This document shows positions 1-64,000 of a stretch of DNA of 64,000 bases, piece by piece. This DNA is from Dimorphilus gyrociliatus. Taxonomy: Eukaryota > Animalia > Annelida. The translations under genes and the position numbers were made by a program. Positions within the stretch are counted from its first letter, which is position 1. Each line of letters begins with the position of its first letter. The stretch is from assembly GCA_904063045.1 (NCBI GenBank), contig CAJFCJ010000012.1:1984001-2048000 (forward strand), written 5' to 3'. Below the pieces are notes generated by a model, which worked only from the letters and a program-made list of their open reading frames with translations, did no database searches and was not told the origin of the DNA.

Positions 1-449
1 TATTTATTGAAAATTCAGACTCTTCTAAGATAGCCGGAGTAAGAGATGTTAATTTTGAGTCTATATAAGATTTTTCAGGATCTTTTGCTGCGCATACAGT
101 TTCGCAATTTATAACTGCAAAGTTATTATGCTCAGACAGCCAATTATTTGCTTTATCAATTAACTTCCTGAAATAGAAAATAGTGCCACTACTATATATT
201 AATTTAAATACATTATCAACTTGGATAATGGCCAATTTTTACTTACGAAAATGGCTCGTATCTTGTATTTGAGAATATATCATTATCCCTGATACAAACT
301 GGTAGAAAATCCATAAAAGTAACTCTTATATTAGGTATTGAGAAAGGAATTTGATGGAGTGCAATATCATTAGCGTGTGTCCGTACAACTTCGTTGTAAC
401 TTGGAGGTGGAAAATATTCCATAGAGGAACTTCTCGGTATAGAAAACAT
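1..449 (-). CDS. Array paralogue A (PPxY / 4-repeat family), 5' part only; runs off the left edge of the window
   Basis: Exon 1 encodes EYFPPPSY...VTFMDFLPVC...YEPFS. A GT-AG intron spans 246-168. Exon 2 encodes KLIDKANNWLSEHNNFAVINCETV, matching the other paralogues. The likely start is the ATG at 422 or 449. Confidence 0.85.
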
Positions 450-880
450 CTTCTATTATTCAAAGCTTTGGCTGAAATTCGAAAAAGAAGAACTAATTAA
501 CAATTATTCAGTGTTTGAATGGAATTTTAACATATCATTGCCTCTTTTATTGTAGTCATTCAATTCAATAGTATATAAGTAACAATTATTACGTGCTAAT
601 TAATTAATACTATGAGGAGAGGACATAATTTTTGGTTAACAATTATACCGATCTAGAAACAAATGCAAAGAGAAAGAAGGAGAGAAGTAAGAAGATGGAG
701 ATGGGGAATAGGGAATCCTTAAAAATTTATCATTTAAGTCTATTAAAACTTTAATTGACAATGGTTTATATATAAGCTAATAGAAAACTGATTCATACAT
801 TTTATAGGATAAAAAATCGTTCTTGAGTAATACTTACGATTGTAAAAAATAGAGAGACCTAGACTCATCAGCTTAGTAAC

Positions 881-890
881 ATCACGTGAT
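881..890. promoter_or_regulatory. Palindromic E-box ATCACGTGAT upstream of paralogue A
   Basis: 10-bp palindrome about 430-460 bp upstream of the A start, at a position similar to the GTCACGTGAC upstream of paralogue B. Confidence 0.35.
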
Positions 891-1106
891 TGTTGTTTGG
901 CTCCTGTTCCATGTTCGAAAAGTTACTAGTAGTACGTAATCTCTCTATTAGCTTCTTTTTTAATAAAAATTTAATAGATATATAAATTAAACAGTTAATT
1001 TATTATTTAATTTATTCATTTGAATATAAAAGCATTTAAGTAAAGGAAGTAAACCAAAAAACAAAATGGCAAGGTTTTCGTTACTCTAATGAAAGAAAAC
1101 ACAATT

Positions 1107-2836
1107 TCACAATAAACAGCACTCTTCGGCATCTTCGTAAATGCGAGGATGATTTGATAAAGGTATATAACCAGGGGGAGGTTCAGTGACAAGACCTTCA
1201 AAGAATATTCTAATACATGATATATAAGCATAGACTTCTGAATCCCCAGTGTAGCTTTGCATATCGTCGACTTTGGCTTTATATAAATAAGGTAAGGTTT
1301 CAGCATTTATAATCTTTGCCTTGGAATTATATTGAAGAAAAGGAAATATCTCTCTTCTTAATAAACTACTCATTGTCTCGAAAGTAGGTGAGCGTCCTTT
1401 TGCAGTTCTCGATTGTAATGCAGGTAGAAATGTTCTGCAGCTAATTGTAAAATCAGGTCTGGGTTCAGCATCAAAAGTACGAGTAAAGTATATTCTTATA
1501 AATCGAACATATGGCTTCAATGTATATTTAGTTCTAAAATATCCAGGATCGTAGGCTACATCTTCTCTTTTAGCTATGTTTATCATTAATGAATATTCAT
1601 ATAAATATTACAGTATACTGTAATATAAATTATTTACATACCTTTATTAAAGCTAACTTGAATGGTTTGTAAATTCAATATATTTATAAAAGAATTTGTT
1701 CTAACCCATGTTTGAATTCGAGACATTAAAGAGGTAAATGATTCATGCTTTCTGAAGTAAAAGCATGAACTATTCTGTATAACTGCTGGAATAAAGTCGG
1801 CGTTTTCTTTTCGTATGAAAAAAATAATATGATTTTTCAAATTTATTCTCTTTTAGTGAAATAAATACTCAACCAATTGGAATTCTAGGATCAGCCGATT
1901 GTCCTCTTATGTAATAGACCATCGTACATAAAGGAACGTGAAAGATTTTATCAGAATCTTCGTATTGCTTTAATCTGGTAATATTTAGAAAGTAGATAAG
2001 AATTAATGAATATTCATTAAGTTCATTTGAATATTTTTTGTAAAAGTAATATAATTTTACAAACTCTTCTGGATTTTTTTCTCTATTTAATCCAATCCTT
2101 TCAACATTATTAATACGACCTTCGACTGGACAAGCTTTATTTGTTGAATTAAATTTAATTAGTGTGTCATCATACGAATAATACGAGTATGAAGATGGCA
2201 TGGATTTATCTCTATTGGTGGGTTGAATGCAAGTATGACCAATCTGGTCGGCTTCTAGTGGCTCCCCTGGATTTTTTGATCGAAGATAGACTCTTTTAGG
2301 AAAAATAAAAGAAAAATATATCTCTTTATTAGCATTACAATACAATACGATATGATTACTTAAGCTTACCTAAGAAATTTTACTAAATTAAGATATTTAT
2401 ACTCAGTAGAAACTTCACCATTCTGTTCAGTTCTTGTTTGTGGAATCTGATAAGATTTATCTGTTTGTAATGGAAGAGATACGCCATCTTTTTGACAGCA
2501 CAAAACTTCACAATTTATAACTGCAAACGTTGCATTTTGCGCAAGCCATTCATTAGCTTCTTTAATTAGGATGCTAAAAGTAGAAAACATATATCAAGAA
2601 GCATTATTTAGAATGACAAACAACGTCAAATTTGTTTGTTTTGCATACCAAAATTTTTCATATTCGCATTTAAAGAATTTATTTTTTTCTATAAGACAAT
2701 TTGCTGTAAAATCGATAAACGTAAAGCGTAGATCTGATCCAGCTGATCTTAAAGATTGATTTGGATAGGAATTTTCTATTCCAGCTCCTTCGGCACGAAT
2801 AACTTCTTCGTAGCTTGGTGGTGGTGCATCAACCAT
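1107..2836 (-). CDS. Array paralogue B; PPPSY N-terminus, CCLL C-terminus
   Basis: Starts MVDAPPPSYEEV...FIDFTANC. Later exons carry ANEWLAQNATFAVINCE, GRINNVE, ADFIP..FTSLMSRIQTWV and REIFPFLQYNSKAKIINAE..IRIFFEG. Ends DAEECCLL* (TGA 1107-1109). Confidence 0.88.
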
Positions 2837-3185
2837 TCTGTTCTACTTTTGCTTCTTCCTCTTCCTCTTCTTTTTCTTCTATTTTTTCCTCTCTTCTATA
2901 TTCCTCCTTTGTTTTATATGTATCTGATTTTCGAATAATTCATTAATTTGCAATCTATCCAATTGATTTACAATGGGTTCGATTACAATTTATATGTATT
3001 CCTATTGAAAATATTATAAATAAGGTGACAGATGCCCTAAAATCAAATTTATCAATAAGCTATCATCCTGATTCTTTGTTTTAATATCTATATAGAGAGA
3101 GTTATTTATTTAGAAAATCGCAATGTATAAGACTCGGTTGTACAACACTTACCAGCCTATCTAGGAATTGATTCAATTTCATTTG

Positions 3186-3195
3186 GTCACGTGAC
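3186..3195. promoter_or_regulatory. GTCACGTGAC (CLEAR-type E-box) upstream of paralogue B
   Basis: Exact 10-bp palindrome 350 bp upstream of the B ATG; matches the established MiT/TFE CLEAR consensus. Confidence 0.4.
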
Positions 3196-4587
3196 ACTCT
3201 GGCTACAGGCTCCAGATTTTTTCAATTCTTTTCTCTTTCTCATAGATAAAATACTACTTTTTGTTTAGTTAATATATTTTTTGCAAAGAAGTGAACAACA
3301 AGCGAATCAAGTTTATTTATTAAAATAACTAAAATGTTATTAACATTAAGTGTATAGAAAGTGTACACAATTTTTAAGGTATTGCGCAATATTATCCAAA
3401 ACAATAACAAAAACAAAACAGATAATTTACATTCTCAGATAACGATATGGAATAGTAAAAACTTTTGTTTAGATAAAGTAAAATTATTGAGGAAAACATG
3501 GAAGAGAAAAGGTTGAAGGATATTGTTTCTTTTCTAGATTCGTAGGACTTTTCTCTCTCTCTATATATACATGTATATATATATACAGTATACAGTATAT
3601 ATATATATATATCTTAGTAATTTTCAATACACACATATATATGTATTGTATGGAAATAGAATACTTCTCTTAGCTCATATTCATCAAAGTAAATTTAATT
3701 CTCTTTTACAATTACTGGTACAAAACGTTTTAATTGTTAAAACAAATTGTAAGTTCCTTCAATAGACCTATTAATAGCTACGTTTAACTGGAAATGGTTA
3801 AAAAGTCTTCTATTTTAAAACGGTTACAGAAGAATTGATAAATATCTTTATTATTATAATAAGCAGATACTGCAAGGATTTCTGCAGTATATTGTCCATT
3901 ATATGAATAAATATTATATGTAATCTCTGTAATATATAGGTGAAACTTAAAGGAAGTTCAAACTATTGAGTTTTATTACGCCAATTCAATAATAAAAGGA
4001 ATAAAAAGAAATCTAATTTAGATTAATGACTAAAAGTTTGTCAAGTATCAACATCCATCTTATGAACTTGAATAGCTGGGTACTTTGAATTTTTGATTTT
4101 TAATAAAACTTTAGTGTTAAGTACGTTTAGATTGAAAATCAATAAGTAAATATTGGGAGAAACTCAAATAAATATTTGAGGATAATATTGATTACTCAGC
4201 CAATCGTACAAACTTTTAAAATATCCAATTCTTAGATGTATAAGTCATTTTTTCCCCCTATTTAAACTCTGATTCATATTGCTTTTCTGCTGTTGTCATA
4301 GAGAAGAGAGAGAGAGAGAGAGATAGAGGTATAAACTCTTTCAAGCATTTTAATAAATATTACTTTATCGACGAGATAATACTGTGAAAAAAGAATAGCT
4401 TAATTATAAACAGGCCTAGGAATTAATTAATATTAAAAAGGAATAATTAATTAACGTAATAGAAAAAATTGTTTATTGAATGACATTAACAGTGATTAGA
4501 GTAGAAAGAAAAGGAATATATTAATAAGTTAAATATTTAAACAATGTTATGACAGTTTTCTTTTTCAGTCATAGGCGACAATAGATG

Positions 4588-5600
4588 TTAGATATAACCG
4601 AGTAGAGAATCTTCTATTGTTCCGTTAAAGTATACCCCTTAAACACAATACTAAACAGTAATCATATAGGAGAACTCCAACTTTAGGGAACAACTTCAAA
4701 ATTGATGACTTCCGCTTTAGAATTATAGCATAGAAAGAGTATTATTTACCTTTTGAAGGAATACATCCGATGTTTCGTATCCATCATAATAGTTTCTACT
4801 TTCCTATATAATAACAGGATTAGAAGTCACATATATTAAATCTATCTATCTTCTAATACGAATACTACTAGATTTTTGTAAGATTATTTAAATATAATAA
4901 ATGTCTATGTGGCAAGCCAAAGTCTTAATCTATTCATAATTGATAGTAAATTTTCATATTCATTGCATACATTTAAACCATTTCCTTTTAATATATAGAG
5001 AATAAATTATTCAATATACTTAAATAAAACTTGAATTTATTCATATAAAAGATAAAAAACCTATTCTTTTACCTATTGGACAATCGTGTAGGAAAGAGAG
5101 TCGAGTATGCATACATTCAATACAAGAATCAATTGATTCGTAGAATTCTGTTCTTTAAAAAGAATAAGAAAACAGATTAATAAATAAAATATGAATAAAT
5201 TAATACAGCTTTACTACATTTCGGAATCTGTGAGAGTTAATTGTCCATTCAATTCAATAGTTTAAATATTCAATATTTTTCCAGATATTTGATATGCTTG
5301 GAAATATTTATTTAATGGCTATAGTGTATTTTTTTGAGTGAAAATATCCTATCTTCTTTCTTTGATTATCCTTAGGAGAATATCGAAAAATCCTTTGCAA
5401 TTGGCTTGTTGAGAGTCTTTTACCTGTTTTCTTTTGATGTATAATCTTTGTTTATAGACAGTATATATGTATTTATTTTTACTAAGGAAGACCTTGATAT
5501 CAACTATTTACCTTAAAGATTTAATTATATTAGGTGAGAAATTATCTTCTGAACCGTCATTCGGTTCTACTTCGCCTTTTAAGGTACAGGGCTAGATTCC
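4588..5600 (-). pseudogene. Degenerate array paralogue (psi-1), absent from the ORF track
   Basis: Manual minus-strand translation gives SPNIIKSLR|gt, IGYF, SGKILNI*TIEL (TAA 5262-5264), EYENLLSIMNRLRLWL, YNSKAEVINFEVVP* and VYFNGTIEDSLLGYI*. All are collinear with family motifs but broken by stops and frameshifts. Confidence 0.8.
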
Positions 5601-5710
5601 TTCATCAAACAAAACTAAAAAGCTAATTAATTACATAGATATATGTATTTAAATAGTGTATTTGAAAAATTTGTAAAAAATCCCAGTAACAAAATAATAA
5701 CATACTCTTT

Positions 5711-7327
5711 TTACAGTATATTACAGTTTTTAGATGTCTCCACCTCCTTTGGATGCTGTACATTTCCTAAAACAATTGCTGGCGGTTCTTGAATAGTTCC
5801 ATGAAAATATATTCTAACACTTGAAATTAATGTAACATATTTAGTTGGAGGAAAAATTGGTATTATTTCGAAATTGATCACTTTTGCATTAGAATTATAG
5901 TTGATAAATGGTAATATTTCCCTTTTATACAATAAATCAAAAGTTTCATATTCATCCGAGTTTGTTGGTTTATTGACAGTAATAGCTGGAGTAAAATTTC
6001 TCCATGTCAAATTAATAGGCTTATAAGTACAAGAACCAGGTTCACTTGCGTAGAATACACGAATTATTCGAAAATGTGGAGTTAGAGCGTACTTTGATTT
6101 TATATATTCACACTTTTGAGATGCACCAGTTTTTAATGCTAAATCATGATTATAAGAAATGAATATGAACAGTTGAAAACCTATTTAAAACGGTTTTTAC
6201 CTCCTCTATCGTCTACATTAATAGTTTGTATGTTTGTAATTCTTATTCCGGTTTGAGATTTTACCCAATTTCTAACTTTTACCAATACTACTTCATCAGT
6301 TTCGTAGTCATTTGAAGAGCAGCATCCTCCCACTTTAGTAATAGACGGGATAAAATCTTTACATCCTAGAGAGAAAGAATACTATTAAAATGAATGTTAA
6401 ACACTATGTAGGAAGTAAAAACCAACCGATACTTTCCCGGGAAGATTGTCCCTGTTGTAGAAAGTAGACACGTAGAATGGATAGTTTATGTTCAGTACTA
6501 CTATTATCTTCTTGAAATCCTGTTCTATAGAGATGTTAAATTAATTTTGAAGGAGGTTATCCTTAATTAATACAACCTATCTTCATTATAATGGTGTCCA
6601 TCTCTTGGAATACTTATATTCTCCATATTAAGAATTTTTCCAGGAAAAAAGCTGTCTTTTAAAGATTCGTTAAAGTTTTGCATTGTTTTATTAAAACTTT
6701 CAAATTTTGGTTCAGTACAGCAGCCGCTGGTTATCATTTCAGGTATAGCATTGATATATGATATATGATTTGAGTCCATAGGCTCATTATTCGTTTTAAA
6801 TCGAACGTATAATCTATTCATTTTATATGAATAAATTAAATAAATTATTAGACATGTTTAGTTTTGAATACCTCAAACAATAAACAATATCTAGATCGTA
6901 TTTTACGTAACCACTATGAGAAATTTCATTAACGTTGAATTTGGTTGATTGAGAATTTACAGCCGTTCCAATATCAACCTTTGAATCTCTAGTTACTCCA
7001 AAAGTTTCGCATTGATCTACAGCATAGTGATCATTTTCTGTTAGCCATTGATTTGCCTTTTTCACAAGTTCTCTGATAATTGAAAGAAAACAAACAATTT
7101 TACCTTTAAACAATGAATACACCACATATATATACTGTATATATATATGCTTATAGGTCAGATTAATACCGGAAATCCTCGAATTTTGGTGATGAAAAAA
7201 TTTTACTACTTTGTGTACAAATAGGTACAAAATCAATATAAAACCTATCCATAGCAATGTTAAATTCTTCACGATTGAAACTAATCCTCGCTGTACTATC
7301 CTTAAATAATAAGCCAGAAGTAGTCAT
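5711..7327 (-). CDS. Array paralogue C; no PPxY, CNIL C-terminus
   Basis: ATG 7327 starts MTTSGLLFK...FYIDFVPICTQSSKIFSSPKFEDFR|gt. Later exons carry ANQWLTEND, PGKILNME, GCKDFIP..VRNWV and REILPFINYNSNAKVINFE. Ends SKNCNIL*. Confidence 0.85.
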
Positions 7328-8158
7328 CGCCTGATAATCTTTTGATATTAACGTTAATACAGAGAGGTGTTTTGCGTTTTCAAGCGGTTTGTTAGGAAAT
7401 AAATGAGAGAAGGGGGAAGGGCTGTTGTGCGAAGGATTTATTTAATTATAACAAAGAGAAAATATGGCCAAAGATTTGACATGAATTGTCAAGCTCTATA
7501 CCACGTATTGTACACAATTTACTGATTAAAAGGAAGGTTTAATGCTTTTTTCTAAATTATTAATACTATATACAGAGAGATATTGTGGCTTTTCAATAAC
7601 ATTTTTAAATAAGTGCCGTTAATCTCAATAGAAAAATCACTTTTACTAAATTGTCAATTAACACATTACAAACAGTAATGGTCTAATAGAGAGGGTAAAA
7701 TAATAGTCTTTCTCTTATATTCACTATCAAGGCTCTTCATAGGGGTAAGATTTATGAATATATCAAATAAGATATTTTGCAGAAAGCGTCCTTGTAAAAC
7801 TCTTTAAAAAAATATTATTTCCACTGACCTTGTGAATATTCATGTTATTCAATATGACTTTTTGGGGAAATTATACGTCATCTATTTTCGTTTGTCATTT
7901 TTTCTCTGAAAATTCCAATTAGGCATAAATTGATATAAGTTTCTTATTTAAAGATTTATGGTTCTATGAATTCTTATAAAAGTAATAGTATAAACATTTT
8001 GTCATGATAAAGAGAGTATCATTTGTTACTACGCTGTTCATATCTTTTAAACCTTAGATTTTATGTCTGCTTATGATAGTAAAATATCCTTAAACATTCT
8101 TTATTAATCCACATATTTTATTCTCTTATTCTGAATATAAACTGTTCTTAAGGAATTA

Positions 8159-9634
8159 ATGGATTCACCACCATCGTATATTGAAGCTATTTCCGCTTAT
8201 TTTAAGTGTAGATTCGTTGATTTCGCACCTATATGCATAAAAGGTAAAGATCTATTTTCGCCACCAAAATATGAACCATTTAGGTTTGTAACTTTTTAAC
8301 TGTTTATAAATAGTTTTTAAAATTGCCCTTTATCGTAAATTATAGCTAATTAATAGGAAAAGCTAATCAATGGTTAAGTGAACTTCTTCGTTGAAGGATG
8401 TGAAACTATTGTAGTAAAACGAAAACCAAAAGAGAATTGCTACAGTTGTCATTATTAAACGTTTAAGATAGTTTTGATTAAATTATTTTTCGATTAAAAA
8501 CGAGTTAAGAATCAGACGAACCACATCAAATTGGATATTTAAGCATAATACCACAGCTTATCTCTTCTAAAGGACTGTTTAGTATTGCAAAATACGATAG
8601 TTATGATAAAGCTCTAAATGATTTTCACAACATAATCCTGAATAAAAATCCAACACCTGGAAAGATTCTTAATATTGAAGTTGTTGCTATAAATAAAAGT
8701 ACCAATGATGTAGAAGACGCTGATGGGTAGATTAAATTCAACTAGTTTATAATAATATAGTTTAAATATAAATTGCACTTAACAGAAGCCTTCTTGCAGA
8801 AGATGCTAAGCCTAACGGATTTGTATCAACAATTTTTAGACTGTTTTATTTAAATGGACCTCGTTTATATGAGAAAATTGGTCTTTTCAATCAATTTCGT
8901 CCTTTTATTATTCTAGTAAACAAAGCGTTATCCCATTTACTTAGGATCGGCAGATTTTCGTCCTGCAGTCATTACTCGGGGTGGAATTTTTTCGAAGCAT
9001 AAATTTTAAACATTATCCGACACAATACGAAAACCAAATGGATGGATTTCTTCTCAGAGAACACTTCGAGTAACCAATTTACAAACACTCAATATTGATT
9101 ATAGTAAAGGTTATAAACAAACCATAATATTTTAAAATTTATATATTTATTTATTCTTCAATCATCTATACAGCATTGAAGTCAAACATCACCGATAGAA
9201 TTGATTATACGCTATCTAAACATTCTTTAGGATATTTTTTCAATGTTATTAGGGTATTCTATGTTACTGGACAAGATAGTCGAGTTGATTATCCCATTAA
9301 TGTATCGTGTAGAGTGTTTCTGCCTGCGGTATTGGTTACAAAACTGCTTAATCGTCATGTTTTTGAAACATATGATGAATTGTATTCAAGAGAAATCTTG
9401 CCATTCATAACATATAATTCACATGCTAAAGTTATTAATTATGAAATTGTTCCTGCATATCCACAAGACGATCCACAAATTATGTCTCATACGAGAATAG
9501 ACAAAGGCGCAGTTCTGATAGTTGCAAGCGTGAGAGTGTATTTTAATGAAAATATAAGAGAACCGCCTATCGGCGTTATCCAACCTAAACCAATTCCTAT
9601 TCGCGAAGATGCTGGCCGTTACTCTATGTCCTAG
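8159..9634 (+). pseudogene. Array paralogue D, pseudogenised
   Basis: Exon 1 (MDSPPSY...DFAPIC...YEPFR) is intact. Lesions: in-frame TAA at 8347, 8506 and 9007; an ~8-nt frameshifting deletion near 8383 relative to paralogue G; donor changed to AT at 8468; terminal Cys residues lost (ends GRYSMS*). Confidence 0.85.
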
Positions 9635-10403
9635 ATATTCCAGTTTGTGCAAGGCCTATAGAACTTAAGAAACAAGCTTTTCTATTTGATTAAAGGGGTA
9701 TGCAGGAAAGAGATTGTTGAAAGTATTAATTAAGGAAATAGTTGTATCGAAATAAGGCTGAAGAAATGTTCAGAGATATCCTAGAGCACGATGAGGCCTT
9801 AATGTGACGCTTTAAGGAGAGAAATCAGAATCAAAGAAGAGATTTATAATTTTTTAGTAGAGATTTCTTACTTCAATCTCTTCCCTTTGTTTAAATGTTA
9901 CAGATTAATAGAAAAACTGTAAATTAGCATTAAGCGACTGTTCTTTTGTATTATTCTTTTTTGTAAACTACTATCTTGTAACTGTCTTTTACGTTATCTG
10001 TCATAATTTATGACATTTACACTTAAGTTAATATTAAGATAAAATATCCTTTATCTCCTTTGATCTATTACAATTGATCAATAAGCGTTAATCTTATTTT
10101 TGATGTTTCTTCAAAAAGACAATAGAAGAGTCAAGTACTCTTATTGCAGACTCTCATAGTCTAAATGTAATATGTTCACTTCTCCACCAACTATATCATA
10201 CCATAGGTTTTTCCTATTATTTCTTATTCAGAATTTTCTCTAAATGTTATTTAATAGGACTAATAATAGAGATAAGTTAGCTTTATAGTTGCAAACAAAT
10301 AGAGCAGAAGATGCATTTAATTAAATCATATTGTATTAATTGAATACATTCATAAAGAGTTTACAAACAAAATGAAGATGAAAAGAAAAGGATAAAGAAT
10401 TAA

Positions 10404-12116
10404 TTATGTAATTACGCATGTTTTAGATACTGTAGATTTTGGTAATGCTGGCTTAGGGGATGGTGACGTTGTTGGCAGAGTTTGTAATGGAGTTGATGGT
10501 GGTGGAGCTTGTGATGGGGTAGTTGATAGCGGTGGAGGTGATGGTGAGGGAGTTGGTGGTAGGGGAGTTGGTGGTAGGGGAGTTGGTATTTCATAATAGC
10601 CAATTGGAGGTTCTTGAATTCGACCGTCAAAATATATTCTAACGTATTTCACTAATGTTAAACTTTTCCTATTTTTAGAAGACATGGTTTCACCATCTTC
10701 AGAAGAAGATATGTAGATTGGTACCATTTCTATATTTATTATACCAACGGCCAAATTATAGCGAATAAATGGTAAAATTTCTCTGTTATACAACGTTTCA
10801 AAACGTTCGTATTCATCCATATCCAATGATTTTTTTACACAGCAAGGTATGAACACTCTATAAGTCAGAGATATTGGCGTTTCAAGAGGCGTCGTTAGAG
10901 TAGTATAATAGACTCTAATTACTTGAACATAAAAAAGTGTACAATATTTTGATTGGATATTTTGCGTATTATCATTTATATCAGTACTTCCAACTGCCGA
11001 TTATTTTAAAGAGATTGTTAATATATTTCTGAATTTATAATATATATTTGATAAACTATTACCTTTATCATATTCAACGAAAAGCGTTTGTACGTTTATC
11101 ACACGTATATTCAATTGCGAACTAACCCATTTCGATACTTTTTCCATAGTTTGTGAAAAGTTCTCGTAAATGTGATTTCCAAATAAAAAATCATTTTTAA
11201 TTCGTTTCGGTACAAAATCTTTACATCCTGAAATATTTATCTATATAAATATCTTTAAACAGTTTTATCTTTTCACTCTCTTACCAATTTGCTCTTTTGG
11301 ACATTCAACATTTTCGTAAAATATCCTTATAAAGCTATTCTTTGGACGAAATTTACTTTTTTCACTTTCCTCAAATGCTACGCTATTGAAAATTGAAAGA
11401 AATAACAAAGAATTTCTATTAGATTATAAACGCTCAAAAATATTAATATATATATTTACCCATCATAGTTTGTATCGATAGTATCTATGTAGGCAACTTG
11501 GGTTTCCATATTTAGAATTTTTCCTGGAATCAGTTCACTTTTCGAAGTTGTATTAAATCGTTTTATAGCTTCAGTTATATTCTCCGGTGTTTTGTTCGAC
11601 CATAATAAAGATAGCTTTAACTTTGGAACTAAGTTATAATATCCTATTTGACTTGGTATTTCCGATTCATTTTCATCCTTGAATCGATAGTAGATGCGTA
11701 AACAATTAACTATTTTACAGGTTGGATACTTCTTTTTATCTTCGTCACCTTGAACGAGAAGTTTACAGTAGTCTGGATTAACTGTTGTTCCAATATTGTA
11801 TGATGCATTTGGCAGAGTTGCTCCAATACTTTCGCAACCCGTTACCCTATACATGTTTTCAGTACGTAACCATGCGTTAGCATCATCTACCAAATCACTA
11901 AAAAAACAAAAGTATATTGCTTGAAAAACAATGAAACGATTGTTAATTTTAATATTAAAACCTAAGTGATTGGTATATAGTTGCGGAGAAATCATTTGAG
12001 TCTTTTATACATTTAGGAATGAAATCCTTATATAAACATCTGAATATGTTTACTACAGCAGATCTTGCCATCATATCGACAAGGATTTCTGCATTGTCTC
12101 CAGGCATGTCAGACAT
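10404..12116 (-). CDS. Array paralogue E; no PPxY, Pro/Thr/Ser-rich linker before a CVIT C-terminus
   Basis: ATG 12116 starts MSDMPGDNAE...YKDFIPKC..YQSLR|gt. Later exons carry ANAWLRTEN, PGKILNME, GCKDFVP..VSKWV and REILPFIRYN. Ends SKTCVIT*. Confidence 0.85.
10547..10587. repeat. 15-bp coding tandem repeat (about 2.7 copies) encoding PTPLP in paralogue E
   Basis: The unit ggggagttggtggta is repeated directly. Confidence 0.8.
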
Positions 12117-12588
12117 AATCTCTTTGAAAATACAATGTCAAAGAAACGAACGGAGAGCGAAGTATATATATATATATGTTTAATATATTACTTGACTAAA
12201 AAGAAAGATAGCTTATCGATATCTATCGTGTTAATGTTATCTAAAAAGATATTCTGTACAGCAAACACCATCTTATATTGTTTTATAGTTTGTTATATTT
12301 ATTCAATCTAAATACTCTCTATATATAGAGAAAACCGAAAGTAGAAAACAACTTTTATATGCAGGTAGCTTCACTTTGTTGAATTAAGTATTAAATCTGA
12401 TACACGACCAGAAATATTAGCATACAAAAATGTTCTTATGGGAATATCTGAATCATACAATGCTTAGGGGAATTTAGGTGGCGCAAATGATTTCATATAT
12501 AAATAATTTCGTCATATTCAATATATTTAAACATTTGCACTTATACAATATACAGCATAATACTCGTACAGGACAATAAGATAGCATA

Positions 12589-14255
12589 ATGTATAGTTTT
12601 GCATCGTTTAACGAAGTAACTACTACCAATGATAAAAACATTACATATGTTGATTTTGTACCCTCTTGTACAAAAAAATCTGGCATCGTTTCAAAGTCCA
12701 AGTTTCAACCATTTAGGTTTGCTATATGCTTTTCTTTATTATCAATAATTATTAATTTCTCTTTTACTATTCTAATATAGCGAATTGATGAATAAGGCTA
12801 ATAAATGGTTAAATGAACATCCTAATTTCGCTGTTAAAGGGTGTGAAACAATTGGAAGTAGTGTAAGTTCAGAACAAGCTGTAGGAGAATGTACCGACAC
12901 CCAGAAAACAAACTATCATATAAAAATAACAACACGAACTCACAGTCAAGGTAATACGACCACACATACTTACATTTTCAACATCTGGATTCTGAAATGT
13001 TTAAGGTATTTTATCAGTTTGTTTTATAGAAGTAAAACTGTTGAGTTATTAAGGATTTCTTTTACATATAGGCTACATATTCAACCGAAAGGAAGTGACG
13101 AATCACCCGAACCTCATCAGATAGGATCTTTACATATTATACCAGATCTTATCTCTGAAAGTGGAATTCTTAGTAAAGCAAAATATAGCGCATATAGTGA
13201 TACACTGAAAAAAGCCAATGAATATGTGAATAGAAACCCCATACCTGGAAAAATTCTTAATATTGAGGCTGTTGCCATTAAAAGAAAAAATAATAAGATA
13301 AAGGATGACGGGTAAATGTATTACTAGTATAGTTTCTAAAGTCTATACTTATATTCTACTTTACAGGAGTTTACTTTTCGAAAGTACTGAAGATAATGGG
13401 AACTTGACCACAATGTTTAGAATATTCTATTTAATTGGACGTCCATTATACGAGAAAATAGGTTTGTTTTTTTTTTTAACATAGAACCTCTCTAAGCTGA
13501 TTAAAAAAAGTGCTTTGTTTCGAAATGATGAATTTACATTAAAAAACTAGTATATCCTATTATTCTCTTCCGAAAGGTTCACAAGATTTTTTTCCTGAAA
13601 TAATTAAAAAAAAAGGATTGTTTTCAAAGAATAAATTTGGAACATTTTCCCCAACATTTGAAAATGTAAATAGATGGGCTTCATGTCAGACTTCAATCCG
13701 AATCACAAACGTACAAACTCTAAATATTTCCTCTGATAAAGGTACCAAACAATTATGTTATACTCTGAAATGTATGAACTACTATATAATCTATCGTTTT
13801 TAGCATTAAAGCCAAATATCAGTGAAAGAATTGATTATATAGTACCTAGACATACGATACGGGACTACTTCAACATCATGAGAGTATTTTATGTTACTGG
13901 ACCAGATATTAGAATTGATTATTCTATTGGTATATCGTGTAAGGCATTTCAACCTGCTCTATTGATGTGGAAATCTTCTGTAAAGAATACTTTTGAAACA
14001 TTCAAAGAATTTTATGTTAGAGAAATTGTACCATTCATATCATACAACTCACATGCTCAAATCATCAATTTTGAAATTGTTGCTAAACCTATGAATGAAG
14101 ATCAAGAGTTGATGAGCCCTAAACGAGTACCACCAAAAATTTTAACAGCAGAAGTAAGAGTATACTTTATCGGACCTGTAAGCGATCCTCCACCAGGATA
14201 TATACAGCCTAAACCAGTTCCAGTTATCAAAAAACAAAGTTGCAGTATTTTATAG
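12589..14255 (+). CDS. Array paralogue F; no PPxY, CSIL C-terminus
   Basis: Six exons join in frame across GT-AG introns: TYVDFVPSC..FQPFR, ANKWLNEHPNF, PGKILNIE, QDFFP..VNRWA, REIVPFISYNSHAQIINFE. Ends KQSCSIL*. Confidence 0.88.
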
Positions 14256-14693
14256 AAAGAGTGCATTTTAAAAATTTTACTGTTGTTCTAATTTATACCT
14301 TCAACGAAAAGTGTGTCACTGGTTGAATGATGCATAATACTTTAATATGTTGTTTTTTAATACATCGTATAGAGATATCGTCACTATATCATTCCATTTT
14401 TGTCTAATTTCATTTATTTTATAATTTTCATTATTCTATGCATTCGATGGGAAACTTCATGGAATAAATTACTCATTTCCGCCAGATGACGCTAACATAG
14501 ACATATAAACAGTATACAATATATAAACCAGCTGAAATATAGCCTTATCGTCCGTGTTTTAGTCATACTTGTAAATATATTTTTGGTCTACAAAAATTCA
14601 ATACTTAACAATGCTACATATTATTCTTCTTATTCGCAATATCATCCGATAATTACTAAATTGCGCATAAATCGAAAAATCTTCCTTGAAACT

Positions 14694-16510
14694 ATGGATG
14701 CTCCCCCGTCATACAACAAAGCTACTGCAAACGATATTAATTTTGAGTTCTGCAACAATGATCAAAACGTCACATACGTAGATTTCGCACCAACATGCAC
14801 CAAACCAAGTGGTATATTTTCATCGGCCGAATATCAACCATTCAGGTTTGTCACTTTATTTACCGATGACTATTAATCTATCTTAATCTATCTTCTGCTA
14901 TTTTATACAGCGAATTAACAATTGCAGCTAATAAATGGTTAAACGAGCATTGTAATTTCTTTGTTGAAGGATGTGAAACAATTGGAGCAACTCCACTTCA
15001 AACTAGAAACATCGGAGAGGTTAATACACAAGAAACAAGATATCATATACAAATTAGAAGACGTCAGGGAGGCAGCAAACAGAACAATTCCAGAATCGCA
15101 GCCATTAACGTTATTAAATGTTTGAGGTACTTTTAATTCGTAGTATATTATAATGAGAATATTTTCATAATTAAAGATTCATTTTGAAATATATAGATTA
15201 TACGTTCGACCTAAAGGAAGCAATGAATCACCTGAACCTCATCAAATTGGATATTTAAATATTTCACCTCAACTGATCTCTCCTACTGGAATTTTTAGAT
15301 TGGCAAAATACGATTCCTATGACAATACTCTAAAAGAGTTTAACCTATTTTTGGATAAAAATCCCATACCCGGAAAAATCCTTAATATTGAAGCTGTTAC
15401 TATATTTAGAGATGATAATAATATAGCTGCTGATGGGTAAGTTAAGTAGTAATATGAATTAATGACTATTACAACGTGTATTGTATTCAATTTTTAGGAG
15501 TCTTCTTACAGAGACAAGCCATTATTACACCAGTTTATCAACAATGCTTAGAGTATTCTATTTGAGTGGGCCTCCATCATACGAAAAAATCGGTTTGTCT
15601 TAGCTCATTCATACATATAGTTTCAATTCTAAACGTTAAGATTAATTCAAATTCATTAAATAATTATTTATAAATAAATTATTAATTAATAGAAACAAAC
15701 AATTATTATCTAATTATACTTTCGTCCATTGTTAAGAATTTTTAGGCTTTCAACATCTCTATTTATGGTTTATATAAGTAACATCTTCTATTTGATAGGA
15801 TCAGCGGATTTTCAACCATCAATAGTTAAACCTGGAGGACTTTTATCAAGACATCAATTTGAAACGTTATCTGAAACAATGTGTAAAGTAAATACTTGGC
15901 TCTCCTCCCAGATGGAAATTAGAGTAACAAACATACAAACACTTAAAATTAACTATCATAAAGGTAATAAAGACTTTTAATAATATTATTTTATTAATAT
16001 CTATTTTCGGATAGAGAGATTTGTTTACTTTATCATTTTTTTCTTTCAGCATTAAAGCCAACCATCACTGAAAGAATCGATTATGTTCTTTCCAGACATT
16101 CTTTACAGCAATTTTTCAATATCGTAAGAGTGTTCTATACTACTGCACCAAATAGTGGAATTTGCAGGCCTATAAATCTGTCGTGTAAAATATTTATACC
16201 TGCTGTTTTGGTGACGAAGATGATTGGTCTTGATGTCTATGAAACCCTTGACAATCTGTATTCAAGAGAAATCTTACCGTTCATAAGATATAATTCACAC
16301 GCTAAACCTATCAATATTGAAACTCTTCCTCTAAATCCGCAAGAAAATCCGGAAGCAATGTGCAGTTCAAGATCAGTTGAACACGCACCTTTGATGATAG
16401 CAACTGTTAGAATATACTTCGATGGAGTTATAAATGAACCTCCAAGTAATGTTATGCAACCTAGACCGATTCCTGTCCACGAAGGCATCAGTTGCTGCTC
16501 TATTCTATAG
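14694..16510 (+). CDS. Array paralogue G; PPSY N-terminus, CCSIL C-terminus
   Basis: Starts MDAPPSY..TYVDFAP..YQPFR. Later exons carry ANKWLNEH, PGKILNIE, ADFQP..VNTWL and REILPFIRYNSHAKPINIE. Ends ISCCSIL*. Confidence 0.9.
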
Positions 16511-17596
16511 ATATTAGTGTTAAAGTTGTATTAACGCAATCTGTAGCTGAATATATATTGCTAGTTAGAAAACTGCATAAGTTTTGTGAACATTAGCTGT
16601 GAAATGACAGAAATGTCAAATTGCCTATGCAAAAGTTTTATTGTGGCTTTCCTTAATTATAAGGGTTACTTCAAAGAGTTATGTATATATACAGTATATA
16701 TAAATTTTATATATCTATTTTTACATATATACCTTTTTATTATGATATTGAAATACAGAATTAATGAATTCATAAAACTTCTATGGCTCTAGCTAATAAG
16801 AGCCATCTGTTGGTTTAGAAATTTCTTTTAAAGTTCCTGTAAGAATACTATTGACAGATGGTATATAATATATACTGCAAATAGTATACTTCTGGTCTAA
16901 ACTATATGCCAGAATGAGAAGAAATAGATAAACTACTTATTATACTGGAATAAAAAGAATAATATAAATATTCATAAGGTCGATGAAAGGAGTATTTAAA
17001 GAGAATGAATGGTTGCTATTTTTCTGATCTTTGAAAAGTTTGTTATAAAATTTCTAAGAAAGCTCACAAACCTCTGGAGAGTATGTTTTTGTAAAAAAAG
17101 AAACATACAGCATCTGTATAAAGATGTAACCTATATATTGGTATATATATATATATACTCCCTAACTATAGTAGGTTTAGCCGATAAACTAAAGTAGGTT
17201 ATTGGATTATTCTATTTTATCTTTTTCGACCCTTAAATCGATTTTCTCCCCAATACATAATCCATTAATATATGATATTTATAGAGAAGAAGACAAACAA
17301 GTTTTCTTTAGAGATTACGTAGCTAAGATAAATAGAAGAGTTAATATAAAAATATCAAAAGTTGACTGAGGTTTTTATTACTTATCTATCCATATGTGTT
17401 TTACGGTTTGCCTGTGGATTATTAGATAGGTAAGTACAATAAGCAACAAAGACGAGTATACATTTATATAATATAATAATGTATTATAAATATATACAAA
17501 AACATTTATTAAATTGCATCTTATTTGCTTTTATCTTTCCCTTTTTGTTGTTCTCTTCTTCCTTCCTCTTCTTCTTTTTCTATTATCAGAATAAAG

Positions 17597-19336
17597 TCAT
17601 AGAATGACACAATTTTTACAAAGACTTGCAGGACTGGCAGGAGGTTCTATAAATCCTTTTGGTGGTTCTTCAATAGGACCATCAAAGTAAACCCTTATAC
17701 ATAATACATACACGTGCTGTAAATTTGTTAATGAGACCATTTGTTCAGTTTTTATCTTGTAAAAATAAGGTACTACTTCGTAGTTTATCACTTTAGACGG
17801 AGAATTAAATCTAATGAAAGGTGCAATTTCTCTATTAAAAAATAGATTCGTTGGTTCGTAATACGAACAGCCATTTCTCTTTTTTAATAAAACTGGAGGG
17901 ACGAATGTCTTATACGTTAAATTAAAAGGTCTTTCAATAGATCCTTCTTGCCTTGTAACGTAGTAAACCCGAATTATCCTAAAATAATAACCCAAAGAGT
18001 ATTTTGATCTTAAATAATCAATTCTTTCAGTGATATTAGATTTTTGAGCTAAATTTAAAAGGAAATAAATAAGAAAACAGCTCATTAATCGGATTATTAA
18101 TACTATATATTGAAGATACTGTTACCTTTTTTATGACAGACGTTTATCGTTTGAATATTGGTAACTCTTAGAGAATTTTCCCAATACATCCAATCTTGAA
18201 CTCTTGCCATTGTTGAAGATAAATTCTCGAATTTACAAAATCGAGATTCTTTGTCAATCTCTAGTATTCTTGGTATGAAATCTTTGGAACCTTTATTATA
18301 AATGTTTATAAATTTATTCAAATTTATTCATAAATATAATTGATAACTAACCTATAGTTTCGTGTAATGAATATCCATGGAGATAAAAAACTCGAAAGAA
18401 CATTGTACTCAATTTAGGCTTTTCAGAATTTTCACTTAATTTAGATCTATGTTTTTGTTCGTTAATTGGTTAATTAATATGAATAAAAATAAGGTTACAA
18501 TTTTTGCTTACTCATCAGTATTTTCCGAATTTTCTACTCTATTTGAGGCAACTGTTTCTATACTTAGGATTTTTCCACCTATTGGATGGTCTTTGAGGAA
18601 TTCATTGAATTTTTTTAGAGAACTGTCATAACTTTCAAATTTTGGACCAGAAAAGATATTATGAAGACTAATGATTTTGGGAATAAAGTCTATATAACCA
18701 ATTTGATGAGGCTCTGGAGGGTCTTCTTTAGACTTCAATTGTACATATAATCTATAAAATTTAGGCATATACAGTATATGTACACACAGACGAATGTAAA
18801 TAAACAAATATCCATAAGCCTATATCTTTATATAGAACTATATATTAAATATAATAAATACAGTTTGTTATACCGTAAACACTTGACGATATTTAATTCG
18901 TAGTATTCTCTATGCGGGCATTGAAAAGGATCTGTTACGTGATAGGCCATCATTGTTGTTAATTTTGAATTTAATTCTAATCCACAATTATCTTTATCAT
19001 TTTTTACAACTGCAATAGTTTCGCAACCAACAACCGCAAGATCGCTATTAATTCTTAACCAATGATTCGCTTTTCTAATAAGTTCACTTTAATAAAGTTA
19101 TATTGGAAAAAAAAAAATTATTATCCGATTAAGTTTCTTTAATTAATAGTTTTCTAAATTACTTACTTGAATCTTTCAAATTTTGCAGATTTAAATTTCC
19201 TTGCACTATACGTACAAGCTGGAATAAGGTCGACGTAAGAGATAAAAGGATTTGGACCATCTGGCTGATTATTACGAGCATTTCTATTGACATTCTGTCC
19301 AACTGCAACGTCATAACTGGGTGGTTCATCTTCCAT
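17597..19336 (-). CDS. Array paralogue H; PPSY N-terminus, CVIL C-terminus
   Basis: ATG 19336 starts MEDEPPSYDVAV..SYVDLIPAC..FERF|. Later exons carry ANHWL, GGKILSIE, SKDFIP..VQDWM and REIAPFIRFN. Ends LCKNCVIL*. Confidence 0.88.
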
Positions 19337-20029
19337 GTCCAAATCGTTTCTGAGAAAAGTCGTAATTTGAATTTCAATATGGCGGCAGACGTAGGAGGTA
19401 TAAAAAAATCAATTCTGTTTGGTCCTAAATGTTACAGTAAATACCCTACGCGAAAAAATTAGGCCTATTCACTAGTTTGTAAAACATTGCGTACAGTAAC
19501 TTTATATAAAGATATCAAAGAAACGATTGAAAGGATTTGATATTTGATAGTAAATACATGTATTAAATGTTCAAATAATTAACAGGAATGTTAAACAGAA
19601 GAGAATTATCGAATAAATGAAGAAGAAGACTTTTAATCTGCAATATCATCTTCTCAAGAGCATTGCGAAATCATTTGCATAAAAGAAACACATATGCTCC
19701 TGAAATCAATTAATATAAAAAGAAACACATGCTCCTAGAATCAGATGTAGGCTAAGTGCAGTTGTTGAGAAGTTTTAAAGTTCAATCAACGTCGACTTAG
19801 GGATAATCAGGATCTGGTGTTGGTATACAAATTGCCTGGCTCATTAGGTTCAATGACCTACTTTATAGGTAAAAAAATAAGAAACATTTCTTTTTCCTAT
19901 ATAACTTAAAGTTTAAATTACAAGCAAGCAAACTTTTTGAACAGTTTAATCAATTATTTATTATACTCTTATTCTCTTGTTACACATCCGTTTTCAAGCG
20001 AAAACATATTGCATATATGGATTTTATTT

Positions 20030-20707
20030 TCACTTATCTTCGTATAGAACGGCGTCTATTGGCATATCATTATCAGTTGTTGGTATATCATCAAATATCT
20101 GTTCTTTAAACGCTAAGGCAATTGTTATTGGTCTTTTTTTAAAAATTGATTCGTAATTCTTTAAATAGTTATCGTAATAGCCTTTTCCTCTTCCGCAACG
20201 TTTTCCAGTGGTAGTAAAAGCCAAACCAGGAATAAGAAGCAAATGCAATCCGCCACTATCGATAGCATTGTTACGATTATCGTCAGATTTGGGTTGTTTA
20301 ATTTTCCAAGAAGTCTCTGGAAGTTTATCATAATCTTCCATTCCGTATAATTCAACCATATCCATATTTGGTCCGTCGTAACGAGGTATAAAGCATTTTT
20401 TGTTATTTTTAAATATATTTGATAAAATCACCTCTGTTCTTATCTCATCAGACATACTGAGAAATACGCATATACGTTCGCTATTTTTAAATTCGGCGCG
20501 TTCTATTAACTGGTAAAAAATTGTCGTTCAATGAGTATCTGGTCTTATATATCTTAATATAATTTTATAGCTTTTATTTATTACCTTTTTTGTAACGATT
20601 TCTGATTGTCTTAACTTTTCGCTTTCCGATAAAGCAAGTATTCTACTCTTAATTTCCTTTCTTAAAGCTTTTTTTGCGGCAAAAGCTAAACTATTCGCAG
20701 CCGCCAT
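20030..20707 (-). CDS. MTHFS: 5-formyltetrahydrofolate cyclo-ligase (methenyltetrahydrofolate synthetase)
   Basis: Two exons. Motifs KKALRKEIK, FLSMSDEI, SWKIKQP, LLIPGLAF, RCGRGKGYYD and IALAF..Q..D..ID..LY are characteristic of the family. Confidence 0.95.
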
Positions 20708-20858
20708 CTTTTAAATGTAAAATATTACTTTAAAATCTAAAAAACTAAAAATTTTAGTCTCGTAAAAAAATCTATTTACGAGTTTTCATTCTTTTATTAG
20801 AACATAAATGTCGAACAATAAAAAAGTTTGCAATATCATTAATATATGTATAGTATTT

Positions 20859-22434
20859 TCACATAAGAGAACATTCACTTTCTTTATGAGATTTTAGAGT
20901 TTTTAAATTTTTTTCCGGAAGTTGCGAAATTGGTCCTCTAAAAAATATCCTAAAGGATATCAAATATTGAATATAATCGGGTGTTAATATACCAAGCATA
21001 GAGTCATGCTCTGTCGCTATGGGAATTGTTTCAACGTTTAAAATATCTGTAGAACAGTTGTGTTTGATGAACTTCGTAATTTCATTTTTATATAATTGGT
21101 CCGTAGTTTCGTACAAATTTTTTCCAAATGCCTTCTTAACGGTAATTTTAGGTATAAAAGTCTGGCAAGATAAATTTACCGGAAGTTCACATTCCGGAAT
21201 ATAATATACTCGAAGAACACGAACAAAATGTTCCATAGGTACATCACTTTTAAAATGTTGTATATTCTGAGTATTAACCTTCTCTTTACCTGTATAGGTG
21301 AAATTTTTGTCATTAATTATCGAATTATTGATATACTTTAATGTTGAAAAATTTTAAATTTACCATCATAAATATCAAAGCTAAAATTTATAGTTTGAAT
21401 ATTTGTTACTTTAATGCCTTTTTGAGATGAAATCCATGATTGAACTCTGTCGACAACGGAAGATAACTTTTCTACTTTGCCAAGAGTCAATGCTCCTGGT
21501 TTTCTAATGAGATTTGGGGGAAAATCTATTGATCCTAAAAACATAGACAGATAAAGATAATAACTATAGTATAATATGCAAATACTATGAATATGAAACT
21601 ATTGTAAATTCAATTTCCGTACCTAGTTCTTCGTGAGCGGGCTCTCCTTGAAGATAGTACAATCTTAATTGAAAGCTGTTCGATCCTCCAAAAGAATGTT
21701 CTCTCATCCTACAACTAGTTTATTAAAGGAGAATTAACAAACGTACAAAAGTATTAATATGAAATTTTGTCAACTTACTCTTCAGGATCGAATGATTTTT
21801 CTGTTCTATAGAATCCAAGAGATTGAACACATAATATTCTACCCGATATAGGCTGTTGCTTTAAATATTGATTCAAACTTTTTAATGTATCATTCCAAGA
21901 TGAAAATTCAGGATATGAAAATATTCCAGCTTCTTTTAATATCTCTGGTAGAATATTTAAATATCCAATTTGATCTGGTTCTGCCGAATCCAATGAACAC
22001 TTTGGCTTTAAATGAACTCTAATAATAATAAGTGAACAGGGAACGTGAAATATTAGTTTTTTTATACGATTTATTCTATATTAATTACCTGAAACATTTT
22101 ATCACATCTATATAACGATCTTGCAGTTTGGTTATATTTAGGGATGGTGTTGTTCCAGTTTCTAACACAGTTTTCTTACAATTAACTATTCCTTTCTTTT
22201 TTTCAGATGGCAAATTTACGCTAAACGTTTCACAACTGACCACTTTTAATTGGCTGTTAACTCTTAGCCAGTCATTACATCTTGATACTAAGGTTCTATT
22301 AATAAAAATTTCCTTATAGGATATTGGAGAAAGTTAACAATTGAAACAAACCTAAAAGATTCATATTTAGGCATGCGAAAATAACTACTATCCTGTATAC
22401 AAGCCGGTTTGAAATCAATATACGTATAACTCAT
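20859..22434 (-). CDS. Array paralogue I; short N-terminus, CSLM C-terminus
   Basis: ATG 22434 starts MSYTYIDFKPAC..YESFR|gt. Later exons carry the repeat-1 helix, GRILCVQ, SIDFPP..VQSWI and FIPKI..YETTDQLY..ILNVE..FRIFF. Ends ESECSLM*. Confidence 0.85.
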
Positions 22435-23476
22435 ATCTAGTTATGAAATAAATTTTGAAATAGACTTTCAGCCAAAGAGTAATACTCCTTAAATGTTAAC
22501 TAATTGCATCAAGACGCACTATATATCTATATATATATATATACACTAATTTATTATATATATATATATATATATTTATATTATGCACGTGCTACGTCAA
22601 GATATTGTGATTATGAATCAATGGAAACCCTTTTGAGATAGTTGCTTAGAAGCGATAGATTAGAAATAGATAAACGTTATAACTTGTAGTATCTCTTAAC
22701 TATAAAGCTAATTTAAATAACAATGTTTAGCCATTTATCAGTATATTGGAGAAATCTTACATTGTCTTTCATAAGACTTGCAATTTTAATTTTATCTTAC
22801 ACTACTATATTTTTACTTGTAGCTACAATGTATATTTCTTATCAGATTTGCTCATTCATAGTCTATATTTAGCATTATACTCTGATATCCTCTAGTTAAG
22901 CCTAATAGTAAAAATGATATTCAAATCTGGTTAAAAGAAACAAGAGAAACTTATTTCTCTTCTCAAAAGAAGACGCAAATAAACTATAGAAAAAGACATA
23001 AAAAATAGTAATAAACTTTCATTTCGTCATTTTTATTTTTGCTGTGGTTGCAAAAAATCAAACTTGAGACCATTATTAATAATTAAACAATCGGATCTGA
23101 TAAGGTTTGTCCTACTTCAATGACGTATCTTAATAGAAGGAACAAGGAGTACGCAATATGTAACATACACAATATATTAGAAATATATGTAGTATTTTTT
23201 AATTATTTATTGTGAAGTTTCCGTTCTCTTCATATAATTAAAAGGAAAAAGAGGCAATGATAACACGAAAAATAAATATAGGAAGTAATAGATAACAATT
23301 TCTTTCTTTCTTTTTCTTCTGCAGTCTTTAAATTAAACAAATTACAACTTAATCTTCACGTTTTTTATTGTCTTCTGGAATTCTAATTACTAAAGCTAGA
23401 AATAAAAATTATATACAGCATATATATATATATATCTATATATATACTAATATATGCATTTTACACTATATAAATG

Positions 23477-25916
23477 TTATATTCGATCTTTGAAGAAATT
23501 GTAGCTTATTTTTAGATTTTTCATATTTTTTGTAAAATGCGGAGGAAGTTTTGCAATAAAAAATAAATTTTTTCCATCTCTCCATTCTGGTAGAACTATT
23601 GTATGAGCGTGTAAATGCATTGCAAGGTGGCGTACTTTCGCCTGACGAATATGTAGTCTTTGCAATGTCTCTGGATACAGTTTTTGTGGGGCAAATCGGT
23701 CGGAATGAGAATATTTATGATCCCCTAATACAGGTGTGTTCAAAGCAAATGCCAGATGGCACCGTAGCTGATGTTTGACACCTAATAATTTTAATAAAAA
23801 AAGTATTTAGTACAAATTATTATTTAATCTTTGCTAATGCAACTAACCAGTTTTCGGAATAAGTAATACTAAACCAACCGAGCTATTTTGACTTAAAACC
23901 CGATATTGGGTTATTGCTTCGGATTTTAAAGGCTTTCTTCCTTGATTCAAAAAACTATTCGTCTCCTCCGAATAGTCGGGTAGTACACCCATCTAAAATA
24001 ATTATTATGTTATTCAAGTTAATAATAAAGAAATACAAAATTATCTTACCCTATATCTTCCATCAACCATATGCTCTCCGATTGGAATATCTACAATGCC
24101 ACTCAAAGGATCCGGAACGCCTTTAGTTAATGCTAAATATTTCTTTTTTATTTTTTGTTGCTTGAATAGCAGTTGTAATTTTCCGAGAGTTAATTCATTT
24201 CTAAATTAAAAAAAAATAGCCAGCTATTCTTCAAATCTTTGCATACATGACTTATAATCATAAGAGCTTTATATGTAACATATGATTACTTAGCTAAAAC
24301 CATAACTCCTGTTGTTTCCTTATCAAGTCGGTGTCCAACGTATAACTTTTCGCAGTTTAATACTTCGCATAAACGATTAAGAAATTGTCCAACACTTCGT
24401 TTTATTCCAGGACCACCTGACAGAATTTAGACGAATATAAATATCAATCTCTTAATTATAAGAAATCGTAACTTTTTACCATGAGATGCCAAACCGTAAG
24501 GCTTATCTATCACTAACAGTTCATCTAGGTTTAAAAAAAGCTAGTAGTGCATAGAAAATGTTAAGAGTGTTTTACCAACCGTCTTCGTATAATATACTGT
24601 CTTTCAGAATACTTAGAACAACATCATCTGACATTTTGTGGAACGGTGGTACTTGGTCAGTTAGAATTCTAAAACCTTTTGAGTCAAAACGACCCACTGC
24701 ACCAGCTTTCTTTTCGCTAGAATAGTTTTCTGAAAACGATACAATCCTTATTTCAATACGAGAAAAACATTTTATTTTAGATCGTACTTTGGCTTAGTTT
24801 TTCATCCAATCGAAGTTTCATAGCTAAATCGTACGCTGTCTTTGGAGTTTCAATATTTGCTTTAGGTCGATCCTTAGTCCTTAATCTCTGTCTTGTGTCA
24901 CTTTCAATGTATATATCCTTATTTTGTTGTTCATCTTCCCTTACGCGGAGAACAAATTCTTCGCTCTTTTCCTGGTCTAAAGATTCTTTAGTCACAGCTC
25001 CTTCAAAATATTGTGAATCGAAGACATTTTCAAATTTTTCATTAGCTTGTGTTATGTCTTTCTTTTTTTTCTTAAAAGAATTGCCAAATTCTCTCGTATC
25101 ATCTACATGCTTCATTCTGGGAAAGTGTTCTTTAATAATAACAATTTCTGGCTTCTCCTTTTCGCTATATTCAACGTTAATTGTCCCTTCGGTTACAAAG
25201 TTATCGTTATTAGGTGTATATTCCTCACCAACAGAGGATACACCCTCGAAATATTCTGCATCAAAGAAATTCGTTTCTTCCTTTTTTGGCTTTCCTTGAT
25301 TACTAGATTTTTCTTTTGGCTCCGATTTTTCAAGCTTAAAAGATGACTGCAGTTTCTCTGCATTCTCTATAACTTCACTTGAAAAATATTGCTCATCAAA
25401 AGTATTTGATTTGTTTTCTTTTTCAGCACCTAGACTCTGAATTGTTCCAATATTCGTTGCTTTCTGATCATTCATTGAGTCTAATCTAACTGTTCCAAAT
25501 TTCATTTCAAAAACTTCTTCGTATTTTTTCTTTTTTTTAGAGTCTTGTTTTCTTAAGAATTGTCTGACAGGTATCCGATTTAATGGTTTATCCGAATTTT
25601 CATTTTCATTAGTGAAGTTCAATTTCCAATCTTCAACTTCTGTTGAAAAGTCATTCTCTGACAAAGTCTGACGACTGCTGCTTGCAACAGTATTAGACTG
25701 ATGTAAATGCTTTTCCCGAAGCCTTCTTCTCAAATCATCAACTGTAGAATTAACTTTGTTATCATGTTCATTATTTGAGGACGTTGCACATGTCCGGACG
25801 ATAATGCAATTTTTTTTATATTTACTACTTAAACGAACAGTTAGAGAATTAAACTGTAAAATTTGGGATTTATGTAAATTTTGAACACAGTCTATCAAGT
25901 TTCTCCTTGTGATCAT
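23477..25916 (-). CDS. RPUSD4: Mitochondrial RluA-type RNA pseudouridine synthase with a long acidic N-terminal extension
   Basis: Catalytic GHRLDKETTGVMVL motif near 24300-24340. Also NKPYGLASHG, GVKHQLRCHLAFALNTPVLGDHKYSH and a basic, presequence-like N-terminus. Confidence 0.85.
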
Positions 25917-26610
25917 TGCTAACTACGAACTAACAAAGATAAACTCGTACACTTAAAAAGTAAACGAATCTAAGAGCAAAACACTAGTACCAGTTTTCTT
26001 ACGTAAATCCCGTCAGGGAAATTTTAAGCTTAATGAGGATTGTGATTGGCTAAAGATTTTCCCCACAAGAGGGGTATAGTGTCTCCATAGTTCATTTAAT
26101 AAAAAATATAACAATCGTATCAGCTTATACCACTACACCAAATTATAGCCAAATTCTTCTTGGCGATTTTCGTATGAATCGTATATTGGTGAGACTTCCT
26201 TATATTATTTATCCATGGTGCATTGGTGCTTGGGTGTGCTGTAGGTGAGCTCTATTGTTCATGCTCCCTGACCCCATCTGTAAGTCAACACTTTTAAAAG
26301 TACATATAAAGGATTAATAGTAATTTATTTTTAATTTGACATAAGTTTTTTATTCGATAACTTGAATTATAATAAAAGAGAGTTAAATAGCTGTAAAAAA
26401 ATTCTGATCGATAATTGGGTATTTAAGTGACAGTAATAATTTATTCAATTTTGATCGTCGCATTTATGTACTGTAGGAGACATTTAGATAGATCAAAACT
26501 CTGATTTTGATTTTTCTTTTTTACAGCTATATATATATATATATACATACATATATATATAAATATATATATATATGTTTATTAGAATAACATAATGTGT
26601 TAACAAAAAC

Positions 26611-29600
26611 ATGAACGATGAAATTAGAACTAACCCCATCAAGATTACCTTTGATAAAGGAAAAAAGAATAGGAGACAGCTAAATTCTAACAATTCTAAT
26701 GATAACGAAACACTGCCTAACGATTGTTCACCAGTCGCTTCTGTTTCTAACTCCAACCCAGCTTTACACGTTTCCAACAATTTGGGTCAGAATTGCAATC
26801 AGATATCATTTAGTTCTCCAACTTTCCCTATGTCTAACTATTCTGCTGCTGCTACTGCTCCACCTCCACCTCCTGCATCAACCGAACAATCGGCGGACGT
26901 AAACAATCCTAATTACCAAGCTAACAATCAATGCAACTATTCGTTATTGTGTCAAATGAATTCTCTATTTCGGCCTCAAAATATGATGCCATACGGACAA
27001 TATACTTGGAATTCAACTGTAGGAAATACTCTAGGATCTGGTGATTGTCAAACAAATAATTTTTTTCCAACACCATACCAAGCGTCAAACCTTAAATTCT
27101 CTAATATGTATTTCAAAAAAAATTTTCACGGCAACTCTAATTTTGGGTCAGGTATTAATCAAACAAAGAATTTTAAAGGAACCATGGACGAAAAGCTCGA
27201 TAAAGATAATAGTCGTAATTCACGTAATAACCGTAATAGAAATACAAATAAATTAGATAGGAATCAGGAAAGAGAACAAGATAGAAGACGTGGCGGGAGG
27301 GGTGGAAAGCATGATAATTATAATTCGCAACAATGGCGTAGAGGGTGAGTGATCTGCAGACAATATATATTTATATATTTATATAATCATTTATTTATTA
27401 GACTATTACCTCATCCAAATGCCGGAGCGCAAGGATCTCAACAGTCTTTTAAGTCAGGAGATAAACAGTCGAGATATAGGAAGTAAATAAACATTTACAT
27501 GACCTTTTCTTGATACATTTACACAAATCACTTTTTATCCTTGCTATAGTCGGAAGAGAAAGAATGTTGCCGATCTGTGCGAAGACTTCGATATGGCCAG
27601 AGAAGAGGCGATTAAAGAGTGAGTATACTATTATAAATATTTATTACTATTATTACTATTCAATTAATTAATTACCTTGTATTAAAACAGGGAAAGAGAG
27701 AAAAGGCAAGCTGTTCAACGAAGACGAGAAATGCGTAGGAGAAATCCTGATGATTATTGGCCAAACAAAAAGCGCTACAAAAGTAGGTCTCCGTCCCCTG
27801 AATTACCTCCTGTGCCTAAATGGATCCGTAGTAGTCCTGCTACATTATATTTCGAGGCTAAAGATGTGCGTACAAACATATTGGTTTATTATTTGTTTTA
27901 TATTATTCTAAACTGTTTGAAAAATTTACAGGGAAAAACATTCTCAACGGAAAGAATGCAACAACTGGAATCTAAATTCCAAAATGATGTTATATCACGA
28001 TCTGATAGCGTTCCATGTGAAATTGAAAAAGAAAAAGTTCAAAAGCAAGATGATCTTCTACCAAAAATGCATTTCCATTCCCATAAAGGCTGTTGTAGTC
28101 AAGATAATGGAGATGACTTGTCTCATTCCGATTCTTCGGAGGAAAGTGATAAAGGAGATGGTGATGAACCGGAATATTTAAAGGAAATGATGAGAAAGCA
28201 GCAGCATCCTCAAAGACTTCATAAAGAAGCTTGGTATAACGATTCTTTGCAAGTTGGTATACATGGATAATAGATATCAATGTAATAATAATACAATATT
28301 ATTTTTCTTGCCAGTTAAATACAGGACCCATATGCAAGTGCAGTTTAAACTCTAGAAAACATGGAATTCGACATGATATTTATCCAGGTGAAGAGGTTAG
28401 GAAATTATTGATATTTATTTAAATACAATACCTAGATTTTTCCCCTTTACTAATATTTATATTCTCTTTTATAGCCCGTTCCAAAATGTGTTCAAGAAAG
28501 TAACTGCTCCGACGTACTATACCATTATAGAATAGCCGTATCTCCTTACAATAATTTTTTGGTAGATTTTTGTATTTTAATAATTAAATAAATTATGTCA
28601 ATTAATCATTTATTTTGTTATTTTAGACTGGAAATCCAACAGTAATTTTACATGATGATCGTGAATATACATTTGAAGGCTTTTCTATACTTTCTCACAA
28701 GAAATTGGCTTCGGTTAGAAGAGAAATGATTCTGTTTATTTGTTTATTAATAATCGATATTTTTTTCTTAGAATATTCCTCCATGTATGTTATCCCGTTA
28801 TGGATTTTTATATAGAATTCATTTCTTCAAAGAAGAACCATTACAGGTAAACTATTCTAATAATAATTTTAATATATTCTACTAAAATCAACTTTAATAT
28901 TTTCAAATCAATCAAAAACAGAATTATGATATTCGAACTTTAGATTTATTTTCCAAGTTCTTATTCTTCGATATTCTAGAATTAGTTGATTTGGATTGGC
29001 TACGACCAAATGACGATTGTTGTCCTTTATTTCATATTATGCCTCGCTTTACAAGAATGTTACCAGGTTAAAATTTTATACAAATATATACTGCATAGTT
29101 ATTTCATTAATATTTGTGTTTTATGTTGATATTTCTTTAGAAAATGGTAAAGAAATCTTATCAATGAATGAAGTTCTTAGTTATTTAGTCAAATCAGCTA
29201 AACCACTAGTGGACCTTCAAGATTTACCGAGAATCAAAAGATTTACAGATACCGAATGGATGGAATACGTTGATAGAGTCCGCGGCTCTATTGTCACCAA
29301 TCCTAAAACGAAACCAACGTCTTTACGTATCGATCAATTAGATAGAGTTGATCGTACATCCGATGGATTTCCAATACTAATTCATTTTGGGGCCAGACCA
29401 GCCCAGTTGAGTTATATGGGCGATACACAGTAAGTTAACTTTAATGAATTTTAATTCTACAGAGTGATTAAAATTACTCACAATTTGTAAATAGATATCA
29501 GCGTCTTTCAAGAGAAGTAATGAAACTAAGACATCTGTATTCAAATAAACCAAAAGTAACTAGAGAAGAAAAGCGTAGCTTGGCAGACAAAGAGGAGAAA

Positions 29601-32230
29601 CTTAAAAATATGAAATTAAAAAGCGAATTAAAGAAAGAAGTCACAATTGAAGTCAGTTCTAAAGGTTTCTATAGAACTGGACTGAATTGCGATGTTTGCC
29701 AGCATGCCTTGTTACTTCCCGTTCTTATTACTCATTTAAGATTTCATCAATGTTTAATAAAACTAGAAGAATATATTGGATATTCTTTTAAAGATCGAAG
29801 TTTACTTCAGCTGGCAGTTACCCATCCGTCTTACCGTCCACACTACGGAACGAATCCTGATCATGTTAGGAATACTCTTTCAAACTGTGGTATACGTCAT
29901 ACTGAATACGGTGATAAGGAAAATATGTCAAGAAGTAGTCGAAAAAGAGGAATAACGACTCTAATACATATAATGAGTATGATGGGGAAAAAAGAGAAAA
30001 TAAGTTCCGAAGTTGACCATTATGAACGTCTAGAATTTCTGGGAGATGCCATTATCGAATTTATTACAAGGTAGACCATGTTGCACACATGTAGTATATA
30101 TACGTTTACTATATTTATATATAAATTATTTCAGTATCCGATTATTCTATATGTTTCCTGAACTGGACGAAGGTGGTCTAGCCATGTACAGATCTGCTTT
30201 AGTCTGTAATCAGCATTTAGCCGTTTTGGCAAAGGTTTTTATAAAGAAAATACTTTTAGGTTAATTGAAATTAACAATTTTGTTCCCTATCTCTTTTAGC
30301 GTCTGAAATTGGACGATTACATGCTTTATGCTCATGGACCAGATCTATGTCATAGATCTGAACTTCGACATGCCATGGCAAATTCATTTGAGGCATTAAT
30401 GGGTAAATATTTCATGTTTTGTAAATATATACAGTATATATATTATAATTATATTTCTCTCTAATCTTATTCAGGTGCTATTTTCTTGGACGAGAGTCTC
30501 AAAACCGTTGATAGAGTTTTCAGTCAAACTTTATGGGAGTCAGATCCAGAGTTAAGAAAAATTTGGGACTCTGATAGAAAACATCAATTGCAGAATGAAT
30601 TTCCAAATGGAGATCGACATCTAATAGAAAGTAGTCCAATTCTTCAAAAATTAGTCGAATTTGAAAATTCTACTTGTATTAAGTTTGGTCATATGAGACT
30701 CTTGGCAAAGGCATTAACGCTGAAAAGTGTGTCATATAACTGGTTAACAAGGTACTAATAGTATTCTTTACATATTCTTTACTGAATCGATTAATTAAAT
30801 AATGTCTTATTTTTCCCGTTTTAAGGGGTCATAATCAAAGGCTAGAATTCTTAGGCGACACTGTTTTGCAGTTGGTGTCTTCTGTTTTCCTTTATCTTCA
30901 CTTTCCTAACCATCACGAAGGCCATTTATCGGTAATACAATTAATGTTATTGATAGACGAAAGAAAAGTGTTAAAACTTTTTATCTTTTTCTTATTCAAT
31001 TCAATAAAGCTTTTACGAAGTTCACTGGTCAACGCTAAAACTCAAGCTCAAGTAGCCTGCGAAATTGGATTACCAAATTTTATCATTGCAAATGATAAAC
31101 ATATTAATTTAAATAAAGCAAAAGCCTTAGCTGATCTTTTAGAGGGTATTTTCTTTAAATAACTTTCATTTTCTCTATTATTAGATCGATTTAATCATTT
31201 CTATAAATTCTCTATAGCATATATTGGGGCAATGTACGTCGATCAAGGGATAAATTGTGTTAAAGTATTTTGTAATGTTTGCTTCTTTCCGAGATTAGAG
31301 GTAATACCAGAGCTAAAAATTAAAATATTTAATAATTCTGTTAAATTTCGCTATTTTATATAATTTAAAAAAAAAAGACAATTGCATTTATTCTCCTATT
31401 TTTTACTTCTTTTTGTATTTCCTCAATACCCTTCTTTCCAAATAAGATAAACTTTTTTTATAAAATTGTATATATATATAAAGGAATTTATAATACATCA
31501 AAAATGGAATGATCCGAAATCACAACTTCAACAATGTTGCATTACCCTAAGGGATGTTGGTGGAGGTGATCCAGAAATACCAGTTTATAAGTAAGTTAAA
31601 TTAATCAACCTATTGAAATGCAAAGCAAAAATAAGTCTCTCTTTTAATGTTTTGTTTTTTTTTTTAAATAATTGAAGGGTTTTTTAAAAAAAAAAAGAGT
31701 ATGTACGCTGTACGTGCACTAATTTTTTACTGGCTCTGCAAAATGTGCTGCACGATTCATTTTGCAATTCAGCTGAAAAACATGAGTGTACGTTTGTCGT
31801 CGATTTATGTTTAACTTAAAAAAACAAATTATAAAAATAACTAATAATAATAGGTTAATAAGATAAGATTTGTCACACCTATTTTCATAGTTGAAGAACA
31901 GCATATGTACACATATTTTTATCTGACTGCTTAGTCGTTTAAAGCTGAATAGGTAAAAGTGTGTGTGCGAGAGCTTCAGCCCAATTTTCTTATTTAAAAA
32001 TACAAAAAAAAAAAGAGATATACGTTTTTCTACTAAAGGTGGATAAGTTACTTTTATGATAAATCTACTGACAAATATACATTTTGTTGCGTCCAATGTA
32101 GAATCTTTGCCAATCTATGAAATTTGTCATCAAAAATCGCCGCAGAGTATTATAGTTCAGCAAATATCTATAGATATTAAACATTTATTTATATATACAT
32201 TCGTATACATTTTATGTATACAAATATATC

Positions 32231-32262
<32 letters not shown>

Positions 32263-33479
32263 CAGTATATATAATATATATTGTATATAGATTAATCGTT
32301 TTAGTATGAATATTCATTGAGTTCTATCTTAGGGAAATTTCACGATTTGGACCGACTAACAGAAGATGCTTCAAAGTTGCTGTTTATTTTAAAAGTAAAA
32401 GATTGGCTATTGGTCAAGGTAGATGCCTTAGAGAAGCTCAAATGGATGCGGCTAAAAATGCTCTAGATGAAAATTCAGGTTCATTCTATTATTTAATATA
32501 AAATGAATTGTATTATAAATTTTATTTCTCTCCTCCAGAATTGTTCCCGCAAATAAAATATCAACGAAGAATTGTTCAACAAAAGTATAATCTTCCCAAA
32601 GACGGCTCGGATAAGAATGATAAGAGAGACTTGGAGCCTGGTAGGGATCGCAATGTTCTGCCAAAACAATACGCTGAAAATAGTAACGATCATATTGATA
32701 AATTGGACGAACACGAAAAAGATAAACATGAAGATAATGCAGAGGAGGGCAATGATAAACAAAAGACTCAATCTTGGAATGAAAATCGTAAATTACCGTT
32801 TGCACCTATTAATTTGGATGATATTAAAGTGGACGAATCAGATGAACAACCTCTGTCTCCAGATAGCCCTAAACGAAAAGAGGAGACTCATGAGTTTTGT
32901 ACAACTTTCTTTCCAGAAAATGTAGAATACATTGATGACGAGGAAAAGTCAAAAGAGCCTGAAAAGTCGCCAGTCGTCTTCAAATTTAAAAAGACATTTA
33001 AACCAATTGGGACTTCTGCTTTATTAAAAACTTATTCTAAACCAAAAATCAGCGACGATACCGATGATAATGATAATGAGGACGATGAGGACGACGAAGA
33101 TGACGACTATAATGACGATAAAAGTAAAGCTAACGAAAATGAATCAGTTGAAAAATTGACGTGCTATACAAATAAAAGTATAGTTAAGATGGATATTAAC
33201 GAAATAAAGAGAAAACGTATAAGGAATATTAAAGCTCAATCGATAAACATGTCACCCGGATTAAAATGTGATTCGGAAAAGGAAGATTTCCACTATGTTG
33301 ATAACGATAACAAGCTGTCAACGGAAAAGACTATTCCAAACACAGTTCTCATCAAAGAACGACCTTCTATTGATTTTGATCAAGAAGAAAGATTAGAAAC
33401 GAAAGATATGAAAATGGAATTAAGTTCGCACGAAAATTCTTCAACAGAAGAAGGCGAAATTAAAACGGATAGCGAATGA
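26611..33479 (+). CDS. DROSHA: Ribonuclease III Drosha
   Basis: Pro-rich and RS/RE-rich N-terminus, central domain (THPSY..NYGTNPDH-like), two RNase III signatures ([18 protein letters not shown]) and a dsRBD ([20 protein letters not shown]). About 20 exons. Confidence 0.97.
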
Positions 33480-34328
33480 AATAATGATATACAAAAAAAA
33501 AAAAAAAAAATAAGCCCAATTGGTGCTAAGTCAAAAAGCAAAAAAAATTATTAGGATATTATTATCTGTGATTTTTATACTATATGTCAAAAGTAGCTAT
33601 TTGCCTATTTCTTTTTTTCCATTTTTTTCCGCCCTTATAAGTTTTTTACAATAGCAATTTTCATTCTAAGGTGGGTGATATCAATTTCTTTTTTTTTATT
33701 AATTTTGCATGCAAATGAATTGGCCATTTTCTTAAAATTTATCACTAGACTTCGATTATAACAAAAAAAAACAGAGGTTTTAAAAATTAATAACCTGCAT
33801 ATAATTATAAAATTTACATATGCTATGTTATTAAATTTTAAGCATAAATATATATATATACTTTGTAATTCAGTATATATAACCATAAATATTAACCATA
33901 TTATATTATATATATATATATATATTAATATATATATATATATATAGGTATATATAAAACTATCTTTATTGAAGACTTATACTTTTTATCATTCAATAAA
34001 TATTTATGTTTTTGTTAAAATCTCTTGTTTTAATTTAAGACTATTTTCACTTATTGTTAAAAGAATTGTAACTTTCTGTGACTATTTCCAAAACGACACA
34101 AAACATAAAATAAAAATTTAAAAAGTTTAATTTATTAAATACAATGTTAATAACTTAACTTTTTTTTGAAATCTTATCAAAATAATGATTTATTAAACAA
34201 TTAAAAAACATCACTTCGTAATAATAAATTAATTAATAAATTATATCTTTCTCTCTGTATTTTATGAGAAAAGGATAGTAGATGCGTCTAAATCTTAAAG
34301 AAAGAGACGAAATACTTAATAAGTTAAA

Positions 34329-37300
34329 TTATTTATAGATTTGCGAGAGTTTCTTCAAATTCGCCCAATTCGGTAGCTTCTTTTTCTGTAAAAGAAGAGA
34401 AATATTGAAATAAAATAAGAAATAATAAAATATAATAATTAATTGCTTTCTTAAAAAATAATAATATAAATGAACACACATACGCGACCAGTAGTTTGCT
34501 TCCAATTTAGAAGAGGAATAACCGACGGTCTGCCGTGAGCACATTGAAAGGGTAAATTGCAAGTGCTTAAATCCTTAATTAAGTTAACGCATTCATTTAA
34601 ATCTAGAGAATCACCAAATTTTATAGCTCCCCGGCAAGCTTTCGTATTTAAACTATCCGAAACGAGTTTCGGAAGAGAACGATTAGCTCCTTTAGTGTTT
34701 TGTAAAAGCTTTCGAAAATGCAGTAACAAAAATTTACTTGGTTATTAAATAATTATAATAAAAGTCATACTTCGATTTCATCTTCTAAAAAACTTTCAAC
34801 TAATTCTAACGAAACATTTATAGCTGATTGACTTTCGTTAGATACTTTTTCAACAAGAGCGGCCGGTAAAGAATGAAGAATTATTGTGTCTCTTGTATCT
34901 TCTTCAAATTCTACACCAAAATGTTCAAGTTGTTTTGAAAACGACGATATCATTCTAACAGTTTTTGAATTAAGTTCTAAAGTAATAGGTGGACTCACAG
35001 AAACGTTTCTTAGTTTACCATTACTCCACGCTTCTATATCGGTAAAAATTAATTAAAACACATTAACTAAACAAATAGAGAGCATAATTAACCTTTTGTA
35101 AAATATTCAAGGCGAATACGTTCGTGCGCGGCGTGTTGATCAACAATTAATATCAATTCTATGATAAGAAATGTATATATTGGTATATATATAGTCGACT
35201 ATATACAGTGAATATACTGTATATTTAATTAGAATAGATAAACAAAATTAACCTTTATCTATTCCGAAATGATTGATAAGACTAGAAATAACAATAAACT
35301 TTTCGTCTACTTGTCCAATAACTTTTGTTTCTTTAAGTATTTTAGAATCCAATTGAACACCGGTAATATTTTGTAAAAACGTTGTTAACTCTTGATCTTT
35401 TGTTCCAATAGAAATATCTTTAATACGCTAAAAAAATATTTAAAAAACATAAAAATAATAGACTAAATAATAATTCTAAATTATTATAATGTTAACCAAT
35501 TTTGGTATGTTGAAACAAGGATCTTTAACTTTACCCCAAGCCTCTTTAAGCTTCTCATCTGACATAGCTGTTTAACACGTTTCTATATATAAAAAAGTAC
35601 ATTATACGTATTATGTTATAATAATACCAGCAATAGATATCGGTATACATCCATCTTTCCATTTATCCGATAAATTATCATCAGCAATCTCGGTGAACAA
35701 TTCTTTGTTTAGTTTTTCCTTCTCTTCTTGTTTCCTCTTAAAAAGGTATCCTTTTGTTAAATTTGATGATCTTGAATCTATTATATGTATTGTAAATATG
35801 TAAATATACAATATAATTATATAAGTCTTTTGACGAGTCTTTTGATATTTACCTATTTTTAAACTCAAATTTCTTTTCATTGTCGATCTTAATGATTTAA
35901 CGTCGTATTTAGGTTTATTAACCACTATTTGCTGGTCATTAGATTCTACAGTATTGTTTGCAGTCATTTTCTCATCAGGACCATAAGATTGAGCTTGAAC
36001 ATCAGACATATCTTCCAGGTTTATTGTAGGTAAATTGTTTATTTCGCTATCTTTGTAACTATTGTCGACTAAAAATCCTTGACTGCTACCTTTAGGAGAA
36101 ATCTCGGTTTCGTCCTGTTTGTCTAATATAACCTCCTTTTGGACTGGTGATATTTCTGGTAAATCATCATTTATATCCAAATTCTTTAATCTATTTGAAC
36201 AGTCAGTTTGTAATTCTGATTTCTCTTGTTCAACATCATCCTTATCATGTTCCGAATCTTCAGTGTCAATAAAGAGTTCTCCAGTGCCTTCCTCGGTGTC
36301 TTCCAACTTTCCAACCGGAGGTTCGAAACTATCATCTTTCTTATCGGAGTCACACTTTTGATCAGATTCCGCAATAATATTAGTAGTAGAGCAATCTTTA
36401 GGCGTCTTTATAAAGCATTCCTTAAAAGCAACAGCTATTTTTGACCATAGAATTTCGTCATTCATTTTCGGAGGATTACTCTTTCCTGCGGAATCTTTTG
36501 AATTCGATTGATCATTTGAAAGAAATTCATTCCCTTTCGAAATTTTTTTCTCATCATCCAAAGATAATCTTGAATCATCACTTTTCATGATTGAATTTTC
36601 AGTACGTTTCAAATCATTTTCCATAGATTTATAAGTTTTTTTAAATTGTTTCTCGATTTGTTTAAATTCTACTTCCAACGATTCGTAATTATTTCTAGTC
36701 ATTAATAAATCACTATTCCCTGTTAAACCTTCTTCATTATTGGTCAATCTATTTTCTAACGATACTTCTCCTTCATTACGTTTCGTTTGCTTTTGTTTTG
36801 TCATAAATTCTATGCAATAATCCTCTTTATCTTTTTTACTAGCGGAAGTTTTTTCTCCTACGAGATATTCATTCATAGCGCAAGCGACTTTCGTATAAAG
36901 AATATCATCCGAAATTTTAGGAATAGAATTATCTGTTGGATATTCAACTTTTTCCTTTAGACGATTTGTCCTATTTTGCGTTCTTTTTATAGCTAATAGC
37001 GTATCTTGTTCTTCCCTTAAGCGATCGGGTAACTTTGGAAAGTAACGACGACGACTCAAGCGCTCATCGTTCTCTTTATCACTGGCCAAGTATGAGCTAG
37101 AATTATCAAGTAGTAGAGATGAAGTAGGTGATGTTACTTTTGTGCTTTTTCTTTCAATCTTTTCCCTTCTACGTTTAATAATCTCTGTTGTTTCCTGTTT
37201 AACATTATGACTAATAACGGAGGGAGCGAAAAGATATTTTGCTACACGTCGTTTATATAATTTATACTGCTCCATTGCCTGTTCTCTTTCGTTCATTATT

Positions 37301-39188
37301 TCTCTTGATCGATGATATTTACTAGTTAGAAATGACGATTTCCTATTATCATTATATTTTCTCTTTTTTGGACTGAAAGCTCTTAAACTGGAATCATCAT
37401 CATCCGACACAAGAATATCATCTAAATTTCCGTTTTCAGATCGTTTTCTATTGTTATCTCTAAGTTTAACAGCCAGCTTTTTAGCATCTGAATTACCCCG
37501 TGTCGTTTGCTGGCATAAGCCTGGTAATTTTTTGGGTGGACTCATTTTCTTCAGCTTTTCGTGTAATTTATGTAAGTGACCAAACATTGAACTTTTATTA
37601 CTACGTTTTTTATGAAGGTTAGCATTGGACTTATCTCGATATTTCTCTTTAATTATTTTCCCAGATCGATTTCTCATTAGATCTTTCTTTCTGATTGTTG
37701 CCACTTTAGAATTAACCACATTTCGCCTCTTTTTACCAAATGCCGAGAAATCTCTCTTTTCCCTCTTTCTCATTGTTATATCATCTTCATCCATACACCT
37801 TTCATTTAAATCATCTTCACTCGATTGGATTTCAATATTTCCAGCCTCTCTGTCATTGATCTCCAGCTCCATTTCCCTTTTATCATCCTCGTCTTCCTGA
37901 TTGTCATTAACACGAGTCGTTTGACGAGCACATCGAGTAGTGATTTTATGCAATAGATCATTGACAGTTATATCGGTGGCTGGATCCTTCGTTCTTGTCG
38001 GTGGTATATCTTTTGAAGATGACGATGTCGACGACTGAGCTAAAATATGTTCAAGTGAATCAACACCGTACCCTAGTCCTTGCCTTTGTAAAAACAAATG
38101 AAGCATATCTTCTAAACACTGACTTAAAACTCTCCAATGTTTAAAAGCAACTAAAGTCTTCCTCGGTTCGAATGTAATATCGTATTCTGCTAAAGGACAA
38201 TCGATATTAATTATATAATAAGGATGTCTGTCATTCTCTCTTTTCAATGCTCCATTCTCATCAGTTTGAAACTTTTTACAAATTAAAGACCTCTTTAAGA
38301 AAAAATTCATAGTTTTATGAATTTTAGTACGTAAAACTAGCCTTCTATTAACATATACAAATTGTAAATTCTTATTCTTATAACTTTGAGTTGATATGTA
38401 ACCATCTACAGTAAAATTCTCTTTTGCAGCTGAAATCTTTTCAAGTGAATCAGCTTTCTTTGAGCCGTATATACTGGTGAAAGAACCAAGCATTCCGCTA
38501 CATTTGTGAGTTTGCAGTAGTTTTGCACCATTCGTATCGTTTCTCAATGTAAACGAGACTTTATTATGAATTAACGCGTGAGCCTCCATAGTTAAACGGA
38601 TTTGTTCCATTTCTATATTTTCTTTAATCATTTTCTTTCTTACAGGTAAATTATAAAATAGTCCATCCACGAAGATAGAACTTCCACCGCTGGAACGGGG
38701 TTCTTTTTCGGTTAAGGAGTAGAATTCTCCAGCTTTGAATTTTAATACATGTGTTGATGGATCATTCCTTATACGAGATTCAATTTCAAGTTGACGACAA
38801 GTTTCTCGAATACTTGCTAAGGCTTCTCCCCTATAACCAAAGTAAGTAAGATTTTCAACATCCATCAAGGTATGGCATTTACTACTATGATATCTAAAAG
38901 TGAAATGAGGAAACGTTATTTTTTGTATCCTTCTACTAGTTATATTTATTACCTTTTTCCAACAGTTTCCATATCACGTTTGGTCATACCCCGACCATTA
39001 TCAATAACATAAATATAACTGTTTGCAATGTGTACTCTTACAGCAATGCATGTTGCACCCGCATCTAAAGCATTCAAGACAAGTTCTTCTACACATTGAG
39101 CATACGAGGTAATAGCAATAGATGATCGAAGTTTCTCTCTTAATTTCTTTTCCAAAGGTCGTATATTCCTATGAGTCGATTGAGACAT
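34329..39188 (-). CDS. MLH3: MutL-gamma mismatch-repair / meiotic endonuclease MLH3
   Basis: GHKL ATPase motifs (EELVLNALDAGA, DNGRGM, YFGYRGEALASI), a large central low-complexity exon, the DQHAAHERIRLE endonuclease motif near 35110-35150 and CNLPFQCAHGRPSV. Confidence 0.95.
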
Positions 39189-39708
39189 ACTATATAAGGA
39201 ATTAAAATTGCAATAGATATTGCTAAATGGTTATAGGTAACGTTTAGCGAAGTATTCTTTCACCCTACCAGTTTGTTTAGGTTACCCAAGCAATTCTAAG
39301 TTTAAATTCTGACAGGATACTTTTAAAATATCGTCGAAATAGACCAACTTTCGTAATGCTTACATAACAAAACACTTCAAATACTTGCAAGTTTTCTGTT
39401 GAGAATTTTCAAAGTTTTAAAATACACATATAGAAACGAGTTATGGTTAAAATACAAGCCAATTACATGAAATTATCTTGTCTTTAATGAATATTTTGCA
39501 AAAATTTTTAAGATTAAGTTAAAGCTCCAGACAATTTTGCCTAAGTCATCCAATAAATATATTTTGTAATATCTTGCTAGGTTACGGGCTCCCCGTTCCA
39601 AATGTAAAAGTTTCTGTTTTAATAGTTATATATAGAAAAAATAGAACCACTTTCATTTCTAAAAGTTGGGTAGTATCGCTCAAAAATTATTCTTTTGCTT
39701 TTCAAACA

Positions 39709-41614
39709 ATGTCTGAATTTCATTCAGATTCCAAAATTGTCGATATTGAGCAACATTTGCAAAAACTCTATATACTAATCAATAAATTTCGTTGGCTAAT
39801 TGATATCTACATATCTGTAAGAATCGTAAAAACATATATTTACAGTAACTCACGTGCGCATTTTTCTATTATTCCAGGACTTTTTCACGGAAAAATTATG
39901 TGAGAGAGTCAATAAAAGTTGGTGGGCAACATTGACATCCTTAAAAAGTGAAGAACTATTATCATTGCTATCGGATGGTCAATGGAAAAGCAGGTAATTT
40001 ATCATATATTAACGATTTTCAACCATTGTTCATTTGTTAAGAGGAAAAACTTTTAAATTTCAAAATCAATACTGCAAACTTTTTTTTTTGCAGTAAAGTA
40101 TGGCCTCTTGGTTTATTAGCGTATCGAAGGGCAATTCATTCATTAAGCCTTAAAAGATATATTCCCGAGTCTGTGAAATTTAAAGATGGACAATATTTAA
40201 ACTTGAATCAAATATTTCGTAAACATGTTAAGCCAAAGAAACAGCACGAAATTCATTCAGCTGCAAAGGTTTATTTAGTTTTTTTTTTATTAAAAAAAAT
40301 TACACTTTTCTCATTCAGCTTATAAACGATATTAGCCAAAATGTTGGCTCGAACTCATTAATTGACTTTGGCGGTGGACAGGGTCACCTGTCTCGTTTAT
40401 TGTCTTATCAATACGGGTTGAATGCCATTACCATAGATGCCTGTTCAGATCATCAAGTTAAAAATGAAATATTTGACAGGTTTATATAAAAATGCTAACA
40501 GTATTAAAGTTTTATTCAATTAGAATGTTTTATTCATATTTCTTAGGGAAATTGAAAGAGTTCTCAGGAATGACGTAAACGTTCAAAGGTGTCATGTAAT
40601 TGAAACTATCCAAACTGACACTATTCCAAATCAGTTTATAGATAAAATAAATCAAACGACTATAAACCAAAAAGATAAAAATCATCAATTATTAAAGAAT
40701 TTAGATCAAAATGAGCAATTGGATAAAAAATTTACTTTTATAACTTTGCATGGATGCGGTAATTTAATTCCGACAATTTTAAGGCTTTATTCAAATTGTA
40801 CAAGTGCCGTTGGTTTAGTAAATGTTAGTTGTTGCTATATGAAAATGGACGAGTAAGCTAATCACTGTTTTCTTTTCGATTAGTAAGAATAAAAAACAAT
40901 TAAATTCTTTTCAAGGCTAACTAGTTTCCCATTAAGTTCCTTTCTTCGATCAAAGTCTGATTCCAATCTTTCGTGGGAAGCTAAAGAATTAGCTTGTCAT
41001 TTCATAGATTCCTACATGGAAAAGCTTATGGGTAAGATAATTTTCTGCAACTTTCTTAAATCATTATAAGTTTTGATAAAAAAATTAACAGAGAATCATC
41101 CAAATTTGAAATCTCATTGCTATAGAGCAGCAATGCAAGAAGTACTAAAAGAAAAAGATGAAACTTTCTGCAACAGTACTATTAAGCTTAAAGTAAAGAA
41201 TATCTATGAAATGAACTTTACAACGTGAGTTATTTGATACACAATAGAATGAACTGTTAAAGCAAATATCAATGACAGATATGCCGAAAAAGTACTTGAA
41301 AAGTTAAAATTTTCACCTGGGTTAACTGAATATCAGGAGGAAAGATCTAAAGAAAGACTACTAAAATGGTTCGACGTCGTGGTCTTATACGTATTACGAT
41401 TAGCAATAGCTCCTGTGATAGAAAGCGTTATTTTATTGGATCGATTATTATTCCTAAAGGAACAAGGTAAAAATAGAAAATGGATTATGCTTGTGTCTCA
41501 TTAAAAAATTATTTCATGTTTATTATATTTACAGGTTTTAAATCATACATTCAACCGATCTTTGATCCTTCAGTATCTCCAAGGAATTTTGCTCTGATTT
41601 CTGAAAAAATCTAA
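39709..41614 (+). CDS. METTL25B: Methyltransferase-like 25B / RRNAD1
   Basis: Motifs VKPKKQHEI, IDFGGGQGHLSR, LHGCGNL, SCCYMK, ELACH, HCYRA, APVIESVILLDRLLFL and FDPSVSPRNFAL. Confidence 0.85.
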
Positions 41615-41808
41615 TTTATTTCAGTTATATTTAATTTATAGGAAATTATCTTTAAAAATCAAACAAGACTTAAGTTTTCTCAAAAGATTTTTTTCATTTA
41701 TCATAAACGAAAAACTGTATTTGTAATGAAATAGAACATGAAAATCTCTTAAAAAAAGAGACAACTATAGGAAAGAAACAAAGAGAAAAGACTTATTTTT
41801 TAAAATCA

Positions 41809-42484
41809 TTAACCATTCTTCTTAGACGATAAAATATCCTTTCTCAATTCCGATAACAATCGTAGATTGAATTTGTAAGTATGACGTTTTCCAGGAATTT
41901 TTGTTAAAATCATTTTATTATAATAATATCTGAGTGCTCTTGCTAATTTTTCATAAGTCATATTTGACTTTTTCTTAGTTCTTCCCCACATTTCGGCCAA
42001 TTCCAGTGGATTTCTGATATAGAATTGTCCCTGAATGGAGAAATAAAATTACGTATGGGAAGAGAATTCTATATTTCTGATAAACATTTTATATTTACTG
42101 AATAACTTTCCCAAATAATTAAATTGGAATAGTCTTGAGGATTATTCAATAGATGAACCAAAAATTCCCATAATCGAGTTGGTCCTTTTCTAACTGTATT
42201 AAGTAAGAAAGATAAAGTGAATTTGTGAATATATACTGTATATTTCATATTACAAGTAATAATATTCATATATATTGCTATTAGGAAAGAAAGAACATTA
42301 CCTTCTGGAGATTTGATTTCAAAAGTATAATAATCCTGTTCCAAATCAGTTATAAGCCTTATTATTCCACTTAAATCATGATCCACAACATTTTTATCCA
42401 AAATCTGAACACTAAAGCAATTCGTATAGCGAGCAGTTTGAGACATCTTTACCTTCCTCTGAAAATTTTTCAACTGGTCACACA
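41809..42484 (-). CDS. ETS-domain transcription factor; 5' end unresolved
   Basis: [15 protein letters not shown]|[55 protein letters not shown] further acceptor at 42485 implies upstream exon(s). Confidence 0.88.
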
Positions 42485-43336
42485 CTAGGTGAAAGTATCT
42501 ATTAATAATAAATTTATATATACTATATACTATATTGTATATATTAGTATATACAATATAGTTCAAAGTTAAATCTATGCTCCAGTCAGTATAGTAGAGT
42601 ATATGATATATAATATTCAAATTTGTTATAATATCATTAATCTAGATAATTAAATTTCGATTTTTTTCGTAATAGAATTTTAGCCTAGATTTAATTCTAT
42701 TTTTATGGTCCAAAGCTAGTTTTTCTATTGAAATAAAACAATAGATTCTAAGAAAAACTTTAAATGAAAGGAGAGTTATATTCTTTAAAAAAGAACATTT
42801 CAAGACAAATTTCGCTTTTATATTTTCTCTTTTCATCTTCTTTATACTCTCTAATCCTTCTTTTCCATTTGCCAAACAATAAATTGATACATTCAAACAT
42901 TTATTAAGTATACTCCTAGTTTAATATGCTTTAGGAGTAATATTGATAAATACTACAATTGTACTCCAAATGCAATGTTAAATCCACCGTGCAGACAACT
43001 TAATAAAAAAGTCACGTTGTTTTCGGCATAAAATTCTATTCATTAAGTAAATAAATTGAAATAATTCAAAGGTAAAAAATAAGTCAATTATCGACAAAGG
43101 CATCAGTTAAACTTGCCAATTTTTCAATTAACTTTAAAAAATCATAAGAAATCGTTTAATGAATTGAGTACTCGATTTATTTATATACTTCTAACATTTA
43201 ATATGAATATATTTACACATGTATTGTCTATTCTTTTTAAGAGCAGCTGATCCACGAGAATCGTCGTATAAAGTGCCGGACAAATAATTAATCAAAGAGA
43301 AAAAATGAGCATTAAGTCTGTATAAATCATTTATAG

Positions 43337-44320
43337 ATAAATTACAAGCAGAATAATAATAATCCCTATTACGATAGAATTTTGAATCGTGCTTTAGCCG
43401 CACCGAAAGCACGTCAACGTTTTGGATTAGTGGCGCTAGAAGGAGTTCGATTAATAAATGATGCTTTAGAAGCTAAAGCACAACTTAAGGGTATTTATTA
43501 CTCGAATTCGGAAACTTTGAGTAGATTAAATATTGAAAATTCCTCTTCTGTACCGTCTATTAAAATTAGTTGGAAAGATATTAAGAGATTATCAGATGTC
43601 GATGCTCCTACCGGTGTTATAGGTGTGTTTAACTATAGCAGCTTACTATATATGTATACTATCTATTATTTATATTTTTAAAGCCGTTTTCAAAGAACCT
43701 AAAAGTTGGCCATCAAATGAAAACAGAGAACAACTACCGTTATCTTTGATATGCGATCAAATAAGGGATCCAGGAAATATGGGTACCCTCATTAGAACGG
43801 CCGCAGCCTGCGGGTGTAAAGAGGTGTTATTGACAAAAGGTTTAACAAAATTATTTCAATTAAATACAGTTATAATTAACCTAATTTTAGGTTCGACCGA
43901 CGTTTGGCAAAGAAAAGTTGTTAGGGCAGGAGCTGGCGCCCATTTCCGAATTCCTATTCGACAACTTCCTTCTTGGCCTATAGTTCTACCAGACAACAGC
44001 AGGGTTAGCTTTCGCATAGTGTGATGAGAATTTAGCAGAGAGCTGTTTACTTATTTATACAGATAATCGCTGCAGATCCAGTTAGTGAAAATGCTATAGA
44101 CTTTAAACAAGCACACTTTGCAGACAGAAAAGAAACTTTCCTAATTATAGGTGGTGAGACGCACGGGATAAGCAACGAAAGCTTCAACTTAGTGAAATCC
44201 TTCAATGGTCTCCGATTAAACATACCGTGCCATACAAACAGCTTAAATACAACAATAGCTGCGGGAATTATTATGTATGAAATTCGATATCAAATGTTGA
44301 AAATAAAGGACAGGAGCTAA
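43337..44320 (+). CDS. MRM3: Mitochondrial rRNA methyltransferase 3 (SpoU/TrmH family); 5' exon(s) unresolved
   Basis: Motifs LEGVRLINDAL, LICDQIRDPGNMGTLIRTAAACG, KVVRAGAGAHFR, IIGGETHG and SLNTTIAAGIIMYE. Confidence 0.85.
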
Positions 44321-44741
44321 CTCATTCAAATATATATGCTAGTGAATATAGTAGCAACGTTCAATACATTGCGCTAATCATTCTTGACTAGTTTTTTATT
44401 TGTTTAGTACCTAAACAAATTATTTGTTTTGAAATAGCTTTCAGTGTTCAATCAAAATTTTAGTTCAATATTTTTTAACTGATTTGTGCTCTACTTGTCG
44501 AGTGAAATTTTTTTGCCCTACTTTTTCTTCGATTTATTCAGTTACATTCCATTTACGATTTAACTTTATTTTGCATAATTAAACTAGATCACTTTTACGG
44601 TACAAAAACATAACATCATTAAATAAAGAACGAAGCAAAGTGAGTTATAACGCAAACACCTTAAATGTTAAGGATATTACTACAACGATGTAGTAATGCT
44701 TCAAACAACAGATGCAGCTGGGAAATTCACATTCTTCAGAT

Positions 44742-46039
<1,298 letters not shown>

Positions 46040-46210
46040 TTTCCCTAACTCCTGACACTTCTTCCACCGGCAATATGGCGTTCTCGCGTCAACTTCACTG
46101 CGCATGCGTATTCGCCGCCATCGCGTTCAAGATTCAAAATGGCGTATTAGCAAAACGATTATAGATTTTGTTACGTTTCTTTACTAATCGGATTACGTAT
46201 TGGTTTTAAA
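46040..46210. promoter_or_regulatory. Compact bidirectional promoter region shared by SRSF10 and the zinc-finger gene
   Basis: Only 171 bp lie between the divergent ATGs. The segment is GC-elevated, with NRF1-like TGCGCATGCGTA (46099-46110) and YY1-like CGCCAT/ATGGCG cores. Confidence 0.6.
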
Positions 46211-49200
46211 ATGAACGAGCTGACTGTTGAAACACCAGAAAATGAATCTATTACATTGGAAATAGTGTCTCCTGAAGAATACCCAAACATTTCAGAATCA
46301 ACTACATCTCAAAAAACTCACTTTCAAGTTAATCGTAAACAAAAAAAGGATCAACAGCTCTTGGATAAACCACCTTTCAACTGCATCATATGTTCTGATA
46401 CGATGAAAAGTCTCGCAGATTTATTAGCACATTACAAATCTCGTCATGTGGAAAAAGTTATAAAAAAGGCGGGAAAAAACCCCCTAGATTCTCAACAATG
46501 TAATGCTATTGTCTGTTCTCAGTGTGATAAGACTTGCTATCTAAGTGACAATCCTCAACTGGCAGTATCGACAAGATTACGCTACTGCGTTCAGAACATA
46601 GTCAACCATTACATAAATACTCATAAAATACAAAAACCATCATACGTAAACCAATATAAATGCGATCTGTGTTCGTTTACATCTATTTATAAATCTATCT
46701 TAAAAAATCATTTGAAATTTGTGCACAAAATTGTTGAAGAGCAAGGAAGAAAGAGTATAAAGCAAGAAAATAATCTGGAGAAAGGAACTGCGTCTGTAAT
46801 ATCTCCAAAATCTAATCAACTTTTTCTAAATAAGGACAACATTATATGTATATTTTGCCATTCCGTACAAAATTCGTTAAACGACTACCTAATCCACATA
46901 TCAAGTAGTCATATTACGCAAGTCGAACTTCAAGAAGGAGATGGGGCAAGTCAAAACTTTCCAGCATATATATGCCATCAGCCTGATTGCAGTTTCGTAA
47001 CAGTGTTGGATATGGAATCAGATTCAATAATGTTAGGTTTACACTCTTTCTACGTTCATTTAAATATGGAGCATACTATTGATGTTTCGAACATATGTAT
47101 AGAATATTATTGTTCATTTTGCCCATTTAAAAGCTGCTGTCAACTAATAGTTGACGAACACGAAATAGAAGAACATTGTCAATCCGTTCCGGATGTGGAA
47201 TATTCAACAATTTCATTATTTAAGGAATCAGTCTCATTTAGTTGTTTTATTTGCTCTGGTAAAATGGAGAATTCTGAAAAATTAATGGATCATATAAGTA
47301 ATTGTCATATTAAAGGCGTTGTTAAACACTTTAAGGATAATATCTGCTCAGAGATTGTTAAGGATTCTTGCTTCTTTAAATGCAGTTTTTGTTCCTATTC
47401 AACATGCTTGGATTCAAATAAAGGAGAGCAAATAATTAAAATTCTAACCCATCTTGTTCAAACTCACGATTTTGATTTACCAGAATATTTTAAACGTTAC
47501 AATTGTTCCCATTGCCAGTACTCTACCTTCTCCGAACGACATTTAACAAAACATTATTCGAAGGTACATAAAACAATTAGAAAATCAGAAGCCGAAGACG
47601 GATGCGAATTTAAACAAGTACGAAATCATTTTCAAGATGTTGATGTCTATAATTGTTTCCTTTGCGATTCGGAATTTCCATCCGATCAGCAATTGGTAAA
47701 ACATTTTACGGTGGAACATTTAAAAATGGGTAAAAATATTTTGGGTAGGAAGAAACGAGTCAAAGATCTCGAAAGTAGCGGATCACTAAAATATTTCGAA
47801 TGTGCCGTTTCGTCATGTGAATACAAGTTTGTTGTTAAATCGGTTGGGATGTGTGATGCGCTGAAAATGGTTGCTAATCATATGGTCAGGAAACATAATA
47901 CTCCTATACCAAACTATCTAATTCGACATTCGTGTAGACAATGTGACTATTACACGTTCGTTGAACATGTATACAAGAATCACTTGAAGAGTCATAACGT
48001 AAAACATTTTTATTATTATTATTCTTTACTAATTATTCCCTTCTATCTTTCACTCTGTTTATCTATCTATCTATCTTTGAGAAAATCTTTTCAACGTTCA
48101 CTTTTCACCTTTAGAAATCGGTTGAAAGTTGCGGAAAATGTGGTAAAACCTTATCGTCTGCGAGCCTACAGCGTCACGAAAAAGTTTGTAGGACCGATGT
48201 TAAAACGGACTCCTATTGCGAAGTTTGTCATAAATCGTTTGCAAATAGTGTGATGCTCAAAAGTCACATTGAAAGAGTTCATGAAAATGTAAAAAACTAC
48301 TCTTGTCATCTATGTAATGTATGTTTCACAAACTTTTTATCTTCATTCCTTTATAAAAATCTTCCATCTTATTTTACACATTTTTCTTTTCAGACATATT
48401 ATTACAAATTGGAACAATATGAAAATCATATGTTTGTCAAACACAAGCAAAATATATCAAATCGAACAATTTATCAGTGTAGTAGTTGTTCATACTCTTG
48501 CCTCTCTAGATCGAGAATGAACAATCATACTAAAACTCATCTTGGAACTCAGCAATTTCGTTGTCGAATTTGTCGTAAAGGATTTCCCACCGCTGCTAGA
48601 TTGAAAATTCATGAGCTAACTCATTCAGAAGTTGCTAAAGGCGTTTTCGAATGTAAATTCTGTAAATTTAACTCAGCTATTAGACATTATGTTTATAGAC
48701 ATATAGCCACCCTTCATCCTCATTATAAGTACGTAATATTCGTTTATTCACACTAGAACTTTTAAGTAAAGTATGCTACCCTTTCAGACTAATCTGCAAA
48801 CATTGCTCCTTTGCAACTCCAAGTAGGGAGGCCATTAAGGTAAATTGAAACTTTTTGCTTTTATTTTTTATTATAAATGAATAAGACACGTTTCAGTTAA
48901 TTTCCTTTTTCGTCCTGTAGATACATTTAAATCGAAATCATGGGGTTCGAATTGAGATACCAAATATGAAACCGGAAAATGAACTTGACGTTGTCCAATT
49001 ACCAATAGATTTCCCAATTCCTGAAGCAGATTTACAACACTTTACAGAAACTCATCATTTTACACCAGAGATTCTCGGCTCTGATAAACAAATCGATTAT
49101 ACTGACGGCGAAGAAAATGTCATTTTATACGCATTAGACGAAACCAAAGAGAAAGAATTTGTTGAAGTAATGACCGAAGACCTACCGAAGGCGGAATCGG

Positions 49201-49217
49201 ATGTTCAACAATATTAG
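46211..49217 (+). CDS. Multi-C2H2 zinc-finger protein (roughly 18 fingers)
   Basis: A large first exon has 12 CxxC..HxxxxH units; later exons join in frame (from 48115: CGKCGK.., CEVCHKSF..H, CRICRKGF..H); the C-terminus is acidic. Confidence 0.88.
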
Positions 49218-49369
49218 ACCATTTCAATAATATTTCAATAGATAATTCTATTAAAATTTACTAAAAAGATTGTTTTTGCGAATGTTAATAAATTTTTTTT
49301 CTAATTATTGTTTTGTATTTCGAAATAGTTCTTACGCGAACAACATTCGTATACCAGTTTTCTTAATAT

Positions 49370-49379
49370 GTCACGTGAC
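49370..49379. promoter_or_regulatory. GTCACGTGAC (CLEAR-type E-box) upstream of the PLEKHJ1-like gene
   Basis: Exact palindrome about 90 bp upstream of ATG 49472. Confidence 0.4.
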
Positions 49380-49471
49380 ATTTTCATATCATTTCCAGAT
49401 AATTATATTCAAACAACAATCCAGTGTTATTCAACTTGGGAGTCATTGTCAAGTCATTTTAATCTGTTAAA

Positions 49472-50812
49472 ATGAAATTTAACGAAGATTCCCTTTATGC
49501 GTTGAGTAAAAAAAAACCCAACAAGGAAGGCCGTTTAGGATATAAAAAACCAGGACGAGAGAGTAATTAATTTTTCAACATCATCTACTTCAACTAATGA
49601 TTATGTTTTGTAGATTATAAAGACAGAATATGCAAATTGTATGCAAATATGCTCTTCTACTACGAAATAAATTCATTGGGACATGTAGTAAAGCACGAGG
49701 TCAGCTGAAATTACAATTTTAGTAATATATTATTAAAAAATCCTTCAATTAGGTATTATGTATTTTTTTTTTGTAGCCTCGAGGTGTCATTGTACTGGAA
49801 CGTTGCTTAATTTCAATAGATCCAATGGCCGATCAATGTTTTGTTTTTACAATAGGTAGCTAATTTCTCAATTTTTCTCAGTCTACTGTATTAAACGATC
49901 TTTCTCTTATTAGCTTTTGAAGGTGGAAGTACGCATTCTTTCAGTGGGAAAAGTCTCAAGACATGCGAAGAATGGGTTGATGTATTAAATAAAGCAAGGT
50001 TGTTTTAGTGATAATTTCATTGTTTACTTAAAAATTAATGAAAGTGCTTTACAGCTTTGAAAGTATTAAATCGGAAGTTGAACAACTTAGGTCAGAAATT
50101 ATTAAGAAAACTGGAAAGGTTTGTTTACAAATTTCTTATGTATATGCTGTTTGAAACTCTCTTTCATTAGGATCCATTACAAGATCAAGCTGCAAAATTC
50201 GTTCCAAAAGAGAAGAAAGATGTAACAGTTCAGTCAAAACCTAAAGTTACTAAATGGCTGTCAAACAAAGCAAGCATTGTGAAGACGTTAACTGAAGTTG
50301 CTTGTTCAGCTGTTACAAATAATCATAACCTACCAGACCCGAGAACTAATACTAAACGACCCGCTTCATCATCTAATGTTCAAAAAGCGAAACCTCCTAC
50401 TGCTGCGTCGGCAGGTGCAGCAGTACGACAACCACCACCACCGCCACCTAAACCATTTGAACCTGCCCAGTCATTCTCTCTACAACCGCATCAAAGTGTT
50501 CGACCTCCAAAACCAGAACAAATCTTCGAGGTTACACCTACTGCTGGCCTCAAAATCGAACCGGCTAAAAATACCAATCACTGGATGACTTTTGACGATT
50601 CTCCAAAAGCTCAACCAGCTACAACTAACCAAAATGCAGTTGGAAATGCGTCTCAAAATTTAGATTTATTGAAAGATTTGGGTTTACCATCAGAGCCGTC
50701 TAGACCCCCTCAAAATACAACTGTACCGAAGGATTTAGAATGGCTCATATCGGGAAAAGAAAAGCCGAAGCCCGATAATAAAAATGCGCAAGATGATCTT
50801 ATTAGCTGGTAG
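49472..50812 (+). CDS. PLEKHJ1: PH-domain protein of the PLEKHJ1 type with a Pro-rich C-terminal extension
   Basis: Six exons: MKFNEDSLYALS..NMLFYY..GVIVLERC..CEEWVDVLNKASFE..EIIKKTGKDPL. This matches the PLEKHJ1 pattern as recalled from memory. Confidence 0.75.
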
Positions 50813-50945
50813 AAAGAGATAATTGAGCTATTAACGTATGTGTGAATATACCAAACTTTCGAATAGCAAATAAAACAGATAGTATTAAATTTCAAAACAT
50901 GATTCCGTCATAAATGGAAACGAGTGTGTATTCCTCAACGAAAAG

Positions 50946-51982
50946 TTAAATCATTTTGCGGAGTAAAGCGTTTACTTTATCATCGCGATTACCATAATCA
51001 CCACCGTCAACAAAGTGGTTGTTCTTTTTTCTCCATCCGCCGTTGGGGTTATTTAACTTGAATGTCCACAAAAAGTTATTAGCCTGTTTGAAGTGTGGAC
51101 CAACGGTGAAGATTTCATGGATCAGGTCTTCGACACAGATGATACCATATTTGCCTGTAGAAATAACTTTCACGTTAGAAAACACTATTATGAAAATAAA
51201 ACGCAAAACATACCCAATTTGTTTTCAATTATGGCGTTATCTGACAACGCTACTCTGCGTCCGTTAACTTTAGCAAAACCACGCTTATAGATCAGCTCTT
51301 TTACCGTTTTAAGGTTTGGAGTTCCCCAGGTGATGTAGGGTTCGGCGATGCGGAGCATGTTGACGGTAGCTTTATTTAATCGCAAGAAGACTCCATTGTT
51401 GATTTGGAGTAAGCGGAACAACTTCATTACTTTCCTTGGCTTAGGGTGAATTCCGTTAATACCACGGATTCTGCAAACGAAAGCCAATTTTGGCTCAGCA
51501 GGAACGTAAAAATCATTATTTTTACGAGCTTGTCTGGCCAAACGAATTTCATCTCGTTCCTTCAAACGATATTCCCTTACATACTTTTCTGCTCTTTTAA
51601 AGATGAGTTGTCGTTTCTCAGAGAGGTTCTAAGAAATTTCAGCATGATTACGACAAATAAAGGGAGAAAAAGAATAAAATACCTTTCTTCTTGTTATCGC
51701 ACTCTTCTTAGCTTTCTCTCTGGCAGCCTCACGCTGCTTTCTTTTTTTCAAGAGGGTCTCAGGGACTTGCGGCAGCTTTTTCTTCCTATGAACACATTTG
51801 CGTTACAGTAATTATCAAATTACTAAAAGTTTAAAGCGAGATGTTAAATTGAGACTTCGGGATAAGATAAACAAAATATAGATTCTTTATTTTCCGAAGA
51901 CATAATAAAAGACGGTTGTTGATTCAATAGATAATTGTAGATTTCGTGTCTAATATCACAAACATACTTACTCTCCTGCCAT
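50946..51982 (-). CDS. RPL7: 60S ribosomal protein L7 (uL30)
   Basis: [90 protein letters not shown]. Confidence 0.98.
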
Positions 51983-51986
51983 GTTA

Positions 51987-52000
51987 CCGGAAAAGGAAAT
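51987..52000 (-). promoter_or_regulatory. TCT / 5'TOP pyrimidine tract of RPL7
   Basis: The minus strand reads ATTTCCTTTTCCGG just upstream of the ATG, matching the YYCTTTYY initiator of ribosomal protein genes. Confidence 0.65.
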
Positions 52001-52337
52001 CTTAAGGGAAACATGCGCTGAGCATTGATTTTTAAAAGTTATGAAAAAACTTACAGAAATCGACTAAATAATTTTTATTAATTTTTATTTGTCGAAAAAA
52101 ATATTTTTAGCTAAAAAAATTAAATTTTTATGGAACTTTTTTAATACGCGGAGCTATTTTGTATTAGTAAGCTCGTAGTCTTTTCCGGTAATGAGATCAA
52201 ACGGTTGTATGGTTCAGGCAAAGCGTTTTGAAAGAAATTAAGAAAATAGAAGAGTAAGAAAAATCAACATTTACTAGTGAAAACTTTGGAAAATGACTCC
52301 AAGGCTGATATAGAATAAGGACGTTCAGTATTTAATC

Positions 52338-54979
52338 ATGGGCTGTTGTTCTTGGCGACAGTTCGTACTCATCATATGCGTCTTACAAGTTGTAAGTTTA
52401 AAGCTTTGTATTTTTAATCTCGCATTTTTGACCTGTATACACCTGTATGCAAACCCGTAAAGACTGATTAAACTGATAAATTTGCAAATAGCAACTTAAT
52501 TTATCATACTGAATAGTTGTCGAGGATCATAAATATAGTCACTACCGGACTTAGAACATTATTATTGTGTGCCAAAGCCGATTAGCGAAAAGCGTGATGT
52601 CTGAGAGGCATTAGCAAGTTTAATGAATAGATTTTTTTTGTTTTATTCATTTTATTTGCAACCGCAAGAATTTGACTATCTATATTTGCAACAGATTGCG
52701 ACGCTCCAGAGGTTAGTCTTCGATTTTATGGGCTATATGTGGGGCTCAATTACGGCGAATATAGTTAATCTAATCGTTGTTATTGTTGGAATTGTTGGAG
52801 CTTATCAATATAGAGGAAAAGTTTTGTTACTGGTAAGTATTACTTGATTTCTTGATTATTTATTATTATTACTATTGGTATGGCTATAGTTAAAAGGAAA
52901 AGGTTTATATAGGCTAATATAGTAAGCTAGTTGTTTTTTATCAGTTCTGGTAAGTCGATACGTAATTGTCGAAATGGCTGAAAAAAGTTTTATATGTTTA
53001 TTTCTAGATATTTTTACCATTTAATAAAGTTTTTTATCATTGTCTCTATCTCTTTAATAAAATACATACAGTATGCCGTATGGTGCACGTTGTGGATCGG
53101 TTGGAATGCTTTAGTGATATGTATTTATCTAAAAATTGGTCTATTTGAAAATAAGGTTGGTGCGTTAAATTATATATTTGTTCCGCTACGCTATTTACGT
53201 TGGACAATATCTTTACGGTCTATACAGATTTCTCTTTTGAATATCACTTCTTTTATCTTTTTTTTTCTTTTTTTTTTCTTACAGAATTATGGTGTGCTAG
53301 ACTTTGGGACTGACCAAAAGAGTTTTTGGTTCAATTACGGAATTGGCTGTGAAGTTAGTTATAAACTGATTTATTCAATCAGAATAATTAGCTAATTTTT
53401 TCTATTATTCCTAGACCGAAAAACAGGTTAGCACGCCCAATTTATCATCAACCCTAACTACAGAATCGGCTAAAGGCGCTAGCGGTTGTATCCTATCTTA
53501 CGACTATGTAGAAGTGATTCATGCCGGGGTACAAGTTCTGCTGGCTGTAAGTAAAACAATCTCAATCAATCTTTATCTCTTTCCTTTCGCTTATAACCTA
53601 GTAAAACTTTATTCCTTTGCAGTTAATGGGTTTTGTCAGCGGAATTAGGTTAGCCTGTTTATATATGGAAGAAGATGATAGCTGTAAGTACCGTAGCAGT
53701 CTCTCAACCTTAATTTATCATTATTTTTTTTTACATATATTTTTTTGCTTAAGTAATTTTCCTATTTTTACGGCGCTTTGCACATTTATATAATTTCTCT
53801 GAAAGAGCGTAATTGTTAATGATTTTTTTATTTTTCACTACTAAAGATATCGCGATTAGCGGCTCTTGAAAAGCTTTTATTGTTATTATTATTTTTATTT
53901 CAATACTTTTATTTTTTAATATTATTTTTTTAAATTAATTTAATTTTTATTTTTACTTTCCTTGTATTTGTGCACATAACACATCCTTCAGTTAATTACA
54001 TCGGCGGGTTTGATTCAAACGGAACAACGAGCAGCGTTTCTGCACCATCGAAAACCTTAACTCCTGTTCAATTACAGCCCATATATGTGTATGTATTTAG
54101 TTTGAGAGGCCCAGTAAGGGACTGTCGTCGTAAAATTAGAGAAACTCACCAATTATATTTGAAAATAAAGCACTCACCTATAAAAAAAACTTGACACGAA
54201 AAAAAATACACGAAAGAAGAAGAGTGAAAAATAGAAACCATATACACAAATTAACAGATTTGACATGCGCTTTTAGTTAATTTTTTTCTAACATAATGGC
54301 CATCGTTGTTCTAGTTGACAGATTACTTCTTTCCTTTAATTATAATTATTATTATTATCTTTTTGATTTTAATAATTATTCTGCTATTTAAAATTATTTT
54401 GAGTAATAAGGAACTCGTTAAAAATACTTTTTGACATTAAGCTGATCTCTTTCTTTTTCTTCTCTCTACATCTCTATCGCTCGCTTAACTGACAAATGAT
54501 ATTTATGTGGCTTTTCATATATTGTATTTTATTTTAAAAAACAAACTGTTTGTAAAAAATATTATACTAATCGGATTTTATACTTTCATTTTATAGCAGT
54601 ATCGGCTCAGGAAGAACTTGAATTTATTAAAATGCCAAATCGTACGTCACGTCGAAGTCCTCCTCCTACACACCTTCCATATTCATCTCTGCAGCAGTCG
54701 AATACGTCGAGCTCAGGTTTTACAGACCTTACAATTTGTACCGGTGATAATAATACCCGTCGAGCATCTCGAAAACCCCACTCACCATCAAAAGATCGCC
54801 CTCAAGCTCGACCAAGGCGTCCACAAAGTAACTACTTAGCCTCAAATGGAAGAAGTCAGCCTGCATATGAAAACGCTGAATCTTTGAGGCATCAAAATCA
54901 GCATAATGCAGACTGTTTGCCTGCTCAACCTCCTCCTTATCAATTTCCGGGACCACCGCCAGGAACGACTGTTATTTAA
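52338..54979 (+). CDS. NKAIN: Na,K-ATPase beta-subunit interacting protein (NKAIN)
   Basis: MGCCSWR.., QRLVFDFMGYMWG..AN, GAYQYR, WIGWNALVICIYL, SFWFNYGIGC, GCILSYDYVE..HAGVQ and EEDDSFNYIGGFDS..QLQPIY. Two possible C-termini (stop at 54621 or 54979). Confidence 0.92.
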
Positions 54980-55746
54980 GGCCGTTTTTTATTGTTATAT
55001 ACATATATATATATACAGTATATACTGTATATATTTATATATATATATATTTATATACTACGATTTGTATACTTCTTTTGCAAAGTTTGTATTCGCTGCG
55101 TCTTATTAATTTGTGTATACGGAGGTATGTGTTCATAGGTAGCGAATTTAATTATTTATGTATACATGTATAATAGAAAAAGTTTGTACATGTATAGGTT
55201 GATATTTGAATCTACAACTATGAAATATGCTTGTCTCTATATATATGTATATATGTGAAAATGTATATTTATACCCCAGGAGCATATTATCCAACTAGGA
55301 TGTATATAATTCATGTAGAATAGTCATGCCTCTAGTCAAAGGCTGTGCACATTAACGTAAGCAGATAAAAAATTGTTTATGTATATGAAAAAATTAACAG
55401 CGATATTTTTTTGAAGTATTTTCTGCAGTTTCACTTTATTAGAGAATTTTTATGTGATGATGAGGTTTGCTTGGTGCTAAGAGGATGCCTCTTTACGTCT
55501 AGAAAATTGATTTGTTTACGTAAACGAGCGTCTGACTTTACGACTTAAACCTGAATGTGCATCGTAAGTTACAAAAGGAATAAATACTAAGACAAGCTTG
55601 GTCCTCTTTATACACAAAATGAACAGAGAATAGGTAAAACATAGAAAAGTGTATTGCTCCACATTCCTAAACCAATTGAAAACATTTAATAAGGAACTCA
55701 ACCAATTTATAAATTCTATTTGCTCAACAATTTTTCTATCTGTAAA

Positions 55747-58700
55747 CTATATTAATAATTCATCATTCTCTTCATCAGCTAATTTTCTTTTCATTCTTTT
55801 CGGCTTACTTCCACCATCTCCCATCTTAGCCTCCTTATCAAATCTAATGGCTTTATTCTTCCCTTCCTGCTTCTCCACAGCTTTGTCGAGCAATCTTAAA
55901 AAGTCCCTACTGGATGGTTGCTTATTATTTCTTTGTGAGTCAGTTTGAGGGGAGAGTACCGGTAATTCCATAGGAAAATTATTCATCTTCCTATAATCAG
56001 AGTGGGAATAATTCTCAGGCTTGTATTCAGGGAAAGTTATATTGGCCTTTTTCAGCTCGTTTATATAATACAATGTTTCTTTTTTCAGATCTCTTATTTT
56101 TCGCTTAAAGGTCTGTTCGTTATTTTTCATTCCGTCAATTACGATGTGTTTGGATTCCAGCACCTGCGTAAGAGTCTTTATTTCGATCATCTTTTTCTCA
56201 AAAATTTTTTTCGTTTCAATACGACTTTTTCTGTTCAACTCCATCTTTTCCTTACATTCAATATTTAATTGATTGATCTTCGCCTCTAATTGCTCGCTCT
56301 CTTTCGCCATTCTAACTAGTGCTCTTTTTAATTTCTCCTCTCGAGATTCTGCCAGCAAGCATTTCTTCTCCGATAATCTTAACTTTTCTATCAGTTCTTT
56401 TTCTTTCTTTTGAAATTCTATTTGTATCTTTACTTTATCTTGATTTGTAATAGCTCCAGTGTGGTCAATTTCGGACTTTTCAAGAGCCTCTCGGCACTTT
56501 TTCAAATCAATCTAAAATAATATAAGAAAAATTAAGATATAAACGAAACTATAAATAACAGAAGAGAAAATATTCTTCAATATTTATTATTCAGTTTGTG
56601 AATATACTGCTTTGATATGTTTGTTTATTCTCCTATATTTAAAATAACTTACAGTCAAGGACTGGACAGCGCTTTCGGCAACTTCTTTATTGCTTACGGC
56701 TATATTAGTTAGTTCGACTTGTTTTTTGTATTCATTTTGATAGAACGTATTCTTCTCATAAATTACTTGCATCTGAAATTAGCGATTGCATTATCCAACT
56801 AAAACTTTTCTTATCATTATACCTCCTCTTCTTTATCACGCAATTTTAATTGCGCTTCAACATAATCGGCCCTAAAAAATAAAATATATATTTTATAAAA
56901 GTATATAAGCAACAAATATGATTTAGTTTCCTTATACAGTTGGGAAATAAATTAAGTTTATTTTGTATTAATCTTGACAATTCTACATGTGTTATTCGTA
57001 AATTGGTGAATCCTATAAATCATTACCTCATCTTGTTATATCTATCCGTCATTTGCAGTAAACTTTCCTTCTCTTGATGTAAAGCATTCCTATGACAATC
57101 AGAATTAATTATGATATAATAAACAAGAAAAAAATTACTCAATATCCGCTATCTTTATTTTATATGCTTGATTTTCTAGCCTAATATTCATCAGCTTGTC
57201 TGAGATATTTTTCAAGGGTCCCTAAAAATTCTTTTTTTTTTAATATCTTTACCTTAATAATCGAAACAAACCTTGACGGTGATTTCCTCGTTTTCAGAGC
57301 TCCTCTCATTTTGCAATAGAATCTATTAAAAAAAAAATAACATCATTATATCTCGAACATGAGTCACAGTTTATCTGCATGATAAATAGAAGAGAACATT
57401 CGGGATAGAGGGAAATTATATTTGCCTCTGGTTGAAAATGTCATTTAACAAACTTACTTTAAAGGAATCACGTTCTAGTGTAAGCTCCTTTAACTTTTCA
57501 CTTGTATCTCTCAGTGAATGCTCAAGTTGTTTTATTTGGACTATTAGATCCTCTCTGTCAGCCTAATATTGCTTTTTCTTTATTAAAATACGTTAGGAAA
57601 TTAATTTTAATACTTGCCTGAAAATTATTTTTTTCTTTCGACATATTTTCAAACTTCAGACTATTTTCTTCAATTAAAGTCTTATAATCTTCGATACGAC
57701 CGTTTAAGGTATCAACGTCTGCCTGTTTAGCATCAGAGTGAAAAAACTAAGTATTTTAATATGAATGAAAATGATTACTTGAGTGGCTTTCAAATCATGA
57801 CACAAAGCATTATTATTCCTTTCCAACTCTTCAAAATTTTTCAACTTTTCCTGAAAAAATGAATAAATGAAAAGAAATATCGATATATATTGATATTGAG
57901 GTACGCACTCTAAGAGTCTTATACTCTTGTTGAATGCTCTCCAATTGAGAGTTCTTTTCTGTTATATCTGTTTTCAAGCATACATTATTTCTTTTATAAT
58001 TTTCTATTTCTGAATTCGTTTTTTGCAATTCGTTCTGTAATGGATTGTAAATTAATATCAAGTATTGCAAATAATTTTTTTTTAATAAACCGTCAATTGA
58101 ATTTTCTGGTCTTTCATCTCTTCCACTTGTTTTTGTAAATAATCTTTTTCAACCAAAAAATGTTCCTTTGATTCATCCATTTCACTTTTCAGCATATGCA
58201 AATCATTTTCCTTCTTCAGAATTTCGTTCTCAAGAGATTCTTTTGCACGAGTAAAGTTTTGTGATTCTTCTGCTAATCGATTTGACATCAATTGCATCTC
58301 ACGTTCTTTACTAGCAATGAGATCTTCCAGGCATTTGCGCATTTCTTCCGTATTAGTACCATTTTCCTCAATTTGATGCTTCAGAAGACTAATTTCTTTC
58401 TCGAGATCGTTTTTTTCTTTCTGAAAGATACTAACTGATCAAAAATTTTTCCTTGGAAATTGTACATATACTTTAAGATCTGTAGAGTCTGTTTGTAGAG
58501 ATTGTATTAAATTATCTTTCTTTTCGGATTCAACTTTCAAGTTTTCTAAACGAGTCTATCGGAAGAAAACGTGTATTATTAATATAGAAGTATGAGAAAA
58601 GAGAAAGCAAATAACATACTGTAAGTTCTTGGATTTTAGCTGTGTCATCTTGAGAAATTTCGTCGAAGCGTACCCTTTCCTTTTGAAAGCTTTCTCGTTC

Positions 58701-60651
58701 CGACAATATCTGGTCTTCTAATTTCTTAAGAATTTGATCTTTTTTCTTTGAATCTTCCTCAGCATTAGCTTGAGTTTTTTTTAACGTTTCTTGATCTAAT
58801 AGGTGTCGATCATTAGCTATTTGAAGTTCAAGGTCTCTTTTTGAAACTGTTTCTTCAAATTGTTTTCGAACATCCTCGGCTTTAGCGCTTAATTCAGATA
58901 GTTTTATTTGGAGAGAGGTGACTTCTTCTTCAACTATTCTTTTTTCGTGCTATAAATAATAGAACAAGCATTTTTAGAACTTGATACTTATAAAAGTATG
59001 AAATTTCATAAATATCACTACCGATGTTGCTTGCAGGAGAGATGTAAGTTCCCTTTCAGTATCATGGGCTCCTCTTAACTTTTCCTTATAGCAGTCTAAA
59101 ATTATTTACATGTAAAGTCAGATAAACAAATAAAAGAGACAATTAAATACCCAATTCGTTATTTAATTCAATTATTTTCTTTTTGGCATTATTTTCTTGA
59201 ACTGAAACATTTTTCGGATTAATTGAATTATTATCCATTTAAATTGTAAGTCAAATAAAGTAAATTTAGCTTAGATGAAGTGACTCAATGTACTATTTTA
59301 CCAAGATAGTTCTCTCGTAATTGCTCAATTTCGATTTCGTGCTCTTTTAACTAAATGAGATTACAAATTATTATATTAAGACGTTTAAGATAAAACACCA
59401 ACAACCTTCTTTTCTATAATTTCCTGAAATTGCTTATTTTTTTCTTTTCCATCGTTATAAAATGATGTTACTGAAAAAATTATAAATGTTAAGGAAGGAA
59501 AACAACGAGCAAAAATTGAATTCTACCATCTTTGGATAATTCCAAGTAATTTTCCTTCATATTACTGCAAACTTTGGAAGACGAAGTTTCTAGATCAGAA
59601 ACTCGAGAATTGATATCTGCTTGGCTATCATGTAAATGCTGTATTCTCTGACCATCTGTTGAATTTAATCTTAAAATTTGATCTCTATGAAGAGAATCTA
59701 CTTGCATTCTGTGATGTTAGTTGTTAGGAAAGTAGACTCTTTTTTGATAATTTCCATTAAATTACTGAGAATGGAGAATTTCTCAGCCATTTCTTTTCGT
59801 CTCTCCTTTTCGAAATTTTCATGTACCATTGAAGTATCTAATTCTTTCTAAAATTACACATAGAATCGAAATGTGAAAATTCTAAGTTTCGAGGTAAATA
59901 ATTCTATTTTACTCGACATGTGTCCAATTTCTTTTGAAGATCAATATTCTCTTTTTTTAATAGATGTGCCTGACGTTCCTAAAATATGCCTTAAAAATTA
60001 TTAATAGGACTTATATATGAGAGAATAATTATACTAAAGAATCTTTTTCTGACAAACATCCTTCCTTAAATTTTTCAACGTATGATAGCATATCTTTGAG
60101 GGTTAAGTCAGTGACGTCATGACCTGTAAAAATATAATTAGGCTAACAAGAAAGCTTTTCGTCAATCGTATAAATTTGGTTGAACAAATAGGAGTTGAGA
60201 TGGAAACTTTTAATAAAGAAGACGTAAGGAGTTAATTGAAAATATTTTAAAATTGGTTTACTCCAAATATTTTAAAACCGTTAAGGAAAATACGATAAAA
60301 ATTTTTAAATAATCTCTCAAATATAATAATAAATTATTATAATTTTATAGCGAGTTCGCTATTAAGAACATGTTCTAAGAACGCAATCATTATGTTTTTA
60401 ATTAGTGAAAAAAATTAATAATAAATATTATGATACTTCGAGTTTCGTTCTCTCCAAATCGATTTCCGCACAAAGTTTTAGGAGACCTAGCCTCCAACTG
60501 CAAGAATTACAATATTATAAAAGGAAAGTAGTAGTGTTAGAATAAAATGGGCTCATTTTACTTTCACTTCTCTATAAGATTTGTCGGAAGTCAATTCAGT
60601 TTTCCATCGGAACGACGACGGAGATTTATAACCGTTTGATGTACTCTGCAT
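55747..60651 (-). CDS. Long multi-exon coiled-coil protein of unknown family
   Basis: Many short E/K/L-rich exons with GT-AG boundaries. The 5' exons join in phase (ATG 60651 MQSTSNGYKSP.., LEARSPK.., SHDVTDLTLKD..). The last exon ends KRMKRKLADEENDELLI*. Confidence 0.7.
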
Positions 60652-60957
60652 TCTTTTTTATATTTCTGTATGAGTTGGAAAACGAAAAATACTTTGAATG
60701 ATTTTAAAAAGTAAACCTACCGTAAACTTTTGATTAATTTTACTCTTTTGTTCCAAATCTGTTGTTCTATAAATTAAAACAAAAACGTATCGCTGGAGAA
60801 CAAAGTTTTGAATGTTCCTGAATGTATCACGTGAGATATGAAAAAAACATGGTACATTATCACAGCTTCAGCCATTGAATATGAAATATAGCGTGGATAG
60901 CCGAGCCTGACTAAATTTATTTTCTAGAGAACAATATTTATTTCGAAAGAACATTCC

Positions 60958-60970
60958 GGGCGCGCGAAAA
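60958..60970 (-). promoter_or_regulatory. E2F-like site TTTTCGCGCGCCC upstream of the coiled-coil gene
   Basis: GC-rich match to the TTTSSCGC consensus in AT-rich DNA, about 310 bp upstream of ATG 60651. Confidence 0.4.
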
Positions 60971-61529
60971 AGAATACTTAAACGATCACTGAGCAAAGTA
61001 ATTAATCATTGTCTCAAACTGTAATGACGTTCAACAAACTTTATCTTTGAAAACTCGGGCAAAAAAAAACCTTTAAATAATAAAAATTTTATCGGGCGAT
61101 AAAGGGTTCATGTGTATTTATTTTCTTCTGAAGAGGGTAAATGAAAATCTTGTAATTTTCAGATGATTTAGAATATCTGATAACACTTTGTAAAAGTGCA
61201 AAATACAACTTAAAATTTGCAAAACTGAGAAACTATTAAAAATCATGTTATTTCTTTGAAACTGACTTGAAAGGACTAAAATAATTAAGCATTGCGCACT
61301 CAAGTAATGCTTCATATAATGTTATATGGAAAGAAAAAATGTAATTAACTGGAGTACCAGTAATTCAGCCTATGGCTATCCATATAATTTGATCTTTTAC
61401 ATGTTTAAAAAGGGCGAGGTCTGTCTAGTTATTGCAGATTAATTGAGTTTATTAATCATTACACGATGTTTTTAAGTGTAGCTAGTTGCTTGTTTATTAA
61501 TACAGTGCGATACAACTATTCATACAAAT

Positions 61530-62326
61530 TTAATGTTCAGTGACTGGTCGCTTCTTGATCCATGCTGCTATTTTTGGATTCTCAACAACATTCTTGAGCA
61601 TTTTTACGGTTTTTGGGTATTTTGATAAATCGAAATCCGGTAGGAAAAGTTGAACCCATTCGATTGTAAGAGAAGTACTCAATTCTCCAATAGTCAGCTA
61701 AATTAAGACAGATCATTTAGCAAAACTTGTTAGCTCTAAAAAATTATTGCTTACAGCTTTTGTAGATGTGAGGAAACCATCTGCACTAAGGGCATGTTCA
61801 AAATATTCAAGCATTTTGGGAACAATTTCAGTCTTCATTTTCTCAGCCTTTGCCTTCGTTTGTTCTTCATTCAAACCACCAAATTTCATGGCGATAAATC
61901 CGCTTGCAATATCATCAGCACAGCCCATTGCACTATCAATGATAGCGGCATCCATATCAGTCTTTCCGATTAAGTTGAACTTTTTTCCCAAATATCTTAT
62001 TATAGCATTACTCTGTGGAATGTATTGATTATCGACTTTCAAAGCAGGTACCTGTTTTGACGGAATATCTGTAAAAAGGGAAGAACAATATACATTTGTG
62101 TTGCAAAATTACGCTTTTTATAAGCTTACCATTTTTGATTTTTTGCCACTCTTCATTTGTATAACGAGAATCAGTATAGTCTGGATTAATATAACAGATT
62201 GTAAAAAATCAGTAAGTCTCCAGGTAAAACAATGCACTTACCTTGTCCTGTCAAAGCGAAAATGTATCTGACTCCTTCGGCCCTTCCACGGGCATTGAAG
62301 TAGATGAGTTCGTATTTTGGTGCCAT
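61530..62326 (-). CDS. Glutathione S-transferase, sigma class
   Basis: Four exons: MAPKYELIYFNARGRAEGVRYIF, QVPALKVD..IPQSNAIIRYLGK and IAAWIKKRPVTEH*. Confidence 0.93.
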
Positions 62327-64000
62327 AGTTTTAAAGATTCTGCAAATAGAAAAGGAAGTAATTTTTTTGACCCATTTCAAGTCACTATAACACTAGTTAA
62401 AAAAAAAGAAATTGCATTGAAGCGGGTATTTCTTATCTCATAATAGATAAATATAGAGTTAAAAATTTTTTTCAGAATAAGTCTTACCTGTGTGTTAGTG
62501 TCTAACTTATCAAGAGATACTGCTGTCTTGCAAAGGGTGACGAGACTGAAAATTTCTCCGCCTTTATATGATTGCAGACGACGCCATGTAGGCCTAGTAA
62601 TGTGAGTATTTCGGTCGTAACCTCATTTCAATTTTGCCTGTTTTCTGCTAGATAGTCAATAAAAAAATATTGTTAAATCTGAAATTTTATAGAAAAGTCA
62701 TTTTTCTTACAATCGAGCCCATTAATGATTCCAAATGTATGCATATATGGTGATTGGAGCAGCCAAATTGCCTGGAGTGTTCTTGGAAAGTATAGGCTTA
62801 GCGTCTGATATAGGGACATTTGGGTCAAACTCAAAATCGTTTGGAACGTTCTAGACTAATACTGAATTTCGCAATAATCTTGAAATTAAAGAAGAGTAAG
62901 GTGTCAAAAACAAAAAAACCCTACAAATTAACTAATTTATTAGTTTATAATACAAAATTATATAGCCGTCATATTTTTCTCGAAAGTTTGAAAGTTCTTA
63001 ATAATAACAAATGGGCAAATTCATATTAAAATAAGAAGCATTTGAAATAATTATATACTGGTCAAGGGCTATATTCATAAATTAATTTCTCAAGTGTTAG
63101 CAATATTGAATAGATTAAGCTAACACCATTTAAATATTGGCAATAATATAGCTCCTAATCACACTGAACATATAACATATGTTTATTTATAAACAAAATA
63201 AATTTATTCTACATTTTTATTTACACTCGTCTTAAAACTGGTGTCAAAAAACTGATATGCACTAGTTGCATGTTATCAACAATTTAGAAAGAGTGCTATA
63301 ATTTTGGGACAAGATGATTTAATGGAATTTGAAATAATAAGAGCAGTAGGGTATATGTCGTGATGTCCTTTTATCAAATTGCTTAAACTTGATACAGCTA
63401 GCTTAAACCAGTTCAAACACCATTTTTTTATTGATTTTACAAAGAGAACCAGAATGCATATTTAGATTGCCAGGATTTTTAATTAAAGTACAAGTTTCTG
63501 CATTAGCAAATATTTAAACAATTTCCATGCTTTGCAAATTGTGTAATCAATGTTGTATTCAATATCTTAGATAATCAGAATCAGCAAGTTAAATTATGTG
63601 TAATATTAAAGCTATTTGTCAAAAAATGAGGGTGAAAAAGAATATGTTCTGTTTCATTTTAATGAACATAATACTCCTTTATCATTTGTTATTTGAAGAT
63701 ATCTTTCAAGATTATAATGATTCTTAATTGACAATGCTTTCAAGAAATTATATTATCTAATTTTAATATAGTACCAAAACTATCAACCAATGAATCATTT
63801 GACATACTGTATATTATATAATGTCTCTAGTATATCATTAAGATTGTAAATATTTGGAAATGTCCAATTTTGTGTATTTATTATTTATCAATCAAAATGC
63901 ATAATGACAAGCAGCGGTACGTGCATATCTAATAATTTATCCTAGACCCAAAGTCAATGTTAAAGGTGGATTACTAGATTTCGGATAAAATTCCGAATAC

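What the first reader, a model, noticed from the sequence alone, without database searches (positions are those of the whole stretch)
1..22434. Tandem array of about 10 genes encoding an uncharacterised prenylated four-repeat protein family
Seen in sequence: eight coding copies (A partial, B, C, E, F, G, H, I) and two pseudogenes. They lie in mixed orientation, share a 6-exon layout wherever exons could be traced, and are strongly diverged in protein sequence. Every complete intact copy ends in a CaaX box, and about half begin with PPxY. I recognise no named family. Inference: a lineage-expanded set of membrane-anchored adaptors or sensors evolving by birth and death, which could link a novel domain to WW-domain (NEDD4-type) ubiquitin ligases. 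This is the best candidate for an undescribed system in the window.
Basis: partly seen in the sequence, partly recalled or inferred. Interest (0 to 1): 0.9.

Follow-up and report, generated by a model that had tools for sequence, protein, structure and literature searches.

The report
Expanded array of lipid-tailed adaptor-like genes
This small marine worm carries eleven neighbouring copies (nine intact, two decayed) of a gene family found across invertebrate animals but never studied; its proteins look built to sit on the inner face of membranes and recruit partner proteins.

Summary
Window 1-22434 (Dimorphilus gyrociliatus) holds eight coding copies and two pseudogenes of one family. One more intact copy lies just left of the window, where an RNA polymerase gene ends the array. 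Seven complete copies splice into intact ORFs of 405-481 aa. Public RNA contigs confirm every intron of G, four of F and the last-exon boundary of H.

Each protein has a disordered N-terminus (PPxY in about half), four homologous ~90-110-aa alpha/beta repeats that fold into one compact body (AlphaFold2 pLDDT 89.7, pTM 0.89), a Pro-rich tail and a CaaX box.

The family is not worm-specific. Members with the same architecture, and with four shared intron positions in the two deuterostome genes checked, occur in annelids, molluscs, brachiopods, bryozoans, priapulids, tardigrades, chelicerates, hemichordates and amphioxus. All are labelled uncharacterised, with no Pfam or PDB match. Only the expansion is lineage-specific: the eight copies tested form one clade and evolve fast but under purifying selection.

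The only named structural neighbour is vertebrate Raftlin, itself lipid-anchored. That link is weak (TM below 0.5, no sequence support).

My reading is a prenyl-anchored scaffold that presents WW-domain ligands; this function is inferred, not shown. First readers of this scan noted the same array in overlapping windows, not on other DNA.

The parts
1..449 (-). Copy A, partial in the window (exon 1 and part of exon 2); N-terminal PPPSY. The full gene continues left of the window and ends in CCNVL.
   Evidence: window coordinate = 7300 minus L001 coordinate
1107..2836 (-). Copy B, 6 exons, 450 aa; N-terminal PPPSY, C-terminal PPGY and CCLL.
   Evidence: the ortholog in L002 is 69% identical, dN/dS 0.11-0.19
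4549..5480 (-). Decayed pseudogene remnant (pieces of exon 3 and exon 6 with several in-frame stops).
5711..7327 (-). Copy C, 6 exons, 420 aa (public model 428 aa); no PPxY; ends CNIL.
8156..9634 (+). Copy D, pseudogene: frameshift and deletion in exon 2, truncated exon 3, stop in exon 5, no Cys at the end. The public annotation lists it as a 268-aa protein.
10404..12116 (-). Copy E, 5 exons (intron 2 lost), 481 aa; Pro-rich low-complexity insert before CVIT.
   Evidence: identical to the public model
12589..14255 (+). Copy F, 6 exons, 434 aa; no N-terminal PPxY, C-terminal PPGY, ends CSIL.
   Evidence: four introns confirmed by spliced RNA contigs; the public model skips exon 5
14694..16510 (+). 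Copy G, 6 exons, 442 aa (= DgyrCDS9054); PPSY at residues 4-7, ends CCSIL. This is the protein that was modelled.
   Evidence: all five introns confirmed by one 1657-nt spliced contig; structure
17597..19336 (-). Copy H, 6 exons, 444 aa; PPSY at residues 5-8, ends CVIL.
   Evidence: RNA contig covers the last exon and leaves at its splice site
20859..22434 (-). Copy I, 6 exons, 405 aa; starts directly at repeat 1 with no PPxY; ends CSLM (farnesyl-type).

Best explanation
SHOWN
- The array is a lineage-specific tandem expansion: nine intact genes and two pseudogenes, counting the copy just left of the window.
- The family is ancient in bilaterians and uncharacterised.
- Each protein has four parts: a disordered N-terminus that often carries PPxY, four homologous alpha/beta repeats packed into one rigid body, a Pro-rich tail, and a C-terminal CaaX box, often with a second Cys beside it.
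- No copy has a signal peptide or a transmembrane segment.

INFERRED
- The proteins are made in the cytosol. They are geranylgeranylated (X = L in seven of nine copies) or farnesylated (CSLM) on the CaaX cysteine, and some are also palmitoylated on the neighbouring Cys. They therefore sit on the cytosolic face of membranes.
- From there the four-repeat body acts as a binding platform.
- The exposed PPxY recruits WW-domain proteins, most plausibly NEDD4-family ubiquitin ligases, to that membrane. This would steer ubiquitination and sorting of nearby membrane proteins.
- Copies that lost PPxY (C, E, I) would bind the same partners without recruiting a ligase.
- The weak whole-length resemblance to Raftlin, a lipid-anchored raft and endocytosis scaffold, fits this kind of role but does not prove it.
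For: Gene models and expression:
- Gene models were built.
- Spliced RNA contigs match every G intron, four F introns and the H last-exon boundary.

Conservation of the lipidation and WW-ligand motifs:
- Cys at -4 occurs in 60 of 84 homologues, against a Cys frequency of 1.8%. X is L in 31. A CC pair occurs in 19.
- An N-terminal PPxY occurs in 24 of 35, against 1.4 expected from shuffles.
- PPxY and CaaX are kept in the A and B orthologs of a related organism, while the B pair is only 69% identical with dN/dS 0.11-0.19.

Structure:
- AlphaFold2 gives pLDDT 89.7 and pTM 0.89. Residues 12-21 are below pLDDT 50 and the C-tail is lower than the body (72, then 52, for the last two 10-residue blocks), so the motifs lie in flexible ends.
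- No hydrophobic stretch reaches transmembrane level.
- Conserved columns are one E and one R per repeat plus core residues. That is a structural pattern, not a catalytic one.

Raftlin link:
- Raftlin and Raftlin-2 are the only named hits above noise (Foldseek probability 0.80-0.98, 0.94 or more for four of the five, aligned over all four repeats; Atlas TM 0.47/0.44).
- Raftlin is membrane-anchored by N-terminal acylation (bioRxiv 10.64898/2026.06.12.731942).

From general knowledge:
- CaaL boxes are GGTase-I substrates.
- PPxY is the group I WW-domain ligand.
Against: - There is no experimental evidence here for prenylation, membrane localisation or WW binding.
- Four of nine intact copies have no N-terminal [PL]PxY (the copy left of the window has LPSY there), so PPxY is not essential to the fold's function.
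- Several tails are acidic and lack a second membrane signal, which would favour endomembranes over the plasma membrane.
- The Raftlin similarity stays below TM 0.5. It has no HMM support and did not reappear when the amphioxus member was the query.
- The single repeat is a simple alpha/beta unit with no informative solved neighbour.
Confidence: 0.55

Rival explanations
1. The family is the invertebrate counterpart of Raftlin. It would be a true, very distant homologue that organises membrane microdomains and receptor endocytosis, with a C-terminal prenyl anchor where vertebrate Raftlin has an N-terminal myristoyl/palmitoyl anchor. The PPxY would be a secondary addition.
For: - Foldseek against Swiss-Prot models puts Raftlin-2 and Raftlin from five entries on top (E 3e-3 to 3.5e-2, probability 0.80-0.98), aligned across residues 25-427, that is all four repeats.
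- Unnamed vertebrate clusters of raftlin-like length appear in AFDB clusters.
- The ESM Atlas gives a Raftlin PF15250 cluster at TM 0.47/0.44 over 286 residues, well above the next unrelated row at 0.24.
- Both families are lipid-anchored cytosolic proteins.
- None of the family members I looked up is from a vertebrate.
Against: - TM is below 0.5 in both libraries.
- None of 43 members hits PF15250 even at E up to 10.
- No Gly2-Cys3 acylation site is present.
- The Raftlin cluster was not returned for the amphioxus member.
- Ten-kb flanks in amphioxus and Ptychodera showed no informative neighbours.
- Four tandem simple alpha/beta units could converge on a similar shape.
Confidence: 0.4
2. The proteins are fast-evolving defence or recognition factors. 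They would be membrane-tethered sensors whose four-repeat surface binds variable, for example pathogen-derived, ligands. The tandem expansion and divergence would reflect an arms race, comparable in logic to prenylated immune GTPases.
For: - There is a tandem array with birth and death and two pseudogenes.
- Paralogues are 24-52% identical.
- Between the two related organisms, orthologs are about 43-69% identical while the neighbouring RNA polymerase subunit is 90% identical.
- A fused tandem pair is also visible in a tardigrade model.
- Raftlin itself works in innate immune receptor traffic (from general knowledge of the Raftlin literature; not read here).
Against: - dN/dS is 0.11-0.19 between orthologs and 0.23-0.56 between paralogues, which indicates purifying rather than diversifying selection overall, although dS is saturated.
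- Most other species appear to have only a few copies.
- No immune-type domain is present.
Confidence: 0.15
3. The PPxY marks the proteins as substrates, not adaptors. WW-domain ligases would ubiquitinate them to control their own turnover or to sort them into multivesicular bodies or extracellular vesicles.
For: - PPxY lies in a disordered N-terminus.
- A lipid anchor together with PPxY is the layout of budding and sorting cargo (from general knowledge of viral late domains and ARRDC1).
- Raftlin was reported as an efficient extracellular-vesicle scaffold (abstract of bioRxiv 10.64898/2026.01.04.697584).
Against: - Nothing in the sequence separates substrate from adaptor.
- Copies without PPxY persist under selection.
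Confidence: 0.2

Closest known systems
Raftlin / Raftlin-2 (RFTN1, RFTN2; Pfam PF15250)
   Same: It is a cytosolic, lipid-anchored peripheral membrane protein. The structured region of about 400 residues aligns over all four repeats of the model (Foldseek probability 0.80-0.98; Atlas TM 0.47/0.44).
   Different: - There is no sequence or HMM similarity.
- The Raftlin anchor is N-terminal myristate/palmitate, whereas here it is a C-terminal CaaX.
- Whether Raftlin has a conserved N-terminal PPxY was not checked here.
- TM is below 0.5, and the hit was not recovered from the amphioxus member.
PPxY-bearing NEDD4 adaptors (Ndfip1/2, arrestin-domain ARRDC proteins)
   Same: These are membrane-associated proteins that expose PPxY motifs to recruit WW-domain HECT ligases. 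This is the mechanism proposed here.
   Different: Ndfip proteins are anchored by transmembrane helices and ARRDC proteins by an arrestin fold. Here the body is four alpha/beta repeats and the anchor is a prenyl group. No homology is implied.
CaaX proteins with an adjacent palmitoylatable Cys (for example H-Ras, RhoB, paralemmin)
   Same: A C-terminal Cys-a-a-X, often preceded by another Cys, gives a two-lipid membrane signal. CaaL endings resemble G-gamma and Rho-type GGTase-I substrates.
   Different: The globular part is unrelated, with no GTPase or other known domain.
Small bacterial and phage alpha/beta proteins (unnamed 90-95-aa clusters; DUF4177, DUF1737, Cse60)
   Same: A single repeat superposes on 90-aa bacterial hypothetical proteins at TM 0.71/0.75, and more weakly on DUF1737 and DUF4177 clusters.
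   Different: There are no HMM hits to those families. They are single-domain prokaryotic proteins of unknown function, so the match names a shape, not a function.

Membership tests
Raftlin (Pfam PF15250) | Sequence match to the Raftlin HMM | tested here: not met
   No hit in 9 full-length members at E up to 1, nor in any of 43 members at E up to 10.
Raftlin (Pfam PF15250) | N-terminal Gly2 myristoylation and Cys3 palmitoylation site | tested here: not met
   The N-termini start M-D-A-P-P-S-Y and similar. None of the array copies begins MGC.
Raftlin (Pfam PF15250) | Same fold over the structured region | tested here: inconclusive
   Foldseek probability 0.80-0.98 but TM 0.36-0.38. Atlas TM 0.47/0.44. 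Not returned for the amphioxus member.
Raftlin (Pfam PF15250) | Residence in detergent-resistant membrane or raft fractions | not testable with these tools
   Needs cell fractionation.
CaaX prenylation substrates | Cys exactly four residues from the C-terminus, with an aliphatic a2 and an X that fits FTase or GGTase-I | tested here: met
   All nine intact copies qualify: CCLL, CNIL, CVIT, CSIL, CSIL, CVIL, CSLM, CNVL, CQIL. The same holds for 60 of 84 homologues. CVIT is an atypical X.
CaaX prenylation substrates | Isoprenoid actually attached | not testable with these tools
   Needs metabolic labelling or mass spectrometry.
WW-domain (group I) ligand proteins / NEDD4 adaptors | PPxY in an accessible, disordered segment | tested here: met
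   Met for A, B, G and H. The copy left of the window has LPSY near its N-terminus and PPSY near its C-terminus. C, E and I have none, and F has only a C-terminal PPGY. The N-terminal segment is modelled as disordered. PPxY is enriched 24 of 35 against 1.4 expected.
WW-domain (group I) ligand proteins / NEDD4 adaptors | Physical binding to a WW domain and ligase recruitment | not testable with these tools
   Needs pull-down or peptide-array assays.
DUF4177 / DUF1737 / Cse60-like small domains | HMM match of a single repeat | tested here: not met
   None of 69 repeat segments hits these families at E up to 10. Only shape similarity was found, TM 0.45-0.52 by query.

The most novel reading that the evidence does not exclude
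This may be an undescribed, bilaterian-wide class of prenyl-anchored scaffolds that couple the cytosolic face of membranes to WW-domain ubiquitin ligases. It may also be the ancestral form from which vertebrate Raftlin arose, by moving the lipid anchor from a C-terminal CaaX to an N-terminal myristoyl/palmitoyl site. Its apparent absence from the usual model animals would explain why it has gone unstudied.
Probability: 0.25. Interest if true: 0.8.

Novelty: new variant of a known kind. Interest (0 to 1): 0.6.

Why it matters
- A protein family conserved from annelids to amphioxus, with a fixed and readable architecture (WW ligand, rigid four-repeat body, prenyl anchor), has no name, no Pfam model and no paper that I could find.
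- None of the members I looked up comes from a vertebrate, an insect or a nematode. That check was partial, but such an absence would explain the neglect.
- The family offers a new, directly testable candidate for how invertebrate cells bring ubiquitin ligases to membranes.
- If the Raftlin link holds, it gives Raftlin an evolutionary origin and a domain structure.
- The Dimorphilus array, with nine diverged paralogues, natural PPxY-loss variants and three kinds of CaaX ending, is a ready-made natural mutant series.

Tried and rejected
- Pfam scans of exon pieces, full-length proteins, 43 family members and 69 single repeats found nothing above noise.
- A profile search of PDB sequences gave one chance-level hit, E 0.24.
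- The word-indexed homologue search was too insensitive to add members or names.
- Literature searches for CaaX plus PPxY proteins, and for Raftlin structure or invertebrate Raftlin, found no description of this family.
- A microsynteny test for Raftlin orthology was uninformative. I recalled from memory that the Raftlin genes neighbour BOULE/DAZL and PLCL genes, and looked for such neighbours. Ten-kb flanks in amphioxus and Ptychodera showed only a P450, a DUF2615 gene and one unannotated gene, and the Owenia locus was withheld.
- I could not run a profile-profile comparison with Raftlin, because no tool gave me a Raftlin sequence and I did not type one from memory.
- Paralogue dN/dS is of limited value because dS is saturated.
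- Run X1 holds 0.73 of the sampled words of the C-D-E stretch. This is consistent with transcription there but does not show which copies are expressed, because the single read-laying run had already been used on F-G-H.
Full report
**Organism and layout**

The window is AT-rich (about 30% GC). It comes from the miniature annelid Dimorphilus gyrociliatus, as shown by the names attached to identical proteins and by earlier scan notes.

An all-against-all comparison of stop-to-stop ORFs shows six classes of exon-sized ORFs that recur in the same order ten times between 1 and 22440. tblastn with the spliced proteins finds nothing of the family beyond 22440.

**Gene models**

I traced G by eye and found six exons with GT-AG introns of 61-206 nt in phases 2, 2, 2, 1, 1. 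I then used its exon peptides and phases to model the others and corrected B, D and E by hand.

- B, C, F, G, H and I have six exons.
- E has five, because intron 2 is missing and exons 2 and 3 are fused.
- The seven complete in-window copies give intact ORFs of 405-481 aa.
- My G and E proteins are identical to the public models DgyrCDS9054 and 9052. H and C differ by one small splice choice each. The public F model skips exon 5.
- D is a pseudogene. It has a frameshift and internal deletion in exon 2, has lost the 5' part of exon 3, has a stop in exon 5 and has no Cys at the end.
- A second remnant at 4549-5480 keeps pieces of exons 3 and 6 riddled with stops.
- A runs off the left edge of the window.

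The contig beyond the left edge (L001) shows full-length A (ending CCNVL) and one more intact copy, DgyrCDS9047 (ending CQIL, with LPSY near the N-terminus and PPSY near the C-terminus). An RNA polymerase large-subunit gene follows and ends the array. The array therefore holds nine intact genes and two pseudogenes. A 5-formyltetrahydrofolate cyclo-ligase gene is nested between H and I.

**Expression**

One public run holds this DNA. Its contigs skip exactly the introns I predicted:

- All five introns of G are skipped, and a single 1657-nt contig spans the G mRNA.
- Four introns of F are skipped, including the exon 5 that the public model omits.
- A contig covers the last exon of H and leaves it at the predicted splice site.

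G and F are therefore transcribed and spliced as modelled, and the last exon of H is transcribed and its contig ends at the predicted splice site. The high share of words for the C-D-E stretch (0.73) is compatible with transcription there but does not resolve individual copies.

**Protein architecture**

The paralogues are 24-52% identical. Cutting the alignment into four segments and comparing their profiles gives hhalign probabilities of 73-98% (E 3e-5 to 7e-13), so the four repeats are homologous.

AlphaFold2 on G with a 43-sequence family alignment gives mean pLDDT 89.7 and pTM 0.89.

- Each repeat is strand-strand-helix-strand-(strands)-strand.
- The four repeats pack into one confident unit.
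- Residues 12-21 fall below pLDDT 50, and the last ~20 residues score lower than the body (block means 72, then 52).
- The N-terminal PPxY and the C-terminal Pro-rich tail with CaaX therefore lie in flexible ends.
- No 19-residue window reaches transmembrane hydropathy.
- The conserved columns are one Glu and one Arg per repeat plus core residues. The EPP at the start of the tail and the CaaX Cys are also conserved. This looks structural, not catalytic.

**The family beyond this worm**

A profile of the last exon, searched against 1.84 billion representative proteins, found 84 proteins at E up to 1e-3. Many are 400-500 aa with two to four matched stretches.

Name look-ups and AlphaFold DB clusters place members in these groups:

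- Annelids: Capitella, Owenia, Ridgeia, Lamellibrachia, Paralvinella, Helobdella
- Molluscs: Batillaria, Haliotis, Ostrea, Lottia
- A brachiopod, a bryozoan and a priapulid
- Tardigrades, sea spiders and mites
- A hemichordate, amphioxus and probably a tunicate

Every name is 'uncharacterized' or 'hypothetical', or an evident mis-transfer. The ESM Atlas holds a mollusc cluster (100 members) and an arthropod cluster (123 members) with TM 0.71-0.83 over the whole protein.

The architecture is conserved:

- 60 of 84 hits have Cys at position -4, against a Cys frequency of 1.8%.
- X is Leu in 31 of those 60.
- 19 have a CC pair.
- 24 of 35 members with an N-terminal extension carry PPxY there, against 1.4 expected from shuffling those N-termini.

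Intron positions in the amphioxus and Ptychodera genes map onto four of the five Dimorphilus introns, at G residues about 51, 123, 235 and 290. These are orthologous genes of ancient structure.

**Lineage-specific expansion and rate**

In a maximum-likelihood tree of 47 proteins, the eight Dimorphilus copies tested form one clade with SH-aLRT 100, on long branches.

A contig from another public sample (L002) carries a syntenic array ending at the same RNA polymerase gene.

- The polymerase is 90% identical in protein between the two organisms.
- The B ortholog is 69% identical and the DgyrCDS9047 ortholog is about 43% identical.
- The B pair has dN 0.21-0.23 and dN/dS 0.11-0.19, with dS saturated.
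- Its PPPSY, its C-terminal PPGY and its CaaX are all kept, and the A ortholog likewise keeps PPPSY and CCNVL.
- Paralogue dN/dS is 0.23-0.56, again with saturated dS.

The duplications therefore predate the split between these two organisms. The copies evolve quickly but under purifying selection.

**Comparison with known families**

No Pfam family matches exon pieces, whole proteins, 43 members or 69 single repeats. No PDB sequence matches. No solved structure matches the whole model or the single repeat.

Among predicted structures with names, Raftlin stands out.

- Raftlin-2 and Raftlin from human, mouse, orangutan and chicken are the top non-noise hits in Swiss-Prot models. E is 3e-3 to 3.5e-2, probability 0.80-0.98 and TM 0.36-0.38. 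The alignment runs from residue 25 to about 427, that is across all four repeats.
- Unnamed vertebrate clusters of raftlin-like length show up in AFDB clusters.
- The Atlas lists a PF15250 cluster at TM 0.47/0.44, against 0.24 for the next unrelated row.
- Raftlin is anchored by N-terminal acylation (bioRxiv 10.64898/2026.06.12.731942).
- Against the link: TM stays below 0.5, there is no HMM support, the acylation site is absent, and the amphioxus member did not retrieve Raftlin.

I treat Raftlin as a possible distant relative, at about 40%, and not as the family this belongs to.

The single repeat (model pLDDT 83) resembles 90-95-aa bacterial hypothetical proteins (TM 0.65-0.75). It resembles DUF1737 and DUF4177 clusters more loosely. 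That names a shape only.

**Mechanism**

The shown parts are the architecture, its conservation, its expression and its selection.

The inferred parts rest on general knowledge:

- CaaL boxes are GGTase-I substrates, and CaaM, CaaS and CaaQ boxes are FTase substrates.
- A neighbouring Cys is commonly palmitoylated.
- PPxY is the ligand of group I WW domains, as in NEDD4-family ligases.

Put together, the most likely reading is a prenyl-tethered scaffold on the cytosolic face of membranes that presents WW ligands. Paralogues differ in lipid type (seven CaaL, one CaaM, one CaaT) and in whether they can recruit a WW protein at all.

The rival readings are a substrate role for the PPxY, a raftlin-like microdomain role, and a fast-evolving recognition role. 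The data here do not exclude any of them.

**Verdict**

Two points of its interpretation need changing. The family is old and widespread, not lineage-restricted. It also has a weak structural neighbour in Raftlin. First readers of this scan flagged the same array in overlapping windows, and I found no note of it on other DNA.

Noticed in passing
window 13765-14297 (- strand): RNA contigs carry three minus-strand splice joints inside the last exon of copy F. Two are canonical GT..AG: 13765-13845 and 13990-14052. The spliced antisense product has no ORF of note, so it looks like a natural antisense non-coding transcript.
   Followed up: partly
window 20030-20455 (- strand): An exon matches 5-formyltetrahydrofolate cyclo-ligase (Pfam PF01812, E 1e-36). 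This unrelated housekeeping gene sits inside the array, between copies H and I.
   Followed up: partly
window 10404-10590 (- strand): Copy E has gained a roughly 60-aa Pro/Thr/Ser-rich low-complexity stretch (repeats of the type TPLPP) between the last repeat and its CVIT box. It has also lost intron 2.
   Followed up: partly
window 8156-9634 and 12589-14255: The public annotation lists pseudogene D as a 268-aa protein (DgyrCDS9051). It also predicts F (DgyrCDS9053) as 379 aa by skipping exon 5, which the RNA contigs include.
   Followed up: yes
L002:1-17900 (Logan contig of SRR23372228): This is a syntenic array of at least six family copies in a related, unidentified organism. It ends at the same RNA polymerase gene. 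It is useful for ortholog-by-ortholog rate analysis.
   Followed up: partly
P0027 (Paramacrobiotus metropolitanus, 648 aa): This tardigrade model reads through an internal CaaX-like ending (CVVI, followed by M) into a second copy. It therefore seems to be two tandem family genes fused by annotation, and tandem duplication may recur in other phyla.
   Followed up: no
G residues 224-234 (window about 15565-15592 and 15799-15805): A second PPSY lies in the tight turn between repeats 2 and 3. The family consensus there is G-x-P-x-x-E-x-I-G. It is modelled with high confidence, so it is probably structural and not a free WW ligand.
   Followed up: partly

Follow-up and report, generated by a model that had tools for sequence, protein, structure and literature searches.

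Within 64,000 nucleotides of the genome of the annelid Dimorphilus gyrociliatus (C12:1984001-2048000 in the 77.9-Mb assembly; this whole stretch is referred to here as the window), an array of paralogous genes raises the question of what kind of protein these genes encode and from where the building block of that protein was derived. The window is AT-rich, with about 30% G+C, and its introns are short. A preliminary description proposed that every protein of the array consists of four copies of one domain of about 90 amino acids, pointed to a similar motif pattern in small single-domain bacterial proteins, and suggested on this basis that an ancient or horizontally acquired domain had been quadruplicated. 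Here, these proposals are examined for one paralogue, gene G, and for its relatives in animals and bacteria.

Gene G (14694-16510, forward strand) comprises six exons with a 442-codon open frame, which are separated by five GT-AG introns of 61-206 bases each. Its 442-residue product is identical to the D. gyrociliatus protein DgyrCDS9054 (P0001, CAD5120488.1). The exons were searched singly and were joined only for a check of the frame and for self-comparison, after which P0001, the record recovered with exon 6, was used. The coordinates of the array, the exons, the repeats and the terminal motifs are collected in Table 1.

Table 1. Features of the paralogue array and of gene G (window positions; residues are those of the gene G product)
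Feature	Position	Strand	Description and basis
Paralogue array	1..22437	both	eight complete genes and one truncated by the left window edge
Exon 1	14694..14845	+	start codon and, from repeat 1, the first strand and the G-I-F loop; splice model, P0001 identity
PPSY motif (N-terminal, exon 1)	14703-14714	+	residues 4-7
Repeat 1 (R1)	14769..15215	+	residues 26-129, spans two introns
Exon 2	14911..15126	+	repeat 1 helix, strand and long variable insert; R1 HMM 3.4e-14
Exon 3	15197..15436	+	final strand of repeat 1 and initial two thirds of repeat 2; R2 HMM 3.8e-22
Repeat 2 (R2)	15240..15567	+	residues 138-226, spans one intron
Exon 4	15498..15592	+	end of repeat 2 and linker to repeat 3 containing PPSY; splice model, repeat HMMs
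Repeat 3 (R3)	15586..16150	+	residues 233-323, spans two introns
Exon 5	15799..15963	+	initial two thirds of repeat 3; R3 HMM 3.1e-22
Exon 6	16050..16510	+	end of repeat 3, all of repeat 4, proline-rich tail, CaaX, stop; R4 HMM 6.6e-29
Repeat 4 (R4)	16169..16429	+	residues 330-416, within one exon
CaaX box Cys-Cys-Ser-Ile-Leu (exon 6)	16496-16507	+	sequence

Every motif string quoted for this paralogue in the preliminary description was found, and the strings fall into four units of about 90 residues. The first three units each contain the DFxP, G-phi-phi, helix Trp, N-x-E-T and R-x-[WFY]-[YF] motifs; the fourth retains F-x-P, E-T and R-I-Y-F and is devoid of the glycine loop and the helix tryptophan. 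When the repeats were compared as single sequences by the Smith-Waterman method against 1000 shuffles, R1-R3 proved clearly similar to one another (z = 7.7 for R1-R2, 13.2 for R1-R3 and 10.3 for R2-R3) and R4 was weak in its three comparisons (z = 2.6, 1.2 and -0.5). Repeat profiles were cut as blocks from a full-length alignment of 19 family proteins (A1). The repeat-to-repeat alignment on which the proposed architecture hinges was significant for all six profile pairs, including those with R4 (hhalign probabilities of 98.6-99.7%, E-values of 7e-16 to 7.5e-26, 84-92 aligned columns), and across the whole array each repeat HMM also matches exons that encode the other repeats. As judged from these profile comparisons, the four units of gene G are homologous to one another.

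The same architecture is present in seven of the eight complete genes of the window. The exception, paralogue C (8159-9631), is decayed: its repeat 1 is frameshifted, its repeat-3 exon is interrupted by an in-frame stop and its CaaX box is missing, so that the original statement about every array protein holds for all complete genes apart from this one. In the genome, the array extends about 4 kb leftward beyond the window, and additional family copies are located on contigs C6, C7 and C20. In Dimorphilus, the family has become a fast-diverging tandem array by expansion.

An AlphaFold2 model of the gene G protein computed with A1 (pLDDT 85.2, pTM 0.87) displays, in all four repeats and in the same order, a strand, a short strand, a helix, a long strand, a variable loop and a long strand. 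The Gly-hydrophobic-hydrophobic loop is part of a short hairpin that precedes the helix. A model of a bacterial single domain (pLDDT 77.5; the bacterial relatives are described below) has a strand-strand-helix-strand-strand succession like that of the repeats. The beta-loop-helix-beta-beta unit that had been suggested from the sequence thus agrees with the modelled secondary structure of all four repeats and of the bacterial domain, and differing folds among the four predicted units were not seen. The pTM of 0.87 suggests, in addition, that the four units would pack in a fixed arrangement.

Searches for a known domain or structure gave no assignment. Foldseek comparison of the four-repeat model and of the bacterial domain model with solved structures produced no match at E <= 0.001, profile searches of the PDB by sequence with A1 and with A5, a combined profile, produced none either, and Pfam and NCBIfam scans of each exon, of 19 full-length members and of 49 single domains yielded nothing consistent. 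In a wide VIA search, the best Z scores, 5.4 for the full model and 4.8 for the bacterial domain, were to generic S6/ferredoxin-like chains. Ferredoxin-like domains such as DUF4177 (PF13783), Cse60 and ribosomal protein S6 resemble the repeat unit in being small alpha+beta sandwiches of two layers whose elements follow a similar order, but the structural scores that connect them to it are weak (TM 0.42-0.55 in the ESM Atlas, Z 4.8-5.4 in the PDB) and there is no Pfam match. For DUF4177 in particular, neither the Pfam scans nor a search of the Dimorphilus genome returned a match, and the Atlas TM is just 0.42.

The family is not confined to Dimorphilus. When 1.84 billion representative sequences were searched in full by HMMER with exon 6, only 21 matches were returned, mainly Dimorphilus paralogues but also the bryozoan Watersipora. 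With a slower-evolving member from Ridgeia as the query, relatives were found in the annelids Lamellibrachia, Capitella, Owenia and Paralvinella, the hemichordate Ptychodera, the nemerteans Lineus and Tubulanus, the mollusc Haliotis, and two arthropods, the sea spider Nymphon and the ostracod Darwinula; further clusters, from molluscs and arthropods and each with about 100 members, are present in the ESM Atlas. All the animal members are labelled "uncharacterised" and are without Pfam domains, and a search of the literature that covered Dimorphilus gene families, adaptors with PPxY and CaaX, and invertebrate Raftlin found no account of the four-repeat family.

Among the 19 aligned proteins of A1, the CaaX cysteine (C439 in gene G), four residues from the end, is invariant (19/19), and a second cysteine directly precedes it in 10. 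An N-terminal [PL]PxY motif is present in 11 of the 19 and missing from the other eight, and the alignment also contains a conserved E-P-P...L-P-P-x-P tail. Orthologues such as Ridgeia piscesae KAK2192381.1, Capitella CAPTEDRAFT_225021 and those of Ptychodera flava, Lineus, Haliotis, Nymphon, Darwinula and Watersipora have in common with gene G the architecture, the order of the repeats, the invariant CaaX cysteine and, frequently, the N-terminal PPSY. Both the arrangement of four repeats and the CaaX cysteine have been conserved in several bilaterian phyla. Gene G itself is only 25-30% identical to these orthologues, which are conserved and whose repeat 4 has the canonical G-phi-phi loop and helix tryptophan; both features, retained in the other phyla, have been lost from repeat 4 in Dimorphilus, and this repeat of gene G has also lost its intron.

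Relatives outside animals were recognized first by structure and then by sequence profiles. In the ESM Atlas, Ridgeia repeat 1 matches a 90-residue Bacteroidota cluster of 166 members (TM 0.66/0.65 over 86 residues). When a single-repeat alignment (A3) served as the query of a word-index search, just one Dimorphilus-like fragment and no bacterial match was recovered; a six-frame HMM search with the same alignment found full-length matches, at E-values of 3e-11 to 4e-10, in three of 401 Bacteroidota genomes. The three open reading frames, which encode 87-88 residues, contain D-F-V-P-E, K-G-G-L-F, N-E-W, N-V-E-T-V and I-R-V-W-Y. A word search from them collected 387 clusters of 86-91-residue proteins, all hypothetical and without Pfam domains, the named sources being Cyclobacteriaceae, Flammeovirgaceae, Marinoscillum, Ekhidna and one Verrucomicrobiota metagenome-assembled genome. 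The combined profile A5 additionally detected, at E-values of 1e-13 to 2e-17, proteins of 99 residues in five of 251 Cyanobacteria; these carry K-D-F-A-P, G-P-F-G-G, E-Y-E-S-F, V-N-Q-W, I-N-V-E-T-V and V-R-V-W-Y. The gene was found in two of 251 genomes of the order and in 17 of 151 genomes of the family of the best match, and in none of 351 Bacillota; no relative was found on viral contigs.

The bacterial profile aligns with each of the four repeats over 84-90 columns, at hhalign probabilities of 99.1, 98.3, 99.2 and 98.1% and E-values of 1e-18, 1e-14, 6e-20 and 9e-14 for R1, R2, R3 and R4, respectively. In the reverse direction, an HMM built from bacteria only scores 99 bits on P0001 and places four domains, at residues 26-77, 145-224, 233-320 and 333-386; repeat 3 is the nearest to the bacterial domain (3.2e-13 on residues 233-320). 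The bacterial proteins and the repeats share the D-F-x-P motif, the loop of glycine and hydrophobic residues and F/Y-E-x-F; their helix contains N-x-W, their third strand N-x-E-T and their last strand R-V-W-Y. The pattern given in the preliminary description, DFxP..GFF..YESF..AN.W..NVET..VRVWY, is real: it is carried by the Cytophagales and the cyanobacterial proteins, the latter almost letter for letter. Taken together, the profile evidence firmly establishes homology of the repeats with a family of single-domain proteins of 87-99 residues in marine Cytophagales and Cyanobacteria.

The bacterial members are genuine bacterial genes, located on contigs of 0.2-6 Mb among ruvB, recR, clpS, menB-type, lptD and SusC/D genes. 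Their neighbourhood is not conserved and so gives no hint to function, and as the bacterial proteins are themselves uncharacterised, they say nothing on this point either. They consist of one domain and have no PY motif, CaaX box or introns, whereas gene G encodes four tandem copies with PY and CaaX ends. We conclude that this is an undescribed domain family, which is present as a single copy in some bacteria and fourfold in invertebrate CaaX, that is, predicted prenylated, proteins.

For the history of the repeats, maximum-likelihood trees were computed from 13 animal proteins cut into their repeats and 20 Bacteroidota sequences, and a second time with three cyanobacterial sequences added; the trees are unrooted and based on about 95 columns. 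R1, R2 and R4 each form a clade across phyla, starred in the trees and including the respective gene G repeat, and in the first tree R3 is likewise recovered as a clade, with support of 92/80. Since each repeat position has its own clade across phyla, the quadruplication is older than the split of the sampled phyla. R2 groups with R4 at 99/93, and R1 with R3 at the weaker support of 71/81. The R4 branch is long, which could aid its grouping with R2. A phase-1 intron immediately ahead of the third strand is common to R2 and R4 in Ridgeia and Ptychodera, and gene G has lost the R4 copy of it; among the other intron positions compared, there is no mirroring between R1 and R3. On the basis of the tree topology and the shared R2/R4 intron, we propose, with moderate confidence, that one unit gave rise to a pair A-B and that the pair was then duplicated to A-B-A'-B'.

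The homology between a single bacterial domain and a fourfold animal protein can be read in two directions. That a single-domain gene entered animals from bacteria before the sampled bilaterian phyla diverged, and subsequently acquired introns, two duplications and the PY and CaaX ends, is plausible, if somewhat short of probable. The simple one-domain form exists in at least two bacterial phyla, and the bacterial sequences constitute a single clade (99/97) that joins the tree between (R1,R3) and (R2,R4), outside any repeat clade; yet the tree is unrooted with eukaryotic sampling that consists of bilaterian animals, and the bacterial range is narrow and patchy in all the groups counted above (3/401, 2/251, 17/151, 5/251 and 0/351), whereas the animal family is broad. 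The same narrow and patchy range, in marine groups, would be compatible with the opposite and rather unlikely course of events, in which an R1/R3-type repeat was captured by marine bacteria from animals or another eukaryote and then passed between Cytophagales and Cyanobacteria. The bacterial profile is indeed nearest to R3 and R1 (hhalign scores of 104 and 96, versus 77 for R2 and 73 for R4), and the AU test does not reject a clade of bacteria plus R3 (p = 0.31). Nevertheless, R1 and R3 may just be the slowest-evolving repeats, the best tree puts the bacteria outside all four repeat clades, the capture of a single repeat of a spliced gene would require a processed fragment, and the bacteria make up a clade that is deep in its own right, with about 30% identity between subgroups.

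What the four-repeat protein does can be approached through its ends. The gene G protein begins with Met-Asp-Ala and thus has no Gly2 for an N-terminal lipid; its lipid signal is at the C-terminal end, where the CaaX box is a predicted prenylation signal; in Ras-type proteins, a CaaX box with an adjacent cysteine directs prenylation and palmitoylation. A signal peptide and a membrane helix were looked for in the sequence and neither is visible; a predicted cytosolic protein is the best explanation. The PPSY at residues 4-7 lies in an N-terminal tail that has low pLDDT in the AlphaFold model and is disordered. We tentatively propose, as a somewhat doubtful possibility, a membrane-tethered scaffold: the prenyl, and probably palmitoyl, tail would hold the protein on the cytosolic face of a membrane, the PPxY motif would recruit WW-domain proteins such as Nedd4-type ligases, and the four-domain body, possibly with basic and hydrophobic loops toward the bilayer, would bind a partner or a lipid. 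In the bacterial proteins, lysines lie on either side of the Gly-hydrophobic loops, which are poorly ordered in the model, and it is a matter of speculation that these loops could face the bilayer. A still more far-reaching scenario, which we regard as clearly unlikely in its entirety, would combine all these elements: a bacterial domain would have entered animals before the sampled bilaterian phyla split, two tandem duplications would have produced a single-chain copy of a bacterial homo-oligomer, and the addition of the prenyl and PY signals would have created a new class of membrane-tethered scaffolds with four Gly-hydrophobic loops facing the bilayer.

Raftlin, a lipid-anchored cytosolic protein, provides a further alternative, namely, that the family is the invertebrate counterpart of this raft protein of vertebrates. 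Apart from the lipid anchor and the cytosolic location, which for Raftlin are general knowledge, little speaks for such a relationship, and it is very unlikely: the Raftlin domain (PF15250) has no match at E <= 10 in the 19 family members or in the six-frame translated Dimorphilus genome, two ESM Atlas searches listed no Raftlin cluster, and the lipid anchors of Raftlin and of the gene G protein are at opposite ends. Finally, chance, composition or contamination as the source of the repeats or of the similarity to bacteria is almost impossible: repeat 4 of gene G, taken alone in single-sequence comparison, is non-significant against R1 and R3, but the profile comparisons reach E-values of 1e-14 to 1e-26 across the full domain length, the animal genes have spliceosomal introns and are on scaffolds of megabase size, the bacterial genes have housekeeping genes around them on chromosomes that measure up to 6 Mb, and hhalign, both among the repeats and between bacteria and repeats, together with the bacteria-only HMM, rules this explanation out in practice.

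Overall, it appears highly probable that the array encodes proteins in which an undescribed domain of about 90 residues, with bacterial kin, occurs four times between PPxY and CaaX ends as a result of an old quadruplication, with a membrane scaffold as the proposed role and an expansion in Dimorphilus. Being absent from Pfam and NCBIfam, without a solved structure, and conserved from Cyanobacteria and Cytophagales to hemichordates, the domain qualifies well as a candidate new family. Its one-domain bacterial form is a small, soluble and intron-free target for structure and binding studies, which could open the function of invertebrate proteins that are predicted to be prenylated and that, as a family, are unstudied. 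It is also a case of domain quadruplication in which the order of events is readable from a tree and one shared intron, and a gene may have passed long ago between bacteria and animals. In its working principle, which joins a membrane anchor to an element that docks onto the ubiquitin machinery, the proposed scaffold would resemble the NDFIPs, the arrestins and MUB. The NDFIPs are transmembrane proteins, the arrestin fold characterizes the arrestins, and MUB is a ubiquitin-fold protein that binds E2s; the likeness is one of principle alone, as none of these proteins is related in sequence or fold to the gene G protein.

Gene G (window 14694-16510) was compared with the four-repeat genes of Ridgeia (locus L004) and Ptychodera (L005) with respect to the placement of introns. 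Four intron positions are common to Dimorphilus and Ptychodera, and three of the four could be mapped in Ridgeia as well (see table). The intron within repeat 4 has been lost in Dimorphilus, and the repeat-2 intron occupies a position different from that in the two comparison genes.

Within the array, the 379-aa annotated model of paralogue F (P0003) lacks the exon that encodes the first half of repeat 3. This exon is open and matches the profile of repeat 3 (R3 HMM), so the protein of paralogue F probably contains all four repeats and its annotation has a gap. Paralogue C is a decaying copy: in repeat 1 the reading frame shifts after the helix and before the third strand, the repeat-3 exon is interrupted by an in-frame stop (about window 9030), and the C-terminus reads R-Y-S-M-S, without the CaaX cysteine. 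Its annotated model, P0002 (268 aa), skips the damaged exons. The last CaaX residue varies among the array paralogues (L, M or T), and in paralogue D (P0008) the C-V-I-T tail is separated from repeat 4 by a Pro/Ser/Thr-rich insertion of ~60 residues. An ORF unrelated to the repeat family also lies in the array; inspection by eye revealed G-R-G-K-G-Y-Y-D, which we take to be the signature associated with 5-formyltetrahydrofolate cyclo-ligase, a candidate identity for its product.

Outside the array, the Dimorphilus genome contains at least four further, scattered loci that match the repeat profile, one of which may be a slow-evolving orthologue of the Ridgeia/Capitella gene.

Features of the array, its gene family and bacterial relatives (C, contig of the Dimorphilus genome, G000; C12 contains the window)
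Feature	Location	Strand	Remark
Paralogue C	window 8159-9631	+	array member in decay
Paralogue D, region of the insertion	window 10404-10600	-	
Paralogue F exon, first half of repeat 3	window 13576-13749	+	open; R3 HMM 2.6e-17
Unrelated ORF	window 20030-20455	-	between paralogues H and I
Leftward continuation of array	C12:1979771-1983872		outside window
Dispersed locus	C6:4381736-4382591		repeat-profile match
Dispersed locus	C6:5495012-5495305		repeat-profile match
Dispersed locus	C7:2609382-2610014		repeat-profile match
Dispersed locus	C20:568862-569038		repeat-profile match
Common intron 1	R1 position 26		phase 2
Common intron 2	junction of C-L-R and L-Y-V		phase 2
Common intron 3	R2/R3 boundary		phase 1
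Common intron 4	R3 position about 59		phase 1
Cyanobacterial members	L143, L144, L145: 1489-1785	+	

Among the bacterial single-domain proteins, one Cytophagales genome (G704) encodes two copies. The cyanobacterial members, 99 aa in length, have a longer Gly-rich variable loop than those of Cytophagales, and their placement inside Bacteroidota diversity in the tree hints at transfer between bacterial phyla.
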